Of a DNA stretch of 64,000 nt, positions 1 to 64,000 are shown in pieces. How positions within the stretch are numbered: the stretch's first letter is position 1; each line of letters starts with the position of its first letter. The stretch is taken from the IMG/VR virus record IMGVR_UViG_3300028048_000100, positions 33,214 to 97,213 of that record; one strand, written 5' to 3'. Both the position numbers and the translations under genes were made by a program. This stretch comes from a virus. Taxonomy: Duplodnaviria; Heunggongvirae; Uroviricota; Caudoviricetes. The notes under the pieces are model-generated. The model saw nothing but the letters and a program-made list of their open reading frames with translations, was not told where the DNA came from and did not search any database.

Positions 1-86
1 TGATGGGCGGTTGGAATTACATTTCCGGGTCTAACAAAGAAGAACTGACATATATTGACGATCCATTGACAATTGTGTTTGAATAA
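1..86 (+). CDS. 3' end of an upstream ORF (partial at window edge)
   Basis: Frame 3 is open from the window edge to TAA at 84-86. Confidence 0.3.
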   Translation, partial: MGGWNYISGSNKEELTYIDDPLTIVFE

Positions 87-87
87 C

Positions 88-219
88 ATGAACAGAATTG
101 AAAAACAGGGCGCTACTTACGTAGTGTATGCTAAACGCGATACCGGAGATGTACCTATCTTATTCACTCCGGACAAATCGCAAGCGGAATTGATGTATAA
201 ATACATAACCGAAGTATGA
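88..219 (+). CDS. small hypothetical protein (43 aa)
   Basis: ATG at 88; its TGA stop (217-219) overlaps the ATG at 216 of the next gene, an ATGA coupling. Confidence 0.35.
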   Translation: MNRIEKQGATYVVYAKRDTGDVPILFTPDKSQAELMYKYITEV

Positions 220-2774
220 TAAGATTTGTAGATTTAGAAACCAGTAACGTATTCAACGGGAACAAACCATATGTGTTCTGGATGGATAAGGAGCAATCAA
301 TCAATTTGCTATATACAAAACGTATATGCGTGTTGAGTGATAAACCGGTCCTTTTGATGAATATGCAAATCAATAATGTATTTCGGTTTGTCAATATGCA
401 AAATCTGGGTGAATTTGCTGATATCAGTGTTAATGATTTTAATTATAAAAATCTGCAACGCCTATACACTAACAACTATAGTAGTATCGGTGTACAATAT
501 GGTACTACCGGTTATTTTGTGCATATGATTTATATCATTGCTCAATCTACTGTTATTGGCGAATTTCATGAAGACTTTAGTATCGACGACGAGACATTTG
601 AAATTGCGGCGGACTTCTATGCAGAGGATGAGAATCTCAAAATCAACTTAGCTAACTTCGGAGTTGAGATACCAGAATCTATACAAAATGCGATCTACGA
701 CGTTAATGTCCATGAAGAAGCTAATGACGATATCACACTGAACCGTAAGTACAAAGAGCTGCTTCTCAACTACTGGAGCATCGTGGCTAATCGCGGTTCA
801 TACAAATCTTTACTTAACTCTTTGGCGTGGTTTGAATATGGGGATATCGTTAAGATTGAAGAGATATGGAAACATCCTGAGATAAGTCGAGAGATGTATT
901 CTCGTGCTGATTTAAACCAAACGCTAACCACTGCAGTTAAGGCAACCTTATCTAAATTCGCTAAGACGACATATATCGGACTCTATGCGGCTATGGAGAA
1001 GTTTGCTAGAAACGAACATGGCGAGGTGGTTAATGACCACTATTTAGCAGAACGTGGTTTCTGGGGCGAGGATACACCTGCACTTGAGGCACTGGCTATG
1101 AGATGGACTCGCGAAGAGATGAGCCTCAAGATGCACTTACTCGGCTGTTTCTACGAGGCTTACTTCATGCCGATTCACTTGGACCTATTGCAGTCTACTA
1201 TAGAAGACGTAGTCTTTACGAATACTATCAAGATACTGCCTACACACAATATTAACCGTTTTGATTTCCTTTCTAACTTCGATTCATTCGAGTGTAATAT
1301 CAAAGACGGCGATGTGTTCCAGTTGGGTGATGTAAGTGTTCAAGCAGGAGATATGCTCAAGAAGCACTATATTGACGAGAGCGATCCAGATTCTTACAAG
1401 ACTCAGATGGCAAATGTGATTGAAATTCATGACGAATCAGCATGTCTTGCCTTTATAGCTAAATCGGATAATAGCAGCATAGGACTGGAAAGATTAAGTT
1501 CAAATCACACTTTAGAATATAGTTTCGACAAAGAAAATTGGGATGTATTTGATATTGACACAGTTATCGATCTCAACAACGAACAAATCGTATATGTAAG
1601 AGGTATTCTGGAGGAATCTATAGACGATGAGTATACGCAGTTTAAAATGTCTGGACGCATTGCATGTAGCGGCAATTGCAACTGCTTGTGGAATTATGAG
1701 GATTCAAATGCACAATTGCTACCATATTGTGGATATAACTTATTTAAAGATTGCAGCTCATTGCTCAACTGTCCTGAATTGCCATCTACTAAATTGGCTG
1801 AATACTGTTATTACGCCATGTTTTATGGTTGCAACAATATCAGCAAGGCTCCGATTTTGCCAGCAACTGAATTAAAAACAAGTTGTTATCGCTTTATGTT
1901 TAGTAAATCCGGCTTGACAAAAACACCAGAATTGCCTGCTACTCAGCTCTCAGAATATTGTTATTATTCTATGTTTGAAAATTGTGCTAATTTACTGGAA
2001 GCTGTGCCAGTGCTTGAGGCAGATCAATTATACGATTATTGTTATGCATGGATGTTCTATGGATGTTCATCACTAACAATCGCACCGGAATTACCCGCAA
2101 CCCGTCTAGGGAATTATTGCTATAGGAGCATGTTCTATGGATGTTCATCACTAACATCTGTGCCAGAATTACCCGCAACAGAGCTAACATATGGATGTTA
2201 TATGTATATGTTTGGAGGTTGCTCTTCGTTGCGCATTGCACAGGATATATTGCCCGCAACCAAACTGCCCAGAGATCCTCAATATTCTGGAATAGGTGGC
2301 CATGGATTGAGATTCGATGATGAAAGGTATTTCGGTGTATATACTGGTATGTTTTATGGCTGTAGAAATTTAGAAACAGCTCCAATACTACCTGCAAAAC
2401 AATTAACTACCAGCTGTTATCATGCTATGTTCTATTATTGCACTAAATTAAACAGAGTGGTCATGTTAGCTACAGACATACAAGACCAACAAGTATCTGA
2501 ATACATAGACGATCTGAACAATTTGCTGCATGAAAAAATAGGACCTTCGGCGAATGCGGACGCACAGTGGTTAAAGAAAAACACTACTATTATTTGGATA
2601 GACCATAGCGGTACAGTACAAAATCGCAGATGGTGTATAACCCAAGATGTTTATAATCAATGGTGTGCAATAGATACTTACTATACCCATGTTTCTAATA
2701 GAGAGCTGGCAGTATTAACACCAGAAGAGATAAACGAAATCATAGAGCAATATCATATAATATACGACGAATAA
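216..2774 (+). CDS. tandem-repeat protein with DUF285/BspA-like 'MFxGCSSLT..PELPATxL..CY' repeats; candidate receptor-binding or tail-fibre protein
   Basis: 852-aa ORF. At least 10 copies of a ~23-aa repeat (…CYxxMF[YG]GCSSLTxxPELPATxL…) lie between residues ~480 and 760. The MFsgCssL signature is typical of DUF285/BspA-type repeats. Confidence 0.7.
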   Translation: MIRFVDLETSNVFNGNKPYVFWMDKEQSINLLYTKRICVLSDKPVLLMNMQINNVFRFVNMQNLGEFADISVNDFNYKNLQRLYTNNYSSIGVQYGTTGYFVHMIYIIAQSTVIGEFHEDFSIDDETFEIAADFYAEDENLKINLANFGVEIPESIQNAIYDVNVHEEANDDITLNRKYKELLLNYWSIVANRGSYKSLLNSLAWFEYGDIVKIEEIWKHPEISREMYSRADLNQTLTTAVKATLSKFAKTTYIGLYAAMEKFARNEHGEVVNDHYLAERGFWGEDTPALEALAMRWTREEMSLKMHLLGCFYEAYFMPIHLDLLQSTIEDVVFTNTIKILPTHNINRFDFLSNFDSFECNIKDGDVFQLGDVSVQAGDMLKKHYIDESDPDSYKTQMANVIEIHDESACLAFIAKSDNSSIGLERLSSNHTLEYSFDKENWDVFDIDTVIDLNNEQIVYVRGILEESIDDEYTQFKMSGRIACSGNCNCLWNYEDSNAQLLPYCGYNLFKDCSSLLNCPELPSTKLAEYCYYAMFYGCNNISKAPILPATELKTSCYRFMFSKSGLTKTPELPATQLSEYCYYSMFENCANLLEAVPVLEADQLYDYCYAWMFYGCSSLTIAPELPATRLGNYCYRSMFYGCSSLTSVPELPATELTYGCYMYMFGGCSSLRIAQDILPATKLPRDPQYSGIGGHGLRFDDERYFGVYTGMFYGCRNLETAPILPAKQLTTSCYHAMFYYCTKLNRVVMLATDIQDQQVSEYIDDLNNLLHEKIGPSANADAQWLKKNTTIIWIDHSGTVQNRRWCITQDVYNQWCAIDTYYTHVSNRELAVLTPEEINEIIEQYHIIYDE

Positions 2775-2775
2775 T

Positions 2776-4275
2776 ATGGAGATGGATTACAATGATTATC
2801 CAATATTTGGAGTAGAAGAAGAGTATAACAAGCAAATGGCTCTTCAAGGAGAGCGCGAGACATCCGGTATTGTAAATAATCGCCTGAGAACATTCATGGT
2901 GAATAATTACAATGGTATTGGTGTGGTTGTGCCTATTCGTTGTACTATGAATGGCGATAATGACGACTTTGTTAATAAGGAGATCATCACAGTAATCACT
3001 TACAAAGCCGACGACCCAAGCAAGACTATTACACATAAGAAGACCCTGACTAAACATGAACTATATCATTGTGTAGATGGTAAGATTCATGTGAATTTCA
3101 ACTTATTACTCACTGAAGAGGGTGAAACTGTGTTGAATATGGGTTTCTATACAGCCGGTGGTCGTTCATATGTTCGTTCTATACACATAACTGTAGCAGG
3201 CGACACCCTATGTCGTATCCATCTATATCGTGTCAAGTCTAACTGGAGATTGAACATCAATGACGATGAGTTAGATACTCGTCAAATCAGCGGCACCAAC
3301 GACTATAAAGCCCACATGGTTCGCCCATTCAATAGGTATATGTTCTCACACGTACGTAACTATGATGAGCGCTTGAGGGACATTAAAGACTACAAGCTGC
3401 CAAATGGTGGAACCGACTGGGTGAAGAAAGAGCATTTCATGGAGGTTGCCGGCTTCCATAGATTATACGTGCCGGGCGTTTACTACACAGGCAACCCAGG
3501 TCAAGGCGATCCCGACTATTATGGAATACGCCTCAATTACGTAGTCATTATCAATCAGGCGGGTTTGGATTGGCTGAGGGAAAACCACCCAGACGAGTAC
3601 AATGATTTAGCCGTGTTCAACGAGGCGACTGATATTACATCAAGCTCACGTAAGTTCGACTTGTATATTCGCCGTGTTTTGATCGATCCAGACGGTGATC
3701 CTGAAGACCCCAGCAATATCAAAGATAAGTACTACACATTCATCAGTTGCGATTTTGACTACGATGAGCAAAACGGTCAATACATATACATCAAGAATGC
3801 AGTCCGCGAAGCAGCACAGGCAAAGACTTATGAAGGCCAGTCCATTAAAGTCATCAGAAATGGCGATGGATTCTTCCCTCAGAAACACTACCTGGAGGAG
3901 CTTGGTGTAGGTTTGAAGTATAAGACTGATGAGTGGGGTAATCAGATCTTAGACGACAATGGCAACCCAATATACGAAGGTTTATCAAGAGGCGCTCGTT
4001 TAGAGGATTACACCATAACTAACAAAGATACCGTGGTGGCTATTCCTGAAGCTAAGTACAACGGACTAACGATTAAAGATGCCGAATGGATATTCATTAA
4101 CAAGTCCGCAGTTGGCGACGAGCGCGAGATTAAAATGATATCTACTAAGGAACCGTTTGTTGGGAAGGATATCAAGAAAGCGTTGGAACCAGGTTTCTAC
4201 GACGTGATATTTAGATACAAAACTGGCGATCAGCCACACGAGGTACGCTTGAATAGCGCATTCCTCAAGAAGTAA
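2776..4275 (+). CDS. hypothetical protein (499 aa), possibly virion-associated
   Basis: Long ORF starting 2 nt after the previous stop. No recognisable motifs. Confidence 0.6.
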   Translation: MEMDYNDYPIFGVEEEYNKQMALQGERETSGIVNNRLRTFMVNNYNGIGVVVPIRCTMNGDNDDFVNKEIITVITYKADDPSKTITHKKTLTKHELYHCVDGKIHVNFNLLLTEEGETVLNMGFYTAGGRSYVRSIHITVAGDTLCRIHLYRVKSNWRLNINDDELDTRQISGTNDYKAHMVRPFNRYMFSHVRNYDERLRDIKDYKLPNGGTDWVKKEHFMEVAGFHRLYVPGVYYTGNPGQGDPDYYGIRLNYVVIINQAGLDWLRENHPDEYNDLAVFNEATDITSSSRKFDLYIRRVLIDPDGDPEDPSNIKDKYYTFISCDFDYDEQNGQYIYIKNAVREAAQAKTYEGQSIKVIRNGDGFFPQKHYLEELGVGLKYKTDEWGNQILDDNGNPIYEGLSRGARLEDYTITNKDTVVAIPEAKYNGLTIKDAEWIFINKSAVGDEREIKMISTKEPFVGKDIKKALEPGFYDVIFRYKTGDQPHEVRLNSAFLKK

Positions 4276-4282
4276 TAAAAGA

Positions 4283-4324
4283 AGAAAGATCTATTCTCAG
4301 GTTCTTCCGGGAATAGATCTTTCT
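4283..4324 (+). terminator. stem-loop terminator candidate
   Basis: 14-bp inverted repeat agaaagatctattc / gaatagatctttct with a 14-nt loop, directly after the 2776-4275 stop and followed by a T-rich run. Confidence 0.5.
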
Positions 4325-4424
4325 ATTTCTAAATGTTTTAGCAAAGTTAATAGGATGACCGTAGAGCTCGATTTCTCGATCCCTACTTTCTTTTCGCACT
4401 CGTTTGAGTGCTTGAATCATTATG

Positions 4425-4982
4425 TCATCCTTTTTGTTCTTCATCTGTTTCAATAGCCATTATGCTATCTACGAATCTTGCTTTGCCATTGTCATCCAAA
4501 CCACACCCAACAAAGAATAGATCAGAGCTGTCCTCTATACCGAAGATCAGTTTGGTAGTTTGGTTTAGTTCACGGCGAGCGCGTGCTAATAGGGTTACAA
4601 AAACAACTTCTTTCGCCCCGAAGCGCTCTAAGTATATCTTCTCGAGGTTGCGAGTAGTGGATCCAGAATCGCAGAAGTCGTCGACGATTATAACCGTCTT
4701 GCCCGTGCAATCGACATTAGGCATATAGTTATATATCAACTCGCCTTGTTTGTCTCCACTGTATGAGCTTACTTTGATATTGGCTGTGGTCAATTCCATC
4801 AGCATATCATGTGCAAGCTTATCCAGGATCTTGTGGGATAGGAACGCTCCGCCTTCCAATACTGTTAAATATACACAGTTTTCAGCGCCTCGATTTTCAA
4901 TGAGGTTGTATACTCGATTGGCGAGCTGCAAAACTGCAGTTTTTACCTCGAATCGGCTATATATCGTCTTATACCTCTTCAT
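4425..4982 (-). CDS. type I phosphoribosyltransferase domain protein (HGPRT/APRT-like)
   Basis: PRPP-binding motif 'KTVIIVDDFCDSGSTT' in a ~185-aa protein. Confidence 0.55.
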   Translation of the reverse strand: MKRYKTIYSRFEVKTAVLQLANRVYNLIENRGAENCVYLTVLEGGAFLSHKILDKLAHDMLMELTTANIKVSSYSGDKQGELIYNYMPNVDCTGKTVIIVDDFCDSGSTTRNLEKIYLERFGAKEVVFVTLLARARRELNQTTKLIFGIEDSSDLFFVGCGLDDNGKARFVDSIMAIETDEEQKG

Positions 4983-5352
4983 TATTCAGTGATTTAATAA
5001 ATGACCATACGAATATCACTATGAACACAAGCACTGCGAATCCAAATGAAATGCAGAATGCCAATGTTCCGAGACTTGCAAATAATGCCATTACGGACAT
5101 TACGCTGAATGGGATTCGCGATTCGTGAATCGCAGGACCTTCAATCCAATCAATCCCAAGCCATCTGTAGTAGTCCATGAGACCCTTGAGGACTTTGCAG
5201 TGATTTGGTTTGTCACTGTAACGATACATTCTCCAAATTGCACTAAGAGCATACACTACTGTGGAGAGTAACAAAAATGCTCCAAGCCATCCAATGAGAT
5301 AAAACATCACTACGACGGCTAAGTCGGAGAGGGTGATTGCTGCTAAAATCAT
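4969..5352 (-). CDS. small integral membrane protein
   Basis: 127 aa with several hydrophobic helices (LAVVVMFYLIGWLGAFLLLSTVVYAL…). Confidence 0.45.
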   Translation of the reverse strand: MILAAITLSDLAVVVMFYLIGWLGAFLLLSTVVYALSAIWRMYRYSDKPNHCKVLKGLMDYYRWLGIDWIEGPAIHESRIPFSVMSVMALFASLGTLAFCISFGFAVLVFIVIFVWSFIKSLNNEEV

Positions 5353-5376
5353 ACTTATATTGTTTTAATGGTTAAG

Positions 5377-5449
5377 TACCCCGGGTGCGACTCGAACGCA
5401 CGACCGGCGGGTTAGAAATCCGCTGCTCTATCCACTGAGCTACCGGGGC
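5377..5449 (-). tRNA. trnR: tRNA-Arg (anticodon TCT)
   Basis: The minus strand reads GCCCCGGTAGCTCAGTGGATAGAGCAGCGGATTTCTAACCCGCCGGTCGTGCGTTCGAGTCGCACCCGGGGTA. It folds into a cloverleaf: D-arm GCTC/GAGC, anticodon loop TTTCTAA (U33, TCT, A37), T-arm GTGCG-TTCGAGT-CGCAC and a 7-bp acceptor stem with G1:U72. CCA is not encoded. Confidence 0.75.
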
Positions 5450-5478
5450 AAATGTGACGGACTAGCCGCCACGGTCGG

Positions 5479-5958
5479 TTACTTAATATACGGATATGGA
5501 TCAGCACTTACTTCTTTAGCATTTTTCTTCAGTCCTGAACCATCTCGGTTTGTGAAATGTCTATCCACCTCAAATACTAGCCCTGTTCCAAGTTCCTTCA
5601 CGAAACCTTTTAACCATAAATCATATGTACCTTCGCCAGAGAATGCATCAAAATTAGTAGCTATAGAGTCATTGACTCGCCTAAGTGCTTCTAATTCCTT
5701 GGTTTTCCCTCGTGCGAGGACTTCACTTTTGCTTGTGACCTTCTGCGTGGTATCATTGAACAAAACGGTATCGCCTACATTCAATGCGAGCGCTGCCTTT
5801 CCGTCCATTGCATACTTACCTTGTGGGAATGTCACTTCGAACTGTCCGTCGCCGTCTCCAGATAACTGGACTCCGTATGCCAATCCGAACTGTGTTCCGC
5901 ATGAGGTGAGCATGATACTACTCATCACTGCAATTACGAAAACTAAAAATTTCTTCAT
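5479..5958 (-). CDS. putative secreted lipoprotein
   Basis: The internal start MKKFLVFVIAVMSSIMLTSCG gives a signal peptide plus a lipobox (LTSC). The ORF track extends the frame to 6003. Confidence 0.5.
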   Translation of the reverse strand: MKKFLVFVIAVMSSIMLTSCGTQFGLAYGVQLSGDGDGQFEVTFPQGKYAMDGKAALALNVGDTVLFNDTTQKVTSKSEVLARGKTKELEALRRVNDSIATNFDAFSGEGTYDLWLKGFVKELGTGLVFEVDRHFTNRDGSGLKKNAKEVSADPYPYIK

Positions 5959-5993
5959 GATGTTTGAATTTATTATGTTAAAATATAATAAAA

Positions 5994-6554
5994 TTATCTC
6001 CAAAATTTATACGTATAGTCGAACCCTTGAATACTCCAAATCTGCCCATCTTTGTACTTGTATTCGGCCAATTTAAGCAATTGATCTGGATCTCCTTCTA
6101 GTTTCATTCGACTCATGCGATATAACCGCTGATTAGTCGTCTCCTTGTCTAATCCACCGAGTTCTTTGATGTATGGGCCTACCTTGAGATAGGTTAGCAT
6201 CTGGACCCAGTACGAAGCCCCATGATCAATCATATCCTGAACATCCTTACGTCCTGAGTAGACTGCAATGTTCATCCACTTACCCCTCTCTGTGGTCCAG
6301 TCACAATAATATCCGACTATCTTAGCCAATCCATCGTAATCGGCATCTCCGCCCATTAGGCACAGACAAGTACAGGCGCTGTTGGCATCAAGCAAACGAT
6401 ACAACTCTTGTTTGGTTAGTTCTGTACCAACGTCCTCCCAGAGGAACTTACTGTGACAATCCGGACAGTGAATCGGACAGTTGCTGAGGTTGATACATAA
6501 TGTCACCTCATCTGGTATCTCCGAGAATGTTACTTGGTAGTTATAGTATTTCAT
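5994..6554 (-). CDS. nrdG: radical-SAM activase, NrdG-like (anaerobic RNR activating protein family)
   Basis: N-terminal CxxxCxxC (NCPIHCPDCH) followed by GGD (LMGGDADYDG) and 'IAVYSGRK', mirroring E. coli/T4 NrdG. ~186 aa. Its start overlaps the first IQD-family gene stop (ATGA). Confidence 0.5.
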   Translation of the reverse strand: MKYYNYQVTFSEIPDEVTLCINLSNCPIHCPDCHSKFLWEDVGTELTKQELYRLLDANSACTCLCLMGGDADYDGLAKIVGYYCDWTTERGKWMNIAVYSGRKDVQDMIDHGASYWVQMLTYLKVGPYIKELGGLDKETTNQRLYRMSRMKLEGDPDQLLKLAEYKYKDGQIWSIQGFDYTYKFWR

Positions 6555-6838
6555 AAGTATAGTGGTGTTATATTGTAATCTTTAAATTCTTCATAGATTT
6601 TCTGACATGCTAATTGAAACTCTTCACTCGGATCATCTGGATTATGAAGGTTGGGCACATATACATAAAACTCAGATGGGGTGCAATTTGGGAATCTCTT
6701 CTGAATAGCTAAAAATTCGAATCTCCAGTCCCTCATGACTAGGTCGCATCGCAATCGTTTCTGTCTAACGAACGTATCGAACAGCTTGGCTGCGTCAGTC
6801 ACTTGTTTCAATATATCCTCATCGCACGTCTGTATCAT
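6551..6838 (-). CDS. IQD-leader paralog family protein (variant leader MIQTCDEDIL)
   Basis: N-term MIQTCDEDILKQV; overlaps its neighbours. Confidence 0.6.
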   Translation of the reverse strand: MIQTCDEDILKQVTDAAKLFDTFVRQKRLRCDLVMRDWRFEFLAIQKRFPNCTPSEFYVYVPNLHNPDDPSEEFQLACQKIYEEFKDYNITPLYL

Positions 6839-7136
6839 ATAAAAAATATACTTCAGTTATCTTACGGATGTTAAATATATGGCGTCGGATTAAGTCAAAC
6901 ATGAAGCTCTTAGGTAATCCTCTGGGAGTTGCATAAGTCTGCCATTCGAACTGGAACTGACTGTCCGGATTGCGATTGGGAACCAAGTACTGGAACACCA
7001 AGCTACCCCCTGCGCCTTCCCATTTAGACTCAACGTGATCCTTATACTGCATTTCAAACGATCGCTTTAAGTTATCCTCAAACTCGATCTCGTGCATGTT
7101 ACCCTTCACAACCTTTGTGTCATCATCTTGTATCAT
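6819..7136 (-). CDS. IQD-leader paralog family protein
   Basis: N-term MIQDDDTKVVKGN; the promoter-like motif abuts its ATG. Confidence 0.7.
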   Translation of the reverse strand: MIQDDDTKVVKGNMHEIEFEDNLKRSFEMQYKDHVESKWEGAGGSLVFQYLVPNRNPDSQFQFEWQTYATPRGLPKSFMFDLIRRHIFNIRKITEVYFLYDTDVR

Positions 7137-7167
7137 ATATACAAAGTATCTGGGATATCTTTAGTGC
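7137..7167 (-). promoter_or_regulatory. conserved phage promoter-like motif (short variant)
   Basis: The minus strand reads GCACTAAAGATATCccagatactttGTATAT directly fused to ATGATACAAGAT of 6819-7136. Confidence 0.45.
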
Positions 7168-7352
7168 TTCTTCATTGCTTTTGCAAACATAGGTGCTAAA
7201 CTGGCAGGTACAACGACGTAACTAGATGATCCATACTTTCGTCTTCGCTCTTCAATAGCGTTAGCGGTATTTAGTATCTTGTCAAAGAGCTGACGAGACT
7301 GAATCATCTTGTCTTCTCGATCTAGTACTTGTTCATCACTTGCTTGTATCAT
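7161..7352 (-). CDS. IQD-leader paralog family protein (63 aa)
   Basis: N-term MIQASDEQVLDRE. Confidence 0.6.
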   Translation of the reverse strand: MIQASDEQVLDREDKMIQSRQLFDKILNTANAIEERRRKYGSSSYVVVPASLAPMFAKAMKKH

Positions 7353-8002
7353 AGTACAAATGTTTGAGGGCTGTTTGCAATCATTCGTATTCGAGAGATC
7401 TCTTCCACAACAGCAGAGGCATCTTCGTTGTGGTCCAACCCACTAAATCGTGCTGTTAATTCGTCTTCATATCGATCCGATTTGATACTCAATCGCTCAC
7501 CAAGGACTTTGAATTTGACATAGAAGTTGTGTGAGCTCGCATATGATCCGTCCCAAAACTCATGGTCAACCTTTTCTGGGTCCATGATCTCAACGTTGTA
7601 TCCCGAACGAATCACAGTAGACTCGCGTAGGCCCCTCATTCGCGTCTCATCATCAGCCTCATACGTGGTGTACTCATATTTCATATATAAGGGCTCCGGT
7701 AGATGTTCACTAATCCACTTGAGGCCTTTTTCCATATACTCGTTAACGATATTTGCATTCACATATACCGGGTATCCACACATATTATCATACACGTATT
7801 TCGTATACGAGCGACGATTGATGCTTTTGATACTAAACCTCATCATCATCTCGGATATGTGGTTGTCGCGATTGAAGCTTCGATCTAACGCATTTATCTT
7901 ACCGGCGCCTGTGAAGAAGTCGTATATTAAACGAGCCACCTCTCGTCTCATATGTGTACGAGACACTTCAAAAATTACTTTTTCATCACTGTCCTGTATC
8001 AT
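7349..8002 (-). CDS. IQD-leader paralog family protein (217 aa)
   Basis: N-term MIQDSDEKVIFEV; 4-nt overlap with its neighbours. Confidence 0.7.
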   Translation of the reverse strand: MIQDSDEKVIFEVSRTHMRREVARLIYDFFTGAGKINALDRSFNRDNHISEMMMRFSIKSINRRSYTKYVYDNMCGYPVYVNANIVNEYMEKGLKWISEHLPEPLYMKYEYTTYEADDETRMRGLRESTVIRSGYNVEIMDPEKVDHEFWDGSYASSHNFYVKFKVLGERLSIKSDRYEDELTARFSGLDHNEDASAVVEEISRIRMIANSPQTFVL

Positions 8003-8423
8003 CGTATATTGCTTCTAATCCATATTCTACACTATCCATCCACTGTATATTTACACCAAACTGCCTCAGTTTCAATGCTAAGTTGTTCTTAGTCTTCCAG
8101 ACTAATCTCTCTTCTTTTATAACACTCCCATCATCTCGAACACCTACACATACAAGTTGCTCCTCAGTATCTTTTATCATTTCCTCATACTCATACTTAT
8201 AGAACTTGACCGATATCACATGATCGTTGATGTAATAATGATCTCCTCCAGGAGGTACTACGAGTATTGGTTCGCTGAATATGACTCGGAATAGACCAGT
8301 CACTTCAAAGTACTTATCGTTACTATTCCGATTCGCATAGGAATGGTTAAATGCATCCAAAATGATCTGATCCACTAATCGATCAGTCTTACCTATTACT
8401 ATGTCATCATCATCTTGGATCAT
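7986..8423 (-). CDS. IQD-leader paralog family protein
   Basis: N-term MIQDDDDIVIGKT. Confidence 0.7.
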   Translation of the reverse strand: MIQDDDDIVIGKTDRLVDQIILDAFNHSYANRNSNDKYFEVTGLFRVIFSEPILVVPPGGDHYYINDHVISVKFYKYEYEEMIKDTEEQLVCVGVRDDGSVIKEERLVWKTKNNLALKLRQFGVNIQWMDSVEYGLEAIYDDTGQ

Positions 8424-8737
8424 TAGATTGCTTGGTATACGCTTGAAGGAATTGTTAGCTTATGCGGAAAGGTAATCTCTCCTTTATCTCGTTCCAATAA
8501 CAATGAGAACCCAACTAATGCGAACACGTCAGTTACCGTCTCTCTCACTCGTATAACATGCTCTTTCCAAATAGCTTCTCCTTTCTTCCTAATGTAATAT
8601 GTGAAGTCCCAGCAGCCGTTGCATCTATTCACGTAGTTGGTCGCTTTCTGTAACTTACAAGCTTCCCTTACATCCTCGGCGAAATGAGAATAGTTAGTTA
8701 CTTGATCTATTACTATACTATCATCGTCCTGTATCAT
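8423..8737 (-). CDS. IQD-leader paralog family protein
   Basis: N-term MIQDDDSIVIDQV; 1-nt overlap with the downstream gene. Confidence 0.7.
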   Translation of the reverse strand: MIQDDDSIVIDQVTNYSHFAEDVREACKLQKATNYVNRCNGCWDFTYYIRKKGEAIWKEHVIRVRETVTDVFALVGFSLLLERDKGEITFPHKLTIPSSVYQAI

Positions 8738-9095
8738 TGTGTAAGTTTATCTGTATCTTTACAAACATTTCGTCTCTCTCATGTGGAGAAGCGTACTTAG
8801 CCATCTCTATGACTGTCTTATTGTACTCTAACATGTCCTGTATTTCAGACATCCTCTTGCGCACGTATACTTTGAAGTCGTCATTGATGTTCGATTTAAC
8901 CCACTGAGGACTAAAATGGATTGTGTGCGGACGTTTACGACCACCATACGTTATAAGATCAACGCTAAAAGTCCAACTAAGCTCTCTTCCATAATTATAG
9001 CGGATAGCATTCTCAAGCTCTTGATTGAGTAAGCTCTCGAACTCAGCACCTTCTCGTACTTTCTTCTCTACTATGTTATCATCATCTTGTATCAT
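8721..9095 (-). CDS. IQD-leader paralog family protein
   Basis: N-term MIQDDDNIVEKKV. Confidence 0.7.
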   Translation of the reverse strand: MIQDDDNIVEKKVREGAEFESLLNQELENAIRYNYGRELSWTFSVDLITYGGRKRPHTIHFSPQWVKSNINDDFKVYVRKRMSEIQDMLEYNKTVIEMAKYASPHERDEMFVKIQINLHNDTGR

Positions 9096-9517
9096 TTCGG
9101 CATTACTATTCCAACGGGCTTGATGAGATATGACGGTACTTTGAAGTATGGCGGCGTTTTACTTGGTTCTTTTTTATCGAGATTATTTACTATAAAATCT
9201 ACAATACAGGCCGCTAATCTCTTCGGTAATGCAGATTTCCCTAGTTCGGACCATGCTATCTCCATGGTTAATTCCTTTTCAGTAGTGTCATAGTTACAGC
9301 CCCGAAAACGCACAGGCTCGTCAAACACTAATTTGATTTTTGCCTTCACATGCGCCTGATATTTCATATCACCATCAGAGTAGCGTTGGTGTATGATACT
9401 CCGTCCCCGAAGGTCTATTGACTTCTGGTATAACTCTTCACACATATGTTCTAAGTGCCACCGGTTCATTTCCTTGGCAGACTTAGCCATTACTTGCTTG
9501 TCGTCGTCTTGTATCAT
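9092..9517 (-). CDS. IQD-leader paralog family protein
   Basis: N-term MIQDDDKQVMAKS; ATGA coupling. Confidence 0.7.
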   Translation of the reverse strand: MIQDDDKQVMAKSAKEMNRWHLEHMCEELYQKSIDLRGRSIIHQRYSDGDMKYQAHVKAKIKLVFDEPVRFRGCNYDTTEKELTMEIAWSELGKSALPKRLAACIVDFIVNNLDKKEPSKTPPYFKVPSYLIKPVGIVMPK

Positions 9518-10125
9518 TTCACTACGTAGTGTATTGTCTGATACGGTAGTTCTCGTATCGGAGACAGTTTTGTTTCGAATGGGATAGCATCGTTAAAGAG
9601 CACCGATAGAGCAACCTCAGAGTCTGCTATGTTCTCAGTAAGCTTGATAACGAATTGTATGCTATGTACTATATATGGATCAGTCAACTTTAATCCATCG
9701 CTGGTGAGTCCAAACTTATCAGACATGAAGCCTACGATAACACTGCCGGTCTCTTGCTTAAGGTTAGTGTCGTATATCCCAGTCTGATTGACGTTCTTTA
9801 TATCACTATCCACGCGGGTGAGAGTCTCGCCATAGATAGCATTCATGTCGCGAATGAACTCTGCAATCTTACCCACGAGGTTGCGATACACATCGTTCAT
9901 GTAAAATATAGGTTTGCGCTTTTGGGGGTTGGCTACAAACTTATCCGTAAACTTGAGTATGTACCGCCCGACATCACTACCCTCCTGTTGAAAAGCCTCA
10001 ACGCGGTCAAAGTCAAACACACCATCGAACGAAGTCTTGAACTGCTCAGTGATGCGGTGACAAACCCAGTATGGGTTATTCTGGAGATTGCGCTGCTCAA
10101 CAATATTATCGCTATCCTGGATCAT
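9514..10125 (-). CDS. IQD-leader paralog family protein (203 aa)
   Basis: N-term MIQDSDNIVEQRN; the promoter motif abuts its ATG. Confidence 0.7.
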   Translation of the reverse strand: MIQDSDNIVEQRNLQNNPYWVCHRITEQFKTSFDGVFDFDRVEAFQQEGSDVGRYILKFTDKFVANPQKRKPIFYMNDVYRNLVGKIAEFIRDMNAIYGETLTRVDSDIKNVNQTGIYDTNLKQETGSVIVGFMSDKFGLTSDGLKLTDPYIVHSIQFVIKLTENIADSEVALSVLFNDAIPFETKLSPIRELPYQTIHYVVK

Positions 10126-10159
10126 ATATCTATATCCAAAGAATGCAAAAATCTTTAGT
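10126..10159 (-). promoter_or_regulatory. conserved phage promoter-like motif
   Basis: The minus strand reads CACTAAAGATTTTTGcattctttGGATATAGATAT directly fused to ATGATCCAGGAT of 9514-10125. Confidence 0.5.
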
Positions 10160-10575
10160 TATAATCGTGCTTCATAACGGTGCCAAGGATCCAGCACACT
10201 GACTCTTTCGATTAACACGTTGTGCATATCATGTTCTTCCACAGGGTATTTCTCCTGTATCCGTTTTAAGAGCTGTATATAAATTGTGTCGATGAGGCGG
10301 ATATAGTTATCAGCTGAAAACTTGCGGACCTGCTTGTTGAACTGGAATTGTTTCGGGATGTTCACAGTTACATACCCTTTGTCTTCAAATTCTAAATCAG
10401 GATCGCGATCAACAGTATAGTCCGTGATGATAACAACGTCTACCTTCTTGCCCACAATAGCCATTGAGAACACACTTTTCACAGATAGGTCCGCATGTTC
10501 CTGGATCTCTTTGCATATGCGCATGTATTGCTCTAAATTACGCCCTAATACTTCATTGTCGTCATTTTGAATCAT
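10159..10575 (-). CDS. IQD-leader paralog family protein
   Basis: N-term MIQNDDNEVLGRN. Confidence 0.7.
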   Translation of the reverse strand: MIQNDDNEVLGRNLEQYMRICKEIQEHADLSVKSVFSMAIVGKKVDVVIITDYTVDRDPDLEFEDKGYVTVNIPKQFQFNKQVRKFSADNYIRLIDTIYIQLLKRIQEKYPVEEHDMHNVLIERVSVLDPWHRYEARL

Positions 10576-11146
10576 GTGAAACTCCTGTATAACTAAAGTG
10601 GAATGAATCGTTAGTTTCTTTTATGGTGCCGTTCTCAAGATCGGCTTGATCAATGCCGAGCTTATCGAGCATATCTAACATACCAGCGGCATTCACACCA
10701 GCAGTGTCGTAGATATCGCTAAGATGATTTGCTAATAAATGGGTTTTGGTCACCGATGGACCTTGACGCCACAATAACATACTCTTGATAGACCTGAAGT
10801 CCTCTAAGTTGTAGTGACGTTTACTCATATAAGCAACAATTTTATCCAATATCACAGAAGCCCAGGAGGTCTCATTTGCAGATACTGTCCAGTCCATATG
10901 AACCCATAGATCATCTGGTATAGTTACATAGATGCTCTCATCATTCCGATCCTTAGTCTTAAATGATATCTTGATGCTATCATACGGCCCATACATCTCA
11001 CTACGAGGATCGCCGGGATTGCTTCTTTTTACCTCTGTAAGCTTACTCCACAATATCGGCATATACCGCATAATCTCGGTGGTAATCTTGAGGTGATTCT
11101 CATCTACGCCAGATTTTAATATTTTCTCATCCGACTCTTGTATCAT
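10562..11146 (-). CDS. IQD-leader paralog family protein (194 aa)
   Basis: N-term MIQESDEKILKSG. Confidence 0.7.
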   Translation of the reverse strand: MIQESDEKILKSGVDENHLKITTEIMRYMPILWSKLTEVKRSNPGDPRSEMYGPYDSIKISFKTKDRNDESIYVTIPDDLWVHMDWTVSANETSWASVILDKIVAYMSKRHYNLEDFRSIKSMLLWRQGPSVTKTHLLANHLSDIYDTAGVNAAGMLDMLDKLGIDQADLENGTIKETNDSFHFSYTGVSHDSK

Positions 11147-11157
11147 AAAATTTGATT

Positions 11158-11196
11158 ATTGCACATTTATTTGCGATTTAACGCGCGATCTCATCA
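11158..11196. promoter_or_regulatory. conserved intergenic element TTGCGATTTAAC-N4-GATCTC (copy 1 of 3)
   Basis: attgcacatttatTTGCGATTTAACgcgcGATCTC. Near-identical copies lie at 30791-30827 and 50431-50472. Confidence 0.5.
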
Positions 11197-11246
11197 AGGC
11201 TGAATAGTTCTTAACCTAAAACGTTTTAGCGCATTTAAAATCAATT

Positions 11247-11513
11247 TTATCTCACCTCGAAGTATATGAAACTACCATCTTTCACCAAGTGTTTGAGGTA
11301 ATCGGATTTTCGATACCATCCATAATGCTGGATTCTGATGCTATCATCTGTCATATCAATAACCTTTTTACCAATTACATTGGAGCCATTTTTAACGAGG
11401 ATAGTGCAGTGACGTCTAAAACTAAGATTGCGCCAATGTTCTTCTCTCCAGTAGTATCCGTACCAGATGACTGCTGCAATGATAAGCAGCGCTATAACGA
11501 TTGGGGTTATCAT
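11247..11513 (-). CDS. small membrane protein (88 aa)
   Basis: N-terminal TM helix MITPIVIALLIIAAVIWYGYYW. Confidence 0.5.
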   Translation of the reverse strand: MITPIVIALLIIAAVIWYGYYWREEHWRNLSFRRHCTILVKNGSNVIGKKVIDMTDDSIRIQHYGWYRKSDYLKHLVKDGSFIYFEVR

Positions 11514-11779
11514 TTTTTCTTGAGTTTAGATTGGATTTGTTTTGAGATTTCTAAGTTACGTTTACGCTTCTCCTCCATTTCCTCTGGATGAGTATGGGCG
11601 TATTCGATCTGCTCAGTCACAAAGGACTTCGGTATTTGCAGCTTCCAGTTGAAGTAGTGAGGACACATTAGGAACCAATGTGGATCCCGGGCGTCGTCAA
11701 TACACTTGCCTTTCATGATACAAGTTTTCTTGCATACCTCTTCTTGAAAGACAGGGACATCTTTAACGTCGTATTTCAT
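11510..11779 (-). CDS. small Cys-rich (zinc-binding?) protein
   Basis: CKKTC…CIDD…CPHY cysteine cluster. 4-nt overlap with the downstream gene. Confidence 0.45.
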   Translation of the reverse strand: MKYDVKDVPVFQEEVCKKTCIMKGKCIDDARDPHWFLMCPHYFNWKLQIPKSFVTEQIEYAHTHPEEMEEKRKRNLEISKQIQSKLKKK

Positions 11780-11780
11780 A

Positions 11781-12236
11781 TTACTTAAGGTTGAATCGTT
11801 TGAGGTATTCTGAACTCAGCGGATAAAACACACCGTCTTCACCCATGTAGTGACTGGCGCCGAGCACAACCATCAAGGACATGTTATCTCCATCCTTGCA
11901 ATACTCAGGAAAGTATAGCGTTATGGGTTTGTTGATGCCATGAGCGTAGCCAATCTCCCAAACCGTACCTGATGTGCAATAGTGACTGCCGTACATAGCA
12001 ATAACCATGTCACACGAGTCAAGCTCCTGCACATCCTTATCTCGGACTGCTTTAGCCCATTGGTAGTTAGAGAAGTTCCAAGTGCCGTCTGGTTTTTGAA
12101 AATCTCCAGGAACCTTGAACTCCATTGGGATGTATAACTTTGCGTTCGGATACTTCGTACGCACTATCTCAATCATGTGTTTAAGGGCTTCGCGCTCACG
12201 AGGCTGCGAAAATGGCCCGGCAATGTATATCTTCAT
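11781..12236 (-). CDS. nucleoside 2-deoxyribosyltransferase (NDT) family protein
   Basis: 'KIYIAGPF' N-terminal motif and 'TSGTVWEIGYAHGINKPI', matching the NDT catalytic Glu region. The most likely start is MIMKIY at 12236; the track's earlier Met (12260) reads through the promoter motif. Confidence 0.55.
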   Translation of the reverse strand: MKIYIAGPFSQPREREALKHMIEIVRTKYPNAKLYIPMEFKVPGDFQKPDGTWNFSNYQWAKAVRDKDVQELDSCDMVIAMYGSHYCTSGTVWEIGYAHGINKPITLYFPEYCKDGDNMSLMVVLGASHYMGEDGVFYPLSSEYLKRFNLK

Positions 12237-12242
12237 AATCAT

Positions 12243-12276
12243 ATATCTATATATGCACAAATTAGTAATCTTTAGA
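12243..12276 (-). promoter_or_regulatory. conserved phage promoter-like motif (variant)
   Basis: The minus strand reads CTAAAGATTACtaatttgtgcATATATAGATAT followed by ATGATTATG. Confidence 0.45.
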
Positions 12277-12819
12277 AGTAAACGGCTGATAAATTAGTTC
12301 ATTCTTATGTTTCTTGATGTAATTGAATATGTTTTCTAAGATTTTCTGCTTACCAAACTCTATTGGAAATTCATACTCATCCTCTTTTTTACCAACTGAT
12401 CTGAACGCATCTCTCTGCTTGTTCAGGGCAAAGTTTCGCGTGCTCTCCCGGTCTCTTAGAGACATATTAGTTAGTATTATCCCAAATTTCACCGAGCTTG
12501 GTTCTGTGTAGCCATACCTTGGATCCCTATTGATCCCGCGCACAATCAGGTTAATCATGCAGTCTGAGAATTTGATAGCATTAGTATATGGTCCAAGCAT
12601 TCCACTAGATTGTATTGTTAGTTCAATTTGCCGGCCTATGATCGCATCCAATACTCTAATGGAGAATCCTTCTAACCACTCAGTATAAGTCATATCGGGC
12701 AAGTCTTTAATACCAGATGTATCCGGCCAGCCACTAGACCAGTTACTTTCCCGTTCTTTTGGGATATATAGTGTGTCTTTGGTCTTCTCCAATATTTCGT
12801 TGTCGCTATCTTGTATCAT
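12262..12819 (-). CDS. IQD-leader paralog family protein (185 aa)
   Basis: N-term MIQDSDNEILEKT. Confidence 0.7.
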   Translation of the reverse strand: MIQDSDNEILEKTKDTLYIPKERESNWSSGWPDTSGIKDLPDMTYTEWLEGFSIRVLDAIIGRQIELTIQSSGMLGPYTNAIKFSDCMINLIVRGINRDPRYGYTEPSSVKFGIILTNMSLRDRESTRNFALNKQRDAFRSVGKKEDEYEFPIEFGKQKILENIFNYIKKHKNELIYQPFTSKDY

Positions 12820-13175
12820 CTTACTTTCAGCAAATTTATTTCATACAAGCCATATTTTTCGTATGGATATTCTCGCCCGATTTTTCTGTCTTGTTCGAAT
12901 ATTCGGTCCACTATAAATGCAATAGTGTTAATCACATTCTCTTCTAACGAGAGCTTCATATCATAGTGCCAATCTTCTGGAATGTTAAGTCTGAGAAAAT
13001 CAGGATGTCCATTATAGTAGACTACTCGAAGCTGCTTATATTCAGTCTTACCATACACCTCTAGATCTTTGCCCACAACTCTAACATATGCCGGAAGTTC
13101 TTTGGTGATCTCCCGGTATAATGTTATGCCCGTAACAGATTTGGACAATACTTCACTGTCGTCGTCTTGAATCAT
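12816..13175 (-). CDS. IQD-leader paralog family protein
   Basis: N-term MIQDDDSEVLSKS; ATGA overlap with the upstream gene, checked by hand. Confidence 0.7.
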   Translation of the reverse strand: MIQDDDSEVLSKSVTGITLYREITKELPAYVRVVGKDLEVYGKTEYKQLRVVYYNGHPDFLRLNIPEDWHYDMKLSLEENVINTIAFIVDRIFEQDRKIGREYPYEKYGLYEINLLKVR

Positions 13176-14077
13176 GCTTTTTGGAAGCTTGTGGGTTCCA
13201 TGAGGAGCATATAGCTGTGAGACACCTTGGTTACTTGACGAGCCTCATCCCAAACGTATTTGTGGAAGACGTGAGTCTTGATCACATTCGCGGTGAAGTC
13301 GTGATTCTTAACAGTCGCACCAAGCTCGCGGCCGGTTTTCGTAGTGAGGATCGGTTTGTAGATCCAATAGTTCGCCCAGTGCGTCGGGGCAATAGACTTC
13401 ATTGGAAGGTTGAACATAGCCACCTTAACGTTGTGGCCATCTACGATAGCGTTAGCTGCGAGGTTGCCATCAATGCCATCGGTGTTATTCATCGCACTGT
13501 TGTTGTAGATGTTCGAGGTGAAGTGGATGAGCTTAGTACCGTCGAAGTTGAGCTCCTTGTCTGCGTCTTTAACAGTCACCTCAACTCTGCGATCAGTAAC
13601 GATGAGTTGGTACTTAACAGGGTCGATATCATCGATCTTACGAAGTGAACGAGCGCTCGACATGAGACGATACTTACTAACGATGTCGAAGTTGCCGGTC
13701 TTGATATCGAAATGACGGCTGCGATCTACAATAGTAGTGGCTACCTCAATCTCAAACCAGTTGTCTTTAAGGCGCACGCCCTCATCCAGACGCTCACCCT
13801 TCTTATTGAACTTATACGGGAGAGAGTACTGCGGGCCGTAAGCCGTGGCACCATAGTGAGAGATGTCTGCGTTGTCGAAGATTACATGGCAGCGATATAT
13901 CAGCTTATCGTCGTTGTCGATGACGTTAGCAGATGCGGCTTGAACGATCTGCTTGGTACGGCCCTCACCGATCTCCAAAGCGAATACGTTGGTAGTGAAG
14001 TATGCTCGACGGGTGCCCGAGAACTTTAACATGTCCTCCGCTCTCTCCAAAACGCTGAAATCACTGTCCTGTATCAT
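13172..14077 (-). CDS. IQD-leader paralog family protein (301 aa, largest member)
   Basis: N-term MIQDSDFSVLERA; first gene after the promoter motif. A 3-codon mini-ORF (ATGCAGATATGA) overlaps its start. Confidence 0.7.
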   Translation of the reverse strand: MIQDSDFSVLERAEDMLKFSGTRRAYFTTNVFALEIGEGRTKQIVQAASANVIDNDDKLIYRCHVIFDNADISHYGATAYGPQYSLPYKFNKKGERLDEGVRLKDNWFEIEVATTIVDRSRHFDIKTGNFDIVSKYRLMSSARSLRKIDDIDPVKYQLIVTDRRVEVTVKDADKELNFDGTKLIHFTSNIYNNSAMNNTDGIDGNLAANAIVDGHNVKVAMFNLPMKSIAPTHWANYWIYKPILTTKTGRELGATVKNHDFTANVIKTHVFHKYVWDEARQVTKVSHSYMLLMEPTSFQKA

Positions 14078-14098
14078 ATCTGCATAGTTTTATGTTAT

Positions 14099-14132
14099 AT
14101 ATCTATATACAAAGAAAGAGGAAATCTTTAGT
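14099..14132 (-). promoter_or_regulatory. conserved phage promoter-like motif (canonical copy)
   Basis: The minus strand reads GGGAATCACTAAAGATTTCctctttctttGTATATAGATAT ~20 nt upstream of the ATG at 14077. Confidence 0.55.
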
Positions 14133-14163
14133 GATTCCCTCCTGAATTATAGACGTTTTGGTG

Positions 14164-14739
14164 TTATTTCCTTATGACCTTTTCTGCGTGGTCTATTAGG
14201 TATTGATATATATCTTCAGTTGCTATTCTAGCGCTGTGATTTATCACATGTGGAAATACTGAAGTTATTACGTATAACTCAGTTTTTATTTTTCGTCGTT
14301 GCGCGATTGATAGATAAGCAGTATTTTTCGATGCGTTGAATGTGAATCTGCAGATATACGTATCTCCATAACTCACATCGAAAGAGAAATTGTCAGATTC
14401 TTTACCTTTATTTGTAGTGAAGTTTACAGTTAGACCTTGTTTCTTGAGATCTCGTTTTACTTCCCTAGCACCGCCTTGAATGATCGACATTATAACCGAC
14501 ATTTCAAGTCCTTGATTCCCTGTTCCTTCATCACGCGTAACAACTTCGTCTTTAAATTTCACATACATTGGTGATAAGAAATTCCGACTATCGGTTGCAG
14601 GGTTGTACGCTCTCACATCAGGAATCAAGCCCAAATGCTTTAATAATGAATCGCAAAGGGCATACGTTGCGGTCATGGTTTTTGACTTATCAAGAACCTC
14701 AGAGTCATTATCTTGTATTGCTTCCCATAGCGGTCTCAT
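14164..14739 (-). CDS. IQD-leader paralog family protein, long-leader form
   Basis: N-term MRPLWEAIQDNDSEVLDKS. Confidence 0.7.
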   Translation of the reverse strand: MRPLWEAIQDNDSEVLDKSKTMTATYALCDSLLKHLGLIPDVRAYNPATDSRNFLSPMYVKFKDEVVTRDEGTGNQGLEMSVIMSIIQGGAREVKRDLKKQGLTVNFTTNKGKESDNFSFDVSYGDTYICRFTFNASKNTAYLSIAQRRKIKTELYVITSVFPHVINHSARIATEDIYQYLIDHAEKVIRK

Positions 14740-15245
14740 TATGCGCCGATCATTTTTAACATGCTGTCGTATACATCACGTTTATCACCACATTTGATGA
14801 ACACGCGACCACCATTAAACTCTGGAGTGAAAGTTACTTCATGTACTGGCATTGTGTTTTGACCAGGTATATTAGGGTTCTTTGTACGGACTGTGACTGC
14901 TCCATTTTGAGGATTGTATGAGTATACGCACTGATTAGCATTCAGTGAAAAAATATAACTCAATCTTTGAGCAAATTGCACATATGCAATCTTCGGATCC
15001 GAACTCGATGTTTGGAACTCAAGATATGGTTCACTGTCGTTTACAACAGATATCTTATTGATCACTCCAACAGCCTTTAGTGCAGAGTTGATGCAGTTAT
15101 ATACGAGGCTGGCGAAGCTGCTCACCATAGCGGCTGCTTGGTTCCTAGCCATCTGCTGTAGTTGTTCATCGCTCGGTTTGTCTACTCCCGGATTAACTGG
15201 AAGACCTCGCATTTGTTGTATTCGTTTATAGAAATCTGGATTCAT
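14739..15245 (-). CDS. hypothetical protein (168 aa)
   Basis: ORF coupled to the flanking family genes. No motif found. Confidence 0.55.
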   Translation of the reverse strand: MNPDFYKRIQQMRGLPVNPGVDKPSDEQLQQMARNQAAAMVSSFASLVYNCINSALKAVGVINKISVVNDSEPYLEFQTSSSDPKIAYVQFAQRLSYIFSLNANQCVYSYNPQNGAVTVRTKNPNIPGQNTMPVHEVTFTPEFNGGRVFIKCGDKRDVYDSMLKMIGA

Positions 15246-15272
15246 AATAGCAATTTATTTAATATACAAGAA

Positions 15273-15779
15273 TTACACATTATCTTCAATGATCTTGAGT
15301 AATTCCTTGTGTTTGAGAGCATGTCTGGATAGCTCAAATGGCATAAATCTCACGATGACATTATGACCGAATTTGTCTTTAGTCCTCACAACGTCGATGT
15401 GCCAATCTACACCGTGCTCCTCATCCTCATCTCCGAATCTCCAAGACAGTAGGTACTTGACTAACCACACATCCGGATTAACAGCCATCTTTTGTTGATC
15501 GTGCGATTCAATTGCAAATTCCAAATCATGATATTGCTTCTTGATCATTTGGTTCATCTTGCTAATTTCGAGGATAAACTGATTTGTCCTCCAATTGTCA
15601 AAGTACCAGGTTTCATCACCCACTTCTTTAACCCCTATCCGATTGTCTCGAGTTCTACGATCTAGTTTACCAAATACTTTTACAAAGCATTCAGCGAAAA
15701 ATGGATAGAATAGTGCTTCTTTAGATTTGCTATCTACCTCTTTGTCATTATCTTGTATAGCTTCCCAAAGTGGTCTCAT
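15273..15779 (-). CDS. IQD-leader paralog family protein, long-leader form
   Basis: N-term MRPLWEAIQDNDKEVDSKS; ATGA overlap with the upstream gene. Confidence 0.7.
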   Translation of the reverse strand: MRPLWEAIQDNDKEVDSKSKEALFYPFFAECFVKVFGKLDRRTRDNRIGVKEVGDETWYFDNWRTNQFILEISKMNQMIKKQYHDLEFAIESHDQQKMAVNPDVWLVKYLLSWRFGDEDEEHGVDWHIDVVRTKDKFGHNVIVRFMPFELSRHALKHKELLKIIEDNV

Positions 15780-16411
15780 CGTTTTGACTGTAATTTATCT
15801 TTCCAATATTTCAAAATTTGCTCACGAGTACGTTTCTTGAATCTCCCCTCAGTAAATACCGCTTTAGACCAGGCCTCTGTTGGGAGAGGTGTAACCGCAG
15901 AACATAGCCCCGGAATATATTGACGCACACCAAAATCCATGCCGGCTTTTTCTAATTGCTCAACCAACCATTTATAATCGAAATGAGATAGTTCGTTTTT
16001 GAGAGGTTTATTGAAGCTTTTCAGATAGAATGGTTTATATATCTCAAATATACGTTCCATTATCTGGAAACGAATGCGTGGAGGGTAATAGTGAAGATTG
16101 AATCCGATGATACGTCTGCCCTCTTTTGATACATAATCACCAAAGAATATAACAACTGGCATTGCATCATAGTACTCCAGCTCCTCCTTGGTCTTCGGCT
16201 CGAAATAGTTGAACATAACTAACTGGCCGGGTATCATGGATCCGGTTTGGCGATGTTCATAATTATCAGTCAAGTACAAGCGAGATACTTTGTCACGAAC
16301 TTTGTTGTTCTCCTTGTAGAGCTTTTGACTTCTAACATCCTTGCGTAGGTTATAGTTTCTCTTAGGTTTTTGGCCTACGTTTTTGGTTATGTATTTCGAC
16401 GTGTCTCTCAT
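15776..16411 (-). CDS. hypothetical basic protein (211 aa)
   Basis: Lys/Arg-rich N-terminus. ATGA coupling on both sides. Confidence 0.55.
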   Translation of the reverse strand: MRDTSKYITKNVGQKPKRNYNLRKDVRSQKLYKENNKVRDKVSRLYLTDNYEHRQTGSMIPGQLVMFNYFEPKTKEELEYYDAMPVVIFFGDYVSKEGRRIIGFNLHYYPPRIRFQIMERIFEIYKPFYLKSFNKPLKNELSHFDYKWLVEQLEKAGMDFGVRQYIPGLCSAVTPLPTEAWSKAVFTEGRFKKRTREQILKYWKDKLQSKR

Positions 16412-17181
16412 CTGTCTAATAGTCTTTTGATATTTGTGCGGTTATTGAGACGTTGATTCCAGTAATCGAAGTAACCAATTGTACGATCGATATCCGATTT
16501 GCTGTCGTATGCAGTCAGATCGGTACCCAGAATCAATCTGTCAGTATCTACTTGGAATAGCTTGCGGGCGTCCACGTCAATAAACTTAAACGCATGCCAG
16601 GATAGCTCGAACCATAGATTTTGATATTTGTGTTGCAAGTCGACTGCACGTTTAAATGCTTCGGTGTGACTATCCAAAGCATTGATCCCCATGTGACAAA
16701 GGACTACTTTTCGCTTGTCGTTGCATTTGAGCAATGCCTCTAAGCCTTCTACTGCACTATTATTAGCTAAATCAATATGCACAAATATTGGTAGATCCTT
16801 GGTTAGAGGGTTTGCAGATATGTCGAATGCTAATTTGAAATCATCATAAGTCTGCTCTCCGCTGGTGTGGCCAATATAGTGTTTATAGCATTTGATCTCT
16901 CCTATGCACTTTACACGATCCGGATAGGCTTTAACCACCTTGCATATCTCTTCAATATCCCTGCCATTAGCAGCGATTGGACCTTTTTTGTTCAGCTTGC
17001 AATATGATTCAAAATACTCAAACAGCGACTTATCTTTATGTTTGATATCGCTGTTGATCATAGCAATCGACGAGTCGATATCGATAGCGGGATAGTCTTT
17101 GAGAACGTTATTCCCAAAGAGGTTAGCGTGGCTGTCACTGCGTGTCGCACATCCAAATAAAAAATCCTTTAAGTCTCTCAT
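16408..17181 (-). CDS. hypothetical protein (257 aa), begins MRDLKDF
   Basis: ORF just downstream of the terminase gene. Function unknown. Confidence 0.55.
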   Translation of the reverse strand: MRDLKDFLFGCATRSDSHANLFGNNVLKDYPAIDIDSSIAMINSDIKHKDKSLFEYFESYCKLNKKGPIAANGRDIEEICKVVKAYPDRVKCIGEIKCYKHYIGHTSGEQTYDDFKLAFDISANPLTKDLPIFVHIDLANNSAVEGLEALLKCNDKRKVVLCHMGINALDSHTEAFKRAVDLQHKYQNLWFELSWHAFKFIDVDARKLFQVDTDRLILGTDLTAYDSKSDIDRTIGYFDYWNQRLNNRTNIKRLLDR

Positions 17182-17202
17182 ATTGCTGTTAATATAATAA
17201 GT

Positions 17203-19191
17203 TTACCACATGCCAGATTGCTGATAATTCTGCTGATAATTTGGCTGTTGTTGGTATCTTTGGTTCATAGCAGCATATATATCATTCATATTAGTAAATA
17301 CCTTTGTTGGATCGAAGTACTGCCCATCGCTATATTGTTGCAGCTTCTGCATGTCAATCTGCCCTGGGTATGCCATAGGTCGAACAGGTTGTGCTTGCTG
17401 CGGTTGGGGAGATGGAGTACCAACCAGCCCAAGTTCAAGGCGAGATTCAAACTCAGATCTCAGATATTTGTATGCACGAGACTGTTTGGCGTGAACCATT
17501 TGAATCTCAGCCATCATAATATCGTCGTGGCCGAATGATGCCTTGTACGTACCATTGCCATTACTATCACTAAAGTTCTCTGCCTCAAACAAAAAGTCCA
17601 CACACCTATTAACTAATACATCGCGTTCAAATTCATCTTTGAACATTTTACAGCCGATGGACTTAGTAGCTGTGTTTAGCTTGACACCCATCGTAAACTT
17701 AGTCATATTGTCGTTATAGTACTTGACTATGTTAGACTCATCGAAATTAGCGCAGCTCGGATACTTATTGCGATTCTCCATCAGATACATGATGAACAAT
17801 TCTCCGTACGTGTTGTATTCCAAGCTTATACAGTGCTGGTCTGGATGTAAGTATTTGATATCCAATTCCATCAAAGCAATGGACGCTTTGTCGAGGTTCA
17901 TTGTGTTACATCTGAACATACCTACACACTCATCTTTCTTACCAGGAATCATTCGGTTAAATAGGAACACAGTATAGTCCAATCCTACGCCCTCAGCCAA
18001 GTCTGCAGTTACTGTGATGAAGCTATTGCGGAGGTCGTCCATCGGTTCGAAATCAGGCTTCCAGAAGAAGTGCTCTGAACCAGTAACGCCAAATAAGTCC
18101 TTATTGACAAATGTGATAGCTTCGCGTTGTCTCTTGCGGAGTATCTTAGTGTTAATGAGTGTATTGGCGTTGATGTCGAAGTTAGTACCAAACTGTGTAT
18201 TGAATGCCTCTTCAGAGCCATAGTTAGCCACCTGCATCTGGTGCCATGCCTCGTCTCGCTTCTCCCAGCAACGCTTCTCCGGATTCCATTCTGGTATCTC
18301 GTCCCAGTCGGTTTTGTAAGCACCAAACTCATTCATATGCTGCTCTGCTGCCTTGTATATACGGTAGAACAAGTCCAAGCCACCCTGTGTACTGGTTAGC
18401 ATAAGACGTGCCTTACCTGCCTGGATGGTAGGCAGCAAGAAGTTGTACAATTTGTCTTTGATATTTGGTGCAGTGTGAGCCACCTCGTCCCAAAGCACGC
18501 AGTGTAAAGTGTAACCAATGCCTGCAGTTGGAGTAGTGGCCTGGGCGATAAGCTTGCAGCCGTTATCCAAAACAATCTGCGACTCATTCCATTTGTACAC
18601 GCCAGGGCGTAAGAAGTACGGTAACTCAACGAAGATCGCCTTTGTCTTTTCCATAATATCCTTAGCGTGTGAGAAAACATCCGCAATAACAAGCGCATTC
18701 TTATCCACATTGAACAGAATGTACCATAGTAAGAATATAGATGAGGTAGTTGTTTTACCGCATTGTCGAGCGGCGAGATATATAGAAAGACGGTATTTCA
18801 TTAAGTGGTCCAAATAACCTTCTTGGTAACCACGCATCTTAACCTTCTTGATGCCTTCCGGCGTCATCAATTTACAATATGTGTTGCTGAAGTAATGGAT
18901 ATCCGCGGCGCATTTCTTCCATTCTTCTATCTCTTCTTTTGTACGCTGGAATACGAGGTCGCCCTTCAAGATTTTTGAGTTGTTCTCGTAGAATGGATTC
19001 GCGACCAGCTTTCGTCCATCCTCCAGTCCTTTGATAGCAGCTTCGATGGTTTTAGTAGACCAGACTACACGTCTCGCCTTAACACCATCGCGCTCTTCTT
19101 TAACTGGATTAAAATCATTCTTCATATGATATATAATATGTTTTAATGCAATTTTTTCATAGTTTTTCTTTAATAAACACTGAAAACACAC
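17203..19191 (-). CDS. terL: terminase large subunit (TerL)
   Basis: Terminase-type Walker A 'LAARQCGKTTT', Walker B 'HCVLWDEVAH' and a downstream nuclease-like region. It carries an unusual Q/N/Y-rich C-terminal tail. Confidence 0.85.
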   Translation of the reverse strand: MCFQCLLKKNYEKIALKHIIYHMKNDFNPVKEERDGVKARRVVWSTKTIEAAIKGLEDGRKLVANPFYENNSKILKGDLVFQRTKEEIEEWKKCAADIHYFSNTYCKLMTPEGIKKVKMRGYQEGYLDHLMKYRLSIYLAARQCGKTTTSSIFLLWYILFNVDKNALVIADVFSHAKDIMEKTKAIFVELPYFLRPGVYKWNESQIVLDNGCKLIAQATTPTAGIGYTLHCVLWDEVAHTAPNIKDKLYNFLLPTIQAGKARLMLTSTQGGLDLFYRIYKAAEQHMNEFGAYKTDWDEIPEWNPEKRCWEKRDEAWHQMQVANYGSEEAFNTQFGTNFDINANTLINTKILRKRQREAITFVNKDLFGVTGSEHFFWKPDFEPMDDLRNSFITVTADLAEGVGLDYTVFLFNRMIPGKKDECVGMFRCNTMNLDKASIALMELDIKYLHPDQHCISLEYNTYGELFIMYLMENRNKYPSCANFDESNIVKYYNDNMTKFTMGVKLNTATKSIGCKMFKDEFERDVLVNRCVDFLFEAENFSDSNGNGTYKASFGHDDIMMAEIQMVHAKQSRAYKYLRSEFESRLELGLVGTPSPQPQQAQPVRPMAYPGQIDMQKLQQYSDGQYFDPTKVFTNMNDIYAAMNQRYQQQPNYQQNYQQSGMW

Positions 19192-19220
19192 TTATTCTAG
19201 ATCAAAATAAATGCATTTAT

Positions 19221-20318
19221 ATGGGTAAACAAAACGATTATGAGGGTCTAGAATCTGAGATCGGCAACCTCGGCGGTGAGGAGCAAGTCACCGAGCAGAA
19301 GGCTGAAAAGAGTCTGGGCAAGCTCAAGTACGATCACGGAACACGAAAAAGAGAATTGTCAGACGAGGAGAAGCGCGAACTTGAGGCGTTCCGAGCACGT
19401 TCGGATAGCCGTAGTACAATCGGTCGTGGAATGGGCGGTCCAAAACTCCCAATGGGTGACCCTGATGATGGAGTGGTTCCAGTTGGTGATGGATGGATCC
19501 CAGTAGACCGCATGGAAATGGGATTGCGCTCTTACTTCTATCCGGAGGATTGGCAATTTGCAGTTCGTCCTGCAACAGTCAATGCTATCAAGAACTGGAC
19601 TAGTGTGGATGAGGAGCGTATGGATCAGGTTAACAATGCGTTCAACGACATGATCAAAACCTGCGTCAAGATCACGAGTTCAGAAGGTGGTGTATCTTGG
19701 GAGAATCTCAATAGCTGGGATCGTTTCTGGTTTGTTATGAAGATCCGTGAGTACACATTCACCCACGGTGAGAGCAAAGTTCAATTCACTGACACCTGCT
19801 CGGAGTGTGATGAAGACATTACATATGAACTCACGTCGGCTGGCCTGCACTACGAATATCCAGATGACGATATCATCGAGAAACACTGGGATGGCAAGGT
19901 GTGGAAGATCAATCCACGCGAATATGATGTCGATGCAGATGAGATCACACTATATCTACCTACTCTCGGCAAGGACAACGCTGTTATCACATGGGCTACT
20001 AATCGCTATCGTCAAACTGGTAAGGTGGATGAACATTTTGCGGAGGTTATTCCTTGGTTGATTCCTAAAGCATCTCGCGACCCACAGATGTTCGACCGTC
20101 AAATAGACAAGATTTATAAGGACTACAAGAGCTGGAGTGTTGAGTTCAACTCATTCATCCGAGATGTAATCCGCAACTTGACTATCATGCCGTCTAACAA
20201 GCTGAGAACAATTTGTCCATGCTGCGGCAGGGAGGCTGTCTCAAATCTTCGATTTCCAGACGGTATCAAGGTCATCTTCAATGTCGCTACCAGAGCAAAG
20301 AAGTTTGGTTCTCGATAA
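19221..20318 (+). CDS. hypothetical protein with a zinc-ribbon (CSECDED…CPCCG)
   Basis: Divergent from terL. A start at MGKQNDYEG is preferred to avoid overlap with terL. Confidence 0.5.
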   Translation: MGKQNDYEGLESEIGNLGGEEQVTEQKAEKSLGKLKYDHGTRKRELSDEEKRELEAFRARSDSRSTIGRGMGGPKLPMGDPDDGVVPVGDGWIPVDRMEMGLRSYFYPEDWQFAVRPATVNAIKNWTSVDEERMDQVNNAFNDMIKTCVKITSSEGGVSWENLNSWDRFWFVMKIREYTFTHGESKVQFTDTCSECDEDITYELTSAGLHYEYPDDDIIEKHWDGKVWKINPREYDVDADEITLYLPTLGKDNAVITWATNRYRQTGKVDEHFAEVIPWLIPKASRDPQMFDRQIDKIYKDYKSWSVEFNSFIRDVIRNLTIMPSNKLRTICPCCGREAVSNLRFPDGIKVIFNVATRAKKFGSR

Positions 20319-20661
20319 TAACAGTTTGGAAAGGGCTTTGCTTAGCCTTTTCCATATCAATGTTATGAACCTAATAGTCAATAAGGTTCAACTAGCCAAA
20401 AACTTCCATATACAGCCGTCTGAGATAGATAACATGTATATGTGGGAATATGAGATATTCCTTAAAGAGCTCAACAGCATCGTCAAGAAGGAGAACAAAG
20501 AGCAGCAAGAAGAGCGTGATAAGTATAAGGTTGGTGATTATCGCAAGTTAGCTAATCCTAATAATGCGATGAAGATGGCTAACCAAAGTGGTATGAAAAT
20601 GCCGAGTATGCCAAGCGCTCCAAGCATAAGAATGCCGAGCTCAGGATCGTTCAAGATCTGA
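20281..20661 (+). CDS. hypothetical protein (126 aa)
   Basis: ORF followed by a hairpin terminator. Confidence 0.45.
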   Translation: MSLPEQRSLVLDNNSLERALLSLFHINVMNLIVNKVQLAKNFHIQPSEIDNMYMWEYEIFLKELNSIVKKENKEQQEERDKYKVGDYRKLANPNNAMKMANQSGMKMPSMPSAPSIRMPSSGSFKI

Positions 20662-20669
20662 CAAAAAAG

Positions 20670-20698
20670 AAAGAGAACCGCAAGGTTCTCTTTTATTA
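20670..20698 (+). terminator. rho-independent terminator
   Basis: agagaacc-gcaa-ggttctct stem followed by TTTTATT. Confidence 0.65.
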
Positions 20699-20707
20699 TA
20701 TAGTTAT

Positions 20708-21283
20708 ATGAGAACACTTTGGGAAGCCATACAGGATACAGACGATAGAATCAATGCAAAGGCGGATAGTTATTTAGCTATTAGACGGATGGCTGAAGAG
20801 CTGATTGATACATTTGGAAAAGCTACGCATACAATTGATATGTGGAGTGGGGATGGTATTACGTTTGATAAGTACACACGTAATACAAAGGGTAGTGCTA
20901 TGCTAGATCCTGAGTCATACACGACACCTCTTCAAGACGTAAAAGATGAGGTACAAACTTTGATTGATAAATTCAAAGCCGGATTGAAAAAGATCCACGG
21001 CGTCAAGAATATAAAGGATGCATTCACTAATGATAATGACAACCGCAGCACTATTTTCAAGAAATCATCTATATGGGTGATGGTGGAATTTGATAAGAAG
21101 TTAGATATGCCCGGGTTCTCATTTGAATTTGTATTTGAATACACGTCTACAGGTCATAGAAAAGCAATCGACATACGAAATATACCGGAAGGTATTAACT
21201 TCGTTGAGATGTACAGCCGCGTATTCTCAGACAATCAGGATAACGTTAAGCAGTTCAAAAAAATAATCGAAGAATTGGTATGA
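20708..21283 (+). CDS. IQD-leader paralog family protein, long-leader form
   Basis: N-term MRTLWEAIQDTDDRINAKA. Confidence 0.75.
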   Translation: MRTLWEAIQDTDDRINAKADSYLAIRRMAEELIDTFGKATHTIDMWSGDGITFDKYTRNTKGSAMLDPESYTTPLQDVKDEVQTLIDKFKAGLKKIHGVKNIKDAFTNDNDNRSTIFKKSSIWVMVEFDKKLDMPGFSFEFVFEYTSTGHRKAIDIRNIPEGINFVEMYSRVFSDNQDNVKQFKKIIEELV

Positions 21284-21690
21284 GGACTCTTTGGGAAGCG
21301 ATTAACGATAATGACGAAACTGTGATTCATAACAGTAAACTCATCACAGACGTAGACACCCAACGCTATAAGCTGATGAAGCTATTAACGGAGTTCTTTG
21401 GAGTTAAGGAGTTTATACCTCACAAGAACTATCACGGCACGCTGATTATCAAGAGAACTAATCATCTCAAGATAAACGAATTTGCCAAGCAATTAGAGAA
21501 GCAACCTTTTGTTACTATGACCAAAGTAGATCGAGGGGATAAGTTAGCGAGTTATGGTTCAACTCTATATGTGAATAGTAATCTTGGTATATTGTGGTAT
21601 TTCACTTTCAATAAGGTGCTGAATGCCATCACCTCGGTACATGATAGTGAAGGTGTTCACATAAATCTATTTAACTACATGAAACAATGA
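21280..21690 (+). CDS. IQD-leader paralog family protein, long-leader form
   Basis: N-term MRTLWEAINDNDETVIHNS; ATGA coupling. Confidence 0.75.
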   Translation: MRTLWEAINDNDETVIHNSKLITDVDTQRYKLMKLLTEFFGVKEFIPHKNYHGTLIIKRTNHLKINEFAKQLEKQPFVTMTKVDRGDKLASYGSTLYVNSNLGILWYFTFNKVLNAITSVHDSEGVHINLFNYMKQ

Positions 21691-22172
21691 GACCGCTTTG
21701 GGAAGCCATACAAGATAGTGATGATAAGATCCTAAACAGATCAAAAGATATGCTTGGGAAGAATCAGCTGGAGGCGATGATGCTACTAATCATCAACCCA
21801 GTTGTAGAACTGATGCATAAATATCAGTGTAAGTACAATGGCCAAGATGATGCTACTAATGTATTCTCATTTGAAGAAAAGGATCACTACACCAATAACA
21901 TAGACTCAAAAGAGGTTAGAGATGCAGTGATAAAGAGCATCAAATCATCCAACTACAAGGATATCATGAAGATAGATACTAAGTATGTATTGTTCATAGA
22001 TTTCACTGATGAGGATATGCGAAAGAAATACCATAGGTCCGATAAGAAGTACAACGACCAATACGCACTGAACGTGGAAGTTACATTCCATTCAGGCAAG
22101 TGTTTTCTCAACGTATTCGGCAATAACACCTTCATAAGAACCTTCGAAAAATTACTAGATAAGCGAGCATGA
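21687..22172 (+). CDS. IQD-leader paralog family protein, long-leader form
   Basis: N-term MRPLWEAIQDSDDKILNRS. Confidence 0.75.
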   Translation: MRPLWEAIQDSDDKILNRSKDMLGKNQLEAMMLLIINPVVELMHKYQCKYNGQDDATNVFSFEEKDHYTNNIDSKEVRDAVIKSIKSSNYKDIMKIDTKYVLFIDFTDEDMRKKYHRSDKKYNDQYALNVEVTFHSGKCFLNVFGNNTFIRTFEKLLDKRA

Positions 22173-22666
22173 GAACACTCTGGGAAGCCATACAAAGTAG
22201 CGACGATGACATAGCTGCAGCATCAAGCAAAAGCATGGTGCCGTATCGCATAGTAGATATATTCTGCGATGTATTTGCACACATGTATCGTGATAAGGAT
22301 TCAAAATACGATCAAGGAAGTGATTATGTAGCTGGGCGTATACCAGTGTCTAACTATGACAAAATGGATAAGTATAAGACTGAGACTGAGCTGAAGAAGG
22401 ATCTACGTAAGTTCTGTAATAGTGTTCGATCTGAGTTTGCTCCGAAGGTGCTCATCCAGATGAAGACTAAACGAGATCAGATACTCAGAGTGGTAGATCG
22501 AAAAGACTATCGCATAATCATTTCTATTGGTAGCGCCACATATGGGCTAACAGTTCAGTTTGACACAAATCCGACGGCGAAGGGCGAGATTCCGGAGGTT
22601 AATTATATCCGTGTGATCTCGGGCAATCCTGATCTCATAACCGCATTCCATAATAAAGTTAAATGA
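22169..22666 (+). CDS. IQD-leader paralog family protein, long-leader form
   Basis: N-term MRTLWEAIQSSDDDIAAAS. Confidence 0.75.
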   Translation: MRTLWEAIQSSDDDIAAASSKSMVPYRIVDIFCDVFAHMYRDKDSKYDQGSDYVAGRIPVSNYDKMDKYKTETELKKDLRKFCNSVRSEFAPKVLIQMKTKRDQILRVVDRKDYRIIISIGSATYGLTVQFDTNPTAKGEIPEVNYIRVISGNPDLITAFHNKVK

Positions 22667-22667
22667 T

Positions 22668-23144
22668 ATGAGAACTCTTTGGGAAGCCATACAAGACAAC
22701 GATACTAAAATAGATGCGATATATGAAGAGTCTCGTTTGTTGCAAGAGATAGCAGATGGACTCAAGAAGCATTTCAGCAACTACTTGGAAAACGACTCCA
22801 AGATTAAGAAGGTCGGATCTTGGTGCCCACTTGGTAGGGTAGACGATGACTTGTACAACAAGGAAAGTATAAAGGATACCGAGGACTTCATGATTAAAAC
22901 TATCAAACAGATGCACAGGGATATCAAAAAGATACTAAAGAAGACGCTGGTTGATATTGAAACTTCAGTAGACAACTTCGGAGAGAATCACATCAAGCAC
23001 TACAATCTTACATTGTACATATCTGGATGTGAAACAAAGCACCTGATTCAATTTGTATTACACTCTAAGAGAAATAAATTCGGCGAAGAGGTGGAATACA
23101 TTGCTATTTGGACAAAAGATACTGAATTAGCCGATTTGATATGA
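22668..23144 (+). CDS. IQD-leader paralog family protein, long-leader form
   Basis: N-term MRTLWEAIQDNDTKIDAIY. Confidence 0.75.
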   Translation: MRTLWEAIQDNDTKIDAIYEESRLLQEIADGLKKHFSNYLENDSKIKKVGSWCPLGRVDDDLYNKESIKDTEDFMIKTIKQMHRDIKKILKKTLVDIETSVDNFGENHIKHYNLTLYISGCETKHLIQFVLHSKRNKFGEEVEYIAIWTKDTELADLI

Positions 23145-23602
23145 GAACACTCTGGGAAGCAATAAATGATAACGACGATAAGGTACTAGACGGAGCTGAT
23201 CTAGCCATGCTTGGTGCAGATGTTAAACGCGCTATTGAAAGCGTATATGGGCAGCTGTCACCAGATGAGGGTCGCCATGCTCGTCCTAAGTTAGTAGGTG
23301 AAGTAGGAGAGAAATACTTCCAGGATTACGAGTACAGCAAGAAATCCGGTAAGATGACTTATATTCATACTGATGGCACTGTTGTTCGAATCATGAAGAA
23401 TGCCCGAAGCAAAGGCATAGACGTGAAGATGGAGAAGTCAGATCACCACTACAGTGAAGTGGATGAACGCAAATACTATATGACATTCACTAGAAATGAT
23501 GTGAAGATAGAATTAACAATCATCGCCGACTCAACACGTAAATATGGAGTAGATACCATTGGCGTGTGGGCTGATGATGATGTCAAAAAATACCTACAAT
23601 AA
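23141..23602 (+). CDS. IQD-leader paralog family protein, long-leader form
   Basis: N-term MRTLWEAINDNDDKVLDGA. Confidence 0.75.
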   Translation: MRTLWEAINDNDDKVLDGADLAMLGADVKRAIESVYGQLSPDEGRHARPKLVGEVGEKYFQDYEYSKKSGKMTYIHTDGTVVRIMKNARSKGIDVKMEKSDHHYSEVDERKYYMTFTRNDVKIELTIIADSTRKYGVDTIGVWADDDVKKYLQ

Positions 23603-25218
23603 TGGGATGCGCACTTAAACGAATATTACAGTTTCAGCAGGCGGTGAAGTTCGGGCCAATCCAAGCGATCGATGACAAGAACGTCGACGTGGCGGCTACA
23701 TGCATGTACTCATGGAGCTCTGATGGTGTATGCTGGACGTCTTGGACTACTTATGAGAACTACTTGAAGATTGCTAAGAACATCGAAAGTGATTTCTTCT
23801 TACGTGTACTACTGTTCGGCGGATTTGACCGTATCTCACTCAACGGATTGTTCACTAAGTGCTACACAATTGTTTTGGATAGTACTAATCCGTTCCTTAC
23901 TGATTTCTGTGGCAATGAGAATCTGTTCAATCCATACTGCAACTTAGACTGCGCGCTCCTACTACAAGAGCAGTTAGCTAACTCAATCATATGTATGTTC
24001 GGCATCCCTATCTACTACTTCCGCGTTGCCCCAGATGTGACTACTGCAGACTATACTTTTAAGGAGTTTGTGCTGCATAATGTGGTGGACGTTAAGCAAA
24101 TCAAGCTGATGCTACAAGACGGTCAGATGCCAAGTTCTAACCCAAGGTTCACAGAGCTTGATTTTGATTGGCAAACGGATTGGGAAGTAGAAGTGGGCAA
24201 GAGACAGTTCGCTCAAGCCTTTGGTGACACCGCGTTTCCAAAACAGCGTGACTTCATATACATCCCAATGATGAAACGTATGTGGAGCGTGAACTCAGCT
24301 TACGATGAGAAAAACGAAGGACTGTTGTGGAGACCAACCACATGGAAATTAGCATTGGTTAAGTATAACGAACTAACCAACGTAAACACAGACAACGTGA
24401 GTGATGCAATAGACTCATGGTTGACAAACAAATACGAAGATACTTTCGGCAAATTAGAAGACACAGAGCAAAAACGCGAAAGTGGTACAGCTCAACTTTC
24501 CGCTCCAACGCATGCGTCAACTAACTTGTTTAATATATTTATGGAAGACGCAGTGAGACAAGCTTATACTAAAAATGACATAGCAATACTGGCCAAGCAA
24601 TACAATCAAAAGAGTAATGTCATCGCCAGAAATATATATAGATTCCTTAACGAGAATGGCCAGGTGACTTATCAAGAGGGTTACTGTGGCGAGAGCGGTA
24701 TGCTAAGTTTTATCTTGGAGACACCAGGCAGCACTGAAACAGCCCGCGAGATAGTACATATGGGTAATGTAGGAGTTCAGTTGGAGTTCCTACTTGGCAG
24801 TAGCATGTTCAACCTGAAATTCGGTGGATGCACTGCTGAATTAGAGCCATTCAATACATACCTTGTTGTATGCCAATGGAATCGTGCTACGTTCTCCACT
24901 GAGCTCAAGGTGTTTAAGTACACACATGAAGGTGATATTCCAATCTATAAGTTACGTCCGGAGATGTATTGGTTTGACCTAGACAATCCTATTTGTGACG
25001 CTGTCGGTGAATATAACAATGATTTCCGCGTAGAGTCTAAACAGCCATGTTATATATCTGGCTATCCTTGCATGATGACTAATATCAAGCTGTATAACCG
25101 TTATATGGGTGAAGATGCTACTAAGGAAGCGATGAAATATCTGACACGAAATGAGAGCTGTGTATTCTCCGATCAAGCCCGCCCAATAGATTCCGGGCAA
25201 GGATTTGCAGTAAGGTAA
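23602..25218 (+). CDS. hypothetical protein (538 aa), possibly structural
   Basis: Long ORF with a 1-nt overlap to the preceding gene. Confidence 0.6.
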   Translation: MGCALKRILQFQQAVKFGPIQAIDDKNVDVAATCMYSWSSDGVCWTSWTTYENYLKIAKNIESDFFLRVLLFGGFDRISLNGLFTKCYTIVLDSTNPFLTDFCGNENLFNPYCNLDCALLLQEQLANSIICMFGIPIYYFRVAPDVTTADYTFKEFVLHNVVDVKQIKLMLQDGQMPSSNPRFTELDFDWQTDWEVEVGKRQFAQAFGDTAFPKQRDFIYIPMMKRMWSVNSAYDEKNEGLLWRPTTWKLALVKYNELTNVNTDNVSDAIDSWLTNKYEDTFGKLEDTEQKRESGTAQLSAPTHASTNLFNIFMEDAVRQAYTKNDIAILAKQYNQKSNVIARNIYRFLNENGQVTYQEGYCGESGMLSFILETPGSTETAREIVHMGNVGVQLEFLLGSSMFNLKFGGCTAELEPFNTYLVVCQWNRATFSTELKVFKYTHEGDIPIYKLRPEMYWFDLDNPICDAVGEYNNDFRVESKQPCYISGYPCMMTNIKLYNRYMGEDATKEAMKYLTRNESCVFSDQARPIDSGQGFAVR

Positions 25219-25578
25219 TTAGAATATGAGTATATTTTCTACACCGGTTAATTTGATGTAGTTATCACGAATCTCATCTACAAATTGGCTTGCCAAACTC
25301 TCTGTACTTTGAGTGATTGGGAAGCTAATTTTTTTGCTCATGTGATATGGAGCACGAACAAGGCATACACCTGCATTTGGATCACAGAGTACTGCATTGA
25401 CATGGAAGTACTCAGCCATAAACGCCAGGAAACTCGAATGTCTCAATTGAACTGTAGTTTCTGAATGCTCCCTGAGGTTTTTATCTATAGCATCTGTAGC
25501 GAGGTTGATTAGTTTATCTCGCCAATGCAGATCAAAGTACTGTCGACGCTCTATTGCTATGTCACTGTCCTGGATCAT
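25219..25578 (-). CDS. IQD-leader paralog family protein
   Basis: N-term MIQDSDIAIERRQ. Confidence 0.7.
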   Translation of the reverse strand: MIQDSDIAIERRQYFDLHWRDKLINLATDAIDKNLREHSETTVQLRHSSFLAFMAEYFHVNAVLCDPNAGVCLVRAPYHMSKKISFPITQSTESLASQFVDEIRDNYIKLTGVENILIF

Positions 25579-25892
25579 TTAGGCACTACTATCTTTGTTG
25601 TTTTTAGCTTTTCAAATTCTTTGTATGCAAATTCTTTAAACATCTCCAGATCACCATGTCCTCTGTAGTTTTCGTAATCGATCTTTAGTGTGACTTTGTA
25701 CGGGATATTCTTATGTACATCATCATTATATGCATATATAACAATATACAAGTATTTAGGCACATCTATAGAGCATGCCTCAAGATCTTGAAATACACCG
25801 ATCTTACGTTGGACCTCTTCCGCAGCCTTCTCTGCACACAACGTCCAGAATTTATGACCAACCAATATGTCTTGATCAGTGTCTTGTATCAT
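25575..25892 (-). CDS. IQD-leader paralog family protein
   Basis: MIQDTDQDILVGH at an internal Met. The ORF track extends to 25928, which would give ATGA coupling; which start is used is uncertain. Confidence 0.6.
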   Translation of the reverse strand: MIQDTDQDILVGHKFWTLCAEKAAEEVQRKIGVFQDLEACSIDVPKYLYIVIYAYNDDVHKNIPYKVTLKIDYENYRGHGDLEMFKEFAYKEFEKLKTTKIVVPK

Positions 25893-25924
25893 TTCTTTGC
25901 AATTACTTGTTTTCTTGTTTCGTA

Positions 25925-26323
25925 TCAATCTGGTGAGAGTATGAAGGTTTTTGTCGGGTCCTTTATCATTGTTGGATATAAGGACGCAAAGTCATTTACA
26001 CCCTTAAAAACAACCTCGGTGTATGCAAAATCTACGATGTTCTTATTCCAAGGGACATCGGTGATTTTATCGTATAGCTGTTGAACTATTTGGTCAATCA
26101 GAACATCTAGACCAAATGTTACCCAGTTTAGTGGGAATGTGATGGATGCTTGTTTATGCGATGCAGTCGATCGATCACCAAATACCACCTGCTCTTCAAT
26201 CACTAGACCCATGCTGGTTGGGTTCTCGATGATCCAACCATATAGAAACTCACGCAGTTTGTGATCCCGCATCATCAGCAAGTCGCTTTTGCTCAATATG
26301 CCTTCGTCGGTATCTTGTATCAT
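25925..26323 (-). CDS. IQD-leader paralog family protein
   Basis: N-term MIQDTDEGILSKS. Confidence 0.7.
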   Translation of the reverse strand: MIQDTDEGILSKSDLLMMRDHKLREFLYGWIIENPTSMGLVIEEQVVFGDRSTASHKQASITFPLNWVTFGLDVLIDQIVQQLYDKITDVPWNKNIVDFAYTEVVFKGVNDFASLYPTMIKDPTKTFILSPD

Positions 26324-26676
26324 GAGATATTGTATTTAATCACAGAGTTAACACCCATCTCTTTCTTAGCCCGGTAATGTTCCTCCCTGTCTTTAAGGAG
26401 CTTGCGTATTTTGTTTGGATCCGTTGCGTCAAATAAACCACCTTTATAGAAATGGGAGGAGGCCCGGACCACATCTATGTCAAAGTAGTTCAACAGCTTT
26501 ATGGTCCAATCGTCCATTTTGCCGTTCTCAAAATTATGCTCAAGCTCCATCACACGCGATGAGTAGCTAATATTAGCATATTCTACGATTTTTGCCACAG
26601 CCTCCTCACGCATCCGTTCTTGGAAGAGAATACGGCTGTTGTCATCTAATATTTTTGAATCATCATCTTGAATCAT
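26320..26676 (-). CDS. IQD-leader paralog family protein
   Basis: N-term MIQDDDSKILDDN. Confidence 0.7.
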   Translation of the reverse strand: MIQDDDSKILDDNSRILFQERMREEAVAKIVEYANISYSSRVMELEHNFENGKMDDWTIKLLNYFDIDVVRASSHFYKGGLFDATDPNKIRKLLKDREEHYRAKKEMGVNSVIKYNIS

Positions 26677-27011
26677 TAGTCATATTTAAAATCAAACAAC
26701 ACATCAATAGCTCCGCAACCAGCTGCAGCATTCATCACCTGGGTTGCAAATTTTTTAGCGCATTCTTCTTCACTTAGATCAAAATCATAGTAAATATTTT
26801 CTCTCCTGAGGAGTTTGAACCCATTAGAGTAGCAACCTAGAGGAGCCGGAGGATTGGGTACAAAGTATCTCACGTCTGCCGCACTAAATAAGAGATTAGA
26901 CTTCTCATGATGTAGCCGATGGAAGTGAACAGCATGTTCGTATGCCCGCTGGTATATCTTATATTGATCACCTCGAGCATTAGCAATACTTTTGTCCGAA
27001 TCTTGTATCAT
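26676..27011 (-). CDS. IQD-leader paralog family protein
   Basis: N-term MIQDSDKSIANAR; the promoter motif abuts its ATG. Confidence 0.7.
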   Translation of the reverse strand: MIQDSDKSIANARGDQYKIYQRAYEHAVHFHRLHHEKSNLLFSAADVRYFVPNPPAPLGCYSNGFKLLRRENIYYDFDLSEEECAKKFATQVMNAAAGCGAIDVLFDFKYD

Positions 27012-27045
27012 GTATCTATATACAAAGAAAACGAAAAACTTTAGG
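27012..27045 (-). promoter_or_regulatory. conserved phage promoter-like motif
   Basis: The minus strand reads CCTAAAGTTTTTCgttttctttGTATATAGATAC directly fused to ATGATACAAGAT. Confidence 0.5.
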
Positions 27046-27334
27046 AAAGAATTAAACAGAGATTGTTTGTTCGAACTAATTCGTCTATCTCATCGACAGT
27101 CAAGTCAAATTGTTCATTTAGAGATTTAATGATGAAGTCACACATCTTATTAACTAAGTCATCTCCAGCAACTACACTGTACAACTTGTTTTTAATCATA
27201 GACATCTCGAAGGTTATCTTACTCCCAGACCTACGTTCGTCGAGCCGATTGAACTCCACGAAATCCTTAACGATGTTACGCAATGCTAGACCATTACATC
27301 GATCTAAAACCTGTTTTTCACCATCCTGGATCAT
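27041..27334 (-). CDS. IQD-leader paralog family protein (variant MIQDGEKQVL)
   Basis: N-term MIQDGEKQVLDRC. Confidence 0.65.
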   Translation of the reverse strand: MIQDGEKQVLDRCNGLALRNIVKDFVEFNRLDERRSGSKITFEMSMIKNKLYSVVAGDDLVNKMCDFIIKSLNEQFDLTVDEIDELVRTNNLCLILS

Positions 27335-27723
27335 TTGTTTTTATAATAATTCCACAAGTCATCAGTTAGTGGCTGAAATTGGTGATAATCGTACGAATGT
27401 TCTTCTATCTGTCGCATCACCTCCCTAAATACATAATCAGCACACATATCGGCTGATTCTGTTGTGCCATTTAAAAACACTTGGTGACTTTGGTTGAATG
27501 TAATAGTCAAAGGACTCTTACTACGAAATACGACCCATATGTCCACTTGAAATGGAAATCTATCTGTTCGTTGCAGTACGCCTTTTTCAGTCTCACATGG
27601 ATCGAAACGAGAGTCCATGTAACGCTGTGCTATCCAATAATTCGCTTGCATACGAAACGAATCTTTAAGAGTCTCAGCCCAAGCCATGAACTCATTAGGT
27701 ATGTTATCTACGTCTTGGATCAT
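27331..27723 (-). CDS. IQD-leader paralog family protein
   Basis: Internal Met gives MIQDVDNIPNEF. The track ORF begins 7 codons earlier, at 27744. Confidence 0.6.
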   Translation of the reverse strand: MIQDVDNIPNEFMAWAETLKDSFRMQANYWIAQRYMDSRFDPCETEKGVLQRTDRFPFQVDIWVVFRSKSPLTITFNQSHQVFLNGTTESADMCADYVFREVMRQIEEHSYDYHQFQPLTDDLWNYYKNK

Positions 27724-28162
27724 AGTTCCTGAGATACTTTTCAATTATGTTCGTTATAGCTGCACTTTTATCCATCGCATCTCTGTTGATGGATTCAAGT
27801 GTGAACTCATTACTTCTTATTTCAGCAGCCAAATTAGCAGCTTTGACAAAATATTCCAGTTGGCCTTGATTGTACATAGATACTGTTTCACTGAGGGATC
27901 CTGAGTCTATGTATGAGTCGCCGTATTTAGTTGTCACATATTTGGGGTAGTATATATGCCCTCCGAACATGCGCGGATACTCTTTAATTGAACTGAACGT
28001 CTCAAAAACCACACAATCGTATCCAGCCTTGTCCTTGAATATCCATCTATTTCCAGATTCGGTCATCTCATATTCAAAGCCATGGCTGAAAAGGCTCTCA
28101 TTAGTTATCGGTAAGTTATCGATAATGTCCTGTTCAACTTGCTCATCAGTATCTTGTATCAT
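27704..28162 (-). CDS. IQD-leader paralog family protein (152 aa); intact copy of a tandem duplicate
   Basis: N-term MIQDTDEQVEQDIIDNLPITNESLF. The body is homologous to the split ORFs at 28167-28581. Confidence 0.7.
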   Translation of the reverse strand: MIQDTDEQVEQDIIDNLPITNESLFSHGFEYEMTESGNRWIFKDKAGYDCVVFETFSSIKEYPRMFGGHIYYPKYVTTKYGDSYIDSGSLSETVSMYNQGQLEYFVKAANLAAEIRSNEFTLESINRDAMDKSAAITNIIEKYLRNYDPRRR

Positions 28163-28166
28163 AACG

Positions 28167-28581
28167 TCACCCTTTCCAAAGGTAATCGGTTATTTCCTCG
28201 TTTAACTCCTTACTCTCTTGGGCAATGTACATTCTCAGTTTAGCAGCACGATGAGCTAATCTGATAAAACGCTCAAGTTGACCCTTCGTATATAAGTATG
28301 TTTTTCTAGTGTCTGATTTGACTGACCCTGGGCCTATCGAATGCTGCAACTGAGGGTAGGGGGATATTACATACGAGTTTACGTGGATAACCGTTTATCA
28401 AGCTGTCTCGTATGAGAAGTACATTCTCGTACCCAGATACATCTTTATAGACCCAACAGTTTTCAGGATTGGTGTTTGATATTCCTTTAAAATACAACCC
28501 ATTCCTGAAAAGATCGGCGTTTGTTATAGGCAGGTTATCTATAACATCTTTTTCCACTTGTTCATCACTTGCTTGTATCAT
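28167..28581 (-). pseudogene. frameshifted tandem duplicate of the 27704-28162 gene (IQD-leader family)
   Basis: ORF 28306-28581 (MIQASDEQVEKDVIDNLPITNADLF…GYPRKL) aligns to the N-terminal half of 27704-28162. ORF 28167-28349, in another frame (…GQLERFIRLAHRAAKLR), aligns to the C-terminal half (GQLEYFVKAANLAAEIR). The two frames overlap at 28306-28349. Confidence 0.5.
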
Positions 28582-28934
28582 AACACCACCTCCGTTACTA
28601 ATACCCTCATCTTACCACGCATATGACTATATCCTCGATTGATTCCACGGACATCGTATTGTCTGTTATATCGAGACCGAACATGCACTGTTTTGCCTAT
28701 GAGTACTATATCTTTTCTCGACATCCCTATAGGAGTCTCGTCAAAAATCACATCATCAGGATCCGCGTACACAGCCCAGGCTATAGGTGTCGATTGGAGA
28801 TCTACATATTGCTTATCTGATGCAAGCATATCCACAACCTCCATACCCAAGCTGTCGCGCAAGAACTCTTCAGTGAGGCGAAACATCTTACTATCTCGTT
28901 CTTCTAATATGTCCTTGTCATTTTGCTGAATCAT
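28578..28934 (-). CDS. IQD-leader paralog family protein (variant MIQQNDKDIL)
   Basis: N-term MIQQNDKDILEER. Confidence 0.65.
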   Translation of the reverse strand: MIQQNDKDILEERDSKMFRLTEEFLRDSLGMEVVDMLASDKQYVDLQSTPIAWAVYADPDDVIFDETPIGMSRKDIVLIGKTVHVRSRYNRQYDVRGINRGYSHMRGKMRVLVTEVVL

Positions 28935-29365
28935 ATCATATATCGTTCGCCGCTTTTAAGACGTGCCTTGACTGAGTAGTTTCCCAAATCAGTGTCATAA
29001 CCCCATTCCATAATGAAGTCCATGATTTTCTGAAAGTAGAACTCTGTGAGTGCATTAAGTTCTAATTTGTACATCTTGCGCTCCCGGTTAGTGTCTTGGA
29101 ATGAGATCTTGAACTGGAGAGGGCCGGTAATGTGGTGAAGCTCTTCATCAGTGATGCGAATCCCAGCATACTTATAGTTGACGTGATAGGTGATCTTGAC
29201 TTTTAGAGGCCATTTGCACCCACGTTTAGTTATGCCCCACTTGACATCGTCTTTAGTATTGTAAAACGACCCGAGTTCGCTTTTCAGTTGGCGTTTAAAG
29301 TTCTTGTAACCTTTCAATGCGCTAGCTGAATCTTTCAATAAGATATTGTCGTCTCCGGTAATCAT
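28931..29365 (-). CDS. IQD-leader paralog family protein (variant MITGDDNILL)
   Basis: N-term MITGDDNILLKDS; ATGA overlap with the upstream gene. Confidence 0.6.
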   Translation of the reverse strand: MITGDDNILLKDSASALKGYKNFKRQLKSELGSFYNTKDDVKWGITKRGCKWPLKVKITYHVNYKYAGIRITDEELHHITGPLQFKISFQDTNRERKMYKLELNALTEFYFQKIMDFIMEWGYDTDLGNYSVKARLKSGERYMI

Positions 29366-30117
29366 AGGTAGTGCGTATAAACGGCGCGTCCGTTGCTGTT
29401 AAGTGAAACACATGTGATCTTGTGACCCATATAGGACGCAAGGATGATATCGTCTTTATGCTTGTTGGCAATAGCAACTAAGTCGTTCTTGAACAATTGG
29501 TGTTTAGCTGTTACCTCTTCCAAGATGTCGATGAATAACTGCTTGAATGAGTTACTAGTCTTGACAATCTCATAAGCACGAGCAATGCAATCCCGGCACT
29601 GATCCTTCTCAATATGCTTGAGAGTAGCTTCTAAGTCACCCTCAGATCCGAACGTCTTGTATTCGTGCTTGATCCCTTCGAACTTCTTGAAGTCACCCTT
29701 CAATAACCACCCGATCATGTCCGCTCTTAGCTCATGTTCCAGATAGCATGCATGAGATTCGGATTCTTCATGTCCGGTCTTTTCTCTGATTCTTTTGTCA
29801 GCATTATTCTTACGATCCGCTCCTAAGAACATATAGCCACCGATAAACCCAGATACACAGCTGTATACGTGTGCGTCTTTGGTATAGTCACCATAATTGC
29901 GATGATAAAAACACCCAGCACTATCCTCAGCTTCGTTCTCGATAATAGTCAACTCAGTTAGCGTCCAATCGAGTACGTCATCTAGCAGGTCAAGGCGACC
30001 TCTGCTCTCAAGACACTCAATGGTCTTGTATATGAACATAGCAGCGTGCATTGCTTCGTGAGCTGCTGTGTCGATAGCTGATACTTTCTGTGGCACTAAT
30101 GCGTTAGATTGATCCAT
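29362..30117 (-). CDS. HExxH-motif protein, putative zinc metallopeptidase
   Basis: 'AAHEAMHAAM' HExxH motif near the N-terminus. The start is set at MDQSNAL (30117) because the track's earlier Met (30153) reads through the promoter motif. It is the first gene of the 25219-29365 paralog array. Confidence 0.45.
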   Translation of the reverse strand: MDQSNALVPQKVSAIDTAAHEAMHAAMFIYKTIECLESRGRLDLLDDVLDWTLTELTIIENEAEDSAGCFYHRNYGDYTKDAHVYSCVSGFIGGYMFLGADRKNNADKRIREKTGHEESESHACYLEHELRADMIGWLLKGDFKKFEGIKHEYKTFGSEGDLEATLKHIEKDQCRDCIARAYEIVKTSNSFKQLFIDILEEVTAKHQLFKNDLVAIANKHKDDIILASYMGHKITCVSLNSNGRAVYTHYL

Positions 30118-30139
30118 AGTGTTTGCATATTTAATTGTT

Positions 30140-30173
30140 ATATCTATATACAAACAAAAAGGAAATCTTTAGT
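30140..30173 (-). promoter_or_regulatory. conserved phage promoter-like motif (canonical copy)
   Basis: The minus strand reads GGGAATCACTAAAGATTTCctttttgtttGTATATAGATAT. Confidence 0.55.
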
Positions 30174-30181
30174 GATTCCCT

Positions 30182-30766
30182 TTAAATTTCATGCACATCA
30201 ATTATACTTTCGAGTGACATTTTGCGATGGTTGAGATCGCCCTTGATCTCATATCCGAAATTGATATAGCCTTCTTTGCAAAGCTCATCAAACAATTCCT
30301 TCATAATCCGGTCAATCTCCTTTTGATATTCCGCATCTGTACTTCTGCAACCATCTTTGACCAAACCAAACTCAACAGGGACATAACAAATGACTACTTC
30401 CGGGTTCTTCTCAAGCCATCTCTTTACTCGTCTCTTCTGCAACCAAGCCTCAAACACGAGCTTCATCTTCTCACCGCGAGAGAACGGACTGTAGTAGTCC
30501 ACCTTCTTGTGACGTGCCAAATAGGTTGTATATGCACATACATCGATTATTGAACGCGTAGACAAGAAGAAATTGCTTTCATCCAAAGCTTTCATATAAT
30601 CTTTAAATATTCGACGCTGTGTACTTGCGTTACCCTCTTTATTACTTGCCCCGCCATGAGCGATGACATTTCGAGCTATACCATCTATGATATCACACCG
30701 GTCTCTGAACAAGTTAGCGAGGGTTGTTTTGCCGGTGCCCTGTGCTCCTAATAAACATATCTTCAT
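30182..30766 (-). CDS. P-loop NTPase / kinase-like protein
   Basis: Walker A 'LLGAQGTGKTTL' at the N-terminus of a 194-aa protein. Confidence 0.55.
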   Translation of the reverse strand: MKICLLGAQGTGKTTLANLFRDRCDIIDGIARNVIAHGGASNKEGNASTQRRIFKDYMKALDESNFFLSTRSIIDVCAYTTYLARHKKVDYYSPFSRGEKMKLVFEAWLQKRRVKRWLEKNPEVVICYVPVEFGLVKDGCRSTDAEYQKEIDRIMKELFDELCKEGYINFGYEIKGDLNHRKMSLESIIDVHEI

Positions 30767-30790
30767 GACTGTATAATAAAAATTACGTTA

Positions 30791-30865
30791 TTGCGCGTTT
30801 ATTTGCGATTTAACAAAAGATCTCCGCAAAGTAATATAAGTCATTACTTAAAGCGGAGATCTTTT
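30791..30865. promoter_or_regulatory. conserved element TTGCGATTTAAC-N4-GATCTC (copy 2) embedded in a 13-bp perfect hairpin
   Basis: ttgcgcgtttatTTGCGATTTAACaaaaGATCTCcgc … gcgGAGATCtttt. The stem is 30815-30827 / 30853-30865, with an inner 7-bp hairpin aagtaat/attactt. Confidence 0.5.
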
Positions 30866-31074
30866 TATATACGCGAGATTTTTAAGTTCGGATGATTCTC
30901 GCCAATCTGGATTATCTTGGATCCAGTATCTACTGAGAACACAATCTCGTTTCCTTCTATGCTATAGTCGCAAACAGTGCCGTCCAGGTTCAGCGGGATG
31001 ATACACTCACAATGAAAATGGAAGCGCTTGCCTAGCATACTCTTGGCTAGATAGTCTTTTATCGGTTCTTCCAT
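30865..31074 (-). CDS. small hypothetical protein (69 aa)
   Basis: ORF coupled to the neighbouring gene. Confidence 0.35.
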   Translation of the reverse strand: MEEPIKDYLAKSMLGKRFHFHCECIIPLNLDGTVCDYSIEGNEIVFSVDTGSKIIQIGENHPNLKISRI

Positions 31075-31301
31075 AAGTAGTTCTTGAAGTATTTCAGCTC
31101 ATCAGTATATCCGAACAAATGGATAAAAGACTCATCTACAAACCTCAGCATGGCCTGCAGCACACGGTTGGGACTTTCGATTATCTTATGAGAGATGATG
31201 TGCTGTATGATACCGTTCTTCTTGTAATCATATGGCTGATGCAACTTACTCTCGAACTTATCGTAGTCGCGGAATCTATGTCCATTCTGATATGCTTTCA
31301 T
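31059..31301 (-). CDS. small hypothetical protein (80 aa)
   Basis: ORF ending 2 nt before 31303-31980. Confidence 0.4.
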   Translation of the reverse strand: MKAYQNGHRFRDYDKFESKLHQPYDYKKNGIIQHIISHKIIESPNRVLQAMLRFVDESFIHLFGYTDELKYFKNYLWKNR

Positions 31302-31302
31302 C

Positions 31303-31980
31303 TTATTCTAATGTTACGTTTTTTGATTCGATCTTAGAGATTTTATCCTCCCACATAGCTACATTGATGCATTCCGATGCCGGTATAGTGTATGGACTAG
31401 TCTTTAGTGATGTCTTGAGTAGCTTGAACTGTTGAGTTATGCTATTCAAGATAGGTATCAACTCATCTGCAAAGGTACCTGTATGACTACTCTTGCCATC
31501 TGCATTGCCGAGAGATATGTTATCCGAGTTGATAGTTATGGTTCGGTTTGGATTTGGATGCTGTATGATGATATCCCCATCAGCGTTGATGTTAATCTTC
31601 GACTTGTCTCGAGACATCACCCATCCAGACCCGTCAGAGAAGTACAACGTGCCCCAAGATCCATTCACGTCACGATTGACTAGTATATCGATGTCTCCTT
31701 CATCATCCACTAAGAGTTTCTTGTCGTCATCTAAGTTGTCCTTGCGAACCCAATATAGTTGCTGATCGTTGTCAGTGAAGTTAATCACCCACACTTCTTC
31801 AGATTCAACAGGAGAAGAAAACTCATTCTTGTGCCCTAGAAACAATGGGTAAACTGGCGGAAGCTTATCTGGGTCGTCAGTTATTGAGAACAAGCCCGGT
31901 GCCTCTACCTTGATAGTCCCTTTAGTATCTACTACTTTGAGTACCGTCGCCGGTCTCATTGTTGCATTTCCCCACTTCAT
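31303..31980 (-). CDS. candidate baseplate spike/hub protein (gpV/gp5-like OB-fold N-terminus)
   Basis: The N-terminus 'ATVLKVVDTKGTIKVEAPGLF…' resembles phage spike OB domains. Weak. Confidence 0.3.
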   Translation of the reverse strand: MKWGNATMRPATVLKVVDTKGTIKVEAPGLFSITDDPDKLPPVYPLFLGHKNEFSSPVESEEVWVINFTDNDQQLYWVRKDNLDDDKKLLVDDEGDIDILVNRDVNGSWGTLYFSDGSGWVMSRDKSKININADGDIIIQHPNPNRTITINSDNISLGNADGKSSHTGTFADELIPILNSITQQFKLLKTSLKTSPYTIPASECINVAMWEDKISKIESKNVTLE

Positions 31981-31983
31981 GAT

Positions 31984-32727
31984 TTACGATATCATTCTCA
32001 TATTTGTGTCAGAATCTCCACTCATATTAACAGTACTCGAAAGTTTCCTTATATAGTGATCTACTTGTACTACAGTTCTCATATCATATACAGGCATGTA
32101 AGTCTCTACGGCAAGCTGCAGACTGATCTTGCGATCTTTATTGTCTGAAGTAGTACCGTCAATCTGCATGTTATACTCTGCATCCATAGACTCTGGGATA
32201 ACATAGGAAAACTTAATGTGTTGACCCATATATACAACACTTGCAGTCCTAATGAAACTGAGTTTGGTTATAATCTGCTGAATAAGTTCCAATGCGTCTG
32301 TATAAGTGTCCAAGTAATAATTCAAATCGAACGACATAGTCAGTGGATATCTACGGAACTCTGCAGTGAAAGTAGTGACACCTTCTTCGTGTTCTAATTG
32401 GAATTGACCTTGAGAGTACGGAGACGTGAGCTGGTCCGGGATAAGGTTGATGCCCTTCGGCTCTACAATACAACGAGGTTTAACGCTGTACACGTAGTCC
32501 TCATTGGATACTTGTCCTGGTTCAACAGCTGCGTTTTGACCCTTTACACCAAGCCACATAGTATCATCACCAGTATTTAAGATGAAATGTGGTACGCCTG
32601 CTCCTCGAACTGTTATGTCCTTCTTGAGTTGCTGCATAACACCTTTGATGAGGATCATGAAGAAGAGAGATTGATTGTTGATATCAATCTCACCCCTTCT
32701 AATCTTATTAGTTAACGCAGTATCCAT
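31984..32727 (-). CDS. hypothetical tail/baseplate-module protein (247 aa)
   Basis: Coupled between the 1055-aa protein and the gpV-like gene. Confidence 0.4.
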   Translation of the reverse strand: MDTALTNKIRRGEIDINNQSLFFMILIKGVMQQLKKDITVRGAGVPHFILNTGDDTMWLGVKGQNAAVEPGQVSNEDYVYSVKPRCIVEPKGINLIPDQLTSPYSQGQFQLEHEEGVTTFTAEFRRYPLTMSFDLNYYLDTYTDALELIQQIITKLSFIRTASVVYMGQHIKFSYVIPESMDAEYNMQIDGTTSDNKDRKISLQLAVETYMPVYDMRTVVQVDHYIRKLSSTVNMSGDSDTNMRMIS

Positions 32728-35700
32728 TATCTTCTACGTATGCTATTTACTGTTGTTCGTACTACTGGTGCAAACTTTGTTTGTTTAGCAATAGTATCTT
32801 TTGGAATCTTTGCTATGACAGAGCTGTACTTAGTAATATTGTTAGTTTGTGATTCAACAATCTTCTTGTGAAGTGACTTGTTCTCTTCTGTTGAGTTGTT
32901 AACGATCTTGAAGTAATAGTTAGTCGGGTCATTAAACAGTGATAGACGAATATCGAACTGCACCTCAAGCTCATCATTTGAGTATGTATATCCATCATCG
33001 CTAATCTTATAGAATGAGAACCAGAATGGTAAGATCAAACTCTCGCCAGGTTCCAGTGTCTTAAAGCTACGTGCACTATCAGAATTAACGAATAGCTGAC
33101 TCATACTCTTAGTAATCATTGGAGCATATTGTGGCTCTTTCATGTCCTCTGTAATGACACCCTTGAGCTCGCGATCAGCATATACATCTTTTGAACGGAA
33201 GTACATGAACTGATTGTTATGCTGTTTGTTGAAGCGATATACTCCAATAGCTCCTGAAGATCCCTCATTAGTATCTGTAGCCTTTAAGCCGATAGAAGCA
33301 CTGGTATAATTGTTCAACAAGATACGTGTGTTGTCATAAGAATCCTTGTTGCTATAGCTTCTCGGATTCTCAGGATCTGTGATGATACGAGTTCTGCTAC
33401 CGGGGAACAATGAGTAGATGTTCACTGTTCTTGTGGATGTGTTTGTGATCTGGATGTTAGCAATGTTAGAATACTTATATGCCTCTTCGCGATCGATTGG
33501 TTCAGTTTTACTGCTCTTATCAACACTAACATTGACTACATTATCTACATCCTTGGCAATAAGGGTAGATGTACTTGCAAAGATAAACTCAATCTTCAGA
33601 TTGTCTGAGTTAGATCCATACACAGCATCTTCCAGAGAAACAATCGCATTATCCATAGATGATAGCTTATCCTTCAAAGGAATAACACGACGTTCAGCCG
33701 TGTAGAAACCTGAAGATATGTGCTCAGGGTGGTGGAAGTATACCAAATCCTGATCACTCAACTTATCGTTTACATGGTCATTTACACCTTCATCTATCAG
33801 TATGTTCTTAAAGCGATTGGTTTCAATATCGCTATTATTTTCTTCGATGATGGTTAGGACCTGTACGTCCTTAAGTAATTCATCTGGGAACTCTACATTA
33901 ACAATATTACTCCAATCACTGGTGGTCTCAATAAACGGCGCACCAAAGTCCCAAACAATCTTGAGGCGAATATCCACAGTCTCTCCCTGAGTGATAGGTA
34001 TATCAATCTGGTTGAATGATGGTACGTTCTTATCGTCTGTTGTAACAACCTCTGCCCCATTCACATAATCTGGATAATCAAACGTATATTGGCTATCCGC
34101 ATCGCAAGAAGGATTCTTTACACGATTGAATCCAGGCATGATGTTCCAGTCAGAGAAGATAAACTTACCATTCTGGAGGCTATCCGCATTGCCTACTGCG
34201 CGATCTTTGTTCTTATAACGATATTGAACTTGAATTGCTCGGATATGCTTCATGAACTGCGCAATCTCTGTGTCGCCCTGTGCCAAAGTAACCCAATCGA
34301 AATATCCGCGAATGTGGTACTTCGCATTCTCAATAGGCACCTCACTTTGGTTAGCTGCTAATGAAATCTCAGAGATAACATTGTTGATGGCAGTCACAAT
34401 CTCATTCTTCTTTGCAGTATTTTCACTTAACTGTGATTCGTATAGCGTGCGAATGTTTGAAGTATCATCGAATGTGTTAGAAGCAAGAGTGGATTGTATC
34501 TCAGAAATCTTCTTCTGTACCTCATCCAATTTTAATTCATACTGCTTTTTCTGCGAATATAGGCTACGAATGCGCTGTACTGTCGGAGAATCGTTGAGGT
34601 GTTTATTGATTTGAATCACACTCAAGTCGTTAGCACTGAGTGTCGGCTTGTATTGTGTAAATGTATCGAAATCCTCCTTCGGATATTTTGTGATGTTAGT
34701 GTCGATTATTGCCACAATCTCGGCCAGAATATCGCCAATATTCTTGACGTTATCCTTGTAGAATGTTTGATAGCTTTCAGTTTCCTTAACAGCATTCTTG
34801 ATGCGATATGAGTCAACTACTACACCATCTCCCCAAGGAGATTGAACATTCATGCGGTCGTTGAGAGCTGCGATGAATACTCCGATGTATTGATTCTCCT
34901 CAAGAGTAACATCCATATATTTATCTTTGCTGTAGTCACGATCTGAGAAGAAGCGTAACTTGTGCAAATCCTGAATATTCTGAAGCTCAGTTTCTGCGCC
35001 TGTATATGGTGCGATGTCGAGGTAATCACCATTAACGATATTGAGAACTAATTGATTTGTACTCATATTAACGTCAACGATCTGAAGTTTAACCCGGCCG
35101 TCATAAGTAGTCAAGTACTGACCTGGCTCTAGTTCAACGTCGATTGTCTCATCGAACTTCTTGTAGTATAGTTGAGTATTCTCTGCAAACTTGAGAGTAA
35201 GCTGCTGAGTTAAATCACTAAGAGTCTCGTCTTTAATGATCTCAGTAATGACATAGGTACCAGTGCCGATTGCTTGACGAACGGGTAGCTGTTTTACCGT
35301 ATCATACTCCTCGTAATCTACACCTTTATTTAGTACAGCCAGCTGCTTGTACAACTCTCTATATGGAACTGATACTGAATACTCATCAATACCCACTTCC
35401 GTATCGATGTGGATGTAGGATCCTAACACAGCCTTAGCGCGAGCAGTGATTGGCACAACTTTCTTAACGATTACTTTTGAGATATCGTCAGGAAGTGTTG
35501 TCAAATCAAAGCGTACGTAAGCATTTGGGGTGATCATGTCTTTGAAGAAGTTAGTATCCTCATATAAGAACTTCTTCGCATTGTCTGGTTTGAGGTATAG
35601 AGCATTTGGCGTGTTGTTGAAACCACGCACCTGAATTGTCTTTGAATTACCGTCGAATTGGAAATATGCCTCACCAGCAGCCGGAGCATTGACAAGGTTA

Positions 35701-35894
35701 TACAAACTCTCCTGAAGAGCATTGATTTTGTTCTCCAATGATAGGAAAGAAGGGATAACGAATTTGTTATCAGACATACTAACAACTAAGTGCTCTTTCT
35801 TAGTAAAGAATGAATCATTGAGTGTCTTGAGAATGTCTAGGTTTTGCTCGGTAAGCTCCTCTAGTCTTTTTATGGCTTCGGTTAAACTTGTCAT
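32727..35894 (-). CDS. large virion protein (1055 aa), tail/baseplate candidate
   Basis: Very long ORF with a coiled-coil-like N-terminus. No enzymatic motifs seen. Confidence 0.55.
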   Translation of the reverse strand: MTSLTEAIKRLEELTEQNLDILKTLNDSFFTKKEHLVVSMSDNKFVIPSFLSLENKINALQESLYNLVNAPAAGEAYFQFDGNSKTIQVRGFNNTPNALYLKPDNAKKFLYEDTNFFKDMITPNAYVRFDLTTLPDDISKVIVKKVVPITARAKAVLGSYIHIDTEVGIDEYSVSVPYRELYKQLAVLNKGVDYEEYDTVKQLPVRQAIGTGTYVITEIIKDETLSDLTQQLTLKFAENTQLYYKKFDETIDVELEPGQYLTTYDGRVKLQIVDVNMSTNQLVLNIVNGDYLDIAPYTGAETELQNIQDLHKLRFFSDRDYSKDKYMDVTLEENQYIGVFIAALNDRMNVQSPWGDGVVVDSYRIKNAVKETESYQTFYKDNVKNIGDILAEIVAIIDTNITKYPKEDFDTFTQYKPTLSANDLSVIQINKHLNDSPTVQRIRSLYSQKKQYELKLDEVQKKISEIQSTLASNTFDDTSNIRTLYESQLSENTAKKNEIVTAINNVISEISLAANQSEVPIENAKYHIRGYFDWVTLAQGDTEIAQFMKHIRAIQVQYRYKNKDRAVGNADSLQNGKFIFSDWNIMPGFNRVKNPSCDADSQYTFDYPDYVNGAEVVTTDDKNVPSFNQIDIPITQGETVDIRLKIVWDFGAPFIETTSDWSNIVNVEFPDELLKDVQVLTIIEENNSDIETNRFKNILIDEGVNDHVNDKLSDQDLVYFHHPEHISSGFYTAERRVIPLKDKLSSMDNAIVSLEDAVYGSNSDNLKIEFIFASTSTLIAKDVDNVVNVSVDKSSKTEPIDREEAYKYSNIANIQITNTSTRTVNIYSLFPGSRTRIITDPENPRSYSNKDSYDNTRILLNNYTSASIGLKATDTNEGSSGAIGVYRFNKQHNNQFMYFRSKDVYADRELKGVITEDMKEPQYAPMITKSMSQLFVNSDSARSFKTLEPGESLILPFWFSFYKISDDGYTYSNDELEVQFDIRLSLFNDPTNYYFKIVNNSTEENKSLHKKIVESQTNNITKYSSVIAKIPKDTIAKQTKFAPVVRTTVNSIRRR

Positions 35895-35978
35895 TTTACT
35901 ATACTTTAATACATAAATAATAAAGTGCAGACCTAACTTTTCTAAAAGAATTTAGATTAGTAACCTTATTATAATTAC

Positions 35979-37787
35979 ATGGCTGAATTATTCAAAGACG
36001 CGGGAAATATCTCTAAAAACCTGCCTAGATATGCAAGTAGTAGAGAGGATATAGTAACCAATGATGTCATTCGTGAGATAAACACTTATGATACGTGGGG
36101 TGACATACCCATCCCTGGTGATATGCAGGATTTGAAACTTGTCAAGAAAGATGGCAAGATCATTCAAGACCCTAAGGCGAAACAGACTTATGGTGTGAGA
36201 TCTATATTCAATCGTCTGCTACTAGTGCCTCATTTGGGTAACCGCGTGAGGGAGGATTTGAATGCGCCGTTGATTGATTCGCCAAAGACGCGTCAGAATA
36301 TCAAGATGCGTTCTAACCCTTCCATCAAAATGCTGGTAGCAGCATCTGTTGCCGGTGCACTTGGCAGAGAGACATATTCTTACAGCGACTTCATGTATTG
36401 CAAATATCTAGGCCGTGTTCCAAACAATTACCTCATCACCCTTCGTCGCTTCCCCATAGCATGTAACGACTATATCGGTCAGCTTGTTCGTAGAAGTAAA
36501 GAAGAACGTGAGACACAGGTTTCATTAGGTTGTATGGTTACTTGGTTAGGAACACCGGGTAATGAGATGAGCAATATCCTCAAATACAACTACTCTATGC
36601 CATTCGAAGAGAAGAAGGCTGAGGTGCAGGATGTAGAGACTAGGAATCCAGACACACCAATGGCTAAGATGTTTGCTGCATTTGATAGTAAATACGCCGA
36701 GCAGGTTATGTTAGGACAGGCAGACCCAAATCCAGCTTCAGACATTGTTGGTAAATTGGGTATGCCGACTGTTGCTGGGCTTGGAGCCGGCGGCGGATCT
36801 CCCTACGGCGATCAACTTACTAAGAAAGACCAGAATAAGATATATGGTCCAGTGGATGTCGTAAAAACTACACACATGCGTAGTGATAAGGATGGTCTTC
36901 AATTCAGTCACGAGTTCGAACTTCAATTTGAATATGAGTTGAGATCTTACTCAAACATCAATGCGCGTCAGGCTATGCTAGACCTGATTGCGAACATCCT
37001 AACTGTGACATACGTGTCTGGTAGCTTCTGGAGGGGTGGATTCCGGGGCTTAGGTCCTCACCAATCCGACTTATTCTCTAACTTGAAAGTGATGAAAGCA
37101 AAAGGTGGTTTCACCGGTATGATGGACGCTTTTGCTGATGATTTGAGTACGATTGGCTCTAAGGTATCGGCCAATGTAAAGGAACAGGGTGGTGTATTAG
37201 AGACTATCAAGAACTTAGCTAACAACTTTGGCGGTATGCTTCTTGGTGGCCTTTTGAATAAGATGGGGCGTCCGCAAAAAGCGATGCTTAACTCGCTGCT
37301 GTCTCCAGCGCCAGTTGGCCTATGGCATGTAACTGTTGGTAATCCATTCCACCCAATCATGTCTATCGGCAACCTAATACTAACAGATACATCCATAACA
37401 CATGATGGACCTCTTGGTCTAGACGACTTTCCGACTAAGCTCATTGTTAAGTGTAAACTAAAAAGAGCAAAAGGTCGTGCAGCCCAAGATATTGAAATGC
37501 TATATAATCAGGGTATGGTTCGAAGCTATACCTCTATGAACAAAGATATCGATACCTTAATCAAATCAGCACCAACCTATCGCGGATCTGGTTCATCTAG
37601 CTCAGGTAATGCTAATACTACAGACAATGCCGCAGGTCGTCCGGGTGTAATCAAACGCATCGACGATATTGCAGGTGGAGACTTGCTCAAGAGATATATG
37701 TATAGCTCTGATGTTAGTAATTTAGCCACTGCGAGTGCAGAGTGGTTCAAGGGTGGTGATAGTAAACCTTCTACTTCAAAGACATAA
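35979..37787 (+). CDS. hypothetical protein (602 aa), structural candidate
   Basis: Long ORF with Gly-rich loops. Confidence 0.55.
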   Translation: MAELFKDAGNISKNLPRYASSREDIVTNDVIREINTYDTWGDIPIPGDMQDLKLVKKDGKIIQDPKAKQTYGVRSIFNRLLLVPHLGNRVREDLNAPLIDSPKTRQNIKMRSNPSIKMLVAASVAGALGRETYSYSDFMYCKYLGRVPNNYLITLRRFPIACNDYIGQLVRRSKEERETQVSLGCMVTWLGTPGNEMSNILKYNYSMPFEEKKAEVQDVETRNPDTPMAKMFAAFDSKYAEQVMLGQADPNPASDIVGKLGMPTVAGLGAGGGSPYGDQLTKKDQNKIYGPVDVVKTTHMRSDKDGLQFSHEFELQFEYELRSYSNINARQAMLDLIANILTVTYVSGSFWRGGFRGLGPHQSDLFSNLKVMKAKGGFTGMMDAFADDLSTIGSKVSANVKEQGGVLETIKNLANNFGGMLLGGLLNKMGRPQKAMLNSLLSPAPVGLWHVTVGNPFHPIMSIGNLILTDTSITHDGPLGLDDFPTKLIVKCKLKRAKGRAAQDIEMLYNQGMVRSYTSMNKDIDTLIKSAPTYRGSGSSSSGNANTTDNAAGRPGVIKRIDDIAGGDLLKRYMYSSDVSNLATASAEWFKGGDSKPSTSKT

Positions 37788-37790
37788 TGT

Positions 37791-38243
37791 ATGGGACATG
37801 ATATTAAACAGCTTAAACCAAAACTAAATGGTCGCTATCAGCAGGGGTACATCAGGACCTCTGCTTGTAATAAACTGTTCAATTCTCAAAAGACCCAACC
37901 AGTTATCTATCGGTCTTCTTACGAAAAACGTTTCATCAGTTGGCTTGAGACGAACCCCAAAGTAAAGAAATGGGGTTCAGAATGTGCACCTATACCATAT
38001 ATGTATATCGACGGCTACATGCACAATTACTACCCAGATTTTATCGTTGAAATGACTAATGGGGATGTTTTGGTGATAGAAATCAAGCCATTTAATCAGA
38101 CTGTCAAACCAGATGAGGCTGATGACTACGCATACAACACATATGTTAAGAACATGTGCAAGTGGCAGGCAGCAAAAAAATTCTGTGATGATCGAAACAT
38201 GAAGTTCCAAATCGTCACAGAACGTACTATTTCTCGACTGTAA
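37791..38243 (+). CDS. hypothetical protein (150 aa)
   Basis: ORF 4 nt after the previous stop. Confidence 0.5.
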   Translation: MGHDIKQLKPKLNGRYQQGYIRTSACNKLFNSQKTQPVIYRSSYEKRFISWLETNPKVKKWGSECAPIPYMYIDGYMHNYYPDFIVEMTNGDVLVIEIKPFNQTVKPDEADDYAYNTYVKNMCKWQAAKKFCDDRNMKFQIVTERTISRL

Positions 38244-38834
38244 TCAATCTAACATCCAAATCTCTTCTGGTACTGATATTTCATATGTCCAACTCAGAGC
38301 TTTGAAGTCCATGCGATACTCTTTATTAGATTTTGTACCAGGACGTTTATCGTATGGTTTTTGGGCGTGTTTATCACGGAACCATACTCTAAATTGAATT
38401 TCCAGTCCACACACCTTGTATATCTGGTTTGAATCAAACTCTTTACTAGTCTTTTCAAACTCGACGTGTTTAGATTTTAGGTACTTTTCAAAACCTTCTC
38501 TCAATGCAGCACGGATGAAATTTTGGTTATCTATATCAACAGCTTCAAAGTCCTTGTTGTAATAGATGCTTGCATCATCGTGGTGAATAGATATGATGTA
38601 GTTCCACATATCATCCATATAGTACTTAACCGTGACACATTTCTTATTGATCCACTCATGACCGCGATTAGCAATAACCGGTTTACTCGCACCATTGACC
38701 TTACGAGAATCGATATGAAGTTGCTCGAAGAACTGATCCAGTGCTTCGCGTGCACGACGTTTGTCAATTTCGTTCTTGACTTTCTTGTCAATTACGTCGT
38801 CATTATCTTGTATGGCTTCCCAGAGTGTTCTCAT
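38244..38834 (-). CDS. IQD-leader paralog family protein, long-leader form (isolated copy)
   Basis: N-term MRTLWEAIQDNDDVIDKKV. Confidence 0.7.
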   Translation of the reverse strand: MRTLWEAIQDNDDVIDKKVKNEIDKRRAREALDQFFEQLHIDSRKVNGASKPVIANRGHEWINKKCVTVKYYMDDMWNYIISIHHDDASIYYNKDFEAVDIDNQNFIRAALREGFEKYLKSKHVEFEKTSKEFDSNQIYKVCGLEIQFRVWFRDKHAQKPYDKRPGTKSNKEYRMDFKALSWTYEISVPEEIWMLD

Positions 38835-39229
38835 TTCTTAAATTTTAACAGGAAATTTGTGTAAGTACCGCCGATCTCGAAGAATACATAATCAGCCTTC
38901 TCCCAAAGACCCTTGGAATTGTTGTATCCATAACTACCTACCTCATATAGCTCAGAGTCGTCAGCAAAGTAACTCTTGACGATCTCATAAACCTCTTCGT
39001 AGGTCATGCCCGGTTCAATACGAGCAGTAAGTATCTTAAACAAGCTATCCCAGAGTTTAGCAGGAGCCTTAACAAGCCAATCCAATGAATAATCTACAGA
39101 GTGTTCCTTAACATCCTTCTCGATGGCTTTCTTGTCGAGCAAACCGGACTTCTTGTTTAGATTTTTCCAAATGAGCTTTGCCTTTTGTGTATCAATAGCT
39201 TCGGTCAAGTATTCAGATAGACTTTTCAT
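38831..39229 (-). CDS. MKxL..LxE-leader family protein
   Basis: N-term MKSLSEYLTEAIDTQ; ATGA coupling. Confidence 0.55.
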   Translation of the reverse strand: MKSLSEYLTEAIDTQKAKLIWKNLNKKSGLLDKKAIEKDVKEHSVDYSLDWLVKAPAKLWDSLFKILTARIEPGMTYEEVYEIVKSYFADDSELYEVGSYGYNNSKGLWEKADYVFFEIGGTYTNFLLKFKK

Positions 39230-40896
39230 TATACTATATTGACTTTATTCATTTCTTTAGTTAATATATGTGCCTTGTATGGGCTAACTGTATAACCGAG
39301 CTTTGCCAATGTGTCACGGTTCAATAAGCAGTTTGTTGTCTTAGTATCGCGGTTATCAACAATACTGATATGTACGTCTTTAACCTTACGTAGACCGAGC
39401 TGTAACTCGGGGAGAACGATCACTGGTCTCTTGAAATGCTCTTCACCGGCAATAACCTTAGACTCTTTCACTTTCTCATAGCTAAACTTCTTGCCATCGA
39501 TAGTAAACTCAACAGTATTACCCTTATCTTCAAACTCACCAACCTCCAAACAAGTGGCATTAGTTGAGTTACCAGTGTCTAACTTAGCTAGGAACTCTTT
39601 TCTAACACCCTCACCAAAGTCGATAGTTACGCTCTCTACGTATCCGGCGGTTTTGTCTTGAAGCATGAACTCTGAAGGATCATCCAGCTCATTTAAGAGG
39701 ATGTTCACAAAGTTCTCCTTGATAACATCTGAGATACCATCTGTACCCGGCGATGCATTGATCTCCAATACGACGTTGTCGCCGATCTTTGGATTACTAC
39801 CCTTTACGAGTGGCATGATATCCACAGCACACCATGGCAAGTGTGACAGCTGTGCGGTGCGGAGTGCGATTTGTTCTTGCTCCTTAGTCAGCTTAACTGG
39901 TTCTGCTGTTGCACCGAGAGAAACATTTGAACGGAAGTCACCAGAGATCTTAACACGTTTCATACAAGCCAAGATCATCTGTTTATTACGAAGTGTGAGT
40001 ACATGAACACGAATATCACCCCCATCAGCCTCTTCTTTCTTTTGGATGATAAGCTTGCGCTCAGGATCGATGGCGAAGATCATTTGGAATATAGCCAATA
40101 TCTTCTTACCATCTACCATAGCTACACCAGTTCCACCATGGCCGTCTAGAATCTTAACAACGAACATCAACTCTTCGTTCTTATCCTGGTCCTTGTCACT
40201 CCATTCCGGATAAACCTCACGCATAGCATCATTATAGAGTTTCTCGTCATATAGAATCTCCTTAGTCATCAGTGTAAAGTTAGGCTGAGGAATCTCACCC
40301 TTCTGGAACAATACTGCTGAATCATACTTATTACATGCGAGTGCACTATACTGTACTGGATTGAGAACTAAGAAACCTCTATCCTGGAGCACCTTGACAA
40401 TATGTTCGCACTCATCTTCATCTTGCACGCCAAGACGTGAGAAGATCAAGGTGTCTAAGTTAGACTCTTTCTCAATAGTAAACTTCTCATCACCGTCAGT
40501 AATGACTATCTTGTTCTCATTCTCATCTGCGTCAATATCTGCTGCAACAAATACGTGAACCTCGGGGATAATCGGGCATTTTTGTTTCTTGAGAGTGTCA
40601 ACCGCATCGTAGATATTCTTTAATGTCTTGTTCTCCTTCGGGTCACGGTCATTAGTGAATACAACGATGTGTTTGAATATATTTTTACACTCTTTTGGAT
40701 GCTGTTCAGCATACGCTACCTCAAGTTCTTCTTTATTCTGAGCTTGTTTGGAAATTCGCTTTTGCTCTTTTTCCTTTTCCTTTTCTATTTCTGCGCGCTC
40801 TTTAGCAGATTTTTCCTCGAGCTTCTCTGTGATCATTTGGCGCACTTGGTCATCGTGCATCAGCGCATTCACATTGTGAAAATTTGAATAATCCAT
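39229..40896 (-). CDS. RimK-like ATP-grasp ligase fused to a C-terminal retropepsin-like domain (PF05618-type 'ATP-dependent Zn protease')
   Basis: 'FVVKILDGHGGTGVAMVDG', 'DIRVHVL' and 'GDFRSNVSLGATAEPVKLT' match RimK ATP-grasp motifs. The C-terminus carries 'LDTGNS…' and 'LLNRDTLAKLGYTV', which are aspartic-protease-like. Confidence 0.6.
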   Translation of the reverse strand: MDYSNFHNVNALMHDDQVRQMITEKLEEKSAKERAEIEKEKEKEQKRISKQAQNKEELEVAYAEQHPKECKNIFKHIVVFTNDRDPKENKTLKNIYDAVDTLKKQKCPIIPEVHVFVAADIDADENENKIVITDGDEKFTIEKESNLDTLIFSRLGVQDEDECEHIVKVLQDRGFLVLNPVQYSALACNKYDSAVLFQKGEIPQPNFTLMTKEILYDEKLYNDAMREVYPEWSDKDQDKNEELMFVVKILDGHGGTGVAMVDGKKILAIFQMIFAIDPERKLIIQKKEEADGGDIRVHVLTLRNKQMILACMKRVKISGDFRSNVSLGATAEPVKLTKEQEQIALRTAQLSHLPWCAVDIMPLVKGSNPKIGDNVVLEINASPGTDGISDVIKENFVNILLNELDDPSEFMLQDKTAGYVESVTIDFGEGVRKEFLAKLDTGNSTNATCLEVGEFEDKGNTVEFTIDGKKFSYEKVKESKVIAGEEHFKRPVIVLPELQLGLRKVKDVHISIVDNRDTKTTNCLLNRDTLAKLGYTVSPYKAHILTKEMNKVNIV

Positions 40897-40933
40897 AATT
40901 TTTTACTCTATAACTATATAATAATGATATTTC

Positions 40934-42037
40934 ATGTATATTAAATCCATGAGAAACAAATGTACACTAATCATCGACGGCAACTGGTTGCTCAACTCTC
41001 GCATGTTTGTTATGAGTGACCGTTTCCGTAAGAATCAGGATGAACACACACGGGCCGCAGCACAAGCCGAACTATCAGAACGTCTAGCTAAATCTATCGT
41101 ATTTATGCTAGGTAAGATGTCTAGTATCGATAACGTTATCTTAGTAGCTGATGGCGGCTCCTGGCGTAAGCAACTACCAAAACCAATTCTAGCACAAGAC
41201 ATTGTTTATAAGGGCAACCGTTCATTGGACGAAGGGCTGGATTGGGATTGTATATTCGGTGCCTTGAATAAACTATGTGATCGTTGTAATGAGCTCGGTA
41301 TAACTACGACTCGTTACCTCAATATTGAAGGTGACGATTGGGTATGGTATTGGACTCGCCGTTTAAATGAGGATGGTATCAACTGTATCATCTGGAGTGT
41401 AGACAATGACCTTAAGCAGCTCGTTCAGGTTAACAATGGAGCATTTACTGCATGGTATTGCAATGATAAGACAGGTTTATTCTTGTCTAAAGAGCTGGAA
41501 ACTAAGGAGATGAGCGACATTGATTTTCTTATGAATCCTGGTACTGAATCTCCGCTACTCAATTCTCTCAAGATAGCCGCTGGACATGTTACATATATCA
41601 CGCCAGACTCTATCGTAATTGGAAAAGTTATGTGTGGAGATAGTGGTGATAACATTAAATCCGTTATTCGATATCAGAAAGATGGTCGCAACCGCAGATT
41701 GGGTGAAAAAGAGTGGAAGAGCATCTCTGAAGCGTACAATATCAAAACCATTGAGGATTTAGAAGGAGATAAGGAGACACAGATAATTAAAGATCTTGTA
41801 TCTAAGTACTCTGACCGCTCTAGCAAGATTACTGCGGAGAATATCAAGGCGATGATTGAATACAATAAGAAGCTCGTTTGGCTTCATGAATCAATCATCC
41901 CAGAAAGCCTGATTCAGAAAATGAATGAGGCGGAATATAAGTATTGCGATATGAGTTATATCCGCAACAATTACAAAGTGTTAACTGGCGAAAATACAGA
42001 TGATATCGAAAGTCTTTTCGGTGGAATTTCACTTTAA
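40934..42037 (+). CDS. 5'-3' exonuclease / flap endonuclease (T4 RNase H-like)
   Basis: 'LIIDGNWLL', 'ILVADGGSWRK…YKGNR', 'GDDWVWYW', 'VDNDLKQL' and 'CGDSGDNIKSV' parallel the T4 RNase H/FEN catalytic motifs. Confidence 0.75.
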   Translation: MYIKSMRNKCTLIIDGNWLLNSRMFVMSDRFRKNQDEHTRAAAQAELSERLAKSIVFMLGKMSSIDNVILVADGGSWRKQLPKPILAQDIVYKGNRSLDEGLDWDCIFGALNKLCDRCNELGITTTRYLNIEGDDWVWYWTRRLNEDGINCIIWSVDNDLKQLVQVNNGAFTAWYCNDKTGLFLSKELETKEMSDIDFLMNPGTESPLLNSLKIAAGHVTYITPDSIVIGKVMCGDSGDNIKSVIRYQKDGRNRRLGEKEWKSISEAYNIKTIEDLEGDKETQIIKDLVSKYSDRSSKITAENIKAMIEYNKKLVWLHESIIPESLIQKMNEAEYKYCDMSYIRNNYKVLTGENTDDIESLFGGISL

Positions 42038-42121
42038 GACTAAAGAGGTTTGTCTTATTATATATATTAAGACTGACCAATACATTGAAACATTTAACTA
42101 ACAAAAAAATAACTGAACATT

Positions 42122-43228
42122 ATGAATTCATTCATTGACGAAGTCATGGGCTTTGATTCAACGAGCCTTGACGTATTCCAAGAGAAACCCCAATCTAAGG
42201 GAAATGTAAACATCTACAAAACCAATCCTGCAGATTCTAAGGCAGAAGATGGTCACTACCACAGCAAAGTTCGTATTCTTTACAATCCATTGAACCTCAA
42301 ACGTTCAATTGTTCACCAGGCTGTCTATGTCCTCCACGACAAGCAAGGTACACTCATCGTGAAGTCATCTCTCGGCGATGGTGATAAGAGCTGTCCGTTG
42401 TTCACCGGCTGGAAAGCATTGCACTATGCAAAGATGCCAGACCCTGAAAATCCGACCAAGACCATCGACGACATGGAGAAGCGTGCATGGGGCGACGAAA
42501 AGTACGAGAAGAACGAGTCTGATTGGGCTCTTGTACAGATCCTCGAAGACGACAACAAGCCTGAGCTCGTCGGCCAGATCAAAGCTATGAAACTTCCAAA
42601 GGTTGTTCTCACCAAGCTGACCGCTAAGATGAACCCGAGTGCTGATTCCAAGAAGGCCCCAGTACCTGTCATGGACTATCTCATCGGTATTCCTTTGGAT
42701 ATCGACGTAACTCCAGGTCCGGATGATCCTAAGAATCCTCAGCGCAAGCAGCGCGAGATCAGCTACGATCTTTGCGATTTCGATACCGATTACGCTCCGA
42801 TCATGAAGGTTGACGGCACTCCACTGTTCACCGACGAGGAGATCGAGACTATCGATGCATTCAATGAGGCAAAGGCTCTGATCAACGGTAAGGCAAAGAC
42901 CGCAAAGGCAAAAGAGGACGCCGAGAAGAAGCTTGCCGGCATGACAGAGGCTGTTAAGGCTCTCTACCAGAAGGCACTCGACTACCTCAAGGATGAGGCT
43001 CACGTAATCGACCTCGTTGCAGAGTGTGGTTATACTCCGTGGAATCCTGAAGTATCCGAACGCGTATCCAAGTGGATTGCATCTATTGCAGCTATGAAAG
43101 ATCCGTTGGTAGAGGATATCAATGAGACCGCAGCTCCGGCAGCAGCAGAAGAAGCAACTACTGAAGCCGCTCCGGTGGAAGCAGCTGATCCGGCAGCGCA
43201 AATGGCCGCTGGTGACTTGCCTTTCTAA
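42122..43228 (+). CDS. single-stranded DNA-binding protein candidate
   Basis: Ala/Glu-rich C-terminal tail ending …AAGDLPF, as in the SSB DIPF tails. Sits in the replication gene neighbourhood. Confidence 0.45.
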   Translation: MNSFIDEVMGFDSTSLDVFQEKPQSKGNVNIYKTNPADSKAEDGHYHSKVRILYNPLNLKRSIVHQAVYVLHDKQGTLIVKSSLGDGDKSCPLFTGWKALHYAKMPDPENPTKTIDDMEKRAWGDEKYEKNESDWALVQILEDDNKPELVGQIKAMKLPKVVLTKLTAKMNPSADSKKAPVPVMDYLIGIPLDIDVTPGPDDPKNPQRKQREISYDLCDFDTDYAPIMKVDGTPLFTDEEIETIDAFNEAKALINGKAKTAKAKEDAEKKLAGMTEAVKALYQKALDYLKDEAHVIDLVAECGYTPWNPEVSERVSKWIASIAAMKDPLVEDINETAAPAAAEEATTEAAPVEAADPAAQMAAGDLPF

Positions 43229-43246
43229 AAGATTGGTAGTACGATC

Positions 43247-43288
43247 AAAAAAAGAGGGCCTCGTAAGAGATCCTCTTTATTTTTTTGT
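43247..43288. terminator. bidirectional hairpin terminator between convergent genes
   Basis: aaaagagggcctcg…gatcctctttattttttt. Confidence 0.45.
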
Positions 43289-43299
43289 TTGGAACTAGC

Positions 43300-43971
43300 T
43301 CAACCTTCATATGTACAAGTCTCCCAATCCCAGTTGCCTGCACCAGTGATTATAGAAGATAATTCTTCCGCAAGCTTCTTGGATGTGTTATCGTCTGCTA
43401 TCAGATAGAAGAACATGCCGTCATCTCCATCAGCAGTCAATAGGTAAACCTCGTCACCTTTATTGAGATCAAATTCATCGGATAACAACTCTTGTTGAGC
43501 GTAGGAGTCGTCCCACGGATAGTTTCCTAGGAACTTAGTACCATAGTCAACTCGCTTGTCTTCGATGTCTTTGCATACCTTACAAAGGTTCTTGATGAAT
43601 GGTTTATTAGATTTAGCCCAATCAGCATCAACGGATACATCATCCCATCGATCCCAATCCTCACCATTCTTAGTGTTGACATCGAATTTGGCTGCGAAAG
43701 ATATGATGGATTCAACGTTGGCTGCAGAAGACTCAATATGCTTATTAGATTCAACGAGTAAGCTTTCCTTTAGAAAATCCTTCAGGTCTTTCATCTTCTT
43801 CTTGGTTTTTTGCTTCTTAGCCTTTGCTTTGTCAGTATCCATACCTTGTGCGAGTGGTTCCGATAAAGTGTCTTCACCAGTTGGTCCCGGATTACCAGCA
43901 CCCATTGTGTTACCCGGTGTAGTATAGATACCGGCACCATCACACTCGAGATATGTTAGCAAACTTCGCAT
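43300..43971 (-). CDS. hypothetical protein (223 aa), begins MRSLL
   Basis: ORF with a Lys-rich patch (KAKAKKQKTKKK). Confidence 0.55.
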   Translation of the reverse strand: MRSLLTYLECDGAGIYTTPGNTMGAGNPGPTGEDTLSEPLAQGMDTDKAKAKKQKTKKKMKDLKDFLKESLLVESNKHIESSAANVESIISFAAKFDVNTKNGEDWDRWDDVSVDADWAKSNKPFIKNLCKVCKDIEDKRVDYGTKFLGNYPWDDSYAQQELLSDEFDLNKGDEVYLLTADGDDGMFFYLIADDNTSKKLAEELSSIITGAGNWDWETCTYEG

Positions 43972-44597
43972 TATTCCTCACCTGGTTCTGGATCAGCAGC
44001 TGGATCTGCTGGTTGTTCATCAGATACTTCAGTAACAGCAGTCTCATGAACAGATACCTTTACATAGATACCTGCGGGATCACCGGCTAGATCATAGAGT
44101 GGGTAAACAGCTTCCGGATCAAGCTCAGTTGCTTCTACGCGATATTTTTCACCAATCAGTGAAGGTTCTGGGTCTGGTTCGTTTGTTAACACTTCGACTT
44201 CGGTATAATCCTCGCCGCGGTCTACTACTTTAACAGTACCACGAGCCCATTCAGTAGTTGCCTCTTCGTCAGCGTATGAGACAAAGTCATAGAGCTCCTC
44301 TACTGGCTCCTCTGAAGAATCATCAGAGCTAGATCCTGCATCTGAGCTGTCTGAAGAATCAGAGCTATCTGAGCTTGAGCCTCCGTCTGAAGAATCGTCT
44401 GAAGAATCAGAGCTATCTGAGTTGTCGCCGAAGAAGTAATCGTAAGCAGCTACTTGAGTTACAGCGGCACGAGCAATCTTGCCACCTTCTGATTCAGCGT
44501 CATCTGGATCGATTACACCCTCTGCGATAGCAACGTTGACAGCAGGCTGTGTAATATAGTCTTCCAATTTGAGTTTTTCCTCATTATTTGCGTCCAT
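43971..44597 (-). CDS. highly acidic Ser/Asp-repeat protein
   Basis: …DSSDSSDDSSDGGSSSDSSDSSDSSDAGSSSDDSSEE… low-complexity core. The DNA carries direct repeats (tctgaagaatcagagctatctga, twice). Confidence 0.55.
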   Translation of the reverse strand: MDANNEEKLKLEDYITQPAVNVAIAEGVIDPDDAESEGGKIARAAVTQVAAYDYFFGDNSDSSDSSDDSSDGGSSSDSSDSSDSSDAGSSSDDSSEEPVEELYDFVSYADEEATTEWARGTVKVVDRGEDYTEVEVLTNEPDPEPSLIGEKYRVEATELDPEAVYPLYDLAGDPAGIYVKVSVHETAVTEVSDEQPADPAADPEPGEE

Positions 44598-44666
44598 AAT
44601 TGCAGTATATTTTTCTAATATAATAACTACTCAAGAAAGGGTTGGAAATTCATATATTAGATAGGA

Positions 44667-47600
44667 ATGAAAGAGAACATATCACTTGAGCAATCATTAC
44701 AGGCGTATCGTGTAATGAATACTCCGACTGAGCTCTCGTGGAAGCAACACTGGGCCAAGGAAACATTCACGTGCGACAGCTACATAGACTGCTCCGACGA
44801 AGAGAAGGCGCAATTCAATAAGCGTCTGCAAGAGGGTGAGATCACTCTCGCTCCTATTAACTTGCCCGGCGGTCAGATGGGTGAACTTAGCACGCTACAA
44901 ACATTAGTTGAGCGGCTATACGATATTCGTTATAAGGACACCCCGAAGATTCGTCGTATGGTAATCTTCTCCTCTCGTACTGGTGAGCGACCTGCTGGTA
45001 AGAACCGCGCATTTGAACTATGGAACGGATTTCAGGTAATCGACTTGGATATCAAAGATGCAACAATGGCTAATAAGTTAAAGCAGCATCTGTTTGATAG
45101 CCTCAAGTCTTGCAACTGGTTCCTTGGTGTAGCCCTATCCTCATCTGGTAAGGGTTTGCATGTCTATACTAAGATTACGGTTCCAGAAGCTGATGCAGAT
45201 GACACTCGTAAGCGTAAGATGCTATATCTGACTAACTTCCGTCACAAATACTCTTATGTATATATCGTACTCAATAACGGGTGCAAGCAATTCGGATACA
45301 CCAAAGAGGATATCCTTAAGTGGATGGACTTGGCTATGTTCAAGCCACAGCAGGGCGCTTTCATTGGTTACGACCCTCATCCATTGATTAGTACTCATTA
45401 CTTTGAGGATTTCATTTACGTAAACTTCGACAACGAGCAGAGCATTGGTTCCGCTATGGACTGGCTGACATATCCAGATCTGAAAGAGATCTTTAAGAGA
45501 TGGGAGTGGTTTGAGGATGATGACCAGGCCGATATCAAGATTGAGGTCCAATCAGCAGGAGATTTGGAGTACGATACTAAGAACAAAGTACACTATAAGC
45601 ACAAAGAGCGTTGGCGTTTGGCTAATACCCTTGTAAAACTATATGGCATAGACAAGGGTTATCGTTATCTCCGCATGATATGCTCTAACTCAGTAAGTGA
45701 CAAAGAGCTGCAGGCGGACTGTATCACTGCGTCTCGCCACGACAAGCCTGTAGATGTGTGGGCTGTTAACCGATTGAACAGCCAGCATGGATTCAAGATC
45801 AAGCTCAATGTGCAGGCAGAACAGTTTGATGAGTCAGAGATATACAAATCAGTAGACAGCATTGACAATCCAACAATCATTCGCGAGTCTGAGAAACTAA
45901 TGACGTTTAATATTAAGAAGGATGAATATCTTGGTAATATTAAATGGCAACTATTGGCTAATATCGGGCGAGTTACTCTTATCGAGGCTGGTGCTGGTGT
46001 GGGCAAGACCGAAATGGTCAAGTCTCTAGTACGTGACGGCAAGAAGGTCGTTCTCGTTATGCCGTTTACATCTACTATTAAGTCTAAGGTAGAGGGCGAT
46101 AAGGACTGGTTATATGCGTATGGTAATCACAAGGTACGCCTCGATCAAACACCAGGTGTGGCCATGACTATTGATAAGTTCTCTCATCTCAATCTGATGG
46201 ATATCAAGGCATGTGGCTTCGACTATATCATCATAGACGAGTCTCACCTTATGTTTCAATCAGAATACCGACCTGTTATGACTCGCGTTATTGAGATGGT
46301 TCGTAACACAGAAGTGCCTATTATCCTCATGTCTGGTACTCCAAGTGGTGAGTTAGTATTCTTCCCAGATATCGTGCACCTCAAAGTTAATAAAGAGGAA
46401 ACACGTCAAAAGGAGTTTCATGTGTTCTTTACCCAGAGCAATGATGACTTAAAGATGTATATGTGCAAGGCGATGGCCAAGGACATTGCTGAAGGACGGC
46501 GCATTCTATTCCCGACAAATAAGGGTACACTATTTTCAAAGGAAATCAAGGCAGCAGTACAGTACTTCTTGGAGACTGACCATTTCTTATTTGATGAAGT
46601 CAAGCTGAACTATTACAAGAAGTCTAATGTGGGTGAGAAATTCATGGATGATGTCAACTTCCAGAAGACTATCAAGAAAACGCAGATACTAATGTGTTCG
46701 TCTTATCTATCTGTGGGTGTAGACATCCTCGATAAGTATAAGTTTGCTATCTACTTTGATGACTTGATGATGCCACAGGAGGTGGAGCAGTTTGCTAACC
46801 GCTTACGCTCAAACGACCTATTCATCAACTTATATGTGTCTCGGTTTGATTCGGACGGCAACTCCAAGAACCTCAACAAGTTCCGCGATATCAACTTCAA
46901 GTTGAATGATGAAGAGATAAAGAATATACACTCTATCCTCCGCATCTGCAACTCTATGATTGAACGTAACCCAGTAGAGTATCGGTACAATACGCTGATC
47001 AGCTCTATTGTAAATAGCAATAAATTCATTGAATACAATGAGATAGACAACAAGTACTACCTCAATGAGATTGCGTATAAGACTATTTACTTCGAGCGTA
47101 AATATCGAGAATATGTGCAACAATTGCCTGTACTTATGAAAGGCATGAAATCATATGGATACTTACTTTCTTCTAAGGATCTACCTGCATTTGAAAACAA
47201 GGAGATCATGGGAGATGTTAAGACCAAAAGCAAACAGGCATATGATGAGCAGGTAACACAGAACTCCGATGATATTATCGAACTCCTAGATCTTATCACA
47301 GAGGACCGTCTAGAACTATACAAAGATGTTATGGCCGGTCACTATGAGATCAAGAAGGGTCCAGAGTGGAAGGAGGATCCCGAGAACAAACTCATGATGG
47401 TGAAGAATATTGAGATGTTTGAAAAAGTGGTACCAATCTGCGTGTCCATGTCTAAGATGTTTACAGTGGAAGATATCAAGGACATATTTATGCACTGTAG
47501 AAGTAGAAATACATTCAACTTCGCTGCCATAGGACGTATTCGTATGCTAATCAACTTGGTTTATAACAATAAGATCAAGCGCTTGGACTTACCTATTCAA

Positions 47601-47999
47601 GAGTTTATGGAGAGTGTATACAAATTCTCTGAGCTGGGTACTGTACACAAGGCTGAGGTGTCTAAATTCATCCGCAACTTCGCAACCAAATACGCTATTA
47701 ACGCTTCTTCTATGGATATTATCATCACGCGATCTGAGATAACCATGAAGGAATTGATCGAGACATTCACCAATATGTTTAAGTGTTTGGTTGATGTATC
47801 TCGTCCAGATAAAGAAGGTAATGTCAAGCTTAAAAAAGTAGAGTTGTTGTGGAAGGAACGCGAGGAGTATAACCGTAGCGACGAGTATCAAGCAGAGAAA
47901 CTATTCGTACTGGCTGAGTTCTTACAGGGAGCGCAAATTCAAACGCAAGTTGTGGACGATTCCTCGGATGATTCCTCGGATGATTTTAACGTTGGTTGA
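44667..47999 (+). CDS. DNA primase (AEP/prim-pol) fused to an SF2 helicase
   Basis: AEP motifs 'VIDLDIKD' and 'SSSGKGLHVY'. Helicase Walker A 'EAGAGVGKTEM' and DExH 'IIIDESH'. C-terminal DDSSDDSSDD tail. Confidence 0.7.
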   Translation: MKENISLEQSLQAYRVMNTPTELSWKQHWAKETFTCDSYIDCSDEEKAQFNKRLQEGEITLAPINLPGGQMGELSTLQTLVERLYDIRYKDTPKIRRMVIFSSRTGERPAGKNRAFELWNGFQVIDLDIKDATMANKLKQHLFDSLKSCNWFLGVALSSSGKGLHVYTKITVPEADADDTRKRKMLYLTNFRHKYSYVYIVLNNGCKQFGYTKEDILKWMDLAMFKPQQGAFIGYDPHPLISTHYFEDFIYVNFDNEQSIGSAMDWLTYPDLKEIFKRWEWFEDDDQADIKIEVQSAGDLEYDTKNKVHYKHKERWRLANTLVKLYGIDKGYRYLRMICSNSVSDKELQADCITASRHDKPVDVWAVNRLNSQHGFKIKLNVQAEQFDESEIYKSVDSIDNPTIIRESEKLMTFNIKKDEYLGNIKWQLLANIGRVTLIEAGAGVGKTEMVKSLVRDGKKVVLVMPFTSTIKSKVEGDKDWLYAYGNHKVRLDQTPGVAMTIDKFSHLNLMDIKACGFDYIIIDESHLMFQSEYRPVMTRVIEMVRNTEVPIILMSGTPSGELVFFPDIVHLKVNKEETRQKEFHVFFTQSNDDLKMYMCKAMAKDIAEGRRILFPTNKGTLFSKEIKAAVQYFLETDHFLFDEVKLNYYKKSNVGEKFMDDVNFQKTIKKTQILMCSSYLSVGVDILDKYKFAIYFDDLMMPQEVEQFANRLRSNDLFINLYVSRFDSDGNSKNLNKFRDINFKLNDEEIKNIHSILRICNSMIERNPVEYRYNTLISSIVNSNKFIEYNEIDNKYYLNEIAYKTIYFERKYREYVQQLPVLMKGMKSYGYLLSSKDLPAFENKEIMGDVKTKSKQAYDEQVTQNSDDIIELLDLITEDRLELYKDVMAGHYEIKKGPEWKEDPENKLMMVKNIEMFEKVVPICVSMSKMFTVEDIKDIFMHCRSRNTFNFAAIGRIRMLINLVYNNKIKRLDLPIQEFMESVYKFSELGTVHKAEVSKFIRNFATKYAINASSMDIIITRSEITMKELIETFTNMFKCLVDVSRPDKEGNVKLKKVELLWKEREEYNRSDEYQAEKLFVLAEFLQGAQIQTQVVDDSSDDSSDDFNVG

Positions 48000-48056
48000 T
48001 TATTATTGTAAATTTTCTAATGATTTTCAATATATTCGTTATAGTAAACTGTATAC

Positions 48057-49268
48057 ATGAAGCCAACGCAGATTAGGAGAGGAATCAGCTCTTTCATAAA
48101 GAGTAACAAAGAAGCAGTAACAAAATATGAATTAGAATGTGACGATACTTTTGAGAATAATACTGATGATATCGTTTTTTTGTTGAGCAAATTGGATAAC
48201 TTAGACGACACTAAAACAATATTATATCGGGCATTATACAACTCTATAGTAAATCACGTACATATATTAGATAGCCTGGACACGGTCGTTACACTTCGTA
48301 ACATGGGTGCAGACGATTCGGATAAATCACTTAACTTCTATTTCGACGAGATCAATCAGATATATGAGAACAATCATAATGAATATGATCTCGTATACTG
48401 TGAAGAGAACCTTGACAAGCTTATCCAGATGAACCTTAAAACGGTAATTTCTATTGCGAAGAAATACCAGAACAAAGGTCTTAGTCTGGAAGACTTAATA
48501 CAAGCAGGCAATGAAGGATTGGTGGTGTGCGCGAAGGGAGACTCTAAAACAGGCAAGCCAAAGTACGATCCAAAGCGAGCTACGTTGAAAGAAGATGCAC
48601 TTGCGGATCTAGGTACTCTGCCAGACGACGCCACCGTAGAAGAGATCGACATGCTACTCGATAAATGGTTCACGTATGGTAAGCTAAAAAAGAAATTCGA
48701 CGAGGATTTCCCATCACATAGATATACAAAAGCAGAAGTGGAAGAATGGGTTAAGAAAAATGTAGTCAATGCAAAGTTCAACTCAGTAGCATCTATGTGG
48801 ATCCGTGCATATATACTCATGTCTCTCAATGATGAGTCACGCACAGTAAAGATTCCCAAAGCGGAAATCGACAAAGAAGCAAAAGAAACCGGCACTTACA
48901 AACGTGAGGAAAAAGTAGATATAGATGCTCCAATATCCAGCGAAGACTCTCGCACATATAGTGATATGTTAAGCGAAGAGGAGCAGGCTAGCAATATGGA
49001 GATCAGCGAAGCGCAAGACGAGTTCAAACGTGGTCTGAATAAGTTGTTAGATGGGGTTAAACCGAGAGATAGAGCGGTATTCCTAAAGAAGTTCGGAATT
49101 GGGTTGCCGAGGCCGATGTTACCACGCGAAATAGCTGAACAAGAAGGTCTGTCTATTGCCCGTGTATCACAGATATTTCAAACAGTCGAGCAGCAGATAG
49201 TCAAGAATCAAGCTAAATACGACGTGGATATTGAGAGACTGTTAGAATCGGCTAAAGCACTCCGATAG
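48057..49268 (+). CDS. sigma-70 family RNA polymerase sigma factor
   Basis: Region 2 'ISIAKKYQNKGLSLEDLIQAGNEGLVVCAKGD'. Region 4 HTH 'REIAEQEGLSIARVSQIFQTVEQ'. Confidence 0.75.
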   Translation: MKPTQIRRGISSFIKSNKEAVTKYELECDDTFENNTDDIVFLLSKLDNLDDTKTILYRALYNSIVNHVHILDSLDTVVTLRNMGADDSDKSLNFYFDEINQIYENNHNEYDLVYCEENLDKLIQMNLKTVISIAKKYQNKGLSLEDLIQAGNEGLVVCAKGDSKTGKPKYDPKRATLKEDALADLGTLPDDATVEEIDMLLDKWFTYGKLKKKFDEDFPSHRYTKAEVEEWVKKNVVNAKFNSVASMWIRAYILMSLNDESRTVKIPKAEIDKEAKETGTYKREEKVDIDAPISSEDSRTYSDMLSEEEQASNMEISEAQDEFKRGLNKLLDGVKPRDRAVFLKKFGIGLPRPMLPREIAEQEGLSIARVSQIFQTVEQQIVKNQAKYDVDIERLLESAKALR

Positions 49269-49285
49269 ATTTGTTATTTTAACTT

Positions 49286-49576
49286 ATGAGCAGAAGTCTG
49301 AAAAACAGAAGATTAAAACACGGTGCACATTTTCACTGGGTAAACTACAGTTCCAATAAACAGGACAAGCAATACGCAAACCGATCCATGCGGCGTAACA
49401 ACCGCATTAGAATTAAACTCGGGAAAGAACCGTATCACAGCCTTAGAGAAGTGTGTGACAATTGGAATTTTAACAGCGATGGTGGATGCTCATATGTTAA
49501 CTTCTTAGGTAGCAGATATGGATACAAAGGAGAACCATACTCAAAAGAAGATATTAGACTAATTAACAGGAAATGA
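49286..49576 (+). CDS. small basic protein (96 aa)
   Basis: ORF with ATGA coupling to the next gene. Confidence 0.45.
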   Translation: MSRSLKNRRLKHGAHFHWVNYSSNKQDKQYANRSMRRNNRIRIKLGKEPYHSLREVCDNWNFNSDGGCSYVNFLGSRYGYKGEPYSKEDIRLINRK

Positions 49577-50421
49577 ATAAAACTAAGTACATAGGTATCA
49601 GGGGTCACCGTGGCTCAGGTAAGAGCACAGTGGCTTATCTACTAGGCAATATCATTCAGTGGTTACTGGACAACTACATGACCAAACAGGGTTTGAATAT
49701 GAAGTATGCAACAGAGCTTACTAATGACCCGGTATTTACGGTTTCTTATCGTGTTTGGTGTGAATGTATCAAAACAGATGAGCAATTTGCATTGTCAGAC
49801 ATGAACAGCAACAATGTATACCTCGAAACATTTGGTAACACACCGAAGATGCTGATAGAGTTATTAACTGATATGCCACATGAATACTTCAATTCAGACT
49901 ACTATAAGGATCATGTGGTAGTTAACATTTCAGACTTCACTTGGAAGGTATCTGAAGATCCATCTCATGAGGTTACATATGACTATGAAGCTCTATTGGA
50001 TGAGATTGAACGCGGAAACATCACCGAAGTAGATGATGAGAACATTTATCTGACACTTCGTGACCTTATCGTATACTTTGCAACGGTCAGCATGAAGTAC
50101 CTCGGACGTAGTGTTTGGGTTAAGACTGTTAAGTGTAACGAGAAGAAATATGACCAATATGAGGACTATTACAATATTGGGACTCGTTATAAGATATTTG
50201 CCGACATCAAGGCGCCATCCGAGCTCGACTACGTTCGTAACCAAGGTGGAACTATCATCTTAGTAGAACGCCCTGAGTTTAAGAAGAAGGCGAAAGGTGT
50301 ATCCACATTGGATCACGACGATCGCTGCGATTATCGCGTGACGATTAACAAAGATATCTTGGATGATGACGAGCTAAAATCACAATTGGTTGGGATTGCA
50401 ATAGATTTAGTACGAGAGTGA
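49573..50421 (+). CDS. P-loop kinase (dNMP-kinase-like)
   Basis: Walker A 'GIRGHRGSGKSTVAYLL' at the N-terminus. Confidence 0.5.
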   Translation: MNKTKYIGIRGHRGSGKSTVAYLLGNIIQWLLDNYMTKQGLNMKYATELTNDPVFTVSYRVWCECIKTDEQFALSDMNSNNVYLETFGNTPKMLIELLTDMPHEYFNSDYYKDHVVVNISDFTWKVSEDPSHEVTYDYEALLDEIERGNITEVDDENIYLTLRDLIVYFATVSMKYLGRSVWVKTVKCNEKKYDQYEDYYNIGTRYKIFADIKAPSELDYVRNQGGTIILVERPEFKKKAKGVSTLDHDDRCDYRVTINKDILDDDELKSQLVGIAIDLVRE

Positions 50422-50430
50422 CATGTAAAA

Positions 50431-50472
50431 ATGCGCATAATTCGCATTTTCTTGCGATTTAACGAGAGATCT
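50431..50472. promoter_or_regulatory. conserved element TTGCGATTTAAC-N4-GATCTC (copy 3)
   Basis: aatgcgcataattcgcattttcTTGCGATTTAACgagaGATCTC. It contains the 8-bp palindrome GAGATCTC. Confidence 0.5.
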
Positions 50473-50503
50473 CATTGAAAGTGATGATCTATATCAAAAA
50501 CAA

Positions 50504-50534
50504 AAAAGAGGAGCTTAAAACTCCTCTTTTATTA
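50504..50534. terminator. bidirectional rho-independent terminator
   Basis: aaaagaggag-cttaaaa-ctcctctttt, flanked by A/T runs, between convergent genes. Confidence 0.65.
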
Positions 50535-50822
50535 TGCCTTCGCGCCAATCACTGAACCAACAACTGCACAAATTGTACGCGATGTTAGTATGTTATAGAT
50601 TGGCCCATCCGTTACGCCTAGTGCTTTACAAATGGCTTTCATGACAGATGCGCCGATTGTTGCGCCTGCTAGACCGCCTACTAATGAGCCCAAGAATCCT
50701 TCGTCTACGTTGTTCTCTTTGATCGCTTGTGCAATCTTATCAGATACCTCCTCGACTACTTTCTCGTCAATTGGTTCGTTTTTTGCCAGGCTTTCATTTA
50801 GTTTTTCAGATAATCCTTTCAT
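50532..50822 (-). CDS. MKxL..LxE-leader family; glycine-zipper small membrane protein
   Basis: N-term MKGLSEKLNESL. The C-terminus has GSLVGGLAGATIGASV and GSVIGAKA. Confidence 0.55.
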   Translation of the reverse strand: MKGLSEKLNESLAKNEPIDEKVVEEVSDKIAQAIKENNVDEGFLGSLVGGLAGATIGASVMKAICKALGVTDGPIYNILTSRTICAVVGSVIGAKA

Positions 50823-50832
50823 AGCTATTCGT

Positions 50833-51441
50833 TTATTGGCCCATCAGTTTGTAAACCAAGTCATGGTCTTCCAATGACATGTCTGTGTCTGCGATTGTGT
50901 AGATTGCAAAATAGTCATCCTTCTCCAAGAACTTGTCGAAGTTGCTCTTATTATGCTTGCGCAATTCACCTTCTTTGTCATATATGGTTGCGATTTGATT
51001 GGCAAGATTTTGAAGTACGCTGTCATCTATCTTTTTAGGATAGTCCGGGCAGTTAACCTTAGCACGCTTCTGGAGCACGTCGAGAATCATGGACTCTGCA
51101 GTAGCAGCATCGACTGATTCATTAACACTCTCTCGGATGCTCCATAGTTTGTGAATCTTGTCCTGATACTCCTGGTCGGCAGCATCTGCCATGCTAAGGA
51201 TATCGTCCTCTACATAACTAATGAATGAATCAACAGTCTTGTGGTTAAGGAGCTCCTCTTCGTTTTCATACCAGTCAAGCACTTCGTTAGCAAGATCACG
51301 AAGATCGTCATCACTCATATGGGCACGAGATTCCTTGTTCTTTGTTGCAAGAAGATCGAATATGGCTTTTTCAGCATCGGTATTGCTGATTCCACGCGCT
51401 TCGTTTAAGCTCTCAATGAGCATGTCTTTTAAATCCTTCAT
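50833..51441 (-). CDS. MKxL..LxE-leader family acidic protein
   Basis: N-term MKDLKDMLIESL. Confidence 0.55.
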   Translation of the reverse strand: MKDLKDMLIESLNEARGISNTDAEKAIFDLLATKNKESRAHMSDDDLRDLANEVLDWYENEEELLNHKTVDSFISYVEDDILSMADAADQEYQDKIHKLWSIRESVNESVDAATAESMILDVLQKRAKVNCPDYPKKIDDSVLQNLANQIATIYDKEGELRKHNKSNFDKFLEKDDYFAIYTIADTDMSLEDHDLVYKLMGQ

Positions 51442-51445
51442 GTCT

Positions 51446-52051
51446 TTATGACTTTATTCCGAAGAGCTTGCCGCAATCAGTTGCGACTGGCCCATAGCTT
51501 GGCTGCTGGCCTATTTCATTCTCGAGATTCTCGTCGTTGAATGGGATGATAACGATGTATTTCACGTCACTGTGTTTCCACATATCCTTAACAGCCTTGT
51601 CCACTTTTATCTGTAAACCCTCGTTGGTGTGTTCGCTCATGCTCTCGTTTAAAAACTCGACTAAGCTTCTCATCGGTTTATCTGCACTCTCTCTCAATAC
51701 TTTGAGTTTATACAGGGTAGAATCGATAAGAGATAGAATGGCATCCACATCACTCTTGAGCTCGTCTTCTTTGAGGAACTTTTTGCCATCCTCAGCCAGT
51801 TCTCTGAGTGATTCGAGGTATTCGATAGCATTCATCTTATCAGTTGACATCACATTCTTGAGGTTCTTAACCACACCATGAATGCCCTGATACTCTTCGA
51901 TGAGTGAATCTACGAGATCAACAACCTTTTCATAGAACTCATTTAGAGCAATGTGCGAACTATATTTGTCGGTCTTGAGATGGGCTTTCCAGGCTTCTAC
52001 CATAGAACCCTGAAGTGTTCCTAAATATTCTTCAATCGTTTCAACTTTCAT
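51446..52051 (-). CDS. hypothetical acidic protein (201 aa)
   Basis: N-term MKVETIEEYL. Lies in the same coupled block. Confidence 0.55.
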   Translation of the reverse strand: MKVETIEEYLGTLQGSMVEAWKAHLKTDKYSSHIALNEFYEKVVDLVDSLIEEYQGIHGVVKNLKNVMSTDKMNAIEYLESLRELAEDGKKFLKEDELKSDVDAILSLIDSTLYKLKVLRESADKPMRSLVEFLNESMSEHTNEGLQIKVDKAVKDMWKHSDVKYIVIIPFNDENLENEIGQQPSYGPVATDCGKLFGIKS

Positions 52052-52063
52052 ACCTTTTGTTTC

Positions 52064-52408
52064 TTATTTCAGACAGATGTATGACACGTTATTAACTACC
52101 TTAACATCCTGAGGCTTCATACTCAATAGAGCTGAGTACTCATCATCGTCAGTGCCAAGTAGATCTTGATAATCCTCGATCGAATTGAACGCAACAACAA
52201 ACACTGCACCTTCGTATTGATCAAAGGAGAGGAATGCACGCTTGTACTTCTTGAAACCTTCTGCTGCATCGAGAGTAGTATATGCTGCCCCCTTGGAAGC
52301 TTCCCATTGAATTGCATTTGCAAGGGGTTGTTTTTCCTCGTTTATGTCATTTGTATTTTGCTCATTGACTTCGAGCTGCTCTTTCAGCATTTCACCTAGA
52401 TCCTTCAT
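52064..52408 (-). CDS. MKxL..LxE-leader family protein
   Basis: N-term MKDLGEMLKEQL. Confidence 0.55.
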   Translation of the reverse strand: MKDLGEMLKEQLEVNEQNTNDINEEKQPLANAIQWEASKGAAYTTLDAAEGFKKYKRAFLSFDQYEGAVFVVAFNSIEDYQDLLGTDDDEYSALLSMKPQDVKVVNNVSYICLK

Positions 52409-52410
52409 GA

Positions 52411-52680
52411 TTATTTGATGATATTTTTAGCCCAATCAATGTGTTTGTCGATATCGTATTCTTTTGCAATTTTCTCGAGGGTATCCTTTACTTCTTTGTG
52501 AGTAAACTCGATACCTTCATCATCCCATGCGTCTTTGAGACCCTGAGTGATGCGTTCTTCCAGAATATATTGCAAAGATTTCCAACCTCTACGTTCGTTG
52601 ACGTCGGTATGAGGAGTCTCCTGGTTGTCATCTTGTTTAACACCCAAGGATTCTTTCAATGTTTCTTCTAGACTTTTCAT
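52411..52680 (-). CDS. MKxL..LxE-leader family protein
   Basis: N-term MKSLEETLKESL. Confidence 0.55.
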   Translation of the reverse strand: MKSLEETLKESLGVKQDDNQETPHTDVNERRGWKSLQYILEERITQGLKDAWDDEGIEFTHKEVKDTLEKIAKEYDIDKHIDWAKNIIK

Positions 52681-52705
52681 TATCTCGTGATTTAATTTGA
52701 CTTAG

Positions 52706-52852
52706 TTATAAAGGCTTTACATCGAATGTAAGACCATTTGCAAGAGTCACCATCTTATAGCCAGGATTCTCTTCAATATCAACCGCTGTGCATACTGCGG
52801 AAGGGTTGATGTATAGGCGTTTGCCATCTAATGTTTCGTAATTAGGTTCCAT
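52706..52852 (-). CDS. small hypothetical protein (48 aa)
   Basis: Found by hand translation: MEPNYETLDGKRLY…VKPL. Not in the track, which only lists ORFs of 60 aa or longer. Confidence 0.3.
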   Translation of the reverse strand: MEPNYETLDGKRLYINPSAVCTAVDIEENPGYKMVTLANGLTFDVKPL

Positions 52853-52898
52853 ACAAATATAATAAAATTTATCATACGTTATTAAATAACTTTCGCTT

Positions 52899-53315
52899 GT
52901 GAATATATTTATTCAAATAATTATAACTATGGACCAAACAATTAAAGACAATTGGCTAGAATGCGTCCAGAATTTTGACGCTCAGGTTGAGGATGTGTAT
53001 ATTTTGCTTAACCCATTAAGTGATATCAAGCGGTTCTACGAACTTGTCAACAATATGTTCACAATAGAGGGTACCAGTGAGAATGGTGTATCACTCAAGC
53101 GCAGATCCGTTAGGATACTTGCAGCTAAGTATATATTAGAGTGTGAAAAAGATGCGAAATCTGACACGCCACAAACAACAGTTATTACATATCCGCTAAA
53201 CCAACCCATACCTACATCCCCGGCTACTCCACTGCCTTGGTGGCAACAGCCAATTTACTGCACCAGTGATGGAAGGAATATTCCATATAATCAGGCAAAC
53301 AATACAGTACAATGA
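52899..53315 (+). CDS. hypothetical protein (138 aa)
   Basis: ORF with ATGA coupling to the phosphoesterase gene. Confidence 0.5.
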   Translation: MNIFIQIIITMDQTIKDNWLECVQNFDAQVEDVYILLNPLSDIKRFYELVNNMFTIEGTSENGVSLKRRSVRILAAKYILECEKDAKSDTPQTTVITYPLNQPIPTSPATPLPWWQQPIYCTSDGRNIPYNQANNTVQ

Positions 53316-54118
53316 AAACATATGACAAATGCAATATCATCGGAGATACTCATGGTCTGACTTTGTGGAAGGACTTAGTTATTGATGATGCGGTTAATGT
53401 GTTTGTTGGAGACTACTTCTCACCACACCGGTTTATTCCTTATGAAGATGTGGAGAAGAACTTCTTGGAAATTATTGAATATAAGAAGAAACATCCTCAA
53501 ACTGTATTGCTCATCGGTAATCATGACGAAGATCATTGGCACATCTGTGAGATCTATCAGCGCCATCATTTCGAACATCGGACAGAGATTCAGCAGTTGT
53601 TCGAGACAAACAAAGATCTGTTTCAGATGGCATATTCTTTTAAAAACCAGATCTTAGTTACGCATGCCGGTGTCAGTAAGGGCTGGTATGAGTCGCGTAT
53701 CGTCGGAGATAACCTCGAAGAAGAAGATCGTCTCAAACTCACACCAGACAAAGTGGCAGAGGAGATCAATCGGGTGTGGCATGAAGACCCTCGAGTAAAC
53801 TTCTCATACGCTACTAACCGCAAAATGAGTGACTACGGAGCATACTCAAGTCTCCAGTCACCGATATGGATTCGCTTCAGTGCCTTGAAGGACTTCAATC
53901 TATTTGCCGGTATGCCGCACATTCAAGTGTTTGGACATACTATGGTAGAGAGTATCGAATCATACTGCGATGGATATAATGTTTTCAAAGGCAATCTATA
54001 TGATGTGGATTGTCTGGAAACCACCAGAGAAAGCTTGCTTATTGAAATTGGAAAAGATCGTGTAAGACACGTATATCATTATCAAGTTGCAGATCCACCG
54101 CCTGCAGACCAATTGTAA
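53312..54118 (+). CDS. calcineurin-like metallophosphoesterase / Ser-Thr phosphatase
   Basis: Motifs 'IIGDTHG', 'VFVGDYF' and 'LIGNHDE' match GDxHG…GDxxDR…GNHE. Confidence 0.65.
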   Translation: MKTYDKCNIIGDTHGLTLWKDLVIDDAVNVFVGDYFSPHRFIPYEDVEKNFLEIIEYKKKHPQTVLLIGNHDEDHWHICEIYQRHHFEHRTEIQQLFETNKDLFQMAYSFKNQILVTHAGVSKGWYESRIVGDNLEEEDRLKLTPDKVAEEINRVWHEDPRVNFSYATNRKMSDYGAYSSLQSPIWIRFSALKDFNLFAGMPHIQVFGHTMVESIESYCDGYNVFKGNLYDVDCLETTRESLLIEIGKDRVRHVYHYQVADPPPADQL

Positions 54119-54132
54119 ACAAACACAATAAA

Positions 54133-55206
54133 ATGGAAAATATATTACTTTTTTCGTTTACAACAAGCATCAGCGAGAACAAGAACTTGCAGATGGTATA
54201 TGATGATAACGGTATGCTGCATATCATCGGCCGCTTTGGTGGGATGGATGAACATTCCGAAGATGGTAAGGCGTGGATTGACTATCCGAGCTTCTATCAA
54301 TGCGCTGAGGACTTTAGAAAGCGTGCTCGTAAAGATGGGCTTATTGGGATACCCGGAGAGTTAGAACATCCAGTGGGTGTTGATCGAGATAAAATCACCC
54401 TTGAAAATATATCACACAAGATCGTAGACTTAGTCGTATCTGACTGTGGTGATGTCACTGGTGAGATTGTCATATTGGATACTCCTAAGGGTCGAATTGC
54501 AAAAGCTATCATAGACGAGGGATTACCTCTGTACATCTCATTAAGGGCAGAGTGCAACGTCCAATGGGATAGTATGCAGATCCCAAGGATCAACCTAATT
54601 AAGTTCATCACATTTGACTTAGCGAGTCAAACAAGTCTGGCATTATATGAAAAACCAGAAGCGACTATTGCAGAAACAAATAAACAAAATACTAGTATGA
54701 ATAAGGAAAAACCAACAAAACGCAACAAGAAGTACGAAAGCCTGAACGGCAAGTACAAAGTTGACCAGAAGAAGCGTGCTGTCGTTTACTTCATCGTATC
54801 TAAGGGTGAGGTTATTGCCGGTGTAGCAAAGTGTAACGAAGGTGAAGTGTTTGATCTTGAACTCGGCCGTCAGATCGCATATCGTCGTGCTCACTACAAT
54901 CAACGTGAACGTGATCTATTCTTGCTCCGCATGTTTATCGATGACATGAAGAGTTCAATCGACGCATTCAAAGACGCTCATTTGCTTTACTGTAAGCACT
55001 ATGAGATTGCTCTACAACGTGCTGCTGAAGAAGAGAAGCTGCAGCTCGCTATGATGCGCGATCTTCGTCGCGAGATTGATGAGTTGATCAAGTATGGGCA
55101 TGTACTCACAGAGGCGGAGCGTGAAGCGTTAAATCCTGGCGAGGGTGCCATCTCATGCGGCATCAAGAGAGAAGTCCGTGAGGATGTTAAAGAAGAGGAA
55201 AAGTAA
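54133..55206 (+). CDS. hypothetical protein (357 aa)
   Basis: Long ORF. Coiled-coil-like C-terminus. Confidence 0.55.
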   Translation: MENILLFSFTTSISENKNLQMVYDDNGMLHIIGRFGGMDEHSEDGKAWIDYPSFYQCAEDFRKRARKDGLIGIPGELEHPVGVDRDKITLENISHKIVDLVVSDCGDVTGEIVILDTPKGRIAKAIIDEGLPLYISLRAECNVQWDSMQIPRINLIKFITFDLASQTSLALYEKPEATIAETNKQNTSMNKEKPTKRNKKYESLNGKYKVDQKKRAVVYFIVSKGEVIAGVAKCNEGEVFDLELGRQIAYRRAHYNQRERDLFLLRMFIDDMKSSIDAFKDAHLLYCKHYEIALQRAAEEEKLQLAMMRDLRREIDELIKYGHVLTEAEREALNPGEGAISCGIKREVREDVKEEEK

Positions 55207-55238
55207 TTTGCCTATTCGATAAAAAGAGAGGGAAGATC

Positions 55239-55272
55239 ACTAAAGATTTTCCCTTTCTTTGTATATAGATAT
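55239..55272 (+). promoter_or_regulatory. conserved phage promoter-like motif (plus-strand copy)
   Basis: GGGAAGATCACTAAAGATTTTccctttctttGTATATAGATAT. Confidence 0.55.
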
Positions 55273-55291
55273 AGAACCAAATAATTTGCAT

Positions 55292-55669
55292 ATGAATAAC
55301 AAACCGTTTAAAAAAGGTGAACTCGTTATCACTTATTCAGGTGATCGGAGAGAGATTCAAGTTGAGCACAAGGTCGTCACCAGTGTCGGTGAGAAGTATG
55401 TCACCGTCATGAGTGTTGATTCTGCAGGCAAGCCTTGGGGCCGTAAGGAACAGTATAGCGTAATCACGCGATATTTAAAAGACTACCAGTCTCGTCAATT
55501 GTTTCATGATGAGCAAGAACTTCAAGAAGATCTCAAAGAGAAAGAATTAGTAACTAAGTTCCACCGTTTGGCTGACGTGTATGGTTTCAATCGGGAAGAG
55601 ATCAAGCTTTTCATGGAAATCCATGAGGCTGGTATTGAGAACTGGAAAAACGAGCACTATAAAGCATAA
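55292..55669 (+). CDS. hypothetical protein
   Basis: The start is set at MNNKPFKKG. The track's earlier Met (55259) reads through the promoter motif. Confidence 0.5.
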   Translation: MNNKPFKKGELVITYSGDRREIQVEHKVVTSVGEKYVTVMSVDSAGKPWGRKEQYSVITRYLKDYQSRQLFHDEQELQEDLKEKELVTKFHRLADVYGFNREEIKLFMEIHEAGIENWKNEHYKA

Positions 55670-55693
55670 TGTATATGAAAAAGCTCAAATAAT

Positions 55694-55727
55694 CCTAAAG
55701 ATTTCTAAAATCATCGTATATAGACAT
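55694..55727 (+). promoter_or_regulatory. conserved phage promoter-like motif (variant)
   Basis: CCTAAAGATTTCtaaaatcatcGTATATAGACAT. Confidence 0.45.
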
Positions 55728-55748
55728 GTAACATTAAATATATTACTT

Positions 55749-55967
55749 ATGTACAGCGTTAAAAATTGCCCAAATTGGGTTCACAATCACAAGTACGCAG
55801 TCATTAGGGACTGTAGGAATGAGCAAGCACCAAACAACGGATTCTGGTTTTATGGGTCGTATGACAGTTTGATCACCGCTCAAGAGGCACTTAACGAGAT
55901 CGGCAATGGTGTCATCGTCGAGTCGAAAGAGGTTGAGATGATCCCTCCGTACAACAATTTTGGATAA
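55749..55967 (+). CDS. small hypothetical protein (72 aa)
   Basis: ATG ~20 nt downstream of the promoter motif: MYSVKNCPNWVH…. Confidence 0.45.
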   Translation: MYSVKNCPNWVHNHKYAVIRDCRNEQAPNNGFWFYGSYDSLITAQEALNEIGNGVIVESKEVEMIPPYNNFG

Positions 55968-55995
55968 CATTTCAAACAAATAAACAATATCAAAA

Positions 55996-56265
55996 ATGGA
56001 AAAAGCATTCATTTACACAGTAGTAATTATCCTACTGTTGGCAGTAGTAGCCGCTTTTAGTTTTGGCCTTGGCGCCCTTGTAATGGTTCTTTGGAACTGG
56101 CTAGTACCGGCAATCTTTGGCCTCGGAACGATTACCTTCTGGCAGGGTTGGGGTCTGTTAGTCCTTACTAGCCTGTTGTTCCGCTCTCGCATGGGCGATA
56201 GTGTTAACAATTCTTGGAAAGAAACCAAGGAGAATCTCAAACGCGAGCTTAACATGAAGAAGTAA
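55996..56265 (+). CDS. small membrane protein (2 TM)
   Basis: The sequence is hydrophobic throughout (VVIILLLAVVAAFSFGLGALVMVLW…), consistent with two transmembrane segments. Confidence 0.5.
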   Translation: MEKAFIYTVVIILLLAVVAAFSFGLGALVMVLWNWLVPAIFGLGTITFWQGWGLLVLTSLLFRSRMGDSVNNSWKETKENLKRELNMKK

Positions 56266-56266
56266 C

Positions 56267-56482
56267 ATGAGAGACAGTTTAACAATAGGGTTGCTTGTCA
56301 TGTTCTGCCTATTGGGTGTAGCAAATCTCTATATGGGTTTCTACAATCAGCACAACTTCAATGAGCACGTTGCAGAACATGACAGTATCATGATCCAACA
56401 AAAGATCCACCCACAGGAATTGCGTGTGACTATTAACTACGTCTATCCACATGACACAGCAACTATTCAGAAAAGCAAGTAA
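56267..56482 (+). CDS. small membrane protein (N-terminal TM)
   Basis: N-terminal hydrophobic segment LTIGLLVMFCLLGVANLYMGF. Confidence 0.4.
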   Translation: MRDSLTIGLLVMFCLLGVANLYMGFYNQHNFNEHVAEHDSIMIQQKIHPQELRVTINYVYPHDTATIQKSK

Positions 56483-56686
56483 GACCGCCACTACTGGCAT
56501 ATGGTTTGCAAGAGTCAATCAAGACCTTAGAGACTTTTGTCCTCGGGCATATGGAAATGGATTCCGTGCGCGTCGTGAGCAGTTCCGAGGTTTTGCAATT
56601 CAAACTCTAGCCGTAAATGCTTTCGGATATTCACTGCAGGTGTGGTTTGAAGTAAAGTAGGCACAAAAAAACCACTATATTAAATC

Positions 56687-57037
56687 ATGTTTAACTTATC
56701 ATTACATTTAATCGGTTTGTATGGGGGTATCGTGCTGTATCTGATCAGCATCCTCATGTTCGAATCGTTCAAACCGAGGATCGTGAATCTAATCTTCTTC
56801 GGATTGGCATGTGTTCCAGGTTTCGGTTTGATCTTTATGACGGGCATTTTGCTATGGCAAATATTCGGTCATGATAGGCAACCATATCTGATAGACATGG
56901 ATGAACGATGTTTCTGCGACATCATAGTCCGGAGAAACAAATTAAATCGATGGCTGTTCAACGACATCGATTGGAAACACTGGGATAATGTAATCGCCCA
57001 GCAAAAAGAAACCGTTGAAAAATCCAAACAGTTATAA
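56687..57037 (+). CDS. membrane protein (116 aa)
   Basis: Three hydrophobic segments. Confidence 0.5.
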   Translation: MFNLSLHLIGLYGGIVLYLISILMFESFKPRIVNLIFFGLACVPGFGLIFMTGILLWQIFGHDRQPYLIDMDERCFCDIIVRRNKLNRWLFNDIDWKHWDNVIAQQKETVEKSKQL

Positions 57038-57055
57038 ACCCAAACAAAAATCAAA

Positions 57056-57889
57056 ATGGAAACAAGACATTATTTGACATTGGCGATTATCGCCTTCGTA
57101 ATCATCCTCGTTCCGACGACTATGTGTCGCTGCACGCGAGTTGATTCGTCGGAAGTTGGAATCAAGTTCAACAAACTGTCACTGACTGATCAGGGCAAGC
57201 TCGACGCAACCACGGTATCCGGCTATGTATTCTACAACCCGATCACAACCGACGTGTACACCTATGAGACGTATATGCGCTCCGTGGATTACAAACCTTT
57301 CCGTGTGAAAACGAAAGACGGAACAGAGTTTACGATGGATCCTATGCTCAACTACAACCTCGAACGTGAACGTGCTATTGATGTATTCGCGAAATTCCGC
57401 CGCCCGTTAGAGCATATTGAAGCCACATATATCCGAAATGCTATCTATGACGCATACCGCATCCACGCCAATAAGTATACCGCCGATGAGTTGATGGCTA
57501 ACCAAGCTAAATTCGAAGCAGAAGTTAAAGAAGCACTCGATTCAGTTCTCGGTACAGAGGGATTCTATGTCGCACAGTTTACCTCGCTGATTGATCCGCC
57601 TGAGAGTTTGAAAAAGACTATCAATGAGAAGAACCAAGCAGTACAGTCCGCGTTGAAAGCCGATAATGAAGTCAAAAAGGCAGAAGCCGAGGCCAAGATT
57701 GCAGTTGCCAAGGCAGAAGGAGATGCTCGAGCCATGCGTGTGAGAGCCGATGCAGAGGCTTACTACAATCGCACGATCTCCGCATCACTATCCGAGCGTA
57801 TCGTCCAGGAGGATTGGATCGAAAAGTGGGATGGACATCTACCACAGGTTTCAGGAGGCAATACGCCACTGATCTCAATCCCGAAGTAA
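57056..57889 (+). CDS. SPFH/band-7 (prohibitin/HflC-like) membrane protein
   Basis: N-terminal TM helix followed by an SPFH-type region with an Ala/Glu-rich coiled-coil: 'KKAEAEAKIAVAKAEGDARAMRVRADAEAYY'. Confidence 0.6.
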   Translation: METRHYLTLAIIAFVIILVPTTMCRCTRVDSSEVGIKFNKLSLTDQGKLDATTVSGYVFYNPITTDVYTYETYMRSVDYKPFRVKTKDGTEFTMDPMLNYNLERERAIDVFAKFRRPLEHIEATYIRNAIYDAYRIHANKYTADELMANQAKFEAEVKEALDSVLGTEGFYVAQFTSLIDPPESLKKTINEKNQAVQSALKADNEVKKAEAEAKIAVAKAEGDARAMRVRADAEAYYNRTISASLSERIVQEDWIEKWDGHLPQVSGGNTPLISIPK

Positions 57890-57913
57890 CAACTATATAC
57901 ATATGCAAAAGGT

Positions 57914-58102
57914 TTGGTCAGACATCGTCGTGAGATGAGGTCTGACTTTCTTTATTATATAAACATGATAGGTGAAACACAAATAGAATCCAAGCACTTA
58001 GGTACACTGTATGAGAAACAGGATAAGTCAAATCCCCACACATTTGATCTAGGTAAACTATCTCATAGTGGACGTCACATACATGATATAACAGAAGAGT
58101 GA
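57914..58102 (+). CDS. small hypothetical protein (62 aa)
   Basis: ORF overlapping the helicase start by 4 nt. Confidence 0.3.
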   Translation: MVRHRREMRSDFLYYINMIGETQIESKHLGTLYEKQDKSNPHTFDLGKLSHSGRHIHDITEE

Positions 58103-59844
58103 GGGCTAAATCAGCTCTACTATTTTTGTATATTATCTATATGATACATATCAAATACAATCCAAACGATAAGCGATATATCTTCTTATATGGGGACGAC
58201 ACCGAGCTCAAAGCTCTCGAGTCGTACCTAAATAAGATCCCCCAATATATGTTCCTACCGAGCTTTGCCGGTATACCAAAGCCGGAAGTGTTCCTGTTCA
58301 AGTTCAAGAAAGATGGACGGGTTATATACTATACTTATGCGGGTTTATGGAAACAGGTGGTGGATTGGTGTAATGATAATAACGTAGCACATGACGATCT
58401 AGACGGAGTATTTAAGTATACTGAGTTTAGCATGTCACTTGATGAGTTTGCACAACACGTGGCTACCTGGAATCTTAACATTGACCCTCGCGGATATCAA
58501 GTTCGTGCTGCGTGGCTGATTCTTAAGTACCGAGTTTCTCTATCCCAACTAGCCACGCGTGCCGGTAAGACTCTCATCGCGTATATGGTCTTTCGTTATA
58601 TGCTTGAGAACGGAGGGGCCCATAGCGTATTGATGATAGTACCAAACACAACTCTCGTCAAGCAGGCTGTTAAGGACATGGCTGAATATAAGGAGTTCTT
58701 CAAGACGGAAACTGTGTGGGCTGGAGGAGAATTGTGTATAGGTTCAAACCTGACTGTTGGAACCTTTCAATCATTAGTTAAACGTTGCGATCGCAAATCA
58801 TCTAAGTACGACCCGAAGTTCTTCAATAAGTTCGATGTGATATGCTGCGATGAGGCGCACACAAGTAAGTGCGCATCCATCAAGACTATCTTATCACAAG
58901 ACTTCATCAAAACTGTTAAGCTCCGTTTTGGTTTCTCTGGGTCCTTACCTCCCAAGAATACCATTGAATCATTCACCACACAATCGCTACTCGGACCAAT
59001 GATTCAAGACATCCGTTCTAAAGAGTTGATGGATGAAGGATTCATTACACCTGTTGAGATACATCAGGTCCGTATCAATTATGATTGGACGCCGGAACTC
59101 AAACGACTCTATCTGAGATGCGGTGAATACCTATGCAGCACCCCGAAGATTGAGTACTATACCAACAAGAAGGGCAATTTAAAAAAGCGCAACAAACAAC
59201 TACCAAAGGATCGGCAGGAGTTCACTATGAAAGAGGAGCGTGAGCTGCCATTCACCCTGCGTAAGATCAAGCCGTTATATAATGACGATGAATACATATC
59301 ATATTTGATTGACTTGTGTAAGGCTCGCGGTTCGAATCTGTTGTTATTAGAGCAGATGATAGTCCACCGCAGCCAGAAGCGTGTCGATATTATGGATGAC
59401 CTCATTGCAAGTTTTGAAAAGAACTGTGTTGTATTTGGTCATCATACTGAATACTTAGTGTATCTATATAACCACTTCAAGCAGAAGTTCCCAGATCGAA
59501 ACGTGTATATAATTGTAGGTAATACTACAGTTAAAGCACGTGAGAAAGTGATCGATGCACTTGTTAAGGATAAGGACGCCATCTTGGTGGCTAGCTACGG
59601 TTGCGTTGGAACTGGATTGACCCTAAAGAACTTGGATTATGGCATCTTAACTCAATCGTTTAAGTCTGGCGTTATCAACAAACAATCTATAGGTCGTGGA
59701 CTGTGTCTTGCCAATGACAAAGACAAATACCGATTGTATGACCTTATCGACGTGCTTCCAACGAAACGATTGTATACACAGGGCCTAGCAAAGATACGAC
59801 TCTATAAAGAAGAAGAGTTTGAATACTACATACATGAAAAATAA
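58099..59844 (+). CDS. SF2 DEAD/DEAH-box helicase
   Basis: Walker A 'LATRAGKTLIA', DEAH 'VICCDEAHT' and a C-terminal 'VASYGCVGTGLT' motif. Confidence 0.7.
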   Translation: MRAKSALLFLYIIYMIHIKYNPNDKRYIFLYGDDTELKALESYLNKIPQYMFLPSFAGIPKPEVFLFKFKKDGRVIYYTYAGLWKQVVDWCNDNNVAHDDLDGVFKYTEFSMSLDEFAQHVATWNLNIDPRGYQVRAAWLILKYRVSLSQLATRAGKTLIAYMVFRYMLENGGAHSVLMIVPNTTLVKQAVKDMAEYKEFFKTETVWAGGELCIGSNLTVGTFQSLVKRCDRKSSKYDPKFFNKFDVICCDEAHTSKCASIKTILSQDFIKTVKLRFGFSGSLPPKNTIESFTTQSLLGPMIQDIRSKELMDEGFITPVEIHQVRINYDWTPELKRLYLRCGEYLCSTPKIEYYTNKKGNLKKRNKQLPKDRQEFTMKEERELPFTLRKIKPLYNDDEYISYLIDLCKARGSNLLLLEQMIVHRSQKRVDIMDDLIASFEKNCVVFGHHTEYLVYLYNHFKQKFPDRNVYIIVGNTTVKAREKVIDALVKDKDAILVASYGCVGTGLTLKNLDYGILTQSFKSGVINKQSIGRGLCLANDKDKYRLYDLIDVLPTKRLYTQGLAKIRLYKEEEFEYYIHEK

Positions 59845-59870
59845 AAGAGGACCGATAAGTCCTCTTTTGT
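59844..59870. terminator. bidirectional rho-independent terminator
   Basis: aaagaggac-cgataa-gtcctcttt followed by tgttgtt. Confidence 0.65.
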
Positions 59871-59872
59871 TG

Positions 59873-60973
59873 TTATACGCCGTACTCTTTGAATTTCGCA
59901 TCGAGCTTTGCAAATAGCGCTCTCAATTGGCGCTCCGTACTGTTACGACGTTCTAGGTAGTCCTTAACGCCTAGACCGAAGTTATATCCGCTACGCTTTT
60001 GCGCTTTGATCATGTCAACAGTTTCTTCGATGTAGCTATTGTATAGTCTTAACAAGCCGCCGTTTACCCAAGCTGCATCTGAGTGCTTTGATGACTTAGC
60101 CTCACCATTGATGAGTTTGTTGAGATCGTAGAAACTAACATACTTGCTACTATCGTTTCCAGCCTGTGTCATGACACTTTGCATGAACTTCATATAGCGA
60201 TCCATGTACTCTCTCATGAGTTTGTCGATCTCCTCTGTGCTAGAATCATTAAACTTGCGATTGGCGATGATCTCCCTGTATCGCTTGATGTTTTCCTTAG
60301 CGTTATTTCGGCAGTATGTATAGAACTCACCAAGTGTCTTCCAATCATCAGTCAAATCAACGCCTCCGGCACGTTTACCAAGCTCGCCTTGAATACGTTT
60401 GAGAGCGCGGTCCTGTGCATCTGGAGTAGGAATCATACCTTCTCTGTCTCTTCTGCGTTGGTTCTGTACAGTGCGGTTATCATTTTCAGCCAGGTTGATG
60501 ACATATAATGTATCGCATCCTCTAATAAGATCATCAATCGCCTTTTTACCATCCTCTTGCTCCAACTTCTTCTTGTTAGTACAGCGGTACACGCGGTCCC
60601 AAGATGAGGTGTAGATAAGATGGAGCTCGTCGTTGAGATAACCAAAGATATATACATAGCCGAGAGGCACTTCGTGTTTCTTATGGTTTAAGCCGGCATA
60701 CACCTCTTTGCCTGCACGTTTAGCACGAATCATACTCAACACTACGTCGATGTCTTTGTTCTGGCTATTTTCGTCACCGGTGACACGTTTCTTTACCATG
60801 GTGATATCATCGTCTTCGATCTTATCCCACATGGCGTTATCCATATGTGTATCCTTGCAAAAATTAGAAAAATTACTTGCAAACGGAAGACAGTCATTGG
60901 CAAACATTCTAACGAGTTTACTTTCAAATGACTCGTTAATCATCGCTTCATATATTTCAAATAAACTTCTCAT
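59873..60973 (-). CDS. leader-family protein, divergent MRSL subgroup
   Basis: The internal Met gives MRSLFEIYEAMINE, which parallels 61362-61943. With this start the ATG forms an ATGA overlap with the stop of 60970-61365. The track ORF extends to 61009. Confidence 0.55.
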   Translation of the reverse strand: MRSLFEIYEAMINESFESKLVRMFANDCLPFASNFSNFCKDTHMDNAMWDKIEDDDITMVKKRVTGDENSQNKDIDVVLSMIRAKRAGKEVYAGLNHKKHEVPLGYVYIFGYLNDELHLIYTSSWDRVYRCTNKKKLEQEDGKKAIDDLIRGCDTLYVINLAENDNRTVQNQRRRDREGMIPTPDAQDRALKRIQGELGKRAGGVDLTDDWKTLGEFYTYCRNNAKENIKRYREIIANRKFNDSSTEEIDKLMREYMDRYMKFMQSVMTQAGNDSSKYVSFYDLNKLINGEAKSSKHSDAAWVNGGLLRLYNSYIEETVDMIKAQKRSGYNFGLGVKDYLERRNSTERQLRALFAKLDAKFKEYGV

Positions 60974-61365
60974 AAGTCTTTTTTGTGTATTCCTAAATAA
61001 AGGGTCCATACGTCATCTGGCACATCCACGTCCAGGCGGATTACATAACTATCCTTGATAGAATCTACGATATGCTGCATATCCTTGAGGTACTCATGCC
61101 ATTCACCACTACCATTCAATCCACCATATATCTTAGCTATATAGTGGTCATCCCGACCTTCTACCATGTACACTGTTACAAGTGCTAGATTAGACTTGTT
61201 TTTGAACTCTAATTTTGCTTTAAGCTTGTCATCGAGATCGTGGGTTTCTTTCCACTTCTCACCGAATTGCTCATAGTGCTTCTTGAGTTCGTCTTCGTCC
61301 TCATGTACCTGCACCTTAAGGTTGGACATGATATAGCTATGCATTAGAAAGTTCTGAAGTGTCAT
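60970..61365 (-). CDS. hypothetical protein (131 aa)
   Basis: ORF with ATGA coupling on both sides. Confidence 0.55.
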   Translation of the reverse strand: MTLQNFLMHSYIMSNLKVQVHEDEDELKKHYEQFGEKWKETHDLDDKLKAKLEFKNKSNLALVTVYMVEGRDDHYIAKIYGGLNGSGEWHEYLKDMQHIVDSIKDSYVIRLDVDVPDDVWTLYLGIHKKDL

Positions 61366-61943
61366 AGTATAACGATTTTACTTTTTGGAGTGCCAGAGAA
61401 GCGTGATACAATCTTTTCGTCAATTTTCATGCCGTCACACTCTTTGATCTTGATATACTTAGCTTTTGGCATACCCTTAAGGGACTTGATAGTACAATTC
61501 CTAATTATTAGGCCGCAGCACTCTTTAACATCACAGTCGCTAAAGTCAAGACCCTTACTATATTCAATAGTTATGTTATTCTTAGGCATATTAGTTGGCA
61601 GACCGCGTACAGATGTTATCTCTTGACCGCATAAGACGAAGGCTAAACGCTCATCATCGGGATCTGCAAATTTTATGAAGCTTGGCAAGTTCTCCTTAAA
61701 GATATCAACTGTATGGTCTCCGGAGAATGCATTAGCTGATCTGATTCGTATCTTGCCGTTTACAATTTCAAAATTACGCGCGTCATTAGAACCATCTCGA
61801 ACTGAATAATCATACAGATCATGGCAATGGTCTTTAAACCATGCGTTTACGTTGACAGCAGTAGCTAAATCTTGTGCAGTCTTATCCAGAACGTCATTAT
61901 CGTCCATATGTATAGCCTCATATATGTCTAATAAAGATCTCAT
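61362..61943 (-). CDS. leader-family protein, divergent MRSL subgroup
   Basis: N-term MRSLLDIYEAIHMDDNDVLDKT aligns with MRTLWEAIQDNDDKVLD. Confidence 0.6.
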   Translation of the reverse strand: MRSLLDIYEAIHMDDNDVLDKTAQDLATAVNVNAWFKDHCHDLYDYSVRDGSNDARNFEIVNGKIRIRSANAFSGDHTVDIFKENLPSFIKFADPDDERLAFVLCGQEITSVRGLPTNMPKNNITIEYSKGLDFSDCDVKECCGLIIRNCTIKSLKGMPKAKYIKIKECDGMKIDEKIVSRFSGTPKSKIVIL

Positions 61944-61994
61944 ATCTAAATAATAAGCCAGTTTTGATTATATTGTTATATAAACACAGCTAAT

Positions 61995-62786
61995 ATGGTT
62001 AAAGATATTGTAGCATTTGACGTAGAAACCACAGGTTTAAATCCTCAGAAGGATTTCATCATTCAGCTTGTTCTCAAAAAGTTGACGGGTGATACTCTGG
62101 AGGTTAAGGAAACCAGGCAGTGGTATATCGAGCCAATTCACGCTTATGAAATCACTCCTCAAGCTCAGGAAAAACATGGTATAACCAAAGAGTTCTTGAA
62201 GAAGAATGGCGTGCCTCTCAAAAGTATCGCTCAAGAAATCCTGGACTTCTTTGATGGTTGTGACATTCTGACATTCAATGGTAACACATTTGACGTTAAC
62301 TTCTTGTATTCAAATCTCAAGCAGATTGAATATGAGTTCGATATCAACAACCGCATTTTCTATGATGCATTCCTAATGTACAAGAAACTGCACCCCTCTA
62401 CTCTGGAGGCATTGTATCTGCACTATACTGGTAATATCTTGGACGGTGCACATAATGCGTTCAACGATGTAGACGCCACTATCGAAGTATTCAAGCACTT
62501 ACATCAAGGTCCAGGCGATAGATGGGAAGGTCTCACCCGTGCTGATATGGATAAGATGGAGGAGAACTACATCGATTCACCAGAGCGCTCCGTATGTTAT
62601 AAGCCAGGCATCAACCCAGATGAGAAGATCATCGTGTTCGCTACCGGCAAGCACAAAGACGAAGAGTTCATGAAAGTATGCAAACAGGATCCATCTTACA
62701 TCAAGTGGTTCATGGACAATGTGGCATCGGAGTTCACAAAGAACATGCTTCGCGTCTACTATAACAAACATAGGTCTAAATCCTAG
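61995..62786 (+). CDS. DnaQ-like 3'-5' exonuclease (DEDDh)
   Basis: Exo I 'VAFDVETTGL' and Exo III 'HNAFNDVDAT' motifs. Confidence 0.7.
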   Translation: MVKDIVAFDVETTGLNPQKDFIIQLVLKKLTGDTLEVKETRQWYIEPIHAYEITPQAQEKHGITKEFLKKNGVPLKSIAQEILDFFDGCDILTFNGNTFDVNFLYSNLKQIEYEFDINNRIFYDAFLMYKKLHPSTLEALYLHYTGNILDGAHNAFNDVDATIEVFKHLHQGPGDRWEGLTRADMDKMEENYIDSPERSVCYKPGINPDEKIIVFATGKHKDEEFMKVCKQDPSYIKWFMDNVASEFTKNMLRVYYNKHRSKS

Positions 62787-62844
62787 GCCTATTTTTGCTA
62801 TGTTAATACATCAAGAGATTGTTTAACTTCTAATTATAATCTAG

Positions 62845-63999
62845 ATGAAAGAAAAAAATCGGAGAAATCCAAAGAAACAAAAACAGGAACAAGAAGAAAA
62901 GCGCGTCAATATAGAACGCCGTCAAGTTGCTGTTATTGCAAAATCCAAAAACCTTAAGAGTACGTTTGATTTCGAATGGCCTGAGTGGACTAAGGAAACC
63001 GACCGTATCAAAGCCAATACCAAGCGCTATGCAGACATGCCGATTGCAGAAGTATTCGGTGTCAAGGCTGATCAAGTGCCAGGTTATCAAGAAACCCCGC
63101 GCGAACTGCATGTCGGTGAGATTATCAAAGTCGACATCGACAACGTGGCAACAAGCAAGCTGAGTGGCTGTGCAACCAAGCAGATCCTCTTATCGGCAGT
63201 CAATCTCGGTAAGTATAAGATCATGCAGGAGGTTAGCAATACTCATCCGCTGTTGCTCAAGAATCTCGATGCAGAAGTTGTACGTGCTAACCGCGAGACA
63301 GTATATGTCGATGTTATCAAGCCGATGTTTGACGGATGGCTGCAGCCGATCCTTAAAGATCCGGATGTGCAACGCAACGTTAAGCTCGCTCAGACGATCA
63401 AAGTTAAGAATCTCCAGCTGACTCGTGGTGGATTTATCGGCCAGGCAGTTATTCCGGTAGTTTCTGCATTCGTAGGACAGGAGTATACTGTAGAAGCATT
63501 CATTCCGGGTTCACAAATCGTATTGAATATCGAATCCGACTTCGAACAATGGGTTGGACAGGATGTGGAAGCATTTGTTACCAACTACATTCCGAAACCG
63601 GGTGAGCGCGAAAAGATGTCTCTTGTATGTTCTCGTAAGGACTATCTGAAGCTCCAGGGAGACAAGAACATCATCAAGCTGTTCGGTATGTACTGCGACA
63701 ATGATGATAAGTGGACTAAGGAAACGGAGAAGAAGCACCTCGGCTTGGTAACTGGTATCATCAACAGCTCGAAGAAGTGTGGTGTATTCGTTGAGATTCC
63801 AAGTCTGTCTATCACAGGTATGATCGAGATGCCGCCTGCCAACCTTTGCGATTTCAAACCGGGCGATGAGGTGCGCGTTAACATCGTAGATTTCGAAGAG
63901 AATACGTACTTCGACCCAGTAGTAAAACAATACGTCCACGACGCTCCATATGAGATCGAAGACGGAGTATTGCGAAGCTGCAATATCAAACCAATTTTA
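62845..63999 (+). CDS. S1-like RNA-binding domain protein (partial, continues past the window end)
   Basis: The track missed this ORF because no stop falls inside the window; the frame from ATG 62845 is open to the end. It has two S1-like segments: 'GGFIGQAVIPVVSAFVGQEYTVEAFIPGSQIVLNIE' and 'TGIINSSKKCGVFVEIPSLSITGMIEMP'. Confidence 0.55.
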   Translation, partial: MKEKNRRNPKKQKQEQEEKRVNIERRQVAVIAKSKNLKSTFDFEWPEWTKETDRIKANTKRYADMPIAEVFGVKADQVPGYQETPRELHVGEIIKVDIDNVATSKLSGCATKQILLSAVNLGKYKIMQEVSNTHPLLLKNLDAEVVRANRETVYVDVIKPMFDGWLQPILKDPDVQRNVKLAQTIKVKNLQLTRGGFIGQAVIPVVSAFVGQEYTVEAFIPGSQIVLNIESDFEQWVGQDVEAFVTNYIPKPGEREKMSLVCSRKDYLKLQGDKNIIKLFGMYCDNDDKWTKETEKKHLGLVTGIINSSKKCGVFVEIPSLSITGMIEMPPANLCDFKPGDEVRVNIVDFEENTYFDPVVKQYVHDAPYEIEDGVLRSCNIKPIL

Positions 64000-64000
64000 A

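Follow-up and report, generated by a model that had tools for sequence, protein, structure and literature searches.

A leader peptide shared by 36 genes

The window, a 64,000-nt stretch of phage DNA, contains 36 genes whose products open with a related leader: 25 short forms starting M-I-Q-[D]-x-D-x-x-[VI]-[L], nine long forms starting MR[TP]LWEAIQDxDxx[VI], and two variants, one starting MRSLLDIYEAIHMDDNDVL (61362–61943) and the other starting MRSLFEIYEAM, with WDKIEDDDITMV inside (59873–60973). An earlier note on this DNA had described about 38 such paralogs filling roughly a quarter of the window; the genes are present where it located them and sum to 16,695 nt (26% of the window), the number being 36. 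Six of the long forms are on the plus strand (20708–23602) and three on the minus strand (14164, 15273 and 38244). Members are 63–301 aa long, with the 366-aa variant in addition, and none matched a Pfam or PHROG family. Strict DNA patterns recovered 17 short-form and nine long-form starts; in 100 dinucleotide-preserving shuffles they recovered none, and chance predicts no leader genes.

Short-form genes
6551–6838, minus: 95 aa, MIQTCDEDIL
6819–7136, minus: 105 aa, MIQDDDTKVV
7161–7352, minus: 63 aa, MIQASDEQVL
7349–8002, minus: 217 aa, MIQDSDEKVI
7986–8423, minus: 145 aa, MIQDDDDIVI
8423–8737, minus: 104 aa, MIQDDDSIVI
8721–9095, minus: 124 aa, MIQDDDNIVE
9092–9517, minus: 141 aa, MIQDDDKQVM
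9514–10125, minus: 203 aa, MIQDSDNIVE; first after P1 (see below) at 10126–10160
10159–10575, minus: 138 aa, MIQNDDNEVL; body weakly similar to 12816
10562–11146, minus: 194 aa, MIQESDEKIL
12262–12819, minus: 185 aa, MIQDSDNEIL
12816–13175, minus: 119 aa, MIQDDDSEVL; low-confidence AlphaFold model, pLDDT 50
13172–14077, minus: 301 aa, MIQDSDFSVL; first after P1 at 14099–14133
25219–25578, minus: 119 aa, MIQDSDIAIE
25575–25892, minus: 105 aa, MIQDTDQDIL
25925–26323, minus: 132 aa, MIQDTDEGIL
26320–26676, minus: 118 aa, MIQDDDSKIL
26676–27011, minus: 111 aa, MIQDSDKSIA; immediately after P1 at 27012–27046
27041–27334, minus: 97 aa, MIQDGEKQVL
27331–27723, minus: 130 aa, MIQDVDNIPN
27704–28162, minus: 152 aa, MIQDTDEQVE; paralogue of 28306, E 1e-11
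28167–28349, minus: ORF fragment, 60 aa, C-terminal half of a split copy; matches the C-terminal part of 27704, E 3e-6
28306–28581, minus: 91 aa, MIQASDEQVE; N-terminal half, frameshift-split copy of the 27704 paralogue
28578–28934, minus: 118 aa, MIQQNDKDIL
28931–29365, minus: divergent, 144 aa, MITGDDNILL

The leader is built from two modules

Read from the sequences, the leader falls into two modules, A (M-[KR]-x-L-x-E-x-[LI]-x-E) and, after it, B (I-[QN]-D-x-D-x-x-[VI]-[L]). Wherever the leader is long or extended, module B comes immediately after an [LI]-x-E↓[AS] site (the arrow marks the putative cut), as in LWE↓AIQD, ILE↓AIQD, IYE↓AIQD, ILE↓SIND or IKE↓SIND. Each of the nine long forms shares an operon with structural or packaging genes, joined by 4-nt overlaps, and further genes carry module A only.

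Long forms, variants and module-A genes
14164–14739, minus: long form, 191 aa, MRPLWE↓AIQDNDSEVL; last in the TerL–gp2 operon; orthologue P0009, 54% identity
15273–15779, minus: long form, 168 aa, MRPLWE↓AIQDNDKEVD; 4-nt overlap with the gp2 gene end
20708–21283, plus: long form, 191 aa, opens a tandem row of six located downstream of a T4_baseplate gene; orthologues P0015 and P0017, 30–35% identity
21280–21690, plus: long form, 136 aa, MRTLWE↓AINDNDETVI
21687–22172, plus: long form, 161 aa
22169–22666, plus: long form, 165 aa, about 157 aa aligned with 22668
22668–23144, plus: long form, 158 aa; AlphaFold helix 4–36 including the leader, then an alpha+beta body; pLDDT 70.6, pTM 0.64
23141–23602, plus: long form, 153 aa; stop overlaps the start of the neck-like gene 23602–25218
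38244–38834, minus: long form, 196 aa, last in the operon RimK-like, 38831 (A-type), 38244; adjoins the head-completion gene
38831–39229, minus: module A only, CTS-like (see below), 132 aa, MKSLSEYLTE↓A
43300–43971, minus: module-A type, 223 aa, MRSLLTYLE↓C, with a second, internal MKDLKDFLKE↓SLLVE↓S
50532–50822, minus: module A only, 96 aa, MKGLSEKLNE↓S
50833–51441, minus: module A only, 202 aa, MKDLKDMLIE↓SLNE↓A; acidic, helical-looking by eye
52064–52408, minus: module A only, 114 aa, MKDLGEMLKE↓Q
52411–52680, minus: module A only, 89 aa, MKSLEETLKE↓S
59873–60973, minus: variant, 366 aa, MRSLFEIYE↓AMINE↓S, WDKIEDDDITMV inside
61362–61943, minus: extended A+B variant, 193 aa, MRSLLDIYE↓AIHMDDNDVLDK

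The peptide is constrained and most bodies differ

Different members use different synonymous codons for the leader (Ile: ATA 15, ATC 5, ATT 5; Gln: CAA 16, CAG 8; Asp6: GAT 14, GAC 10), and the region 5' of the ATG is unconserved, consisting mostly of ATGA stop/start overlaps. Together these two observations indicate that the peptide and not the DNA is constrained, as the earlier note had proposed. Its further claim, that the bodies are dissimilar past the leader, holds for most pairs, for which leader-trimmed BLASTP, phmmer with decoys and iterated profiles detected no similarity. It fails for 27704/28306, which are recent duplicates (body E 1e-11), for 22169/22668, which align over about 157 aa at 27–29% once close variants are used, and, weakly, for 12816/10159, whose body score is slightly over that of the best decoy. 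The bodies are not all unrelated.

Read by eye, the sequences of nearly all members display an amphipathic helix that runs from the leader to about residue 35–40. AlphaFold supports the helix in one long form, 22668, as a single helix of residues 4–36. Since this helix takes in the leader, the latter may alternatively be a piece of the long N-terminal helix of a fold; a fold-neighbour search with the 22668 model gave no neighbour. In a sister phage a DUF285 repeat protein bears the leader, which is thus portable and found on at least one demonstrably unrelated domain.

Genome context and likeness to T4

Judged by its gene content, the source is an uncultured jumbo phage, a distant member of the T4 superfamily: its TerL matches T4-type jumbo phages, the window carries gp2 DNA end protector, head-completion, neck-like and baseplate genes, and the portal of the clade is Pfam Portal_T4. 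Prohead protease, scaffold and MCP were not found in the window or in any clade locus examined. In the sister phages leader genes lie on both sides of the portal gene.

The capsid-targeting sequence (CTS) of T4 is MKTYQEFIAE (PMC8442874); targeting is driven by its residues 4 and 7 and processing by residues 8 and 10, and gp21 cleaves after L/I-X-E (PMC9026906). Module A corresponds to this CTS position by position and ends in a gp21-type [L/I]-x-E↓ site. Leaders from the window and the clade (MKSLSEYLTE↓A, MKGLSEKLNE↓S or MKSLKEYLNE↓S, for example) keep M1, K2, [ST]3, hydrophobic 4, E6, [LI]8 and E10, and some, among them the last of these, have the aromatic residue 7 too. Module B, for its part, is similar to what follows LIE↓ in gp67, a prohead-core protein of T4 (MEGLIE↓AIKSNDLVAA): the gp67 start MEGLIEAIKSND and MRTLWEAIQDND are identical at 7 of 12 positions in register, and in this post hoc comparison only gp67 scores 7 among 2,147 background ORFs, the runner-up scoring 6. 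The T-even internal proteins are diverse, with the CTS as their only common part (PMC3012670), and phage PAU (below) has the same pattern, so the remark in the earlier note that it knew of no similar described phage family was too strong. T4 internal proteins are, however, highly basic (PMC8442874), whereas the leader proteins are mostly acidic, with a median pI of 5.6 for short and 6.6 for long forms.

A cultured relative carries similar leaders

PAU, whose host belongs to the Bacteroidetes (PMC3738902), has a portal of 36% identity and keeps the T4 gene order portal...protease–scaffold...MCP. Nineteen PAU genes, the scaffold gene among them, start MK[TSG][LI]xxLYE, and four of the five products labelled 'internal capsid proteins' in GenBank bear the leader (hypergeometric p = 4e-6). 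At the gp67 position, PAU gp149 has both modules (MKTLTQLYE↓SVIDDSDKEFL), its segment after LYE↓ resembling module B of the window leaders. Profiles built from clade leaders only rank gp149 and the scaffold second and third of 510 PAU ORFs (p = 0.004), the match to gp149 being weak (E about 0.6–1.5). With about 65 residues removed from PAU MCP (PMC5646251), the cut falls at or beside an L-M-E site in the sequence of that phage.

Short forms lack module A and follow another promoter-like element

Short-form starts coincide with the predicted mature N-terminus of the long forms, Met replacing Ala. Module A is missing from all 25, the majority of the family, and with it the T4-CTS-type targeting residues and the L-x-E site. 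NrdG-like and deoxyribosyltransferase genes sit together with their operons. A promoter-like element, P1 (CTAAAGATTT...TATAGATAT), occurs seven times in the window and never in 20 shuffles; it is found on short-form operons and also on nucleotide-metabolism genes, and resembles an element placed in PAU before non-structural gene blocks. Short forms are thus regulated differently from long forms.

P1 elements
10126–10160, minus: heads a short-form operon
12243–12277, minus: before the nucleoside deoxyribosyltransferase gene
14099–14133, minus: consensus copy, heads short-form genes 13172–12262
27012–27046, minus: heads short-form genes 26676–25219
30140–30174, minus: heads the HExxH gene 29362–30120 and short-form genes downstream

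It is therefore doubtful whether the short forms are packaged, the part of the leader that would serve for targeting and be cleaved being absent and their regulation different. They may instead act, unpackaged, in the infected cell. The sole possible cleavage site left to them is I-Q-D, and in T4 the CTS is not processed when its position 10 is Asp (PMC9026906). The type of P1 and the nucleotide-metabolism neighbours also suit head proteins less well than cytoplasmic proteins of the early or middle phase. About equally likely, short forms would join the prohead core by means of module B and the following helix.

A putative prohead address

The leader looks like a T4-type head-loading tag with a cleavage site. 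The proposal of the earlier note, a conserved, T4-CTS-like targeting tag on unrelated cargo, remains the best-supported direction, given the T4-related phage, the CTS, gp21-site and gp67 matches, the PAU leaders and the DUF285 protein; its extension to the short forms, which lack the segment that would be used for targeting and be cleaved, is doubtful, and the bodies are partly related. The leading hypothesis, to which I give an even chance, is that the family comprises expanded T4-type internal-head or ejected proteins together with propeptide-less derivatives, the short forms, placed under another promoter-like element.

The targeting, cleavage, expression timing and packaging that I infer would then proceed as follows. 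The two-module leader would be this lineage's T4-type prohead-core address. Long-form and A-type proteins would be made alongside the structural genes, attach by their leader to the scaffolding core and be enclosed in the prohead, where the prohead protease would clip them, cutting the long form at MR[TP]LWE↓AIQD. The clipped proteins would remain in the head as internal proteins, be ejected or be degraded, and the long-form and A-type set would constitute a much enlarged analogue of the T-even internal proteins. The expansion of the leader thus suggests that the phage has an exceptionally large repertoire of putative packaged or early-acting effector proteins.

Leader genes cover a quarter of the window and are constrained as peptides

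Six-frame ORF listing and motif scans identified 36 genes that share a short N-terminal leader and together cover 16,695 nt, or 26% of the window. The quarter estimated in the earlier note therefore stands, but its count of about 38 genes has to be lowered to 36. Twenty-five are short-form genes, starting with M-I-Q-D-x-D-x-x-[VI]-[L]; nine are long-form genes, starting with MR[TP]LWEAIQDxDxx[VI]; the remaining two are variants (below, a bare number denotes a gene start). The distribution of the long forms agrees with the earlier observation that the prefix is found on every plus-strand copy and on a few minus-strand ones.

Leader genes of the window
6551-11146, 12262-14077 and 25219-29365, minus strand: 25 short-form genes
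20708-23602, plus strand: six long-form genes
14164, 15273 and 38244, minus strand: three long-form genes
61362-61943: variant leader gene (motif scans)
59873-60973: variant leader gene (motif scans)

Strict degenerate DNA patterns retrieved 17 short-form and nine long-form starts from the window and none from 100 dinucleotide-preserving shuffles. Within the leader, isoleucine is encoded by ATA, ATC and ATT (15, 5 and 5 times, respectively), glutamine by CAA and CAG (16 and 8) and aspartate by GAT and GAC (14 and 10), and the DNA upstream of the leader ATGs, mostly ATGA stop/start overlaps, is not conserved. Since the codons vary at synonymous positions and the upstream DNA is unconserved, the constraint bears on the peptide and not on the DNA, as had been proposed earlier. 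A constraint on nucleic acid or on translation initiation at the gene start might still be read into the ATGA starts that overlap the upstream stop in most genes, into the AT-richness of ATG ATA CAA GAT and into the lack of a Shine-Dalgarno-like sequence upstream of the starts inspected. However, most of the variation falls on synonymous third positions, the amino acids being fixed, conservation reaches residues 9-10 ([VI][L]) with varied codons, the long form keeps its Trp, Glu and Ala, and sister phages (uncultured relatives of the window phage) carry the same peptide encoded by different DNA. On the codon evidence a nucleotide-level constraint is largely refuted; I rejected it, and the chance that it is correct is close to nil.

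Most bodies behind the leader score at decoy level

The bodies that follow the leader make proteins of 63 to 366 aa, with a median pI of 5.6 for the short forms and 6.6 for the long forms. None of the 36 gave a significant match to Pfam or PHROG, so that none could be assigned to a known annotated domain family, an alternative named in the earlier note. Leader-trimmed bodies were compared using BLASTP, phmmer against reversed and shuffled decoys, and iterated profiles; full-length homology was thus judged at the sequence level, and a shared fold may lie below the limit of sequence detection. Most trimmed bodies score at decoy level, in contrast to a leader that is near-invariant over 9-17 residues. 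The sole clear relatives are 27704 and 28306 (E 1e-11), the pairs 12816/10159 and 22169/22668 score barely above the best decoy, and iterated profiles recruited no further members. When leaders and close variants are included, the alignment of 22169 with 22668 extends over about 157 aa, with 27-29% identity. The leader is therefore common to 36 proteins that are otherwise unrelated at this level, a few pairs being paralogous along their length: the claim that the bodies are unlike each other past the leader, and with it the absence of full-length homology, holds for most pairs and fails for these three, the only ones above decoys. Next to 27704-28162 lies a frameshift-split copy of it, 28167-28349 plus 28306-28581 (minus strand; N-terminal part E 1e-11, C-terminal part E 3e-6), which could be a pseudogene or a decaying recent duplicate.

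Inspection of the sequences by eye indicates an amphipathic helix after the leader, extending to about residue 35-40, in nearly all members. AlphaFold, run on the long form 22668 with a paralogue alignment, gave a model (pLDDT 70.6, pTM 0.64) with a helix at 4-36 followed by an alpha+beta body; one short form yielded a low-confidence model (pLDDT 50). A body motif spotted by eye, a strand followed by N-I-P, occurs in 15 of the 36 members against 8.9 ± 2.5 in shuffles, a weak enrichment that is not relied on here. In a sister phage, the long leader precedes a bona fide DUF285 repeat domain (L042 534-1148, E 3e-38), and the leader is therefore joined to at least some truly unrelated bodies. In the window, 216-2774 (plus strand, 852 aa) has BspA/DUF285-like leucine-rich repeats by eye.

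One possibility is that these genes form a very fast-evolving tandem paralogue family with one ancestor and a common fold, in which the leader is a constrained helix start without any addressing role. The tandem arrays and 4-nt overlaps typical of duplication, the recent duplicate pair and the split copy, the pairs that align full-length at about 27% identity, the position of the leader within a single helix, the amphipathic helix that by eye comes after it in nearly all members, and MAFFT alignments in which the long forms and several short forms look colinear all fit this explanation. It nevertheless seems unlikely in view of the lopsided conservation, the presence of the same leader on bodies of such different lengths and, in the sister phage, on DUF285 repeats unrelated to the alpha+beta model.

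The exact leader is restricted to one clade of T4-related jumbo phages

Judged from its genes, the window is part of a distant T4-superfamily jumbo phage. Its TerL shows about 30% identity to the TerL of Tenacibaculum phage PTm1 and to that of Sphingomonas phage PAU, a cultured relative; other window genes include those for a gp2 DNA end protector, head-completion, neck-like and T4_baseplate proteins, an SSB, an exonuclease, a sigma factor and helicases, and the upstream flank carries replication genes, among them a family-B DNA polymerase, plus nucleotide-metabolism genes. The same genome is present in Logan assemblies of SRR8442993 and SRR7971123. For the portal of a sister phage, which belongs to Pfam Portal_T4, over 3,000 homologues were found; the top 120 are 66-99% identical, on contigs of up to 226 kb. 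This makes it a large lineage, common in metagenomes. The closest portals in the collection searched are those of LR756500, an unannotated metagenomic huge phage (42%), and PAU (36%), followed by PTm1 and Lak phages. The host of PAU is really a Sphingobacterium, a member of Bacteroidetes (PMC3738902).

An exhaustive HMMER search of 1.84 billion representative proteins with the long-leader profile gave 19 matches: eight are the window's own, about nine come from sister phages and two are repeat artefacts. The exact leader is thus restricted to the clade formed by the window phage and its sisters. Three sister-phage leader proteins are orthologues of window members, P0009 being 54% identical to 14164, and P0015 and P0017 30-35% identical to 20708, so bodies are conserved between phages. 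DNA scans for the long leader hit one IMG/VR contig and one metagenome (Ga0256405); not one of 185,579 genomes contains it. No short-form array turned up elsewhere in IMG/VR, where short-form DNA patterns gave single, chance-level matches, nor in about 45 kb of sister-phage DNA or in PAU, and none of 50,697 phage records matched the arrays in megablast. A word-indexed protein search with a 40-aa leader alignment returned nothing, which reflects a limitation of the index and not rarity, the window proteins being in the collection. Full-length 20708 retrieved a lone 95%-identical copy in the word-indexed search, and no deep alignment is available for it for that reason. On sister contig L001 (8148-10591), genes that by eye are QueD-, QueE- and FolE2-like lie beside a leader gene, which suggests a 7-deazaguanine-type DNA modification. 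PAU DNA is likewise reported to be modified (PMC5646251).

The leader consists of two modules that occur apart and together

The leaders of this lineage can be described as combinations of module A, a CTS-like M[KR]xLxExLxE (CTS, capsid-targeting sequence), and module B, IQDxDxx[VI]L. Module A is found without module B on other window genes, hereafter A-type genes (MKSLSEYLTEA, MKGLSEKLNES, MKDLKDMLIES, MKDLGEMLKEQ, MKSLEETLKES and MRSLLTYLEC), and on genes flanking the portal in a relative whose portal is 86% identical (MRSLLEVINES, MKDLKEFLLES, MKSLKEYLNES and MKSLVNYINEN). Bridging leaders have both modules (a slash marks the predicted protease cut): MRSLYSILE/SINDDDEKV, MRSLYDSILE/AIQDSDERV, MRTLLEVIYE/AIQDNDSKV, MRSLYDAIKE/SINDDDDQAI and MRSLLDIYE/AIHMDDNDVL. 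In an alignment, the long form corresponds to a bridging leader minus four residues (MRTLW----EAIQD), and every long or extended leader has [LI]-x-E/[AS] right before module B. That modules A and B are found apart and together points to a portable unit, a property that counts further against one fast-evolving paralogue family.

Three minus-strand genes, 43971-44597 (208 aa, extremely acidic and Ser/Asp-rich), its neighbour 43300-43971 (two CTS-like motifs, the N-terminal MRSLLTYLE and an internal MKDLKDFLKESLLVES) and 51446-52051 (an internal MRSLVEFLNESMSE), contain several LxE sites and are candidates for scaffold or core proteins.

Module A resembles the T4 capsid-targeting sequence and module B the mature start of gp67

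The T4 CTS is MKTYQEFIAE (PMC8442874), and module A matches it position by position (MKSLKEYLNE/S versus MKTYQEFIAE/A). The T4 protease gp21 cuts after L/I-X-E; CTS residues 4 and 7 serve targeting and residues 8 and 10 processing, and with Asp at position 10 processing is blocked although targeting persists (PMC9026906). The internal proteins of T-even phages are highly diverse and have the CTS alone in common (PMC3012670). As on IPI, IPII, IPIII and Alt, a short N-terminal leader here precedes diverse proteins, conforms to M-[KR]-[ST]-hydrophobic-x-E-x-[LI]-x-[ED] and ends in L/I-x-E. Both the CTS-like sequence and the L/I-x-E site are present in the long, extended and A-type leaders (LWE/A, IYE/A, YLTE/A, KLNE/S and others). 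By contrast, the 25 short forms have neither equivalents of CTS residues 1-6 nor L/I-x-E, their sole candidate site being I-Q-D, with an Asp of the kind that prevents processing in T4 (PMC9026906). The T4-like targeting-tag architecture suggested in the earlier note is thus borne out for the long and A-type leaders and not for the short forms.

Several features set the window apart from T4. About 36 genes and at least six A-type genes lie within 64 kb, where a T-even phage has only a handful; position 10 of the long form is Asp, and the likely cut comes after residue 6 (LWE/A); the predicted cut site is followed by a conserved module B; and the targeting half is missing from 25 members. The proteins are acidic, unlike the 'highly basic' internal proteins of T4 (PMC8442874).

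A second likeness concerns the T4 prohead-core protein gp67, whose gene directly follows that of the portal; gp67 starts MEGLIE/AIKSNDLVAA where the long form reads MRTLWE/AIQDNDDKVL. The gp67-type N-terminal sequence MEGLIEAIKSND is identical in register at seven of 12 positions (MRTLWE/AIQDND), a score that only gp67 attains among 2,147 background ORF N-termini, one other reaching six; the comparison is post hoc, the likeness is limited to 12-18 residues and its profile E-value is weak. gp67 is a single essential core protein of 80 aa whose acidic tail is degraded by gp21, whereas the motif of the window heads dozens of proteins with varied bodies, which are larger and have no acidic tails. 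In sister phages, leader genes flank the portal with no protease gene nearby; the window has no portal gene. The match to the T4 CTS, to gp67 and to the PAU leaders described next is left unexplained by a constrained helix start in a paralogue family.

A comparable leader family surrounds the head genes of PAU

The gene order of PAU is T4-like: portal (gp147), protease (gp151), scaffold (gp152) and MCP (gp156). Nineteen PAU genes start with MK[TSG][LI]xxLYE, often followed by KLNE/[AS], and cluster around the portal-protease-MCP module. They include the scaffold and four of the five genes labelled 'internal capsid protein' in the GenBank annotation (hypergeometric p = 4e-6). This label is the one piece of indirect support for the idea that leader proteins may occur in proheads or virions with the leader removed. 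gp149, a 65-aa protein in the gp67 position, begins MKTLTQLYE/SVIDDSDKEFL and therefore has modules A and B. When leader profiles built from the clade only were run on 510 PAU ORFs, gp149 and the scaffold ranked second and third (p = 0.004), with weak E-values of 0.6-1.5. The PAU MCP is trimmed from 585 to 520 residues (PMC5646251), which on the PAU sequence puts the cut at or beside an L-M-E site. The PAU leader differs in sequence from that of the window, and neither module-B-only genes nor long tandem arrays were found in PAU. No description of the PAU leader family was found in the literature searched; it is visible in the GenBank record only.

That record (JQ362498) also annotates an 'internal capsid vertex protein (mango)' and a 'capsid decoration protein (banana)'; the mango proteins gp1 and gp10 do not have the MKT..LYE leader. 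Inner structures beneath the PAU vertices were noted by Hua et al. (2017), who deferred their description.

LR756500 and PTm1 have a portal, a protease-scaffold fusion and an MCP, and no leader arrays, so among the relatives checked the phenomenon is common to only PAU and the clade. A prohead protease and scaffold are encoded by PAU, PTm1 and LR756500. tblastn with T4 gp21, gp22 and gp23 and with the PAU protease, scaffold and MCP found no gp21-type protease, scaffold or MCP in the window or the clade loci searched, and the portal neighbourhood of a relative contains neither protease nor MCP. Among giant-phage head proteins of the SPN3US/phiKZ type, the paralogues gp53 and gp54 are 34% identical overall and have the same 15-residue N-terminus with protease motifs, and propeptides were proposed to target proteins to the prohead (PMC5694885); these phages differ from the window in lineage, in their A/S-x-E protease motif, in propeptides mostly longer than 100 residues and in far smaller paralogue sets.

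Long and short forms lie in different operons

Each of the nine long forms belongs to an operon that also contains structural or packaging genes, and the genes mostly overlap by 4 nt. Elements of the type ATTATATA precede these operons, and a similar TTATTATACATATA precedes the portal in sister locus L052.

Operons with long-form genes
Plus strand: T4_baseplate gene, 20281, six long forms, neck-like 23602
Minus strand: TerL, 16408, gp2, 15273, 14739, 14164
Minus strand: RimK-like gene, A-type 38831, 38244; beside the head-completion gene

The short-form operons have a different element at their head, P1, which is promoter-like and 35 nt long (CACTAAAGATTTCCTCTTTCTTTGTATATAGATAT; pattern CTAAAGATTT...TATAGATAT, also given as CACTAAAGATTTCC.TTT.TTTGTATATAGATAT); there are seven copies in the window against none in 20 shuffles.

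Copies of P1
10126-10160, 12243-12277, 14099-14133, 27012-27046 and 30140-30174, minus strand
55238-55272 and 55693-55727, plus strand
L052, just upstream of 18930: a further copy

P1 also lies upstream of a deoxyribosyltransferase gene, and one P1 operon continues into an NrdG-like gene. In PAU, TATACATAT(A) precedes head genes and CTGAAACTTTC-N-GTAGTATAAT, which resembles P1, precedes non-structural blocks; by analogy, I infer that P1 may be of an early or middle class. The best copies contain an imperfect hairpin (GGAATC-ACTAAA-GATTTCC) followed by a T run immediately 5' of TATATAGATAT, an arrangement that may represent a terminator-promoter cassette.

Other genes in or near these operons
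29362-30120, minus strand: 252 aa, metalloprotease-like HEAMH (HExxH) motif, no Pfam match; first in the P1-headed operon leading into the 25219-29365 array
39229-40896, minus strand: RimK/ATP-grasp-like ligase (Pfam RimK, GSH-S_ATP), heading the operon with 38831 and 38244
5994-6554, minus strand: NrdG-like radical-SAM activase, by eye; interleaved or co-transcribed with the short-form arrays
11781-12239, minus strand: nucleoside 2-deoxyribosyltransferase (Pfam), interleaved or co-transcribed with the short-form arrays
4425-4982, minus strand: phosphoribosyltransferase (Pfam), interleaved or co-transcribed with the short-form arrays

The first two genes of this list invite the idea that the leader is a tag for another enzyme, either a degron or a substrate of the HExxH protein or of the RimK-like ligase, each of which is first in an operon with leader genes. 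Neither enzyme lies alongside most arrays, however, the targets of RimK-type ligases are C-termini, Pfam gave no match for the HExxH protein and nothing is specific to the idea, which is highly improbable.

The organization of the short forms bears on a stronger alternative, namely that module B is a docking or function motif in the infected cell. The short forms would then be early or middle takeover or anti-defence proteins that attach to a common partner by way of MIQDxDxxVL and the following helix, the long forms a subset that is also injected, and head targeting would be confined to the minority with module A. In line with this, the short forms have neither module A nor an L-x-E site; they share P1 with nucleotide-metabolism genes, and P1 looks like the PAU element that precedes non-structural blocks; their acidity sets the proteins apart from the internal proteins of T4; the strong conservation of module B extends to either side of the predicted cut, more than cleavage alone would need; and the lack of short-form arrays in IMG/VR, in the sister DNA and in PAU would be expected for a fast arms-race repertoire. 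Yet the partner remains hypothetical, the timing of P1 rests on analogy, module B is also present in PAU gp149 and T4 gp67, both prohead-core proteins, and Pfam, PHROG and fold-neighbour searches revealed no body with a recognizable anti-defence domain. Cell docking is rather doubtful as an account of the family.

A possible head address and its derivatives

The simplest reading, to which I assign about an even chance, is that the leader serves as a T4-type prohead-core address; the case is strongest for the long and A-type forms. Module A would be the CTS plus protease site and module B the gp67-like start of the mature protein, so that proteins with a long-form or A-type leader would enter proheads and be clipped (MR[TP]LWE/AIQD...). 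Short forms would start at the predicted mature N-terminus, with Met replacing Ala, as propeptide-less derivatives that may either use module B for loading or have their role in the cell. Several points speak against a packaging of every member: the absence of T4-type targeting determinants from the short forms and their non-structural-looking context, the acidity of the proteins, and the failure to find the protease, scaffold and MCP of the lineage in the sequences searched. An encapsulin cargo-loading peptide was also considered and rejected: there is no encapsulin-like shell gene among the annotated window genes, and the context is that of a tailed-phage head.

A more speculative proposal, which is distinctly unlikely, is that module B and the following helix form an autonomous, previously unrecognized N-terminal address or docking module, and that a dual-delivery effector system arose from a head-core signal. 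Long forms, made late with a six-residue propeptide, would be packed, clipped at LWE/A and injected with the DNA; short forms would be made early with an N-terminus that is already 'mature', and both sets would meet the same partner in the newly infected cell. In T-even phages, internal proteins packaged in the head enter the cell together with the DNA and form a first line of counter-defence, as IPI* does against GmrSD.

A CTS on diverse internal proteins is already known in T-even phages, and a comparable leader family is visible in the PAU GenBank record; the statement in the earlier note that no described phage family looks like this is therefore too strong. Four aspects appear to be new: the scale (about 36 genes plus at least six of A-type in 64 kb); the anatomy of two modules, in which the mature N-terminus resembles that of gp67; the many genes of the propeptide-less form, which have a regulation of their own; and the reach of a T4-type head signal into a large group of uncultured jumbo phages whose hosts are probably Bacteroidetes.

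With about a quarter of a 64-kb region given over to some 36 leader-tagged, fast-diverging small proteins, this phage may hold a large effector repertoire. Lacking a propeptide, the short forms set the role in targeting and cleavage apart from that of module B and so offer a natural experiment, and the leader could serve as a portable packaging tag for heads of this phage group. If the comparisons hold, an N-terminal M[KR]xLxExLxE plus LxE/[AS] would provide a rule for predicting internal head proteins in metagenomic phages, and a T4 CTS/gp67-type signal would have been kept as far out as distant jumbo phages that probably infect Bacteroidetes.

Follow-up and report, generated by a model that had tools for sequence, protein, structure and literature searches.

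A conserved intergenic module of a large T4-like gut phage, probably a small RNA gene or a protein-binding site

The bipartite motif TTGCGATTTAAC-N4-GATCTC, which occurs three times in the window (the whole 64,000-nucleotide stretch of DNA analysed), was identified as the genuine and conserved core of an intergenic module of approximately 100 bp, the orientation of which is uncoupled from its flanking genes. The element is not a product of chance or of duplication, nor is it a simple promoter; most likely it encodes a small RNA or binds a protein. The window derives from a novel large T4-like gut phage possessing its own sigma factor (more than 1,100 homologues, on contigs of up to 226 kb) and encoding a ProQ C-terminal-like protein (55292-55669). 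An SD-like motif was found in only 4 of the 94 genes of the window.

Exact copies of this 22-nt pattern lie at positions 11171-11192, 30803-30824 and 50452-50473, all on the plus strand and all intergenic, with none located in coding sequence. Scanning with up to three mismatches returned the same three sites, against a mean of 0.12 in shuffled sequence (0 of 100 shuffles reached three), by which a chance origin of the motif was ruled out. The number, common strand and intergenic placement of the copies in the initial annotation were confirmed by these scans, although the interval given there for the third copy ended 1 nt short of the motif. The 12-mer TTGCGATTTAAC alone, with up to two mismatches allowed, was not enriched (12 found versus 6.7 expected), and since the full pattern is specific, the signal resides in the full bipartite site. 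A half-repeat resembling TTGCGC(A/G)TTT was indeed found 5' of each core, namely TTGCACATTTAT at 11159, TTGCGCGTTTAT at 30791 and TCGCATTTTC at 50442. The distance from GATCTC to the stop codon of the right-hand minus-strand gene was 54, 40 and 58 nt for copies 1, 2 and 3, in agreement with the 40-70 bp reported before. Also as described, copies 1 and 2 are situated upstream of minus-strand genes (24 nt from the ATG of gene 10562-11146 and 36 nt from that of the thymidylate-kinase-like gene 30182-30766, respectively), while copy 3 sits between convergent genes. Self-comparison of the window (self-BLAST) showed the copies to be alike over 31-45 bp only, and the genes flanking them are not paralogous, their proteins being unrelated, which rules out a segmental duplication that included the flanks. 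The 19.6-kb spacing of the copies has no continuation to the left, and no other repeat of the window has such a spacing.

In copy 1, a sigma-70-like promoter match (TTCTCA-16-TAAAAT, 11124..11151, plus strand) scored 9/12, which is within the regional background; the -10-like hexamer of this match (11146-11151), the end of which is 20 nt ahead of the core, overlaps CAT (11144-11146), a start codon on the minus strand. The conserved block (11150..11192, plus strand) consists of the units ATTTGATTATT, GCACATTTATT and TGCGATTTAAC, with the core at 11171-11182 followed by GCGC and by GATCTC at 11187-11192. The right part (11193..11246) holds a loop-type motif GAATAGTTC (11202-11210), a palindrome CTAAAACGTTTTAG (11216-11229) and an extra direct repeat GCGCATTTAAA (11229-11239). 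A 3' arm able to pair with GCGCGATCTC is lacking from this part, which folds as minus-strand RNA only (z of +0.2 on the plus strand and -1.8 on the minus strand), and a terminator scan of copy 1 returned nothing.

Copy 2 carries TATAAT (30772-30777) and AAAAAT (30778-30783) on the plus strand, the latter ending 20 nt upstream of the core, and a plus-strand repeat array (30782..30814) of ATTACGTTATT, GCGCGTTTATT and TGCGATTTAAC with the core at 30803-30814. It is followed by a hairpin (30815..30865), the 5' arm of which, AAAAGATCTCCGC (30815-30827), comprises the N4, GATCTC and three further nucleotides and pairs perfectly over 13 bp with the 3' arm GCGGAGATCTTTT (30853-30865), bearing out the earlier description of GATCTC as part of such an arm. 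An inner stem of 7 bp (AAGTAAT/ATTACTT) is also present, the 3' arm abuts the stop codon of the minus-strand gene 30865-31074, and the fold z-scores were -5.4 (plus) and -6.7 (minus). The 13-bp stem is followed by TTTTT on the plus strand and TTTTGTT on the minus strand, and its 25-nt loop exceeds the limits of the terminator scanner. Beyond the hairpin, the plus strand (30866..30883) has a T-rich tail, which reads TTTTTATATA when the T's of that arm are counted, and past it the direct repeat ACGCGAGATTTTT; CTTTTATATGCGATTTTT of this copy also occurs 3' of the hairpin in three copies of related phages (L077, L079 and L080).

Copy 3 (50427..50473, plus strand) begins 5 nt past the TGA stop codon of the plus-strand dNMP-kinase-like gene 49573-50421 and is composed of AAAAAT (50427-50432), the units ATGCGCATAAT, TCGCATTTTCT and TGCGATTTAAC with the core at 50452-50463, GAGA and GATCTC (50468-50473). 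Both the palindrome GAGATCTC (50466-50473) and the canonical terminator attributed to this copy are present. The terminator, which is intrinsic and bidirectional (50504..50530, both strands), starts 31 nt beyond the block and is common to copy 3, in the plus direction, and the minus-strand gene 50532-50822. Between the block and this terminator lies a minus-strand 16-mer (50481..50496); its reverse complement, TGATATAGATCATCAC, agrees in 14 of 16 positions with TAATATAGATCATTAC of L001, which is inverted relative to it. Read on the minus strand, the 16-mer resembles the other terminator+TATAGAT cassettes of the window.

The module was defined from about 20 independent copies in related metagenomic phages, with counts of genomic context based on about 19. 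An A-rich -10-like hexamer ending 20 nt upstream of the core is followed by two or three direct repeats (approximately 11-12 bp), the last of which is the core (TTTGCGAT[A/T]TAAC), and then by an inverted repeat with a 5' arm that begins inside the N4; a T-rich tail and one more repeat frequently end the module, which is approximately 90-150 bp long. Conservation begins about 12 nt before the core, the 6 nt preceding this being variable and preceded in turn by the hexamer. Copy 2 and L001 have 87% identity across 55 bp of the block, the proteins of the two phages being at most about 35% identical, and the block is nearly invariant among phages with 35-55% protein identity. At the orthologous site in L197, where the thymidylate-kinase-like protein is 76% identical, the block is identical at 34 of 39 positions and the flanking intergenic DNA is not conserved. 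Module positions otherwise differ between relatives: the site orthologous to copy 3 has decayed in a relative with a 79%-identical sigma factor, and the gene content near copy 3 differs from that of L032, where extra genes flank the equivalent site. The relatives compared offered no clean pair of filled and empty sites.

Two sub-families (L175 and L284) lack GATCTC and keep the box and hairpin, which rules out an essential dependence on GATC or Dam; GATCTC is no separate signal and forms, together with the N4, the base of the hairpin arm. The element matched no Rfam family, it was not found in cultured or annotated phages, and literature searches with the motif returned unrelated primers only. 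A solitary CRISPR repeat (RNA anti-CRISPR) was rejected, since 185,579 species genomes gave single chance or coding matches and no arrays. These matches gave no clue to the host either, those of L144 and L148, for example, lying inside a glycosyltransferase gene. An integron attC site was likewise rejected: ATTTAAC fits RYYYAAC, yet the 3' partner (TTTTATAT or TTTTTATA) lacks GTT.

Regarding the neighbouring genes, eight copies were found between leftward genes, six at convergent junctions, three to five between rightward genes and none at divergent junctions, so that convergent junctions are over-represented and divergent ones absent. The 3' end of a gene faces the GATCTC side in 12-14 of the 19 copies, with no preference on the 5' side, and the terminator association suggested initially holds in this respect. 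In 10-11 of the 19, no leftward gene lies downstream of the block as read on the minus strand. All three window copies are co-oriented, as are three copies in one 130-kb contig. That the element is not a simple promoter had been proposed from the window alone and is upheld by an orientation independent of flanking genes across the copies; together with hexamer scans, these statistics rule out a simple sigma-70 promoter of neighbouring genes. A promoter of fixed geometry, with a TATA-like motif after GATCTC, was also ruled out by a distance that varies from 13 to 26 nt and an orientation that flips (L001 versus copy 3; copy 1 and L077 versus L059 and L079). Two further suggestions of the initial annotation found no support: an RNA 3'-processing site on minus-strand transcripts, given that 10-11 of the relatives' copies run opposite to local transcription, and a packaging (cos/pac) site, given several dispersed copies per genome in non-orthologous places.

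Non-orthologous positions, convergent enrichment and the decay, in a close relative, of the site orthologous to copy 3 are what would be expected of a selfish or neutral small repeat (REP/MITE-like), gathered at harmless sites such as gene 3' ends and convergent junctions and serving no phage function. This is highly improbable: terminal inverted repeats, target duplications and a transposase or RAYT-like gene are lacking, copies within one genome have in common a block of 30-45 bp and no whole element, the block is near-invariant across phages with 35-55% protein identity, and a relative has kept it in the orthologous place before the thymidylate-kinase-like gene.

The inverted repeat was found to evolve as a paired structure, much as a terminator stem would. 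Eleven of 16 stem pairs were changed on both sides, with pairing kept though the stem sequences differ between copies. The covariation score was 0.417 versus 0.195 (0 of 500 shuffles as high), and 82.5% of cells were paired versus 68.2% in shuffles. Complementarity between a copy's own arms extended over 9-18 bp in 10 of 20 copies, compared to 4-8 bp between arms of different copies. The hairpin is flanked by A-rich sequence upstream and T-rich sequence downstream, with a T-rich tail on the plus strand in 6 of the 10 long hairpins of relatives. Where a copy's own hairpin is weak, a canonical terminator was identified on the same strand within 50-200 nt (copy 3, L053, L084 and L068). In the L175 group, changes in one arm are tolerated as G.U pairs on the motif strand only, and the fold of the plus strand has an advantage of 1.5-7 kcal in stability; in L284/L289 a U.G pair results from a C-to-T change, again on the motif strand only. 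Over the whole set of copies, neither G.U pairs nor fold energies favour one strand consistently. The module thus has a stem with compensatory changes beside a conserved unpaired segment, as looked for in small RNA genes.

The reading that we tentatively prefer is that the modules are small, self-contained units of transcription, each read in the plus orientation of the motif. This reading draws on the sequence architecture, the conservation, the compensatory stem changes and the gene-independent orientation of the module; that the module is transcribed, with a given start and stop, and that its conserved segment is a platform for pairing or protein binding, we infer. Judged from the position of the -10-like hexamer, the RNA would start about 13 nt ahead of the core. 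Its single-stranded 5' part would consist of the 30-35 conserved nt (two UUGCG-N-UUUA repeats, with ...UUUAAC at the end), and the transcript would end at the variable inverted repeat starting in N4-GATCTC or, for copy 3, at a canonical terminator slightly further on. The product would be an RNA of approximately 80-120 nt, or an RNA borne by a 3'-UTR where a co-oriented gene ends 11-30 nt upstream. Among the window units, copy 3 would have a clean terminator and copy 2 its own hairpin and U-tail, while copy 1 would have lost its hairpin; copies 1 and 2 would be antisense to the intercistronic leaders of two minus-strand operons.

In 7 of the 19 independent copies the end of the -10-like hexamer falls exactly at -20, compared with a background of about one per position. 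A full sigma-70-type match in this register was identified in copy 1 and L080 only, the latter with a terminator call on the same strand. A 3' side that faces gene 3' ends, with convergent junctions used and divergent ones avoided, suits a stand-alone RNA gene, which needs a terminator and no ORF. The module also resembles Hfq/ProQ-type small RNAs, including sibling and 3'-UTR-derived ones, in its conserved 5' segment, covarying terminator stem, A-rich 5' flank, U-rich tail, gene-independent intergenic site and sibling copies, and in the ProQ-related protein of the genome; proteins of the FinO/ProQ type bind terminator hairpins that are flanked on the 5' side by A-rich sequence (PMC9977716). 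Unlike small RNA genes, the module belongs to no Rfam family, has no clear -35 and is without a terminator in one copy of the window; its "seed" is made up of tandem repeats, with more repeats 3' of the hairpin. Against the small transcription unit, most copies are without a convincing -35 by the sigma-70 consensus, which may not be that of the host, and copy 1 folds only as minus-strand RNA. With no plus-strand terminator in copy 1 and L197, a transcript of either would continue into the adjacent gene as antisense RNA, and in the three to five copies followed by a co-oriented gene the unit would be an mRNA leader and not a small RNA. Furthermore, small RNA families are a priori rare in phages.

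A protein-binding array acting at the DNA level is almost as likely as this preferred reading. The phased direct repeats (TTATTGCGCG / TTTATTTGCGA / TTTAAC...) and the repeats beyond the palindrome would bind a sequence-specific protein irrespective of orientation, possibly as a dispersed operator of a global regulator, as a roadblock to transcription or replication at unit boundaries, or as the iterons of one of several origins. The left part has an 11-bp periodicity (lag-11 identity 0.345 versus 0.286 +/- 0.017; two clear units and a degenerate third), and copy 1 (GCGCATTTAAA, 11229), copy 2, L018, L065, L068 and L077-L080 have extra direct repeats on the right-hand side of the hairpin, features that are more typical of a protein-binding DNA array than of a small RNA. 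With phased direct repeats present, the regulator-binding site considered in the initial annotation is a live option. Its high information content, the few copies per genome, the independence from gene orientation, the co-orientation described above and the persistence of the block without a hairpin in copies 1 and 3, L001, L032 and L197 are also consistent with an array.

Iteron and centromere sites (R1 parC, where 11-bp repeats flank a core; P1 parS; origin iterons) are similar in having direct repeats spaced by about one turn of the helix on both sides of a dyad and in being asymmetric, rich in information and independent of orientation. The reverse-complemented core GTTAAATCGCAA equals the P1 parS core GTGAAATCGCCA at 10 of 12 positions, which is a lead only. 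Unlike these systems, the module has just two or three degenerate units in dispersed, non-orthologous copies. No cognate initiator, ParB or ParR gene was found, no gene family (initiator, ParB and regulator included) recurs next to the copies, and no DNA-binding or partition domain was present among the approximately 60 window proteins scanned or listed. Stems that keep pairing while their sequence changes completely point to a nucleic-acid hairpin rather than a palindrome read by protein, and convergent enrichment with absence from divergent, promoter-rich junctions is unlike an operator. Origins are usually unique and conserved in position, whereas module positions vary and the copy-3 orthologue has decayed in a relative with a 79%-identical sigma factor.

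PeSL (promoter-early stem-loop) and PmSL cassettes are mobile regulatory units found in T4-type phages (Arbiol 2010; Comeau 2014, PMC4122927). Like PeSLs, the module is a short conserved intergenic unit of large T4-like genomes that combines a stem-loop with a conserved linear element, occurs in several copies per genome, may lie where related genomes differ and is better conserved than the surrounding genes. A minus-strand terminator-promoter cassette of this type is an unlikely reading, in which the hairpin would end the upstream operon and GTTAAATCGCAAATAAAYGCGCAATAA would be the promoter or operator of the next minus-strand gene, namely gene 10562-11146 for copy 1 and the thymidylate-kinase-like gene for copy 2, copy 3 and similar ones being recombination orphans. 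Eight of the 19 copies, copies 1 and 2 among them, have a leftward gene on either side, with stop, hairpin, block and ATG following one another. In addition, the block lies 36 nt from the ATG in both the window and L197 with the intervening sequence diverged, YTTGTTAWAT follows every hairpin on the minus strand, and the hairpin of copy 1 exists in minus-strand RNA only. PeSL cassettes are conserved, mobile and located at indel junctions (PMC4122927), and gene content near copy 3 differs between the window and L032.

In PeSLs, a stem-loop, sigma-70 -35 and -10 hexamers, an SD and an ATG follow one another and are aimed at the downstream gene, whereas the window element is uncoupled from genes, has no sigma-70 hexamer pair on the gene-sense strand, possesses phased direct repeats and reaches only about three copies per 64 kb. 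On the minus strand, no sigma-70-type -35/-10 pair (spacing of approximately 17 bp) scoring at least 9/12 overlapped the block at any of the three window copies. If the module were such a cassette, the promoter in 10-11 of the 19 copies would drive antisense transcription into a convergent or co-linear gene from its 3' end. The phage does have a second, separate and truly PeSL-like family, a terminator with TTTGTATATAGAT (terminator+TATAGAT); its existence is in keeping with cassettes of this type, but its members always match the gene strand. The thymidylate-kinase-like gene already has a common TTATTATA-type motif between block and ATG.

The least probable of the readings weighed is an RNA-level signal similar to nut sites or attenuators, in which a boxA-like UUGCGAUUUAACAA followed by a boxB-like hairpin would load host Nus factors or a phage factor and control readthrough at operon ends. 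The core appears to resemble the E. coli rrn boxA UGCUCUUUAACAA, which may not be that of the host, at 11 of 13 positions. As in lambda nut (boxA and boxB), a conserved linear box directly precedes a hairpin with a variable stem, and 10-11 copies, together with the unrelated L175 and L284 groups, have the block 11-30 nt past a co-oriented stop codon and before the hairpin. A universal host factor would also suit a module that spans groups of phages in which translation signals differ (an SD is present in L284). Unlike nut sites, about 40% of copies are on the wrong strand: 8 of 19, window copies 1 and 2 included, are antisense to the local gene cluster, on its non-transcribed strand. Three tandem repeats are no feature of nut. 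The lambda CII site (TTGC-N6-TTGC) is similar in its TTGC direct repeats, found at elements that can be antisense to lytic genes (the CII-dependent promoters pRE and paQ), but the TTGC spacing here is N8, in few copies only. No N-, Q- or CII-like gene was identified.

An extension of the small transcription unit, which is doubtful, is a phage antisense regulon in which an RNA from copy 3 would pair with the leaders of two minus-strand operons. The conserved segment of copy 3 is complementary to both leaders over approximately 25-27 of 32-33 nt, the reverse complement of the block lying 24 nt (copy 1) and 36 nt (copy 2) upstream of the start codons. Copy 3 would be the 3'-UTR or a small RNA end of the operon of the sigma factor and dNMP-kinase-like gene, and its targets would be the leaders of gene 10562-11146 and of the thymidylate-kinase-like gene, each with the genes downstream. 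The ProQ-like phage protein may act as matchmaker of this RNA and the leaders, and in relatives the "3'-UTR-type" and "leader-type" copies would take the same two roles. Such a regulon would account for the location of all three copies on one genomic strand, and expression of the sigma-factor operon would be coupled to that of two other operons.

The module is a strongly selected non-coding element of an abundant uncultured family of large gut phages, in which non-coding regulation is essentially unknown. With approximately 35 conserved nucleotides at three defined loci it offers a precise handle on such regulation, and the motif is also useful for recognising the family in metagenomic data. 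Should it prove to be a protein-binding array, the module would indicate where an unknown factor sees boundaries of transcription or replication. If it is a small RNA family, it would be among the few phage small RNA families defined by comparative evidence, with a possible link to the ProQ-like protein.

The motif TTGCGATTTAAC-N4-GATCTC was found at three positions of the window, each on the + strand (11171-11192, 30803-30824 and 50452-50473, referred to as copies 1, 2 and 3), with no extra sites appearing when up to three mismatches were tolerated. Dinucleotide shuffles (n=100) gave a mean of 0.12 matches, and none of the 100 contained three; the 12-mer core alone, with up to two mismatches, was not enriched in the window. 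The features described with the motif in the initial annotation were confirmed, namely the half-repeats upstream of it, a perfect 13-bp hairpin at copy 2, GAGATCTC with a canonical terminator at copy 3, and minus-strand stop codons close by (54, 40 and 58 nt from copies 1, 2 and 3, respectively). Copies 1 and 2 were also found to lie upstream of minus-strand start codons (24 and 36 nt away), with copy 3 flanked by convergent genes. Duplication of the three regions together with their flanks was ruled out, as the flanking proteins are unrelated to each other and self-comparison of the window showed similarity between copies over merely 31-45 bp. Distances between successive copies are 19,632 and 19,649 bp, thus equal within 17 bp, for which the a priori chance is approximately 0.1%, but this observation is post hoc. 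No other repeat of the window showed a 19.6-kb offset, and the predicted leftward position (locus L002) was without a copy.

The window (41% G+C) is tightly packed with approximately 94 genes. Its large terminase is of the T4 type, with a best identity of 31% to Tenacibaculum and Sphingomonas jumbo phages, and further genes encode helicases, an exonuclease, nucleotide kinases, a tRNA-Arg (anticodon TCT; 5376-5449, minus strand, within a long intergenic gap, of which the minus-strand cluster has few) and a sigma-70-family factor of 403 aa (48057-49268, + strand). The gene order helicase, sigma factor, small ORF and dNMP-kinase-like gene is conserved in relatives. No nucleotide match was found among GenBank phages. 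Identical or related contigs originate from gut metagenomes and more than 1,100 metagenomic homologues of the sigma factor were found (E<1e-10, contigs of up to 226 kb), indicating an abundant but uncultured phage family. An SD-like tetramer was present at -20 to -5 for only 4 of the 94 genes, and many start codons have a motif resembling TTATTATA or TATAAT 5-20 nt ahead of them, which suggests that leaders are short or absent and that the host does not use SD pairing. GATC is not avoided in the window, with 331 occurrences against approximately 235 expected from base composition.

Relatives of the element were identified by exact-pattern and then relaxed-pattern scans of viral and metagenome collections, with chance matches told apart from true copies by coding context. 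Approximately 20 independent true copies were recovered. A single 130-kb contig carries three of them and one of 152 kb carries two, and homologues of window proteins (among them the terminase, the SSB-like protein and a helicase) are encoded at many of the loci. Alignment of the copies on the core defined a five-part module. Of 19 copies, seven have an A-rich, -10-like hexamer whose end lies exactly 20 nt 5' of the core (background approximately one copy per position). Next come direct repeats of 11-12 bp, of which two units are clear and one degenerate (...GCGCRTTTAT / TTGCGAT[A/T]TAAC), their phasing being reflected in a lag-11 identity of 0.345 versus 0.286 +/- 0.017 in shuffles. After this block comes an inverted repeat whose 5' arm starts in the N4 and takes in GATC(TC), often with a T-rich tail and 1-3 more direct repeats beyond it (e.g. 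CTTTTATATGCGATTTTT).

Perfect complementarity of 9-18 bp between a copy's own arms was observed in 10 of 20 copies, and pairing of the 5' arm of one copy with the 3' region of another gave 4-8 bp only. When ten copies were aligned in matched register, both sides had changed at 11 of the 16 stem pairs, 82.5% of cells were paired (68.2% in shuffles) and the covariation score was 0.417 versus 0.195, a value that none of 500 shuffles reached. The N4 thus owes its variability to its position at the base of a stem, the opposite arm of which varies along with it, and GATC is seen twice because it is a palindrome within the stem. Two sub-families (the L175 and L284 groups of metagenomic loci) wholly lack GATC and keep the box and hairpin. 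Window copies 1 and 3 and loci L001, L032 and L197 possess the block with little or no hairpin, indicating that the linear block is the primary conserved unit. A 16-bp TATAGAT-type segment was seen in inverted orientation between copies. In two IMG/VR contigs (L284 at 6801 and L289 at 12437; 33% G+C, SD-using), TATTTGCGATTTAAC stands 11 nt past a stop codon, with a 12-bp hairpin immediately after it and an SD and ATG further on; protein similarity between these phages and the window was not detectable, and the element may be the same module in another phage group, or convergence.

Copy 2 and L001 share 87% identity over 55 bp, with only one protein pair detectably similar (approximately 35%). 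Upstream of the thymidylate-kinase-like gene, a relative whose version of that protein is 76% identical retains the block at the orthologous site with 34 of 39 positions matching, along with the precise block-to-ATG spacing of 36 nt, its hairpin and remaining intergenic DNA being replaced; in a 58% relative a mere trace of the block is left. The copy 3 orthologue has decayed where the relative's sigma factor is 79% identical, and a 55% relative carries a variant copy two genes further on. Other copies adjoin genes whose homologues in the window lack one, and no gene family recurred beside the element across the examined copies. The block is thus under selection while its genomic positions turn over. 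A selfish repeat without function is considered very improbable.

With the element written TTGCG to GATCTC, eight copies lie between two leftward genes, approximately six at convergent junctions, 3-5 between rightward genes and none at divergent junctions. The hairpin side faces a gene 3' end in 12-14 of 19 copies; the other side shows no preference and adjoins either a stop codon (at 11-30 nt) or a start codon (at 24-95 nt). A gene is placed as target of an adjacent promoter in 8 of 19 copies in the minus sense and approximately 5 of 19 in the plus sense, and a true promoter would face a gene almost always. A simple promoter for the neighbours was therefore refuted in both directions.

Among known elements, the PeSL (promoter-early stem-loop) cassettes of T4-type phages (PMC4122927) come closest, but the module lacks two of the features that define them, a sigma-70 hexamer pair and orientation towards a gene. 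A PeSL-like terminator-promoter cassette on the minus strand would suit copies 1 and 2, but is unlikely given that 10-11 other copies do not fit. A second repeat family, composed of a terminator hairpin (GGGAATCACTAAAGATTTCCC) and TTTCTTTGTATATAGAT, the following motif also being written TCTTTCTTTGTATATAGAT(A), looks like a genuine PeSL-type cassette. It occurs on the minus strand at 10114-10162, 14078-14141, 27000-27044 and 30124-30181 and on the + strand at 55228-55293 and, more weakly, 55700-55725, with a start codon 2-25 nt downstream and, unlike the three-copy element, always on the strand of the downstream gene. Its TTTG-ATATAGATCAT motif is also present at copy 3 (50482-50497, minus strand). 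Identical ATGATACAAGA (M-I-Q-D/E) opens several unrelated minus-strand genes (starts at 7136, 11146 and 27011), whose initial codons seem to belong to the repeated upstream cassette. Among additional repeats, eight genes, each 150-190 codons long, share approximately 40 nt (82-94% identical) at their 5' ends (minus strand, 14696-14739, 15736-15779 and 38797-38835; + strand, 20706-20747, 21686-21726, 22169-22207, 22664-22702 and 23137-23180), indicating that they are paralogues whose N-terminus is conserved, with five of them in tandem at 20.7-23.6 kb. An 852-aa gene contains a 67-bp internal tandem duplication (82% identical, 2035-2101 and 2113-2179), and two small neighbouring minus-strand genes share a 95-bp repeat (74% identical, 28077-28171 and 28496-28590).

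Tentatively, the module may be a small transcription unit on the motif strand. Conservation begins approximately 12 nt ahead of the core, 7 nt past the -10-like hexamer, and sigma-70-type promoter matches occur in exactly that register at copy 1 and at locus L080, the latter also having a same-strand terminator call; however, most copies are without a -35 element. The covarying stem is flanked by an A-rich 5' side and a T-rich tail, and copies with weak stems (copy 3, L053, L084 and L068) are followed by a canonical terminator within 50-200 nt. FinO/ProQ proteins recognise terminators of such a kind (PMC9977716), and the phage encodes a ProQ C-terminal-like protein (55292-55669, + strand, 125 aa; precomputed Pfam match Phage_ProQ_C_like, PF24203), of possible relevance should the element be an RNA. 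An RNA gene is in keeping with the preference for gene ends converging on the 3' side and with the absence of any need for an ORF. In the L175 and L284 groups, it is only on the motif strand that altered arms still pair, by way of G.U. Against such a unit, there is no overall strand bias, copy 1 folds on the minus strand only and the repeats are phased.

This phasing, the additional direct repeats past the hairpin, the orientation independent of genes and the co-orientation of copies within a genome would instead suit an array of protein-binding repeats on DNA next to a terminator. Such an array is nearly as probable as the transcription unit. Points against it are that a cognate gene was not found, that the stems covary and that convergent junctions are enriched for the element. 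The element resembles E. coli rrn boxA in sequence, as a lead only. A nut-like boxA-boxB signal is most improbable, with approximately 40% of copies on the wrong strand. Likenesses to the P1 parS core (10 of 12 positions), lambda CII TTGC repeats and integron RYYYAAC are likewise leads only, and the features by which membership of known systems could be judged were mostly lacking.

Rfam contained no matching family, the literature search found no description of the motif, and no annotated phage was found carrying the element. The architecture is similar to that of seed-plus-terminator sRNA genes. The element is real, selected, family-wide and previously undescribed. Its kind is familiar, that of a phage intergenic regulatory module with a conserved linear element and hairpin, from known examples of which it differs in its architecture and its independence of gene orientation.

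Follow-up and report, generated by a model that had tools for sequence, protein, structure and literature searches.

Among phages of the T4 type, conserved promoters occur together with stem-loops built of an A-run, a stem and a T-run, and these elements, known as PeSLs and PmSLs, are interspersed among ORFans in hyperplastic regions, where they have been implicated in modular gene exchange (PMC2839356, PMC4122927); in PeSLs, recombination between copies gives rise to excised mini-circles. PeSLs and PmSLs are the closest known elements to the repeat described here, a two-part motif of 35 bases found in a 64-kb stretch of viral DNA (the window), which we read, with a probability of roughly 60% and on the strength of sequence comparison, as the phage's own promoter/terminator cassette. 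The control of transcription in well-studied phages offers further points of comparison: T4 uses MotA/AsiA and gp55, not a full sigma factor, and in Bacillus phage SPO1 a phage sigma factor, gp28, directs the middle promoters. PMC13401047 mentions the sigma cascade of SPO1, and the likeness to it would lie in a phage sigma-70-family protein redirecting the host core enzyme to a two-box promoter of non-host type, as we propose below.

The source phage is an uncultured myovirus distantly related to T4. Its large terminase (17203-19125, minus strand) is closest to those of Tenacibaculum phages PTm1 and PTm5 (31% identical) and of Sphingomonas phage PAU, and the window encodes a T4 baseplate-like protein, proteins of head closure and a gp21-family prohead protease (54133-55206); a megablast search of 24 kb against the INPHARED phages gave no match. 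No Shine-Dalgarno sequence was seen in the upstream regions inspected by eye, and a BT4734-like domain was indicated by a weak Pfam match below the curated cut-off. Taken together with the NrdG-like gene and the relatives in gut metagenomes, these features point to an anaerobic host, which is probably a member of the Bacteroidales.

Of the motif, aCTAAAGATTT-N9-TTTG-tATATAGATATA, the window contains seven copies that are intact and an eighth that has decayed (7135-7164, minus strand), where the chance expectation is none. All eight sites of the original prediction exist. A 34-nt pattern, ACTAAAGATTTC-N10-GTATATAGATAT, allowed up to three mismatches, matched six sites (10126-10159, 12243-12276, 14099-14132 and 30140-30173 on the minus strand, 55239-55272 and 55694-55727 on the plus strand) and had no match in 100 dinucleotide shuffles; the copy at 27012-27045 (minus strand), which has four mismatches to this pattern, and the degraded copy were picked up by a half-site scan. 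A weight matrix was built from 19 copies, seven from the window and 12 from related contigs, the consensus of which is aCTAAAGATTTc...ttTcTTtG tATATAGATATAt. When the whole 64 kb was searched on both strands with this matrix, exactly seven matches were returned, at 34-56 bits, and none between 12 and 34 bits; that this range is empty means that the motif is a discrete one, and it is never antisense or deep within genes. Copies lying antisense within coding regions, which the original prediction had named as evidence against itself, are absent from the 64 kb in the matrix scan.

All eight copies in the window, and all those in the relatives, lie in short gaps between genes and are oriented like the next gene, and this in a window of which intergenic gaps make up 3.2%. 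The copies head blocks of one to eight genes, tightly packed or overlapping, which form two arrays on the minus strand, and also two single genes that follow the protease gene. The first array (4265..14077, minus strand) consists of four successive motif-led blocks with about 22 packed or overlapping genes, mostly MIQD-tagged ORFans (the tag is discussed below), and includes an NrdG-like gene (5994-6554), a PRTase gene (4425-4982), a deoxyribosyltransferase gene (11781-12242) and a tRNA-Arg gene; the second (25219..30117, minus strand) has two motif-led blocks with 13 genes, 11 of which carry a MIQD or MITGDD tag. Three intact copies have what we call the terminator+promoter form, with a predicted hairpin. 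The one at 14098..14132 (minus strand, ACTAAAGATTTCCTCTTTCTTTGTATATAGATATA, 55.7 bits) heads the block formed by 13172-14077 and the genes that follow it, with the ATG 23 nt past TATATAGAT; the one at 30139..30173 (minus strand, 50.8 bits) heads 29362-30117 and the following genes, with the true ATG at 30117, 24 nt past TATATAGAT; and the one at 55239..55273 (plus strand, 53.7 bits), directly 3' of the prohead protease gene, heads 55292-55669, a gene with a ProQ-C-like domain. The other four are of a putative promoter-only form: 55694..55728 (plus strand, 35.1 bits) heads 55749-55967; 27011..27045 (minus strand, 43.6 bits) is fused to the ATG of 26676-27011 (MIQDSD...); 12242..12276 (minus strand, 34.2 bits), whose upstream box lies within the 3' end of gene 12262-12819, is fused to ATGATTATG of the nucleoside deoxyribosyltransferase gene (phrog_7995); and 10125..10159 (minus strand, 48.9 bits), likewise fused to an ATG (MIQDSD...), occupies the entire 33-nt gap between 10159-10575 and 9514-10125. 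The decayed copy, ahead of 6819-7136, scores below 12 bits with the matrix; its upstream box reads CTAAAGATa, its spacer is longer by one base, and its TATATA abuts the ATG because 6 nt of the downstream box are missing.

At the tightest sites, as the coordinates tell, the stop codon of the upstream gene falls inside the element. It is the TAA of CTAAAG at 27044, where it ends gene 27041-27334, and at 7164, and a TAA of the spacer at 12275, while at 10158 the stop codon overlaps the first base of the element. The original prediction had described the motif as often fused to the ATG, which applies to three intact copies (10158, 12275 and 27044) and not to the other four (14131, 30172, 55240 and 55695), whose ATG lies 21-24 nt past TATATAGAT. 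It had also proposed that starts called too far upstream create falsely extended genes; the extensions do begin inside the motif, at the TTG of TTTG and not at an ATG, and the real starts behind them lie at 30117, 55292 and 12242. Its inclusion of ATGATACAGGA in the motif did not stand, that stretch encoding instead the M-I-Q-D start of a family of 25 tagged genes, only four of which are directly behind a motif copy. We also considered whether the genes behind the motif are paralogues, and rejected this, BLASTP similarity between them being almost nil past the first ten residues.

Between the two cores of the motif, CTAAAGATT and TATATAGAT, there are exactly 13 nt in each of the 19 copies, or 22 bp from centre to centre; this is equivalent to ACTAAA-N17-TATATA, which agrees with the 16-18 bp spacer of two-box promoters of the sigma-70 family. 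In 21 copies (the 19 and two from contig L026, read by eye) the first two bases after TATATA are G and A without exception, and an A stands six bases past TATATA in all 21, conservation in the consensus decaying within a few bases beyond it. In the intact copies of the window this invariant A lies at 14098, 30139, 27011, 12242 and 10125 on the minus strand and at 55273 and 55728 on the plus strand. It is the first base of the ATG in the window copies at 10158, 12275 and 27044 and in three copies of relatives, and in two further copies (L005 4053 and L009) the ATG comes one base after it. From the sequence alone we infer promoter activity and a start of transcription, which is predicted at the invariant A, sigma-70-family promoters starting 5-8 nt past the -10 element; a -35-like box, (a)CTAAAGATT, would then lie at about -33 to -25 and a -10-like box, TATATA(GA), at about -11 to -4, together with a putative conserved discriminator, GAYRY. 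Fused copies would give leaderless or near-leaderless mRNAs, and the other copies in the window leaders of 19-22 nt. The leaderless messages suggested in the original prediction would fit an invariant A that stands at a fixed distance and coincides with the ATG in fused copies; against the cassette as we read it stands the rarity of leaderless mRNAs in Bacteroides, where B. thetaiotaomicron has a modal leader of 23 nt and 5' UTRs of less than 10 nt account for only some 3.7% (PMC7366714). The placement between genes, the orientation shared with the downstream gene, the discreteness of the motif and its retention in relatives are the promoter-like behaviour that had been claimed for it, and we consider some kind of promoter function very likely for the element.

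A terminator hairpin that overlaps the upstream half of the motif in about half of the copies had been missed earlier. Ten of 20 copies fold strongly (dG -10 to -21 kcal/mol, z -4 to -8), those in the window being 14131, 30172 and 55240. In each an A-rich/G-rich arm pairs with GATTTCC..CTTTC around the loop ACTAAA, and a T-run, TTTCTTTG or TTGTTTG, comes after, so that the loop and the 3' arm of the hairpin are the motif's upstream box. The hairpin at 14116..14143 (minus strand), AGGAGGGAATC-ACTAAA-GATTTCCTCTT followed by TCTTTG (dG -13.9, z -5.1), is the top terminator-like site; that at 30158..30183 (minus strand), AAAGGGAATC-ACTAAA-GATTTCCTTT followed by TTGTTTG (dG -10.5, z -4.2), was likewise found by a terminator scan, a separate search in which these two copies are flagged among the top matches; and that at 55224..55259 (plus strand), AAGAGAGGGAAGATC-ACTAAA-GATTTTCCCTTTCTT (dG -20.4, z -7.6), shows compensating changes in the stem relative to other copies. 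Across the ten hairpin copies 92% of cells pair, against at most 70% when the partners are slid, and four pairs are altered on both sides (e.g., GAGGGAATC/GATTTCCTC versus GGGAAGATC/GATTTTCCC), counts of covariation that are modest because the copies in relatives are not independent. With a stable G+C-containing stem, a T-run and a position at the predicted end of a transcription unit, the hairpin copies resemble intrinsic terminators, and the style of A-run, GAGG...CCTC and T-run is common to the terminators of the window at 20670-20693, 50504-50530 and 59843-59868. Copies with a hairpin stand at the heads of arrays, preceded by the prohead protease gene, a gene with an MRPLWEA tag and an AAA_28 gene. 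Copies without one, within the arrays, still keep CTAAAGATT, which indicates that this box is conserved as a sequence and not merely as part of a stem.

Since the upstream box lies in the loop and the 3' arm of the hairpin, the element is best described as a composite terminator/promoter cassette. At the array heads the A-tract, the stem, the loop ACTAAA and the T-run would overlap the -35-like box, so that preceding transcripts would end within the element; an upstream transcript would end in the T-run and a new one would start about 12 nt later, and the hairpin-less copies within the arrays would serve as booster promoters. The resemblance to PeSLs is seen in the joining of a conserved promoter to a stem-loop (A-run, G-rich stem, loop, C-rich stem, T-run), which holds for 10 of 20 copies, in the scattering of both between small ORFans in variable regions of T4-related myoviruses, and in the occurrence of copies beside gene replacements between related phages and of 'half', decayed copies. 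The differences are that the stem-loop here overlaps the -35-like box, whereas in PeSLs it stands just upstream of the promoter; that the promoter here is unlike the host or sigma-70 consensus, whereas those of PeSLs are of the Mot type or near the sigma-70 consensus; and that here no Shine-Dalgarno sequence is seen, several copies abut the ATG and the probable host is one of the Bacteroidales.

Relatives were obtained from a scan of metagenomes with a strict version of the motif, and these contigs (L005, L009, L010/L015, L014, L016 and L017) carry the motif and have little other nucleotide similarity to the window; the relatives hold 14 further copies in all. Contigs were drawn from the samples SRR8442993, SRR16606037, SRR17035160 and ERZ27257204. 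A contig whose prohead protease is 58% identical (L026) keeps both of the copies that follow the protease gene. Both are also kept in L014, where no similarity to the genes of the window could be detected in the two that follow them, the flanking protease and the next two genes being homologous to the window's. In L016 a motif stands between the homologue of the gene at 29362 and the next MIQD-tagged gene, at a site that lacks one in the window. L025 and L027, a near-identical pair of contigs with 94-99% identity to the window, break off within the motif, as assemblies of short reads do at repeats, and have a different hairpin variant at that site. In these alignments the motif has kept its place where the genes beside it have diverged or been replaced, and like PeSLs it lies in variable regions with indels or replacements between related phages; because its copies are nearly identical, we propose that they also act as points of recombination for the exchange of cassettes between related phages.

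The distribution of the motif has limits. No match to the matrix was found in the IMG/VR relatives identified by terminase, L003 and L004 (53-56% identical), and none of 8 bits or more in about 70 kb of contigs carrying the sigma locus (L021, L023, L052 and L053, with sigma factors 50-57% identical), nor was there a further copy in the 10 kb to the left of the window (L050), which encode DNA polymerase B, dCTP deaminase and thymidine kinase. A loose search for CTAAA-N17-19-TATAWA gave a few candidates, two of which are near-identical tandem copies in L053, and L053 and L003 show what may be a weak variant, CTAAAT...-N13-TTATATAAAAAC-AT(G), all of these being too few to be trusted; one further match in L053 was set aside, its CTAAAG lying in the C-terminal coding sequence of the sigma factor itself. 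Two single matches from a scan of IMG/VR with the exact core, in unrelated contexts, were judged to be chance.

As to what reads the motif, the original prediction had pointed to a phage sigma factor at 48057-49268 (plus strand), and the protein encoded there is a genuine SigA-like member of the sigma-70 family of about 400 aa (Sigma70_r2; phrog_351, 1e-24), in which regions 2 and 4 are present. Its regions 2.1-2.2, 2.3-2.4/3.0 and 4 align to PDB structures of SigA/RpoD, with an insertion between 2.2 and 2.3; the residues that we take to read position -12 in E. coli are altered, Q437 to A and T440 to L (our own numbering from the alignment). Homologues number more than 1000 in metagenomes, with none in cultured phages. 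A sigma factor with regions 2.4 and 4.2 is better suited to a promoter of two boxes than to one with a single box, and the nucleotide-metabolism genes in the motif-led arrays (deoxyribosyltransferase, NrdG-like and PRTase) fit expression before the late period; for these reasons we favour, tentatively and at somewhat under even odds, host core RNA polymerase carrying this sigma factor as the likeliest reader, the motif copies being then middle-type promoters. The parallel to gp28 of SPO1 has its bounds, the sigma factor here being SigA-like, of about 400 aa and with an insertion, the phage related to T4, and the tie between sigma and motif a putative one. Against this reader it must be said that nothing links the sigma factor to the motif rather than to TTATTATA or to some other sequence, that the motif is absent from about 70 kb of relatives whose sigma factors are 50-57% identical, and that many of the tagged genes behind the motif resemble capsid-targeted proteins, which would be expected late. 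TTATTATA itself is a motif of another sequence than the cassette's that lies outside genes in 9 of its 11 occurrences and stands before other genes, 6-26 nt ahead of the gene at 35979, the first MRTLWEA gene, the RimK-like gene, the AAA_28 gene and others, the terminase gene having a looser form, ATATTATATA; no conserved upstream partner was seen in the flanks inspected by eye. It fits the description of the T4 late promoter (gp55 type, a single 8-bp TATAAATA at -10 with no upstream box) better than does the cassette motif, which has two boxes. With the cassette motif, TTATTATA and the host-type boxes described next, the phage seems to have three promoter-like classes.

A rather unlikely, if serious, competitor is an early promoter for the unmodified host RNA polymerase with its primary sigma factor, a phage 'super-consensus' that would drive host-takeover ORFans right after infection; T4 early promoters, too, are unlike the average promoter of their host. 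The genes behind the motif are for the most part small ORFans in arrays of hyperplastic appearance, a setting in which early promoters of T4 and PeSLs are found (PMC4122927, PMC2839356), and if transcription starts at the invariant A, the boxes at about -33 and -7 would match the layout of the Bacteroidetes primary-sigma promoter (TTTG at -33, TAnnTTTG at -7), and the predicted leaders of 19-22 nt would come near the modal 23-nt Bacteroides leader (PMC7366714). The sequences themselves disagree, however, with CTAAAGATT in place of TTTG and TATATAGA in place of TAnnTTTG, so that agreement with the -7 box is limited to TA and a single T; no copy contains TAnnTTTG, as the original prediction had also held, and canonical TAnnTTTG boxes are found elsewhere in the window, at 49273 (before 49286) and at 58128 (before the helicase gene 58141, where the box is conserved in L021), which suggests that promoters of the host type are used separately by the phage. 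In the genomes of 185,579 species the exact core gave 22 single matches, never clustered, against a chance estimate of roughly 17 or more, from which it follows that the motif is no recognisable host promoter class, an argument that is weak insofar as host promoters are degenerate. A scan for the E. coli-type consensus TTGACA/TATAAT showed no enrichment (55, 52 and 55 sites versus 56, 52 and 49 expected); the -35-like box is unrelated to TTGACA, and the -10-like TATATA is close to TATAAT. It is very unlikely, in our view, that the host sigma-A holoenzyme is instead re-targeted by a phage activator bound to the upstream box, in an appropriation of the MotA/AsiA kind with CTAAAGATT as the MotA box. 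Such a geometry would be near that of T4 middle promoters, the 9-bp upstream box here lying 13 bp from the -10-like element and the Mot box of T4 about 12 bp upstream of the -10 element. PmSLs likewise are composites of middle promoter and stem-loop in which the Mot box is 'at the appropriate distance' from a -10-like box (PMC4122927). Yet the downstream box is not host-like either, and among the approximately 55 window proteins scanned with Pfam or PHROGs, the window being part of the genome, there is no homologue of MotA or AsiA, nor of a phage RNA polymerase or gp55.

It is even less probable that the element is no promoter at all and serves as an RNA processing site, the operator of a translational repressor at the start codon or a DNA site of recombination or cassette capture, with the terminator as its sole role in transcription. 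The overlap of some copies with start codons, the exchange of cassettes at motif sites and the ProQ-C-like RNA-binding domain in the gene just behind one copy would all agree with such a function. The upstream box, however, would be sequestered in a stem at an RNA 3' end in the hairpin copies and single-stranded in the others, and one mode of RNA recognition cannot cover both, whereas recognition of double-stranded DNA can; the distance from the downstream box to the ATG, moreover, is not constant, being 2 nt in some copies and over 20 nt in others, and the strict 13-nt spacing, 22 bp from centre to centre, suits a holoenzyme. An Rfam search gave no match to the element, returning tRNA only, the scanned proteins include neither an integrase nor a recombinase, and recombination at repeats is to be expected as a by-product of their identity, as has been argued for PeSLs.

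Quite apart from the motif, ATGATACAGGA encodes M-I-Q-D, a tag that may be more unusual than the motif itself. In the two arrays 25 genes begin M-I-Q-[D]-[DS]-D-x-x-[VI]-[L], the rest of their sequences being mostly without detectable likeness, and the codons of the tag vary synonymously (ATA/ATC/ATT, CAA/CAG, GAT/GAC, AGT/AGC/TCG), which shows that the peptide is what is conserved. Nine more genes begin MR[TP]LWEAIQDNDxxV; a profile of the MR[TP]LWEA genes found only 22 representatives among 1.84 billion proteins, with leaders of the form M-[RK]-x-L-[WYL]-E-x-I-x-D-x-D. The related contigs have MIQ-tagged gene sets of their own, mostly without a BLASTP match to the genes of the window. In T4, internal proteins carry a capsid-targeting sequence of ten residues, and the prohead protease cuts at sites of the form L/I-x-E (PMC3012670, PMC9026906). 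The likeness is that diverse small proteins here share only an N-terminal leader of about ten residues, that MR[TP]LWEAIQD contains L-x-E and I-x-D, and that a protease of the gp21 family is encoded at 54133-55206; the differences are that the 25 genes carry only a truncated M-IQD-xDxxV, many of them in arrays that look pre-late, and that an aspartate stands at position 10 instead of a glutamate. It is conceivable, although distinctly improbable, that motif and tag are one system, in which a sigma-specific leaderless promoter is placed at the AUG of a capsid-targeting-like tag and cassettes are swapped by the homology of motif and tag; dozens of unrelated small effector genes would be exchanged in this manner, with the TAA in CTAAAG supplying the stop codon of the preceding gene. 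If this were true, the uncultured myoviruses of gut Bacteroidales would possess a large, fast-shuffled arsenal of tagged proteins, which are possibly packaged and injected.

Repeats that serve as promoters, often with a terminator, are a feature known from phages; the present one, very probably a promoter of the phage's own, has an unusual sequence that may give leaderless messages. If the reading as a promoter/terminator cassette is true, a large uncultured group of T4-related gut phages would gain a promoter defined to 35 bp together with the sigma factor that matches it, their genes would be called better, through removal of false TTG-extended starts, and could be sorted into temporal classes, and orthogonal expression parts would become available for the Bacteroidales. 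In the fused copies one would have a clear example from nature of leaderless expression within a phylum that seldom shows it, and the idea developed for PeSLs, that such repeats are shuffling points, would be extended beyond the T4 relatives that infect Proteobacteria and Vibrio.

Twenty-five otherwise unrelated small genes of the window (63-301 aa) share the N-terminus M-I-Q-[D]-[DS]-D-x-x-[VI]-[L], here called the MIQD tag, and all lie on the minus strand in two regions, 6551-14077 and 25219-29365. Their start positions are 6838, 7136, 7352, 8002, 8423, 8737, 9095, 9517, 10125, 10575, 11146, 12819, 13175 and 14077 in the first region, and 25578, 25892, 26323, 26676, 27011, 27334, 27723, 28162, 28581, 28934 and 29365 in the second. 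Because its codons vary synonymously, the tag is conserved as a peptide rather than as DNA. Four contigs of related metagenomic phages (L005, L009, L010 and L016) carry their own sets of tagged genes, for most of which no similarity was detectable beyond the tag. A tRNA-Arg gene (anticodon TCT; 5376-5449, minus strand) sits inside one of the gene arrays led by the 35-nt two-box motif, and a 27-nt repeat, GTTAAATCGCAAATAAAYGYGCAATAA, stands 5' of both 10562-11146 and 30182-30766 (at about 11150-11200 and about 30780-30830, minus strand).

A longer leader, MR[TP]LWEAIQDNDxxV, opens nine paralogues that are highly divergent beyond it: 14164-14739(-), 15273-15779(-), six genes within 20708-23602(+), and 38244-38834(-). 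Matches to this family are confined to 22 representatives among 1.84 billion proteins. Both its length and its position recall the capsid-targeting sequence of T4, it has L-x-E at residues 4-6 and I-x-D at residues 8-10, and the same window encodes a gp21-family prohead protease (54133-55206). For the MIQD tag, possible readings are a shortened leader for capsid targeting or protease recognition, or some other docking peptide that the proteins share. Additional window genes begin with M-[KR]-[STDG]-L-x-E-x-L-x-E (MKSLEETLKESL and MKDLGEMLKEQLE are two instances), all on the minus strand, at 32727-35894, 38831-39229, 43300-43971, 50532-50822, 50833-51441, 52064-52408, 52411-52680 and 61362-61943; similar N-termini occur in the distant relatives L004 and L023, and the genes possibly encode scaffold or internal head proteins carrying protease sites.

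Separate from the 35-nt two-box motif that leads the arrays is a second promoter-like element, TTATTATA, found at 20693-20700, 35966-35973 and 42055-42062, and on the minus strand at 5984-5991, 17193-17200, 30772-30779, 40917-40924, 44619-44626 and 52858-52865. It lies outside genes in 9 of its 11 occurrences, is within 40 nt 5' of a same-strand start codon in eight, directly follows a terminator hairpin at 20670-20700, and is kept 5' of syntenic genes in the related contig L021. By eye, no conserved upstream box was seen in the flanks of its occurrences. We regard it as a candidate single-element promoter of late type, but it is present 5' of RimK-like and AAA_28 genes as well. A hybrid-looking site, ACTAAAGAGGTTTGTCTTATTATATATA (42040-42067(+), 5' of the SSB-like gene 42122-43228), places a box like the upstream half of the two-box motif 10 nt before this element, a look that may be due to chance. 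Candidate host-read (early) promoters are the intergenic TAnnTTTG -7 boxes of Bacteroidetes type at 49266-49273(+), preceding 49286-49576, and at 58121-58128(+), preceding the helicase gene 58141-59844, the latter lying 3' of a hairpin and kept in L021; further boxes are at 62790-62797(+) and 52854-52861(-).

The two-box motif itself may bear traces of recombination. Deoxyribosyltransferases typically start near 'MKIYIAGP', and the window's gene opens with ATGATTATGAAG (M-I-M-K-I-Y; 12225-12242(-)). Judged by the family's typical N-terminus, its second ATG appears to be the native one, and the initial ATGAT resembles a leftover MIQD cassette boundary, which suggests recombination within the motif plus ATGAT. 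Two Logan contigs with 94-99% identity to the window, L025 (end, 5397-5454) and L027 (end, 9440-9494), both stop within the motif copy 3' of the prohead protease gene, where they carry the hairpin variant GGGGGAATC/GATTTCCTC and the window carries GGGAAGATC/GATTTTCCC; the shared ends and the differing hairpin together point to an assembly break at the repeat and to exchange between motif copies.
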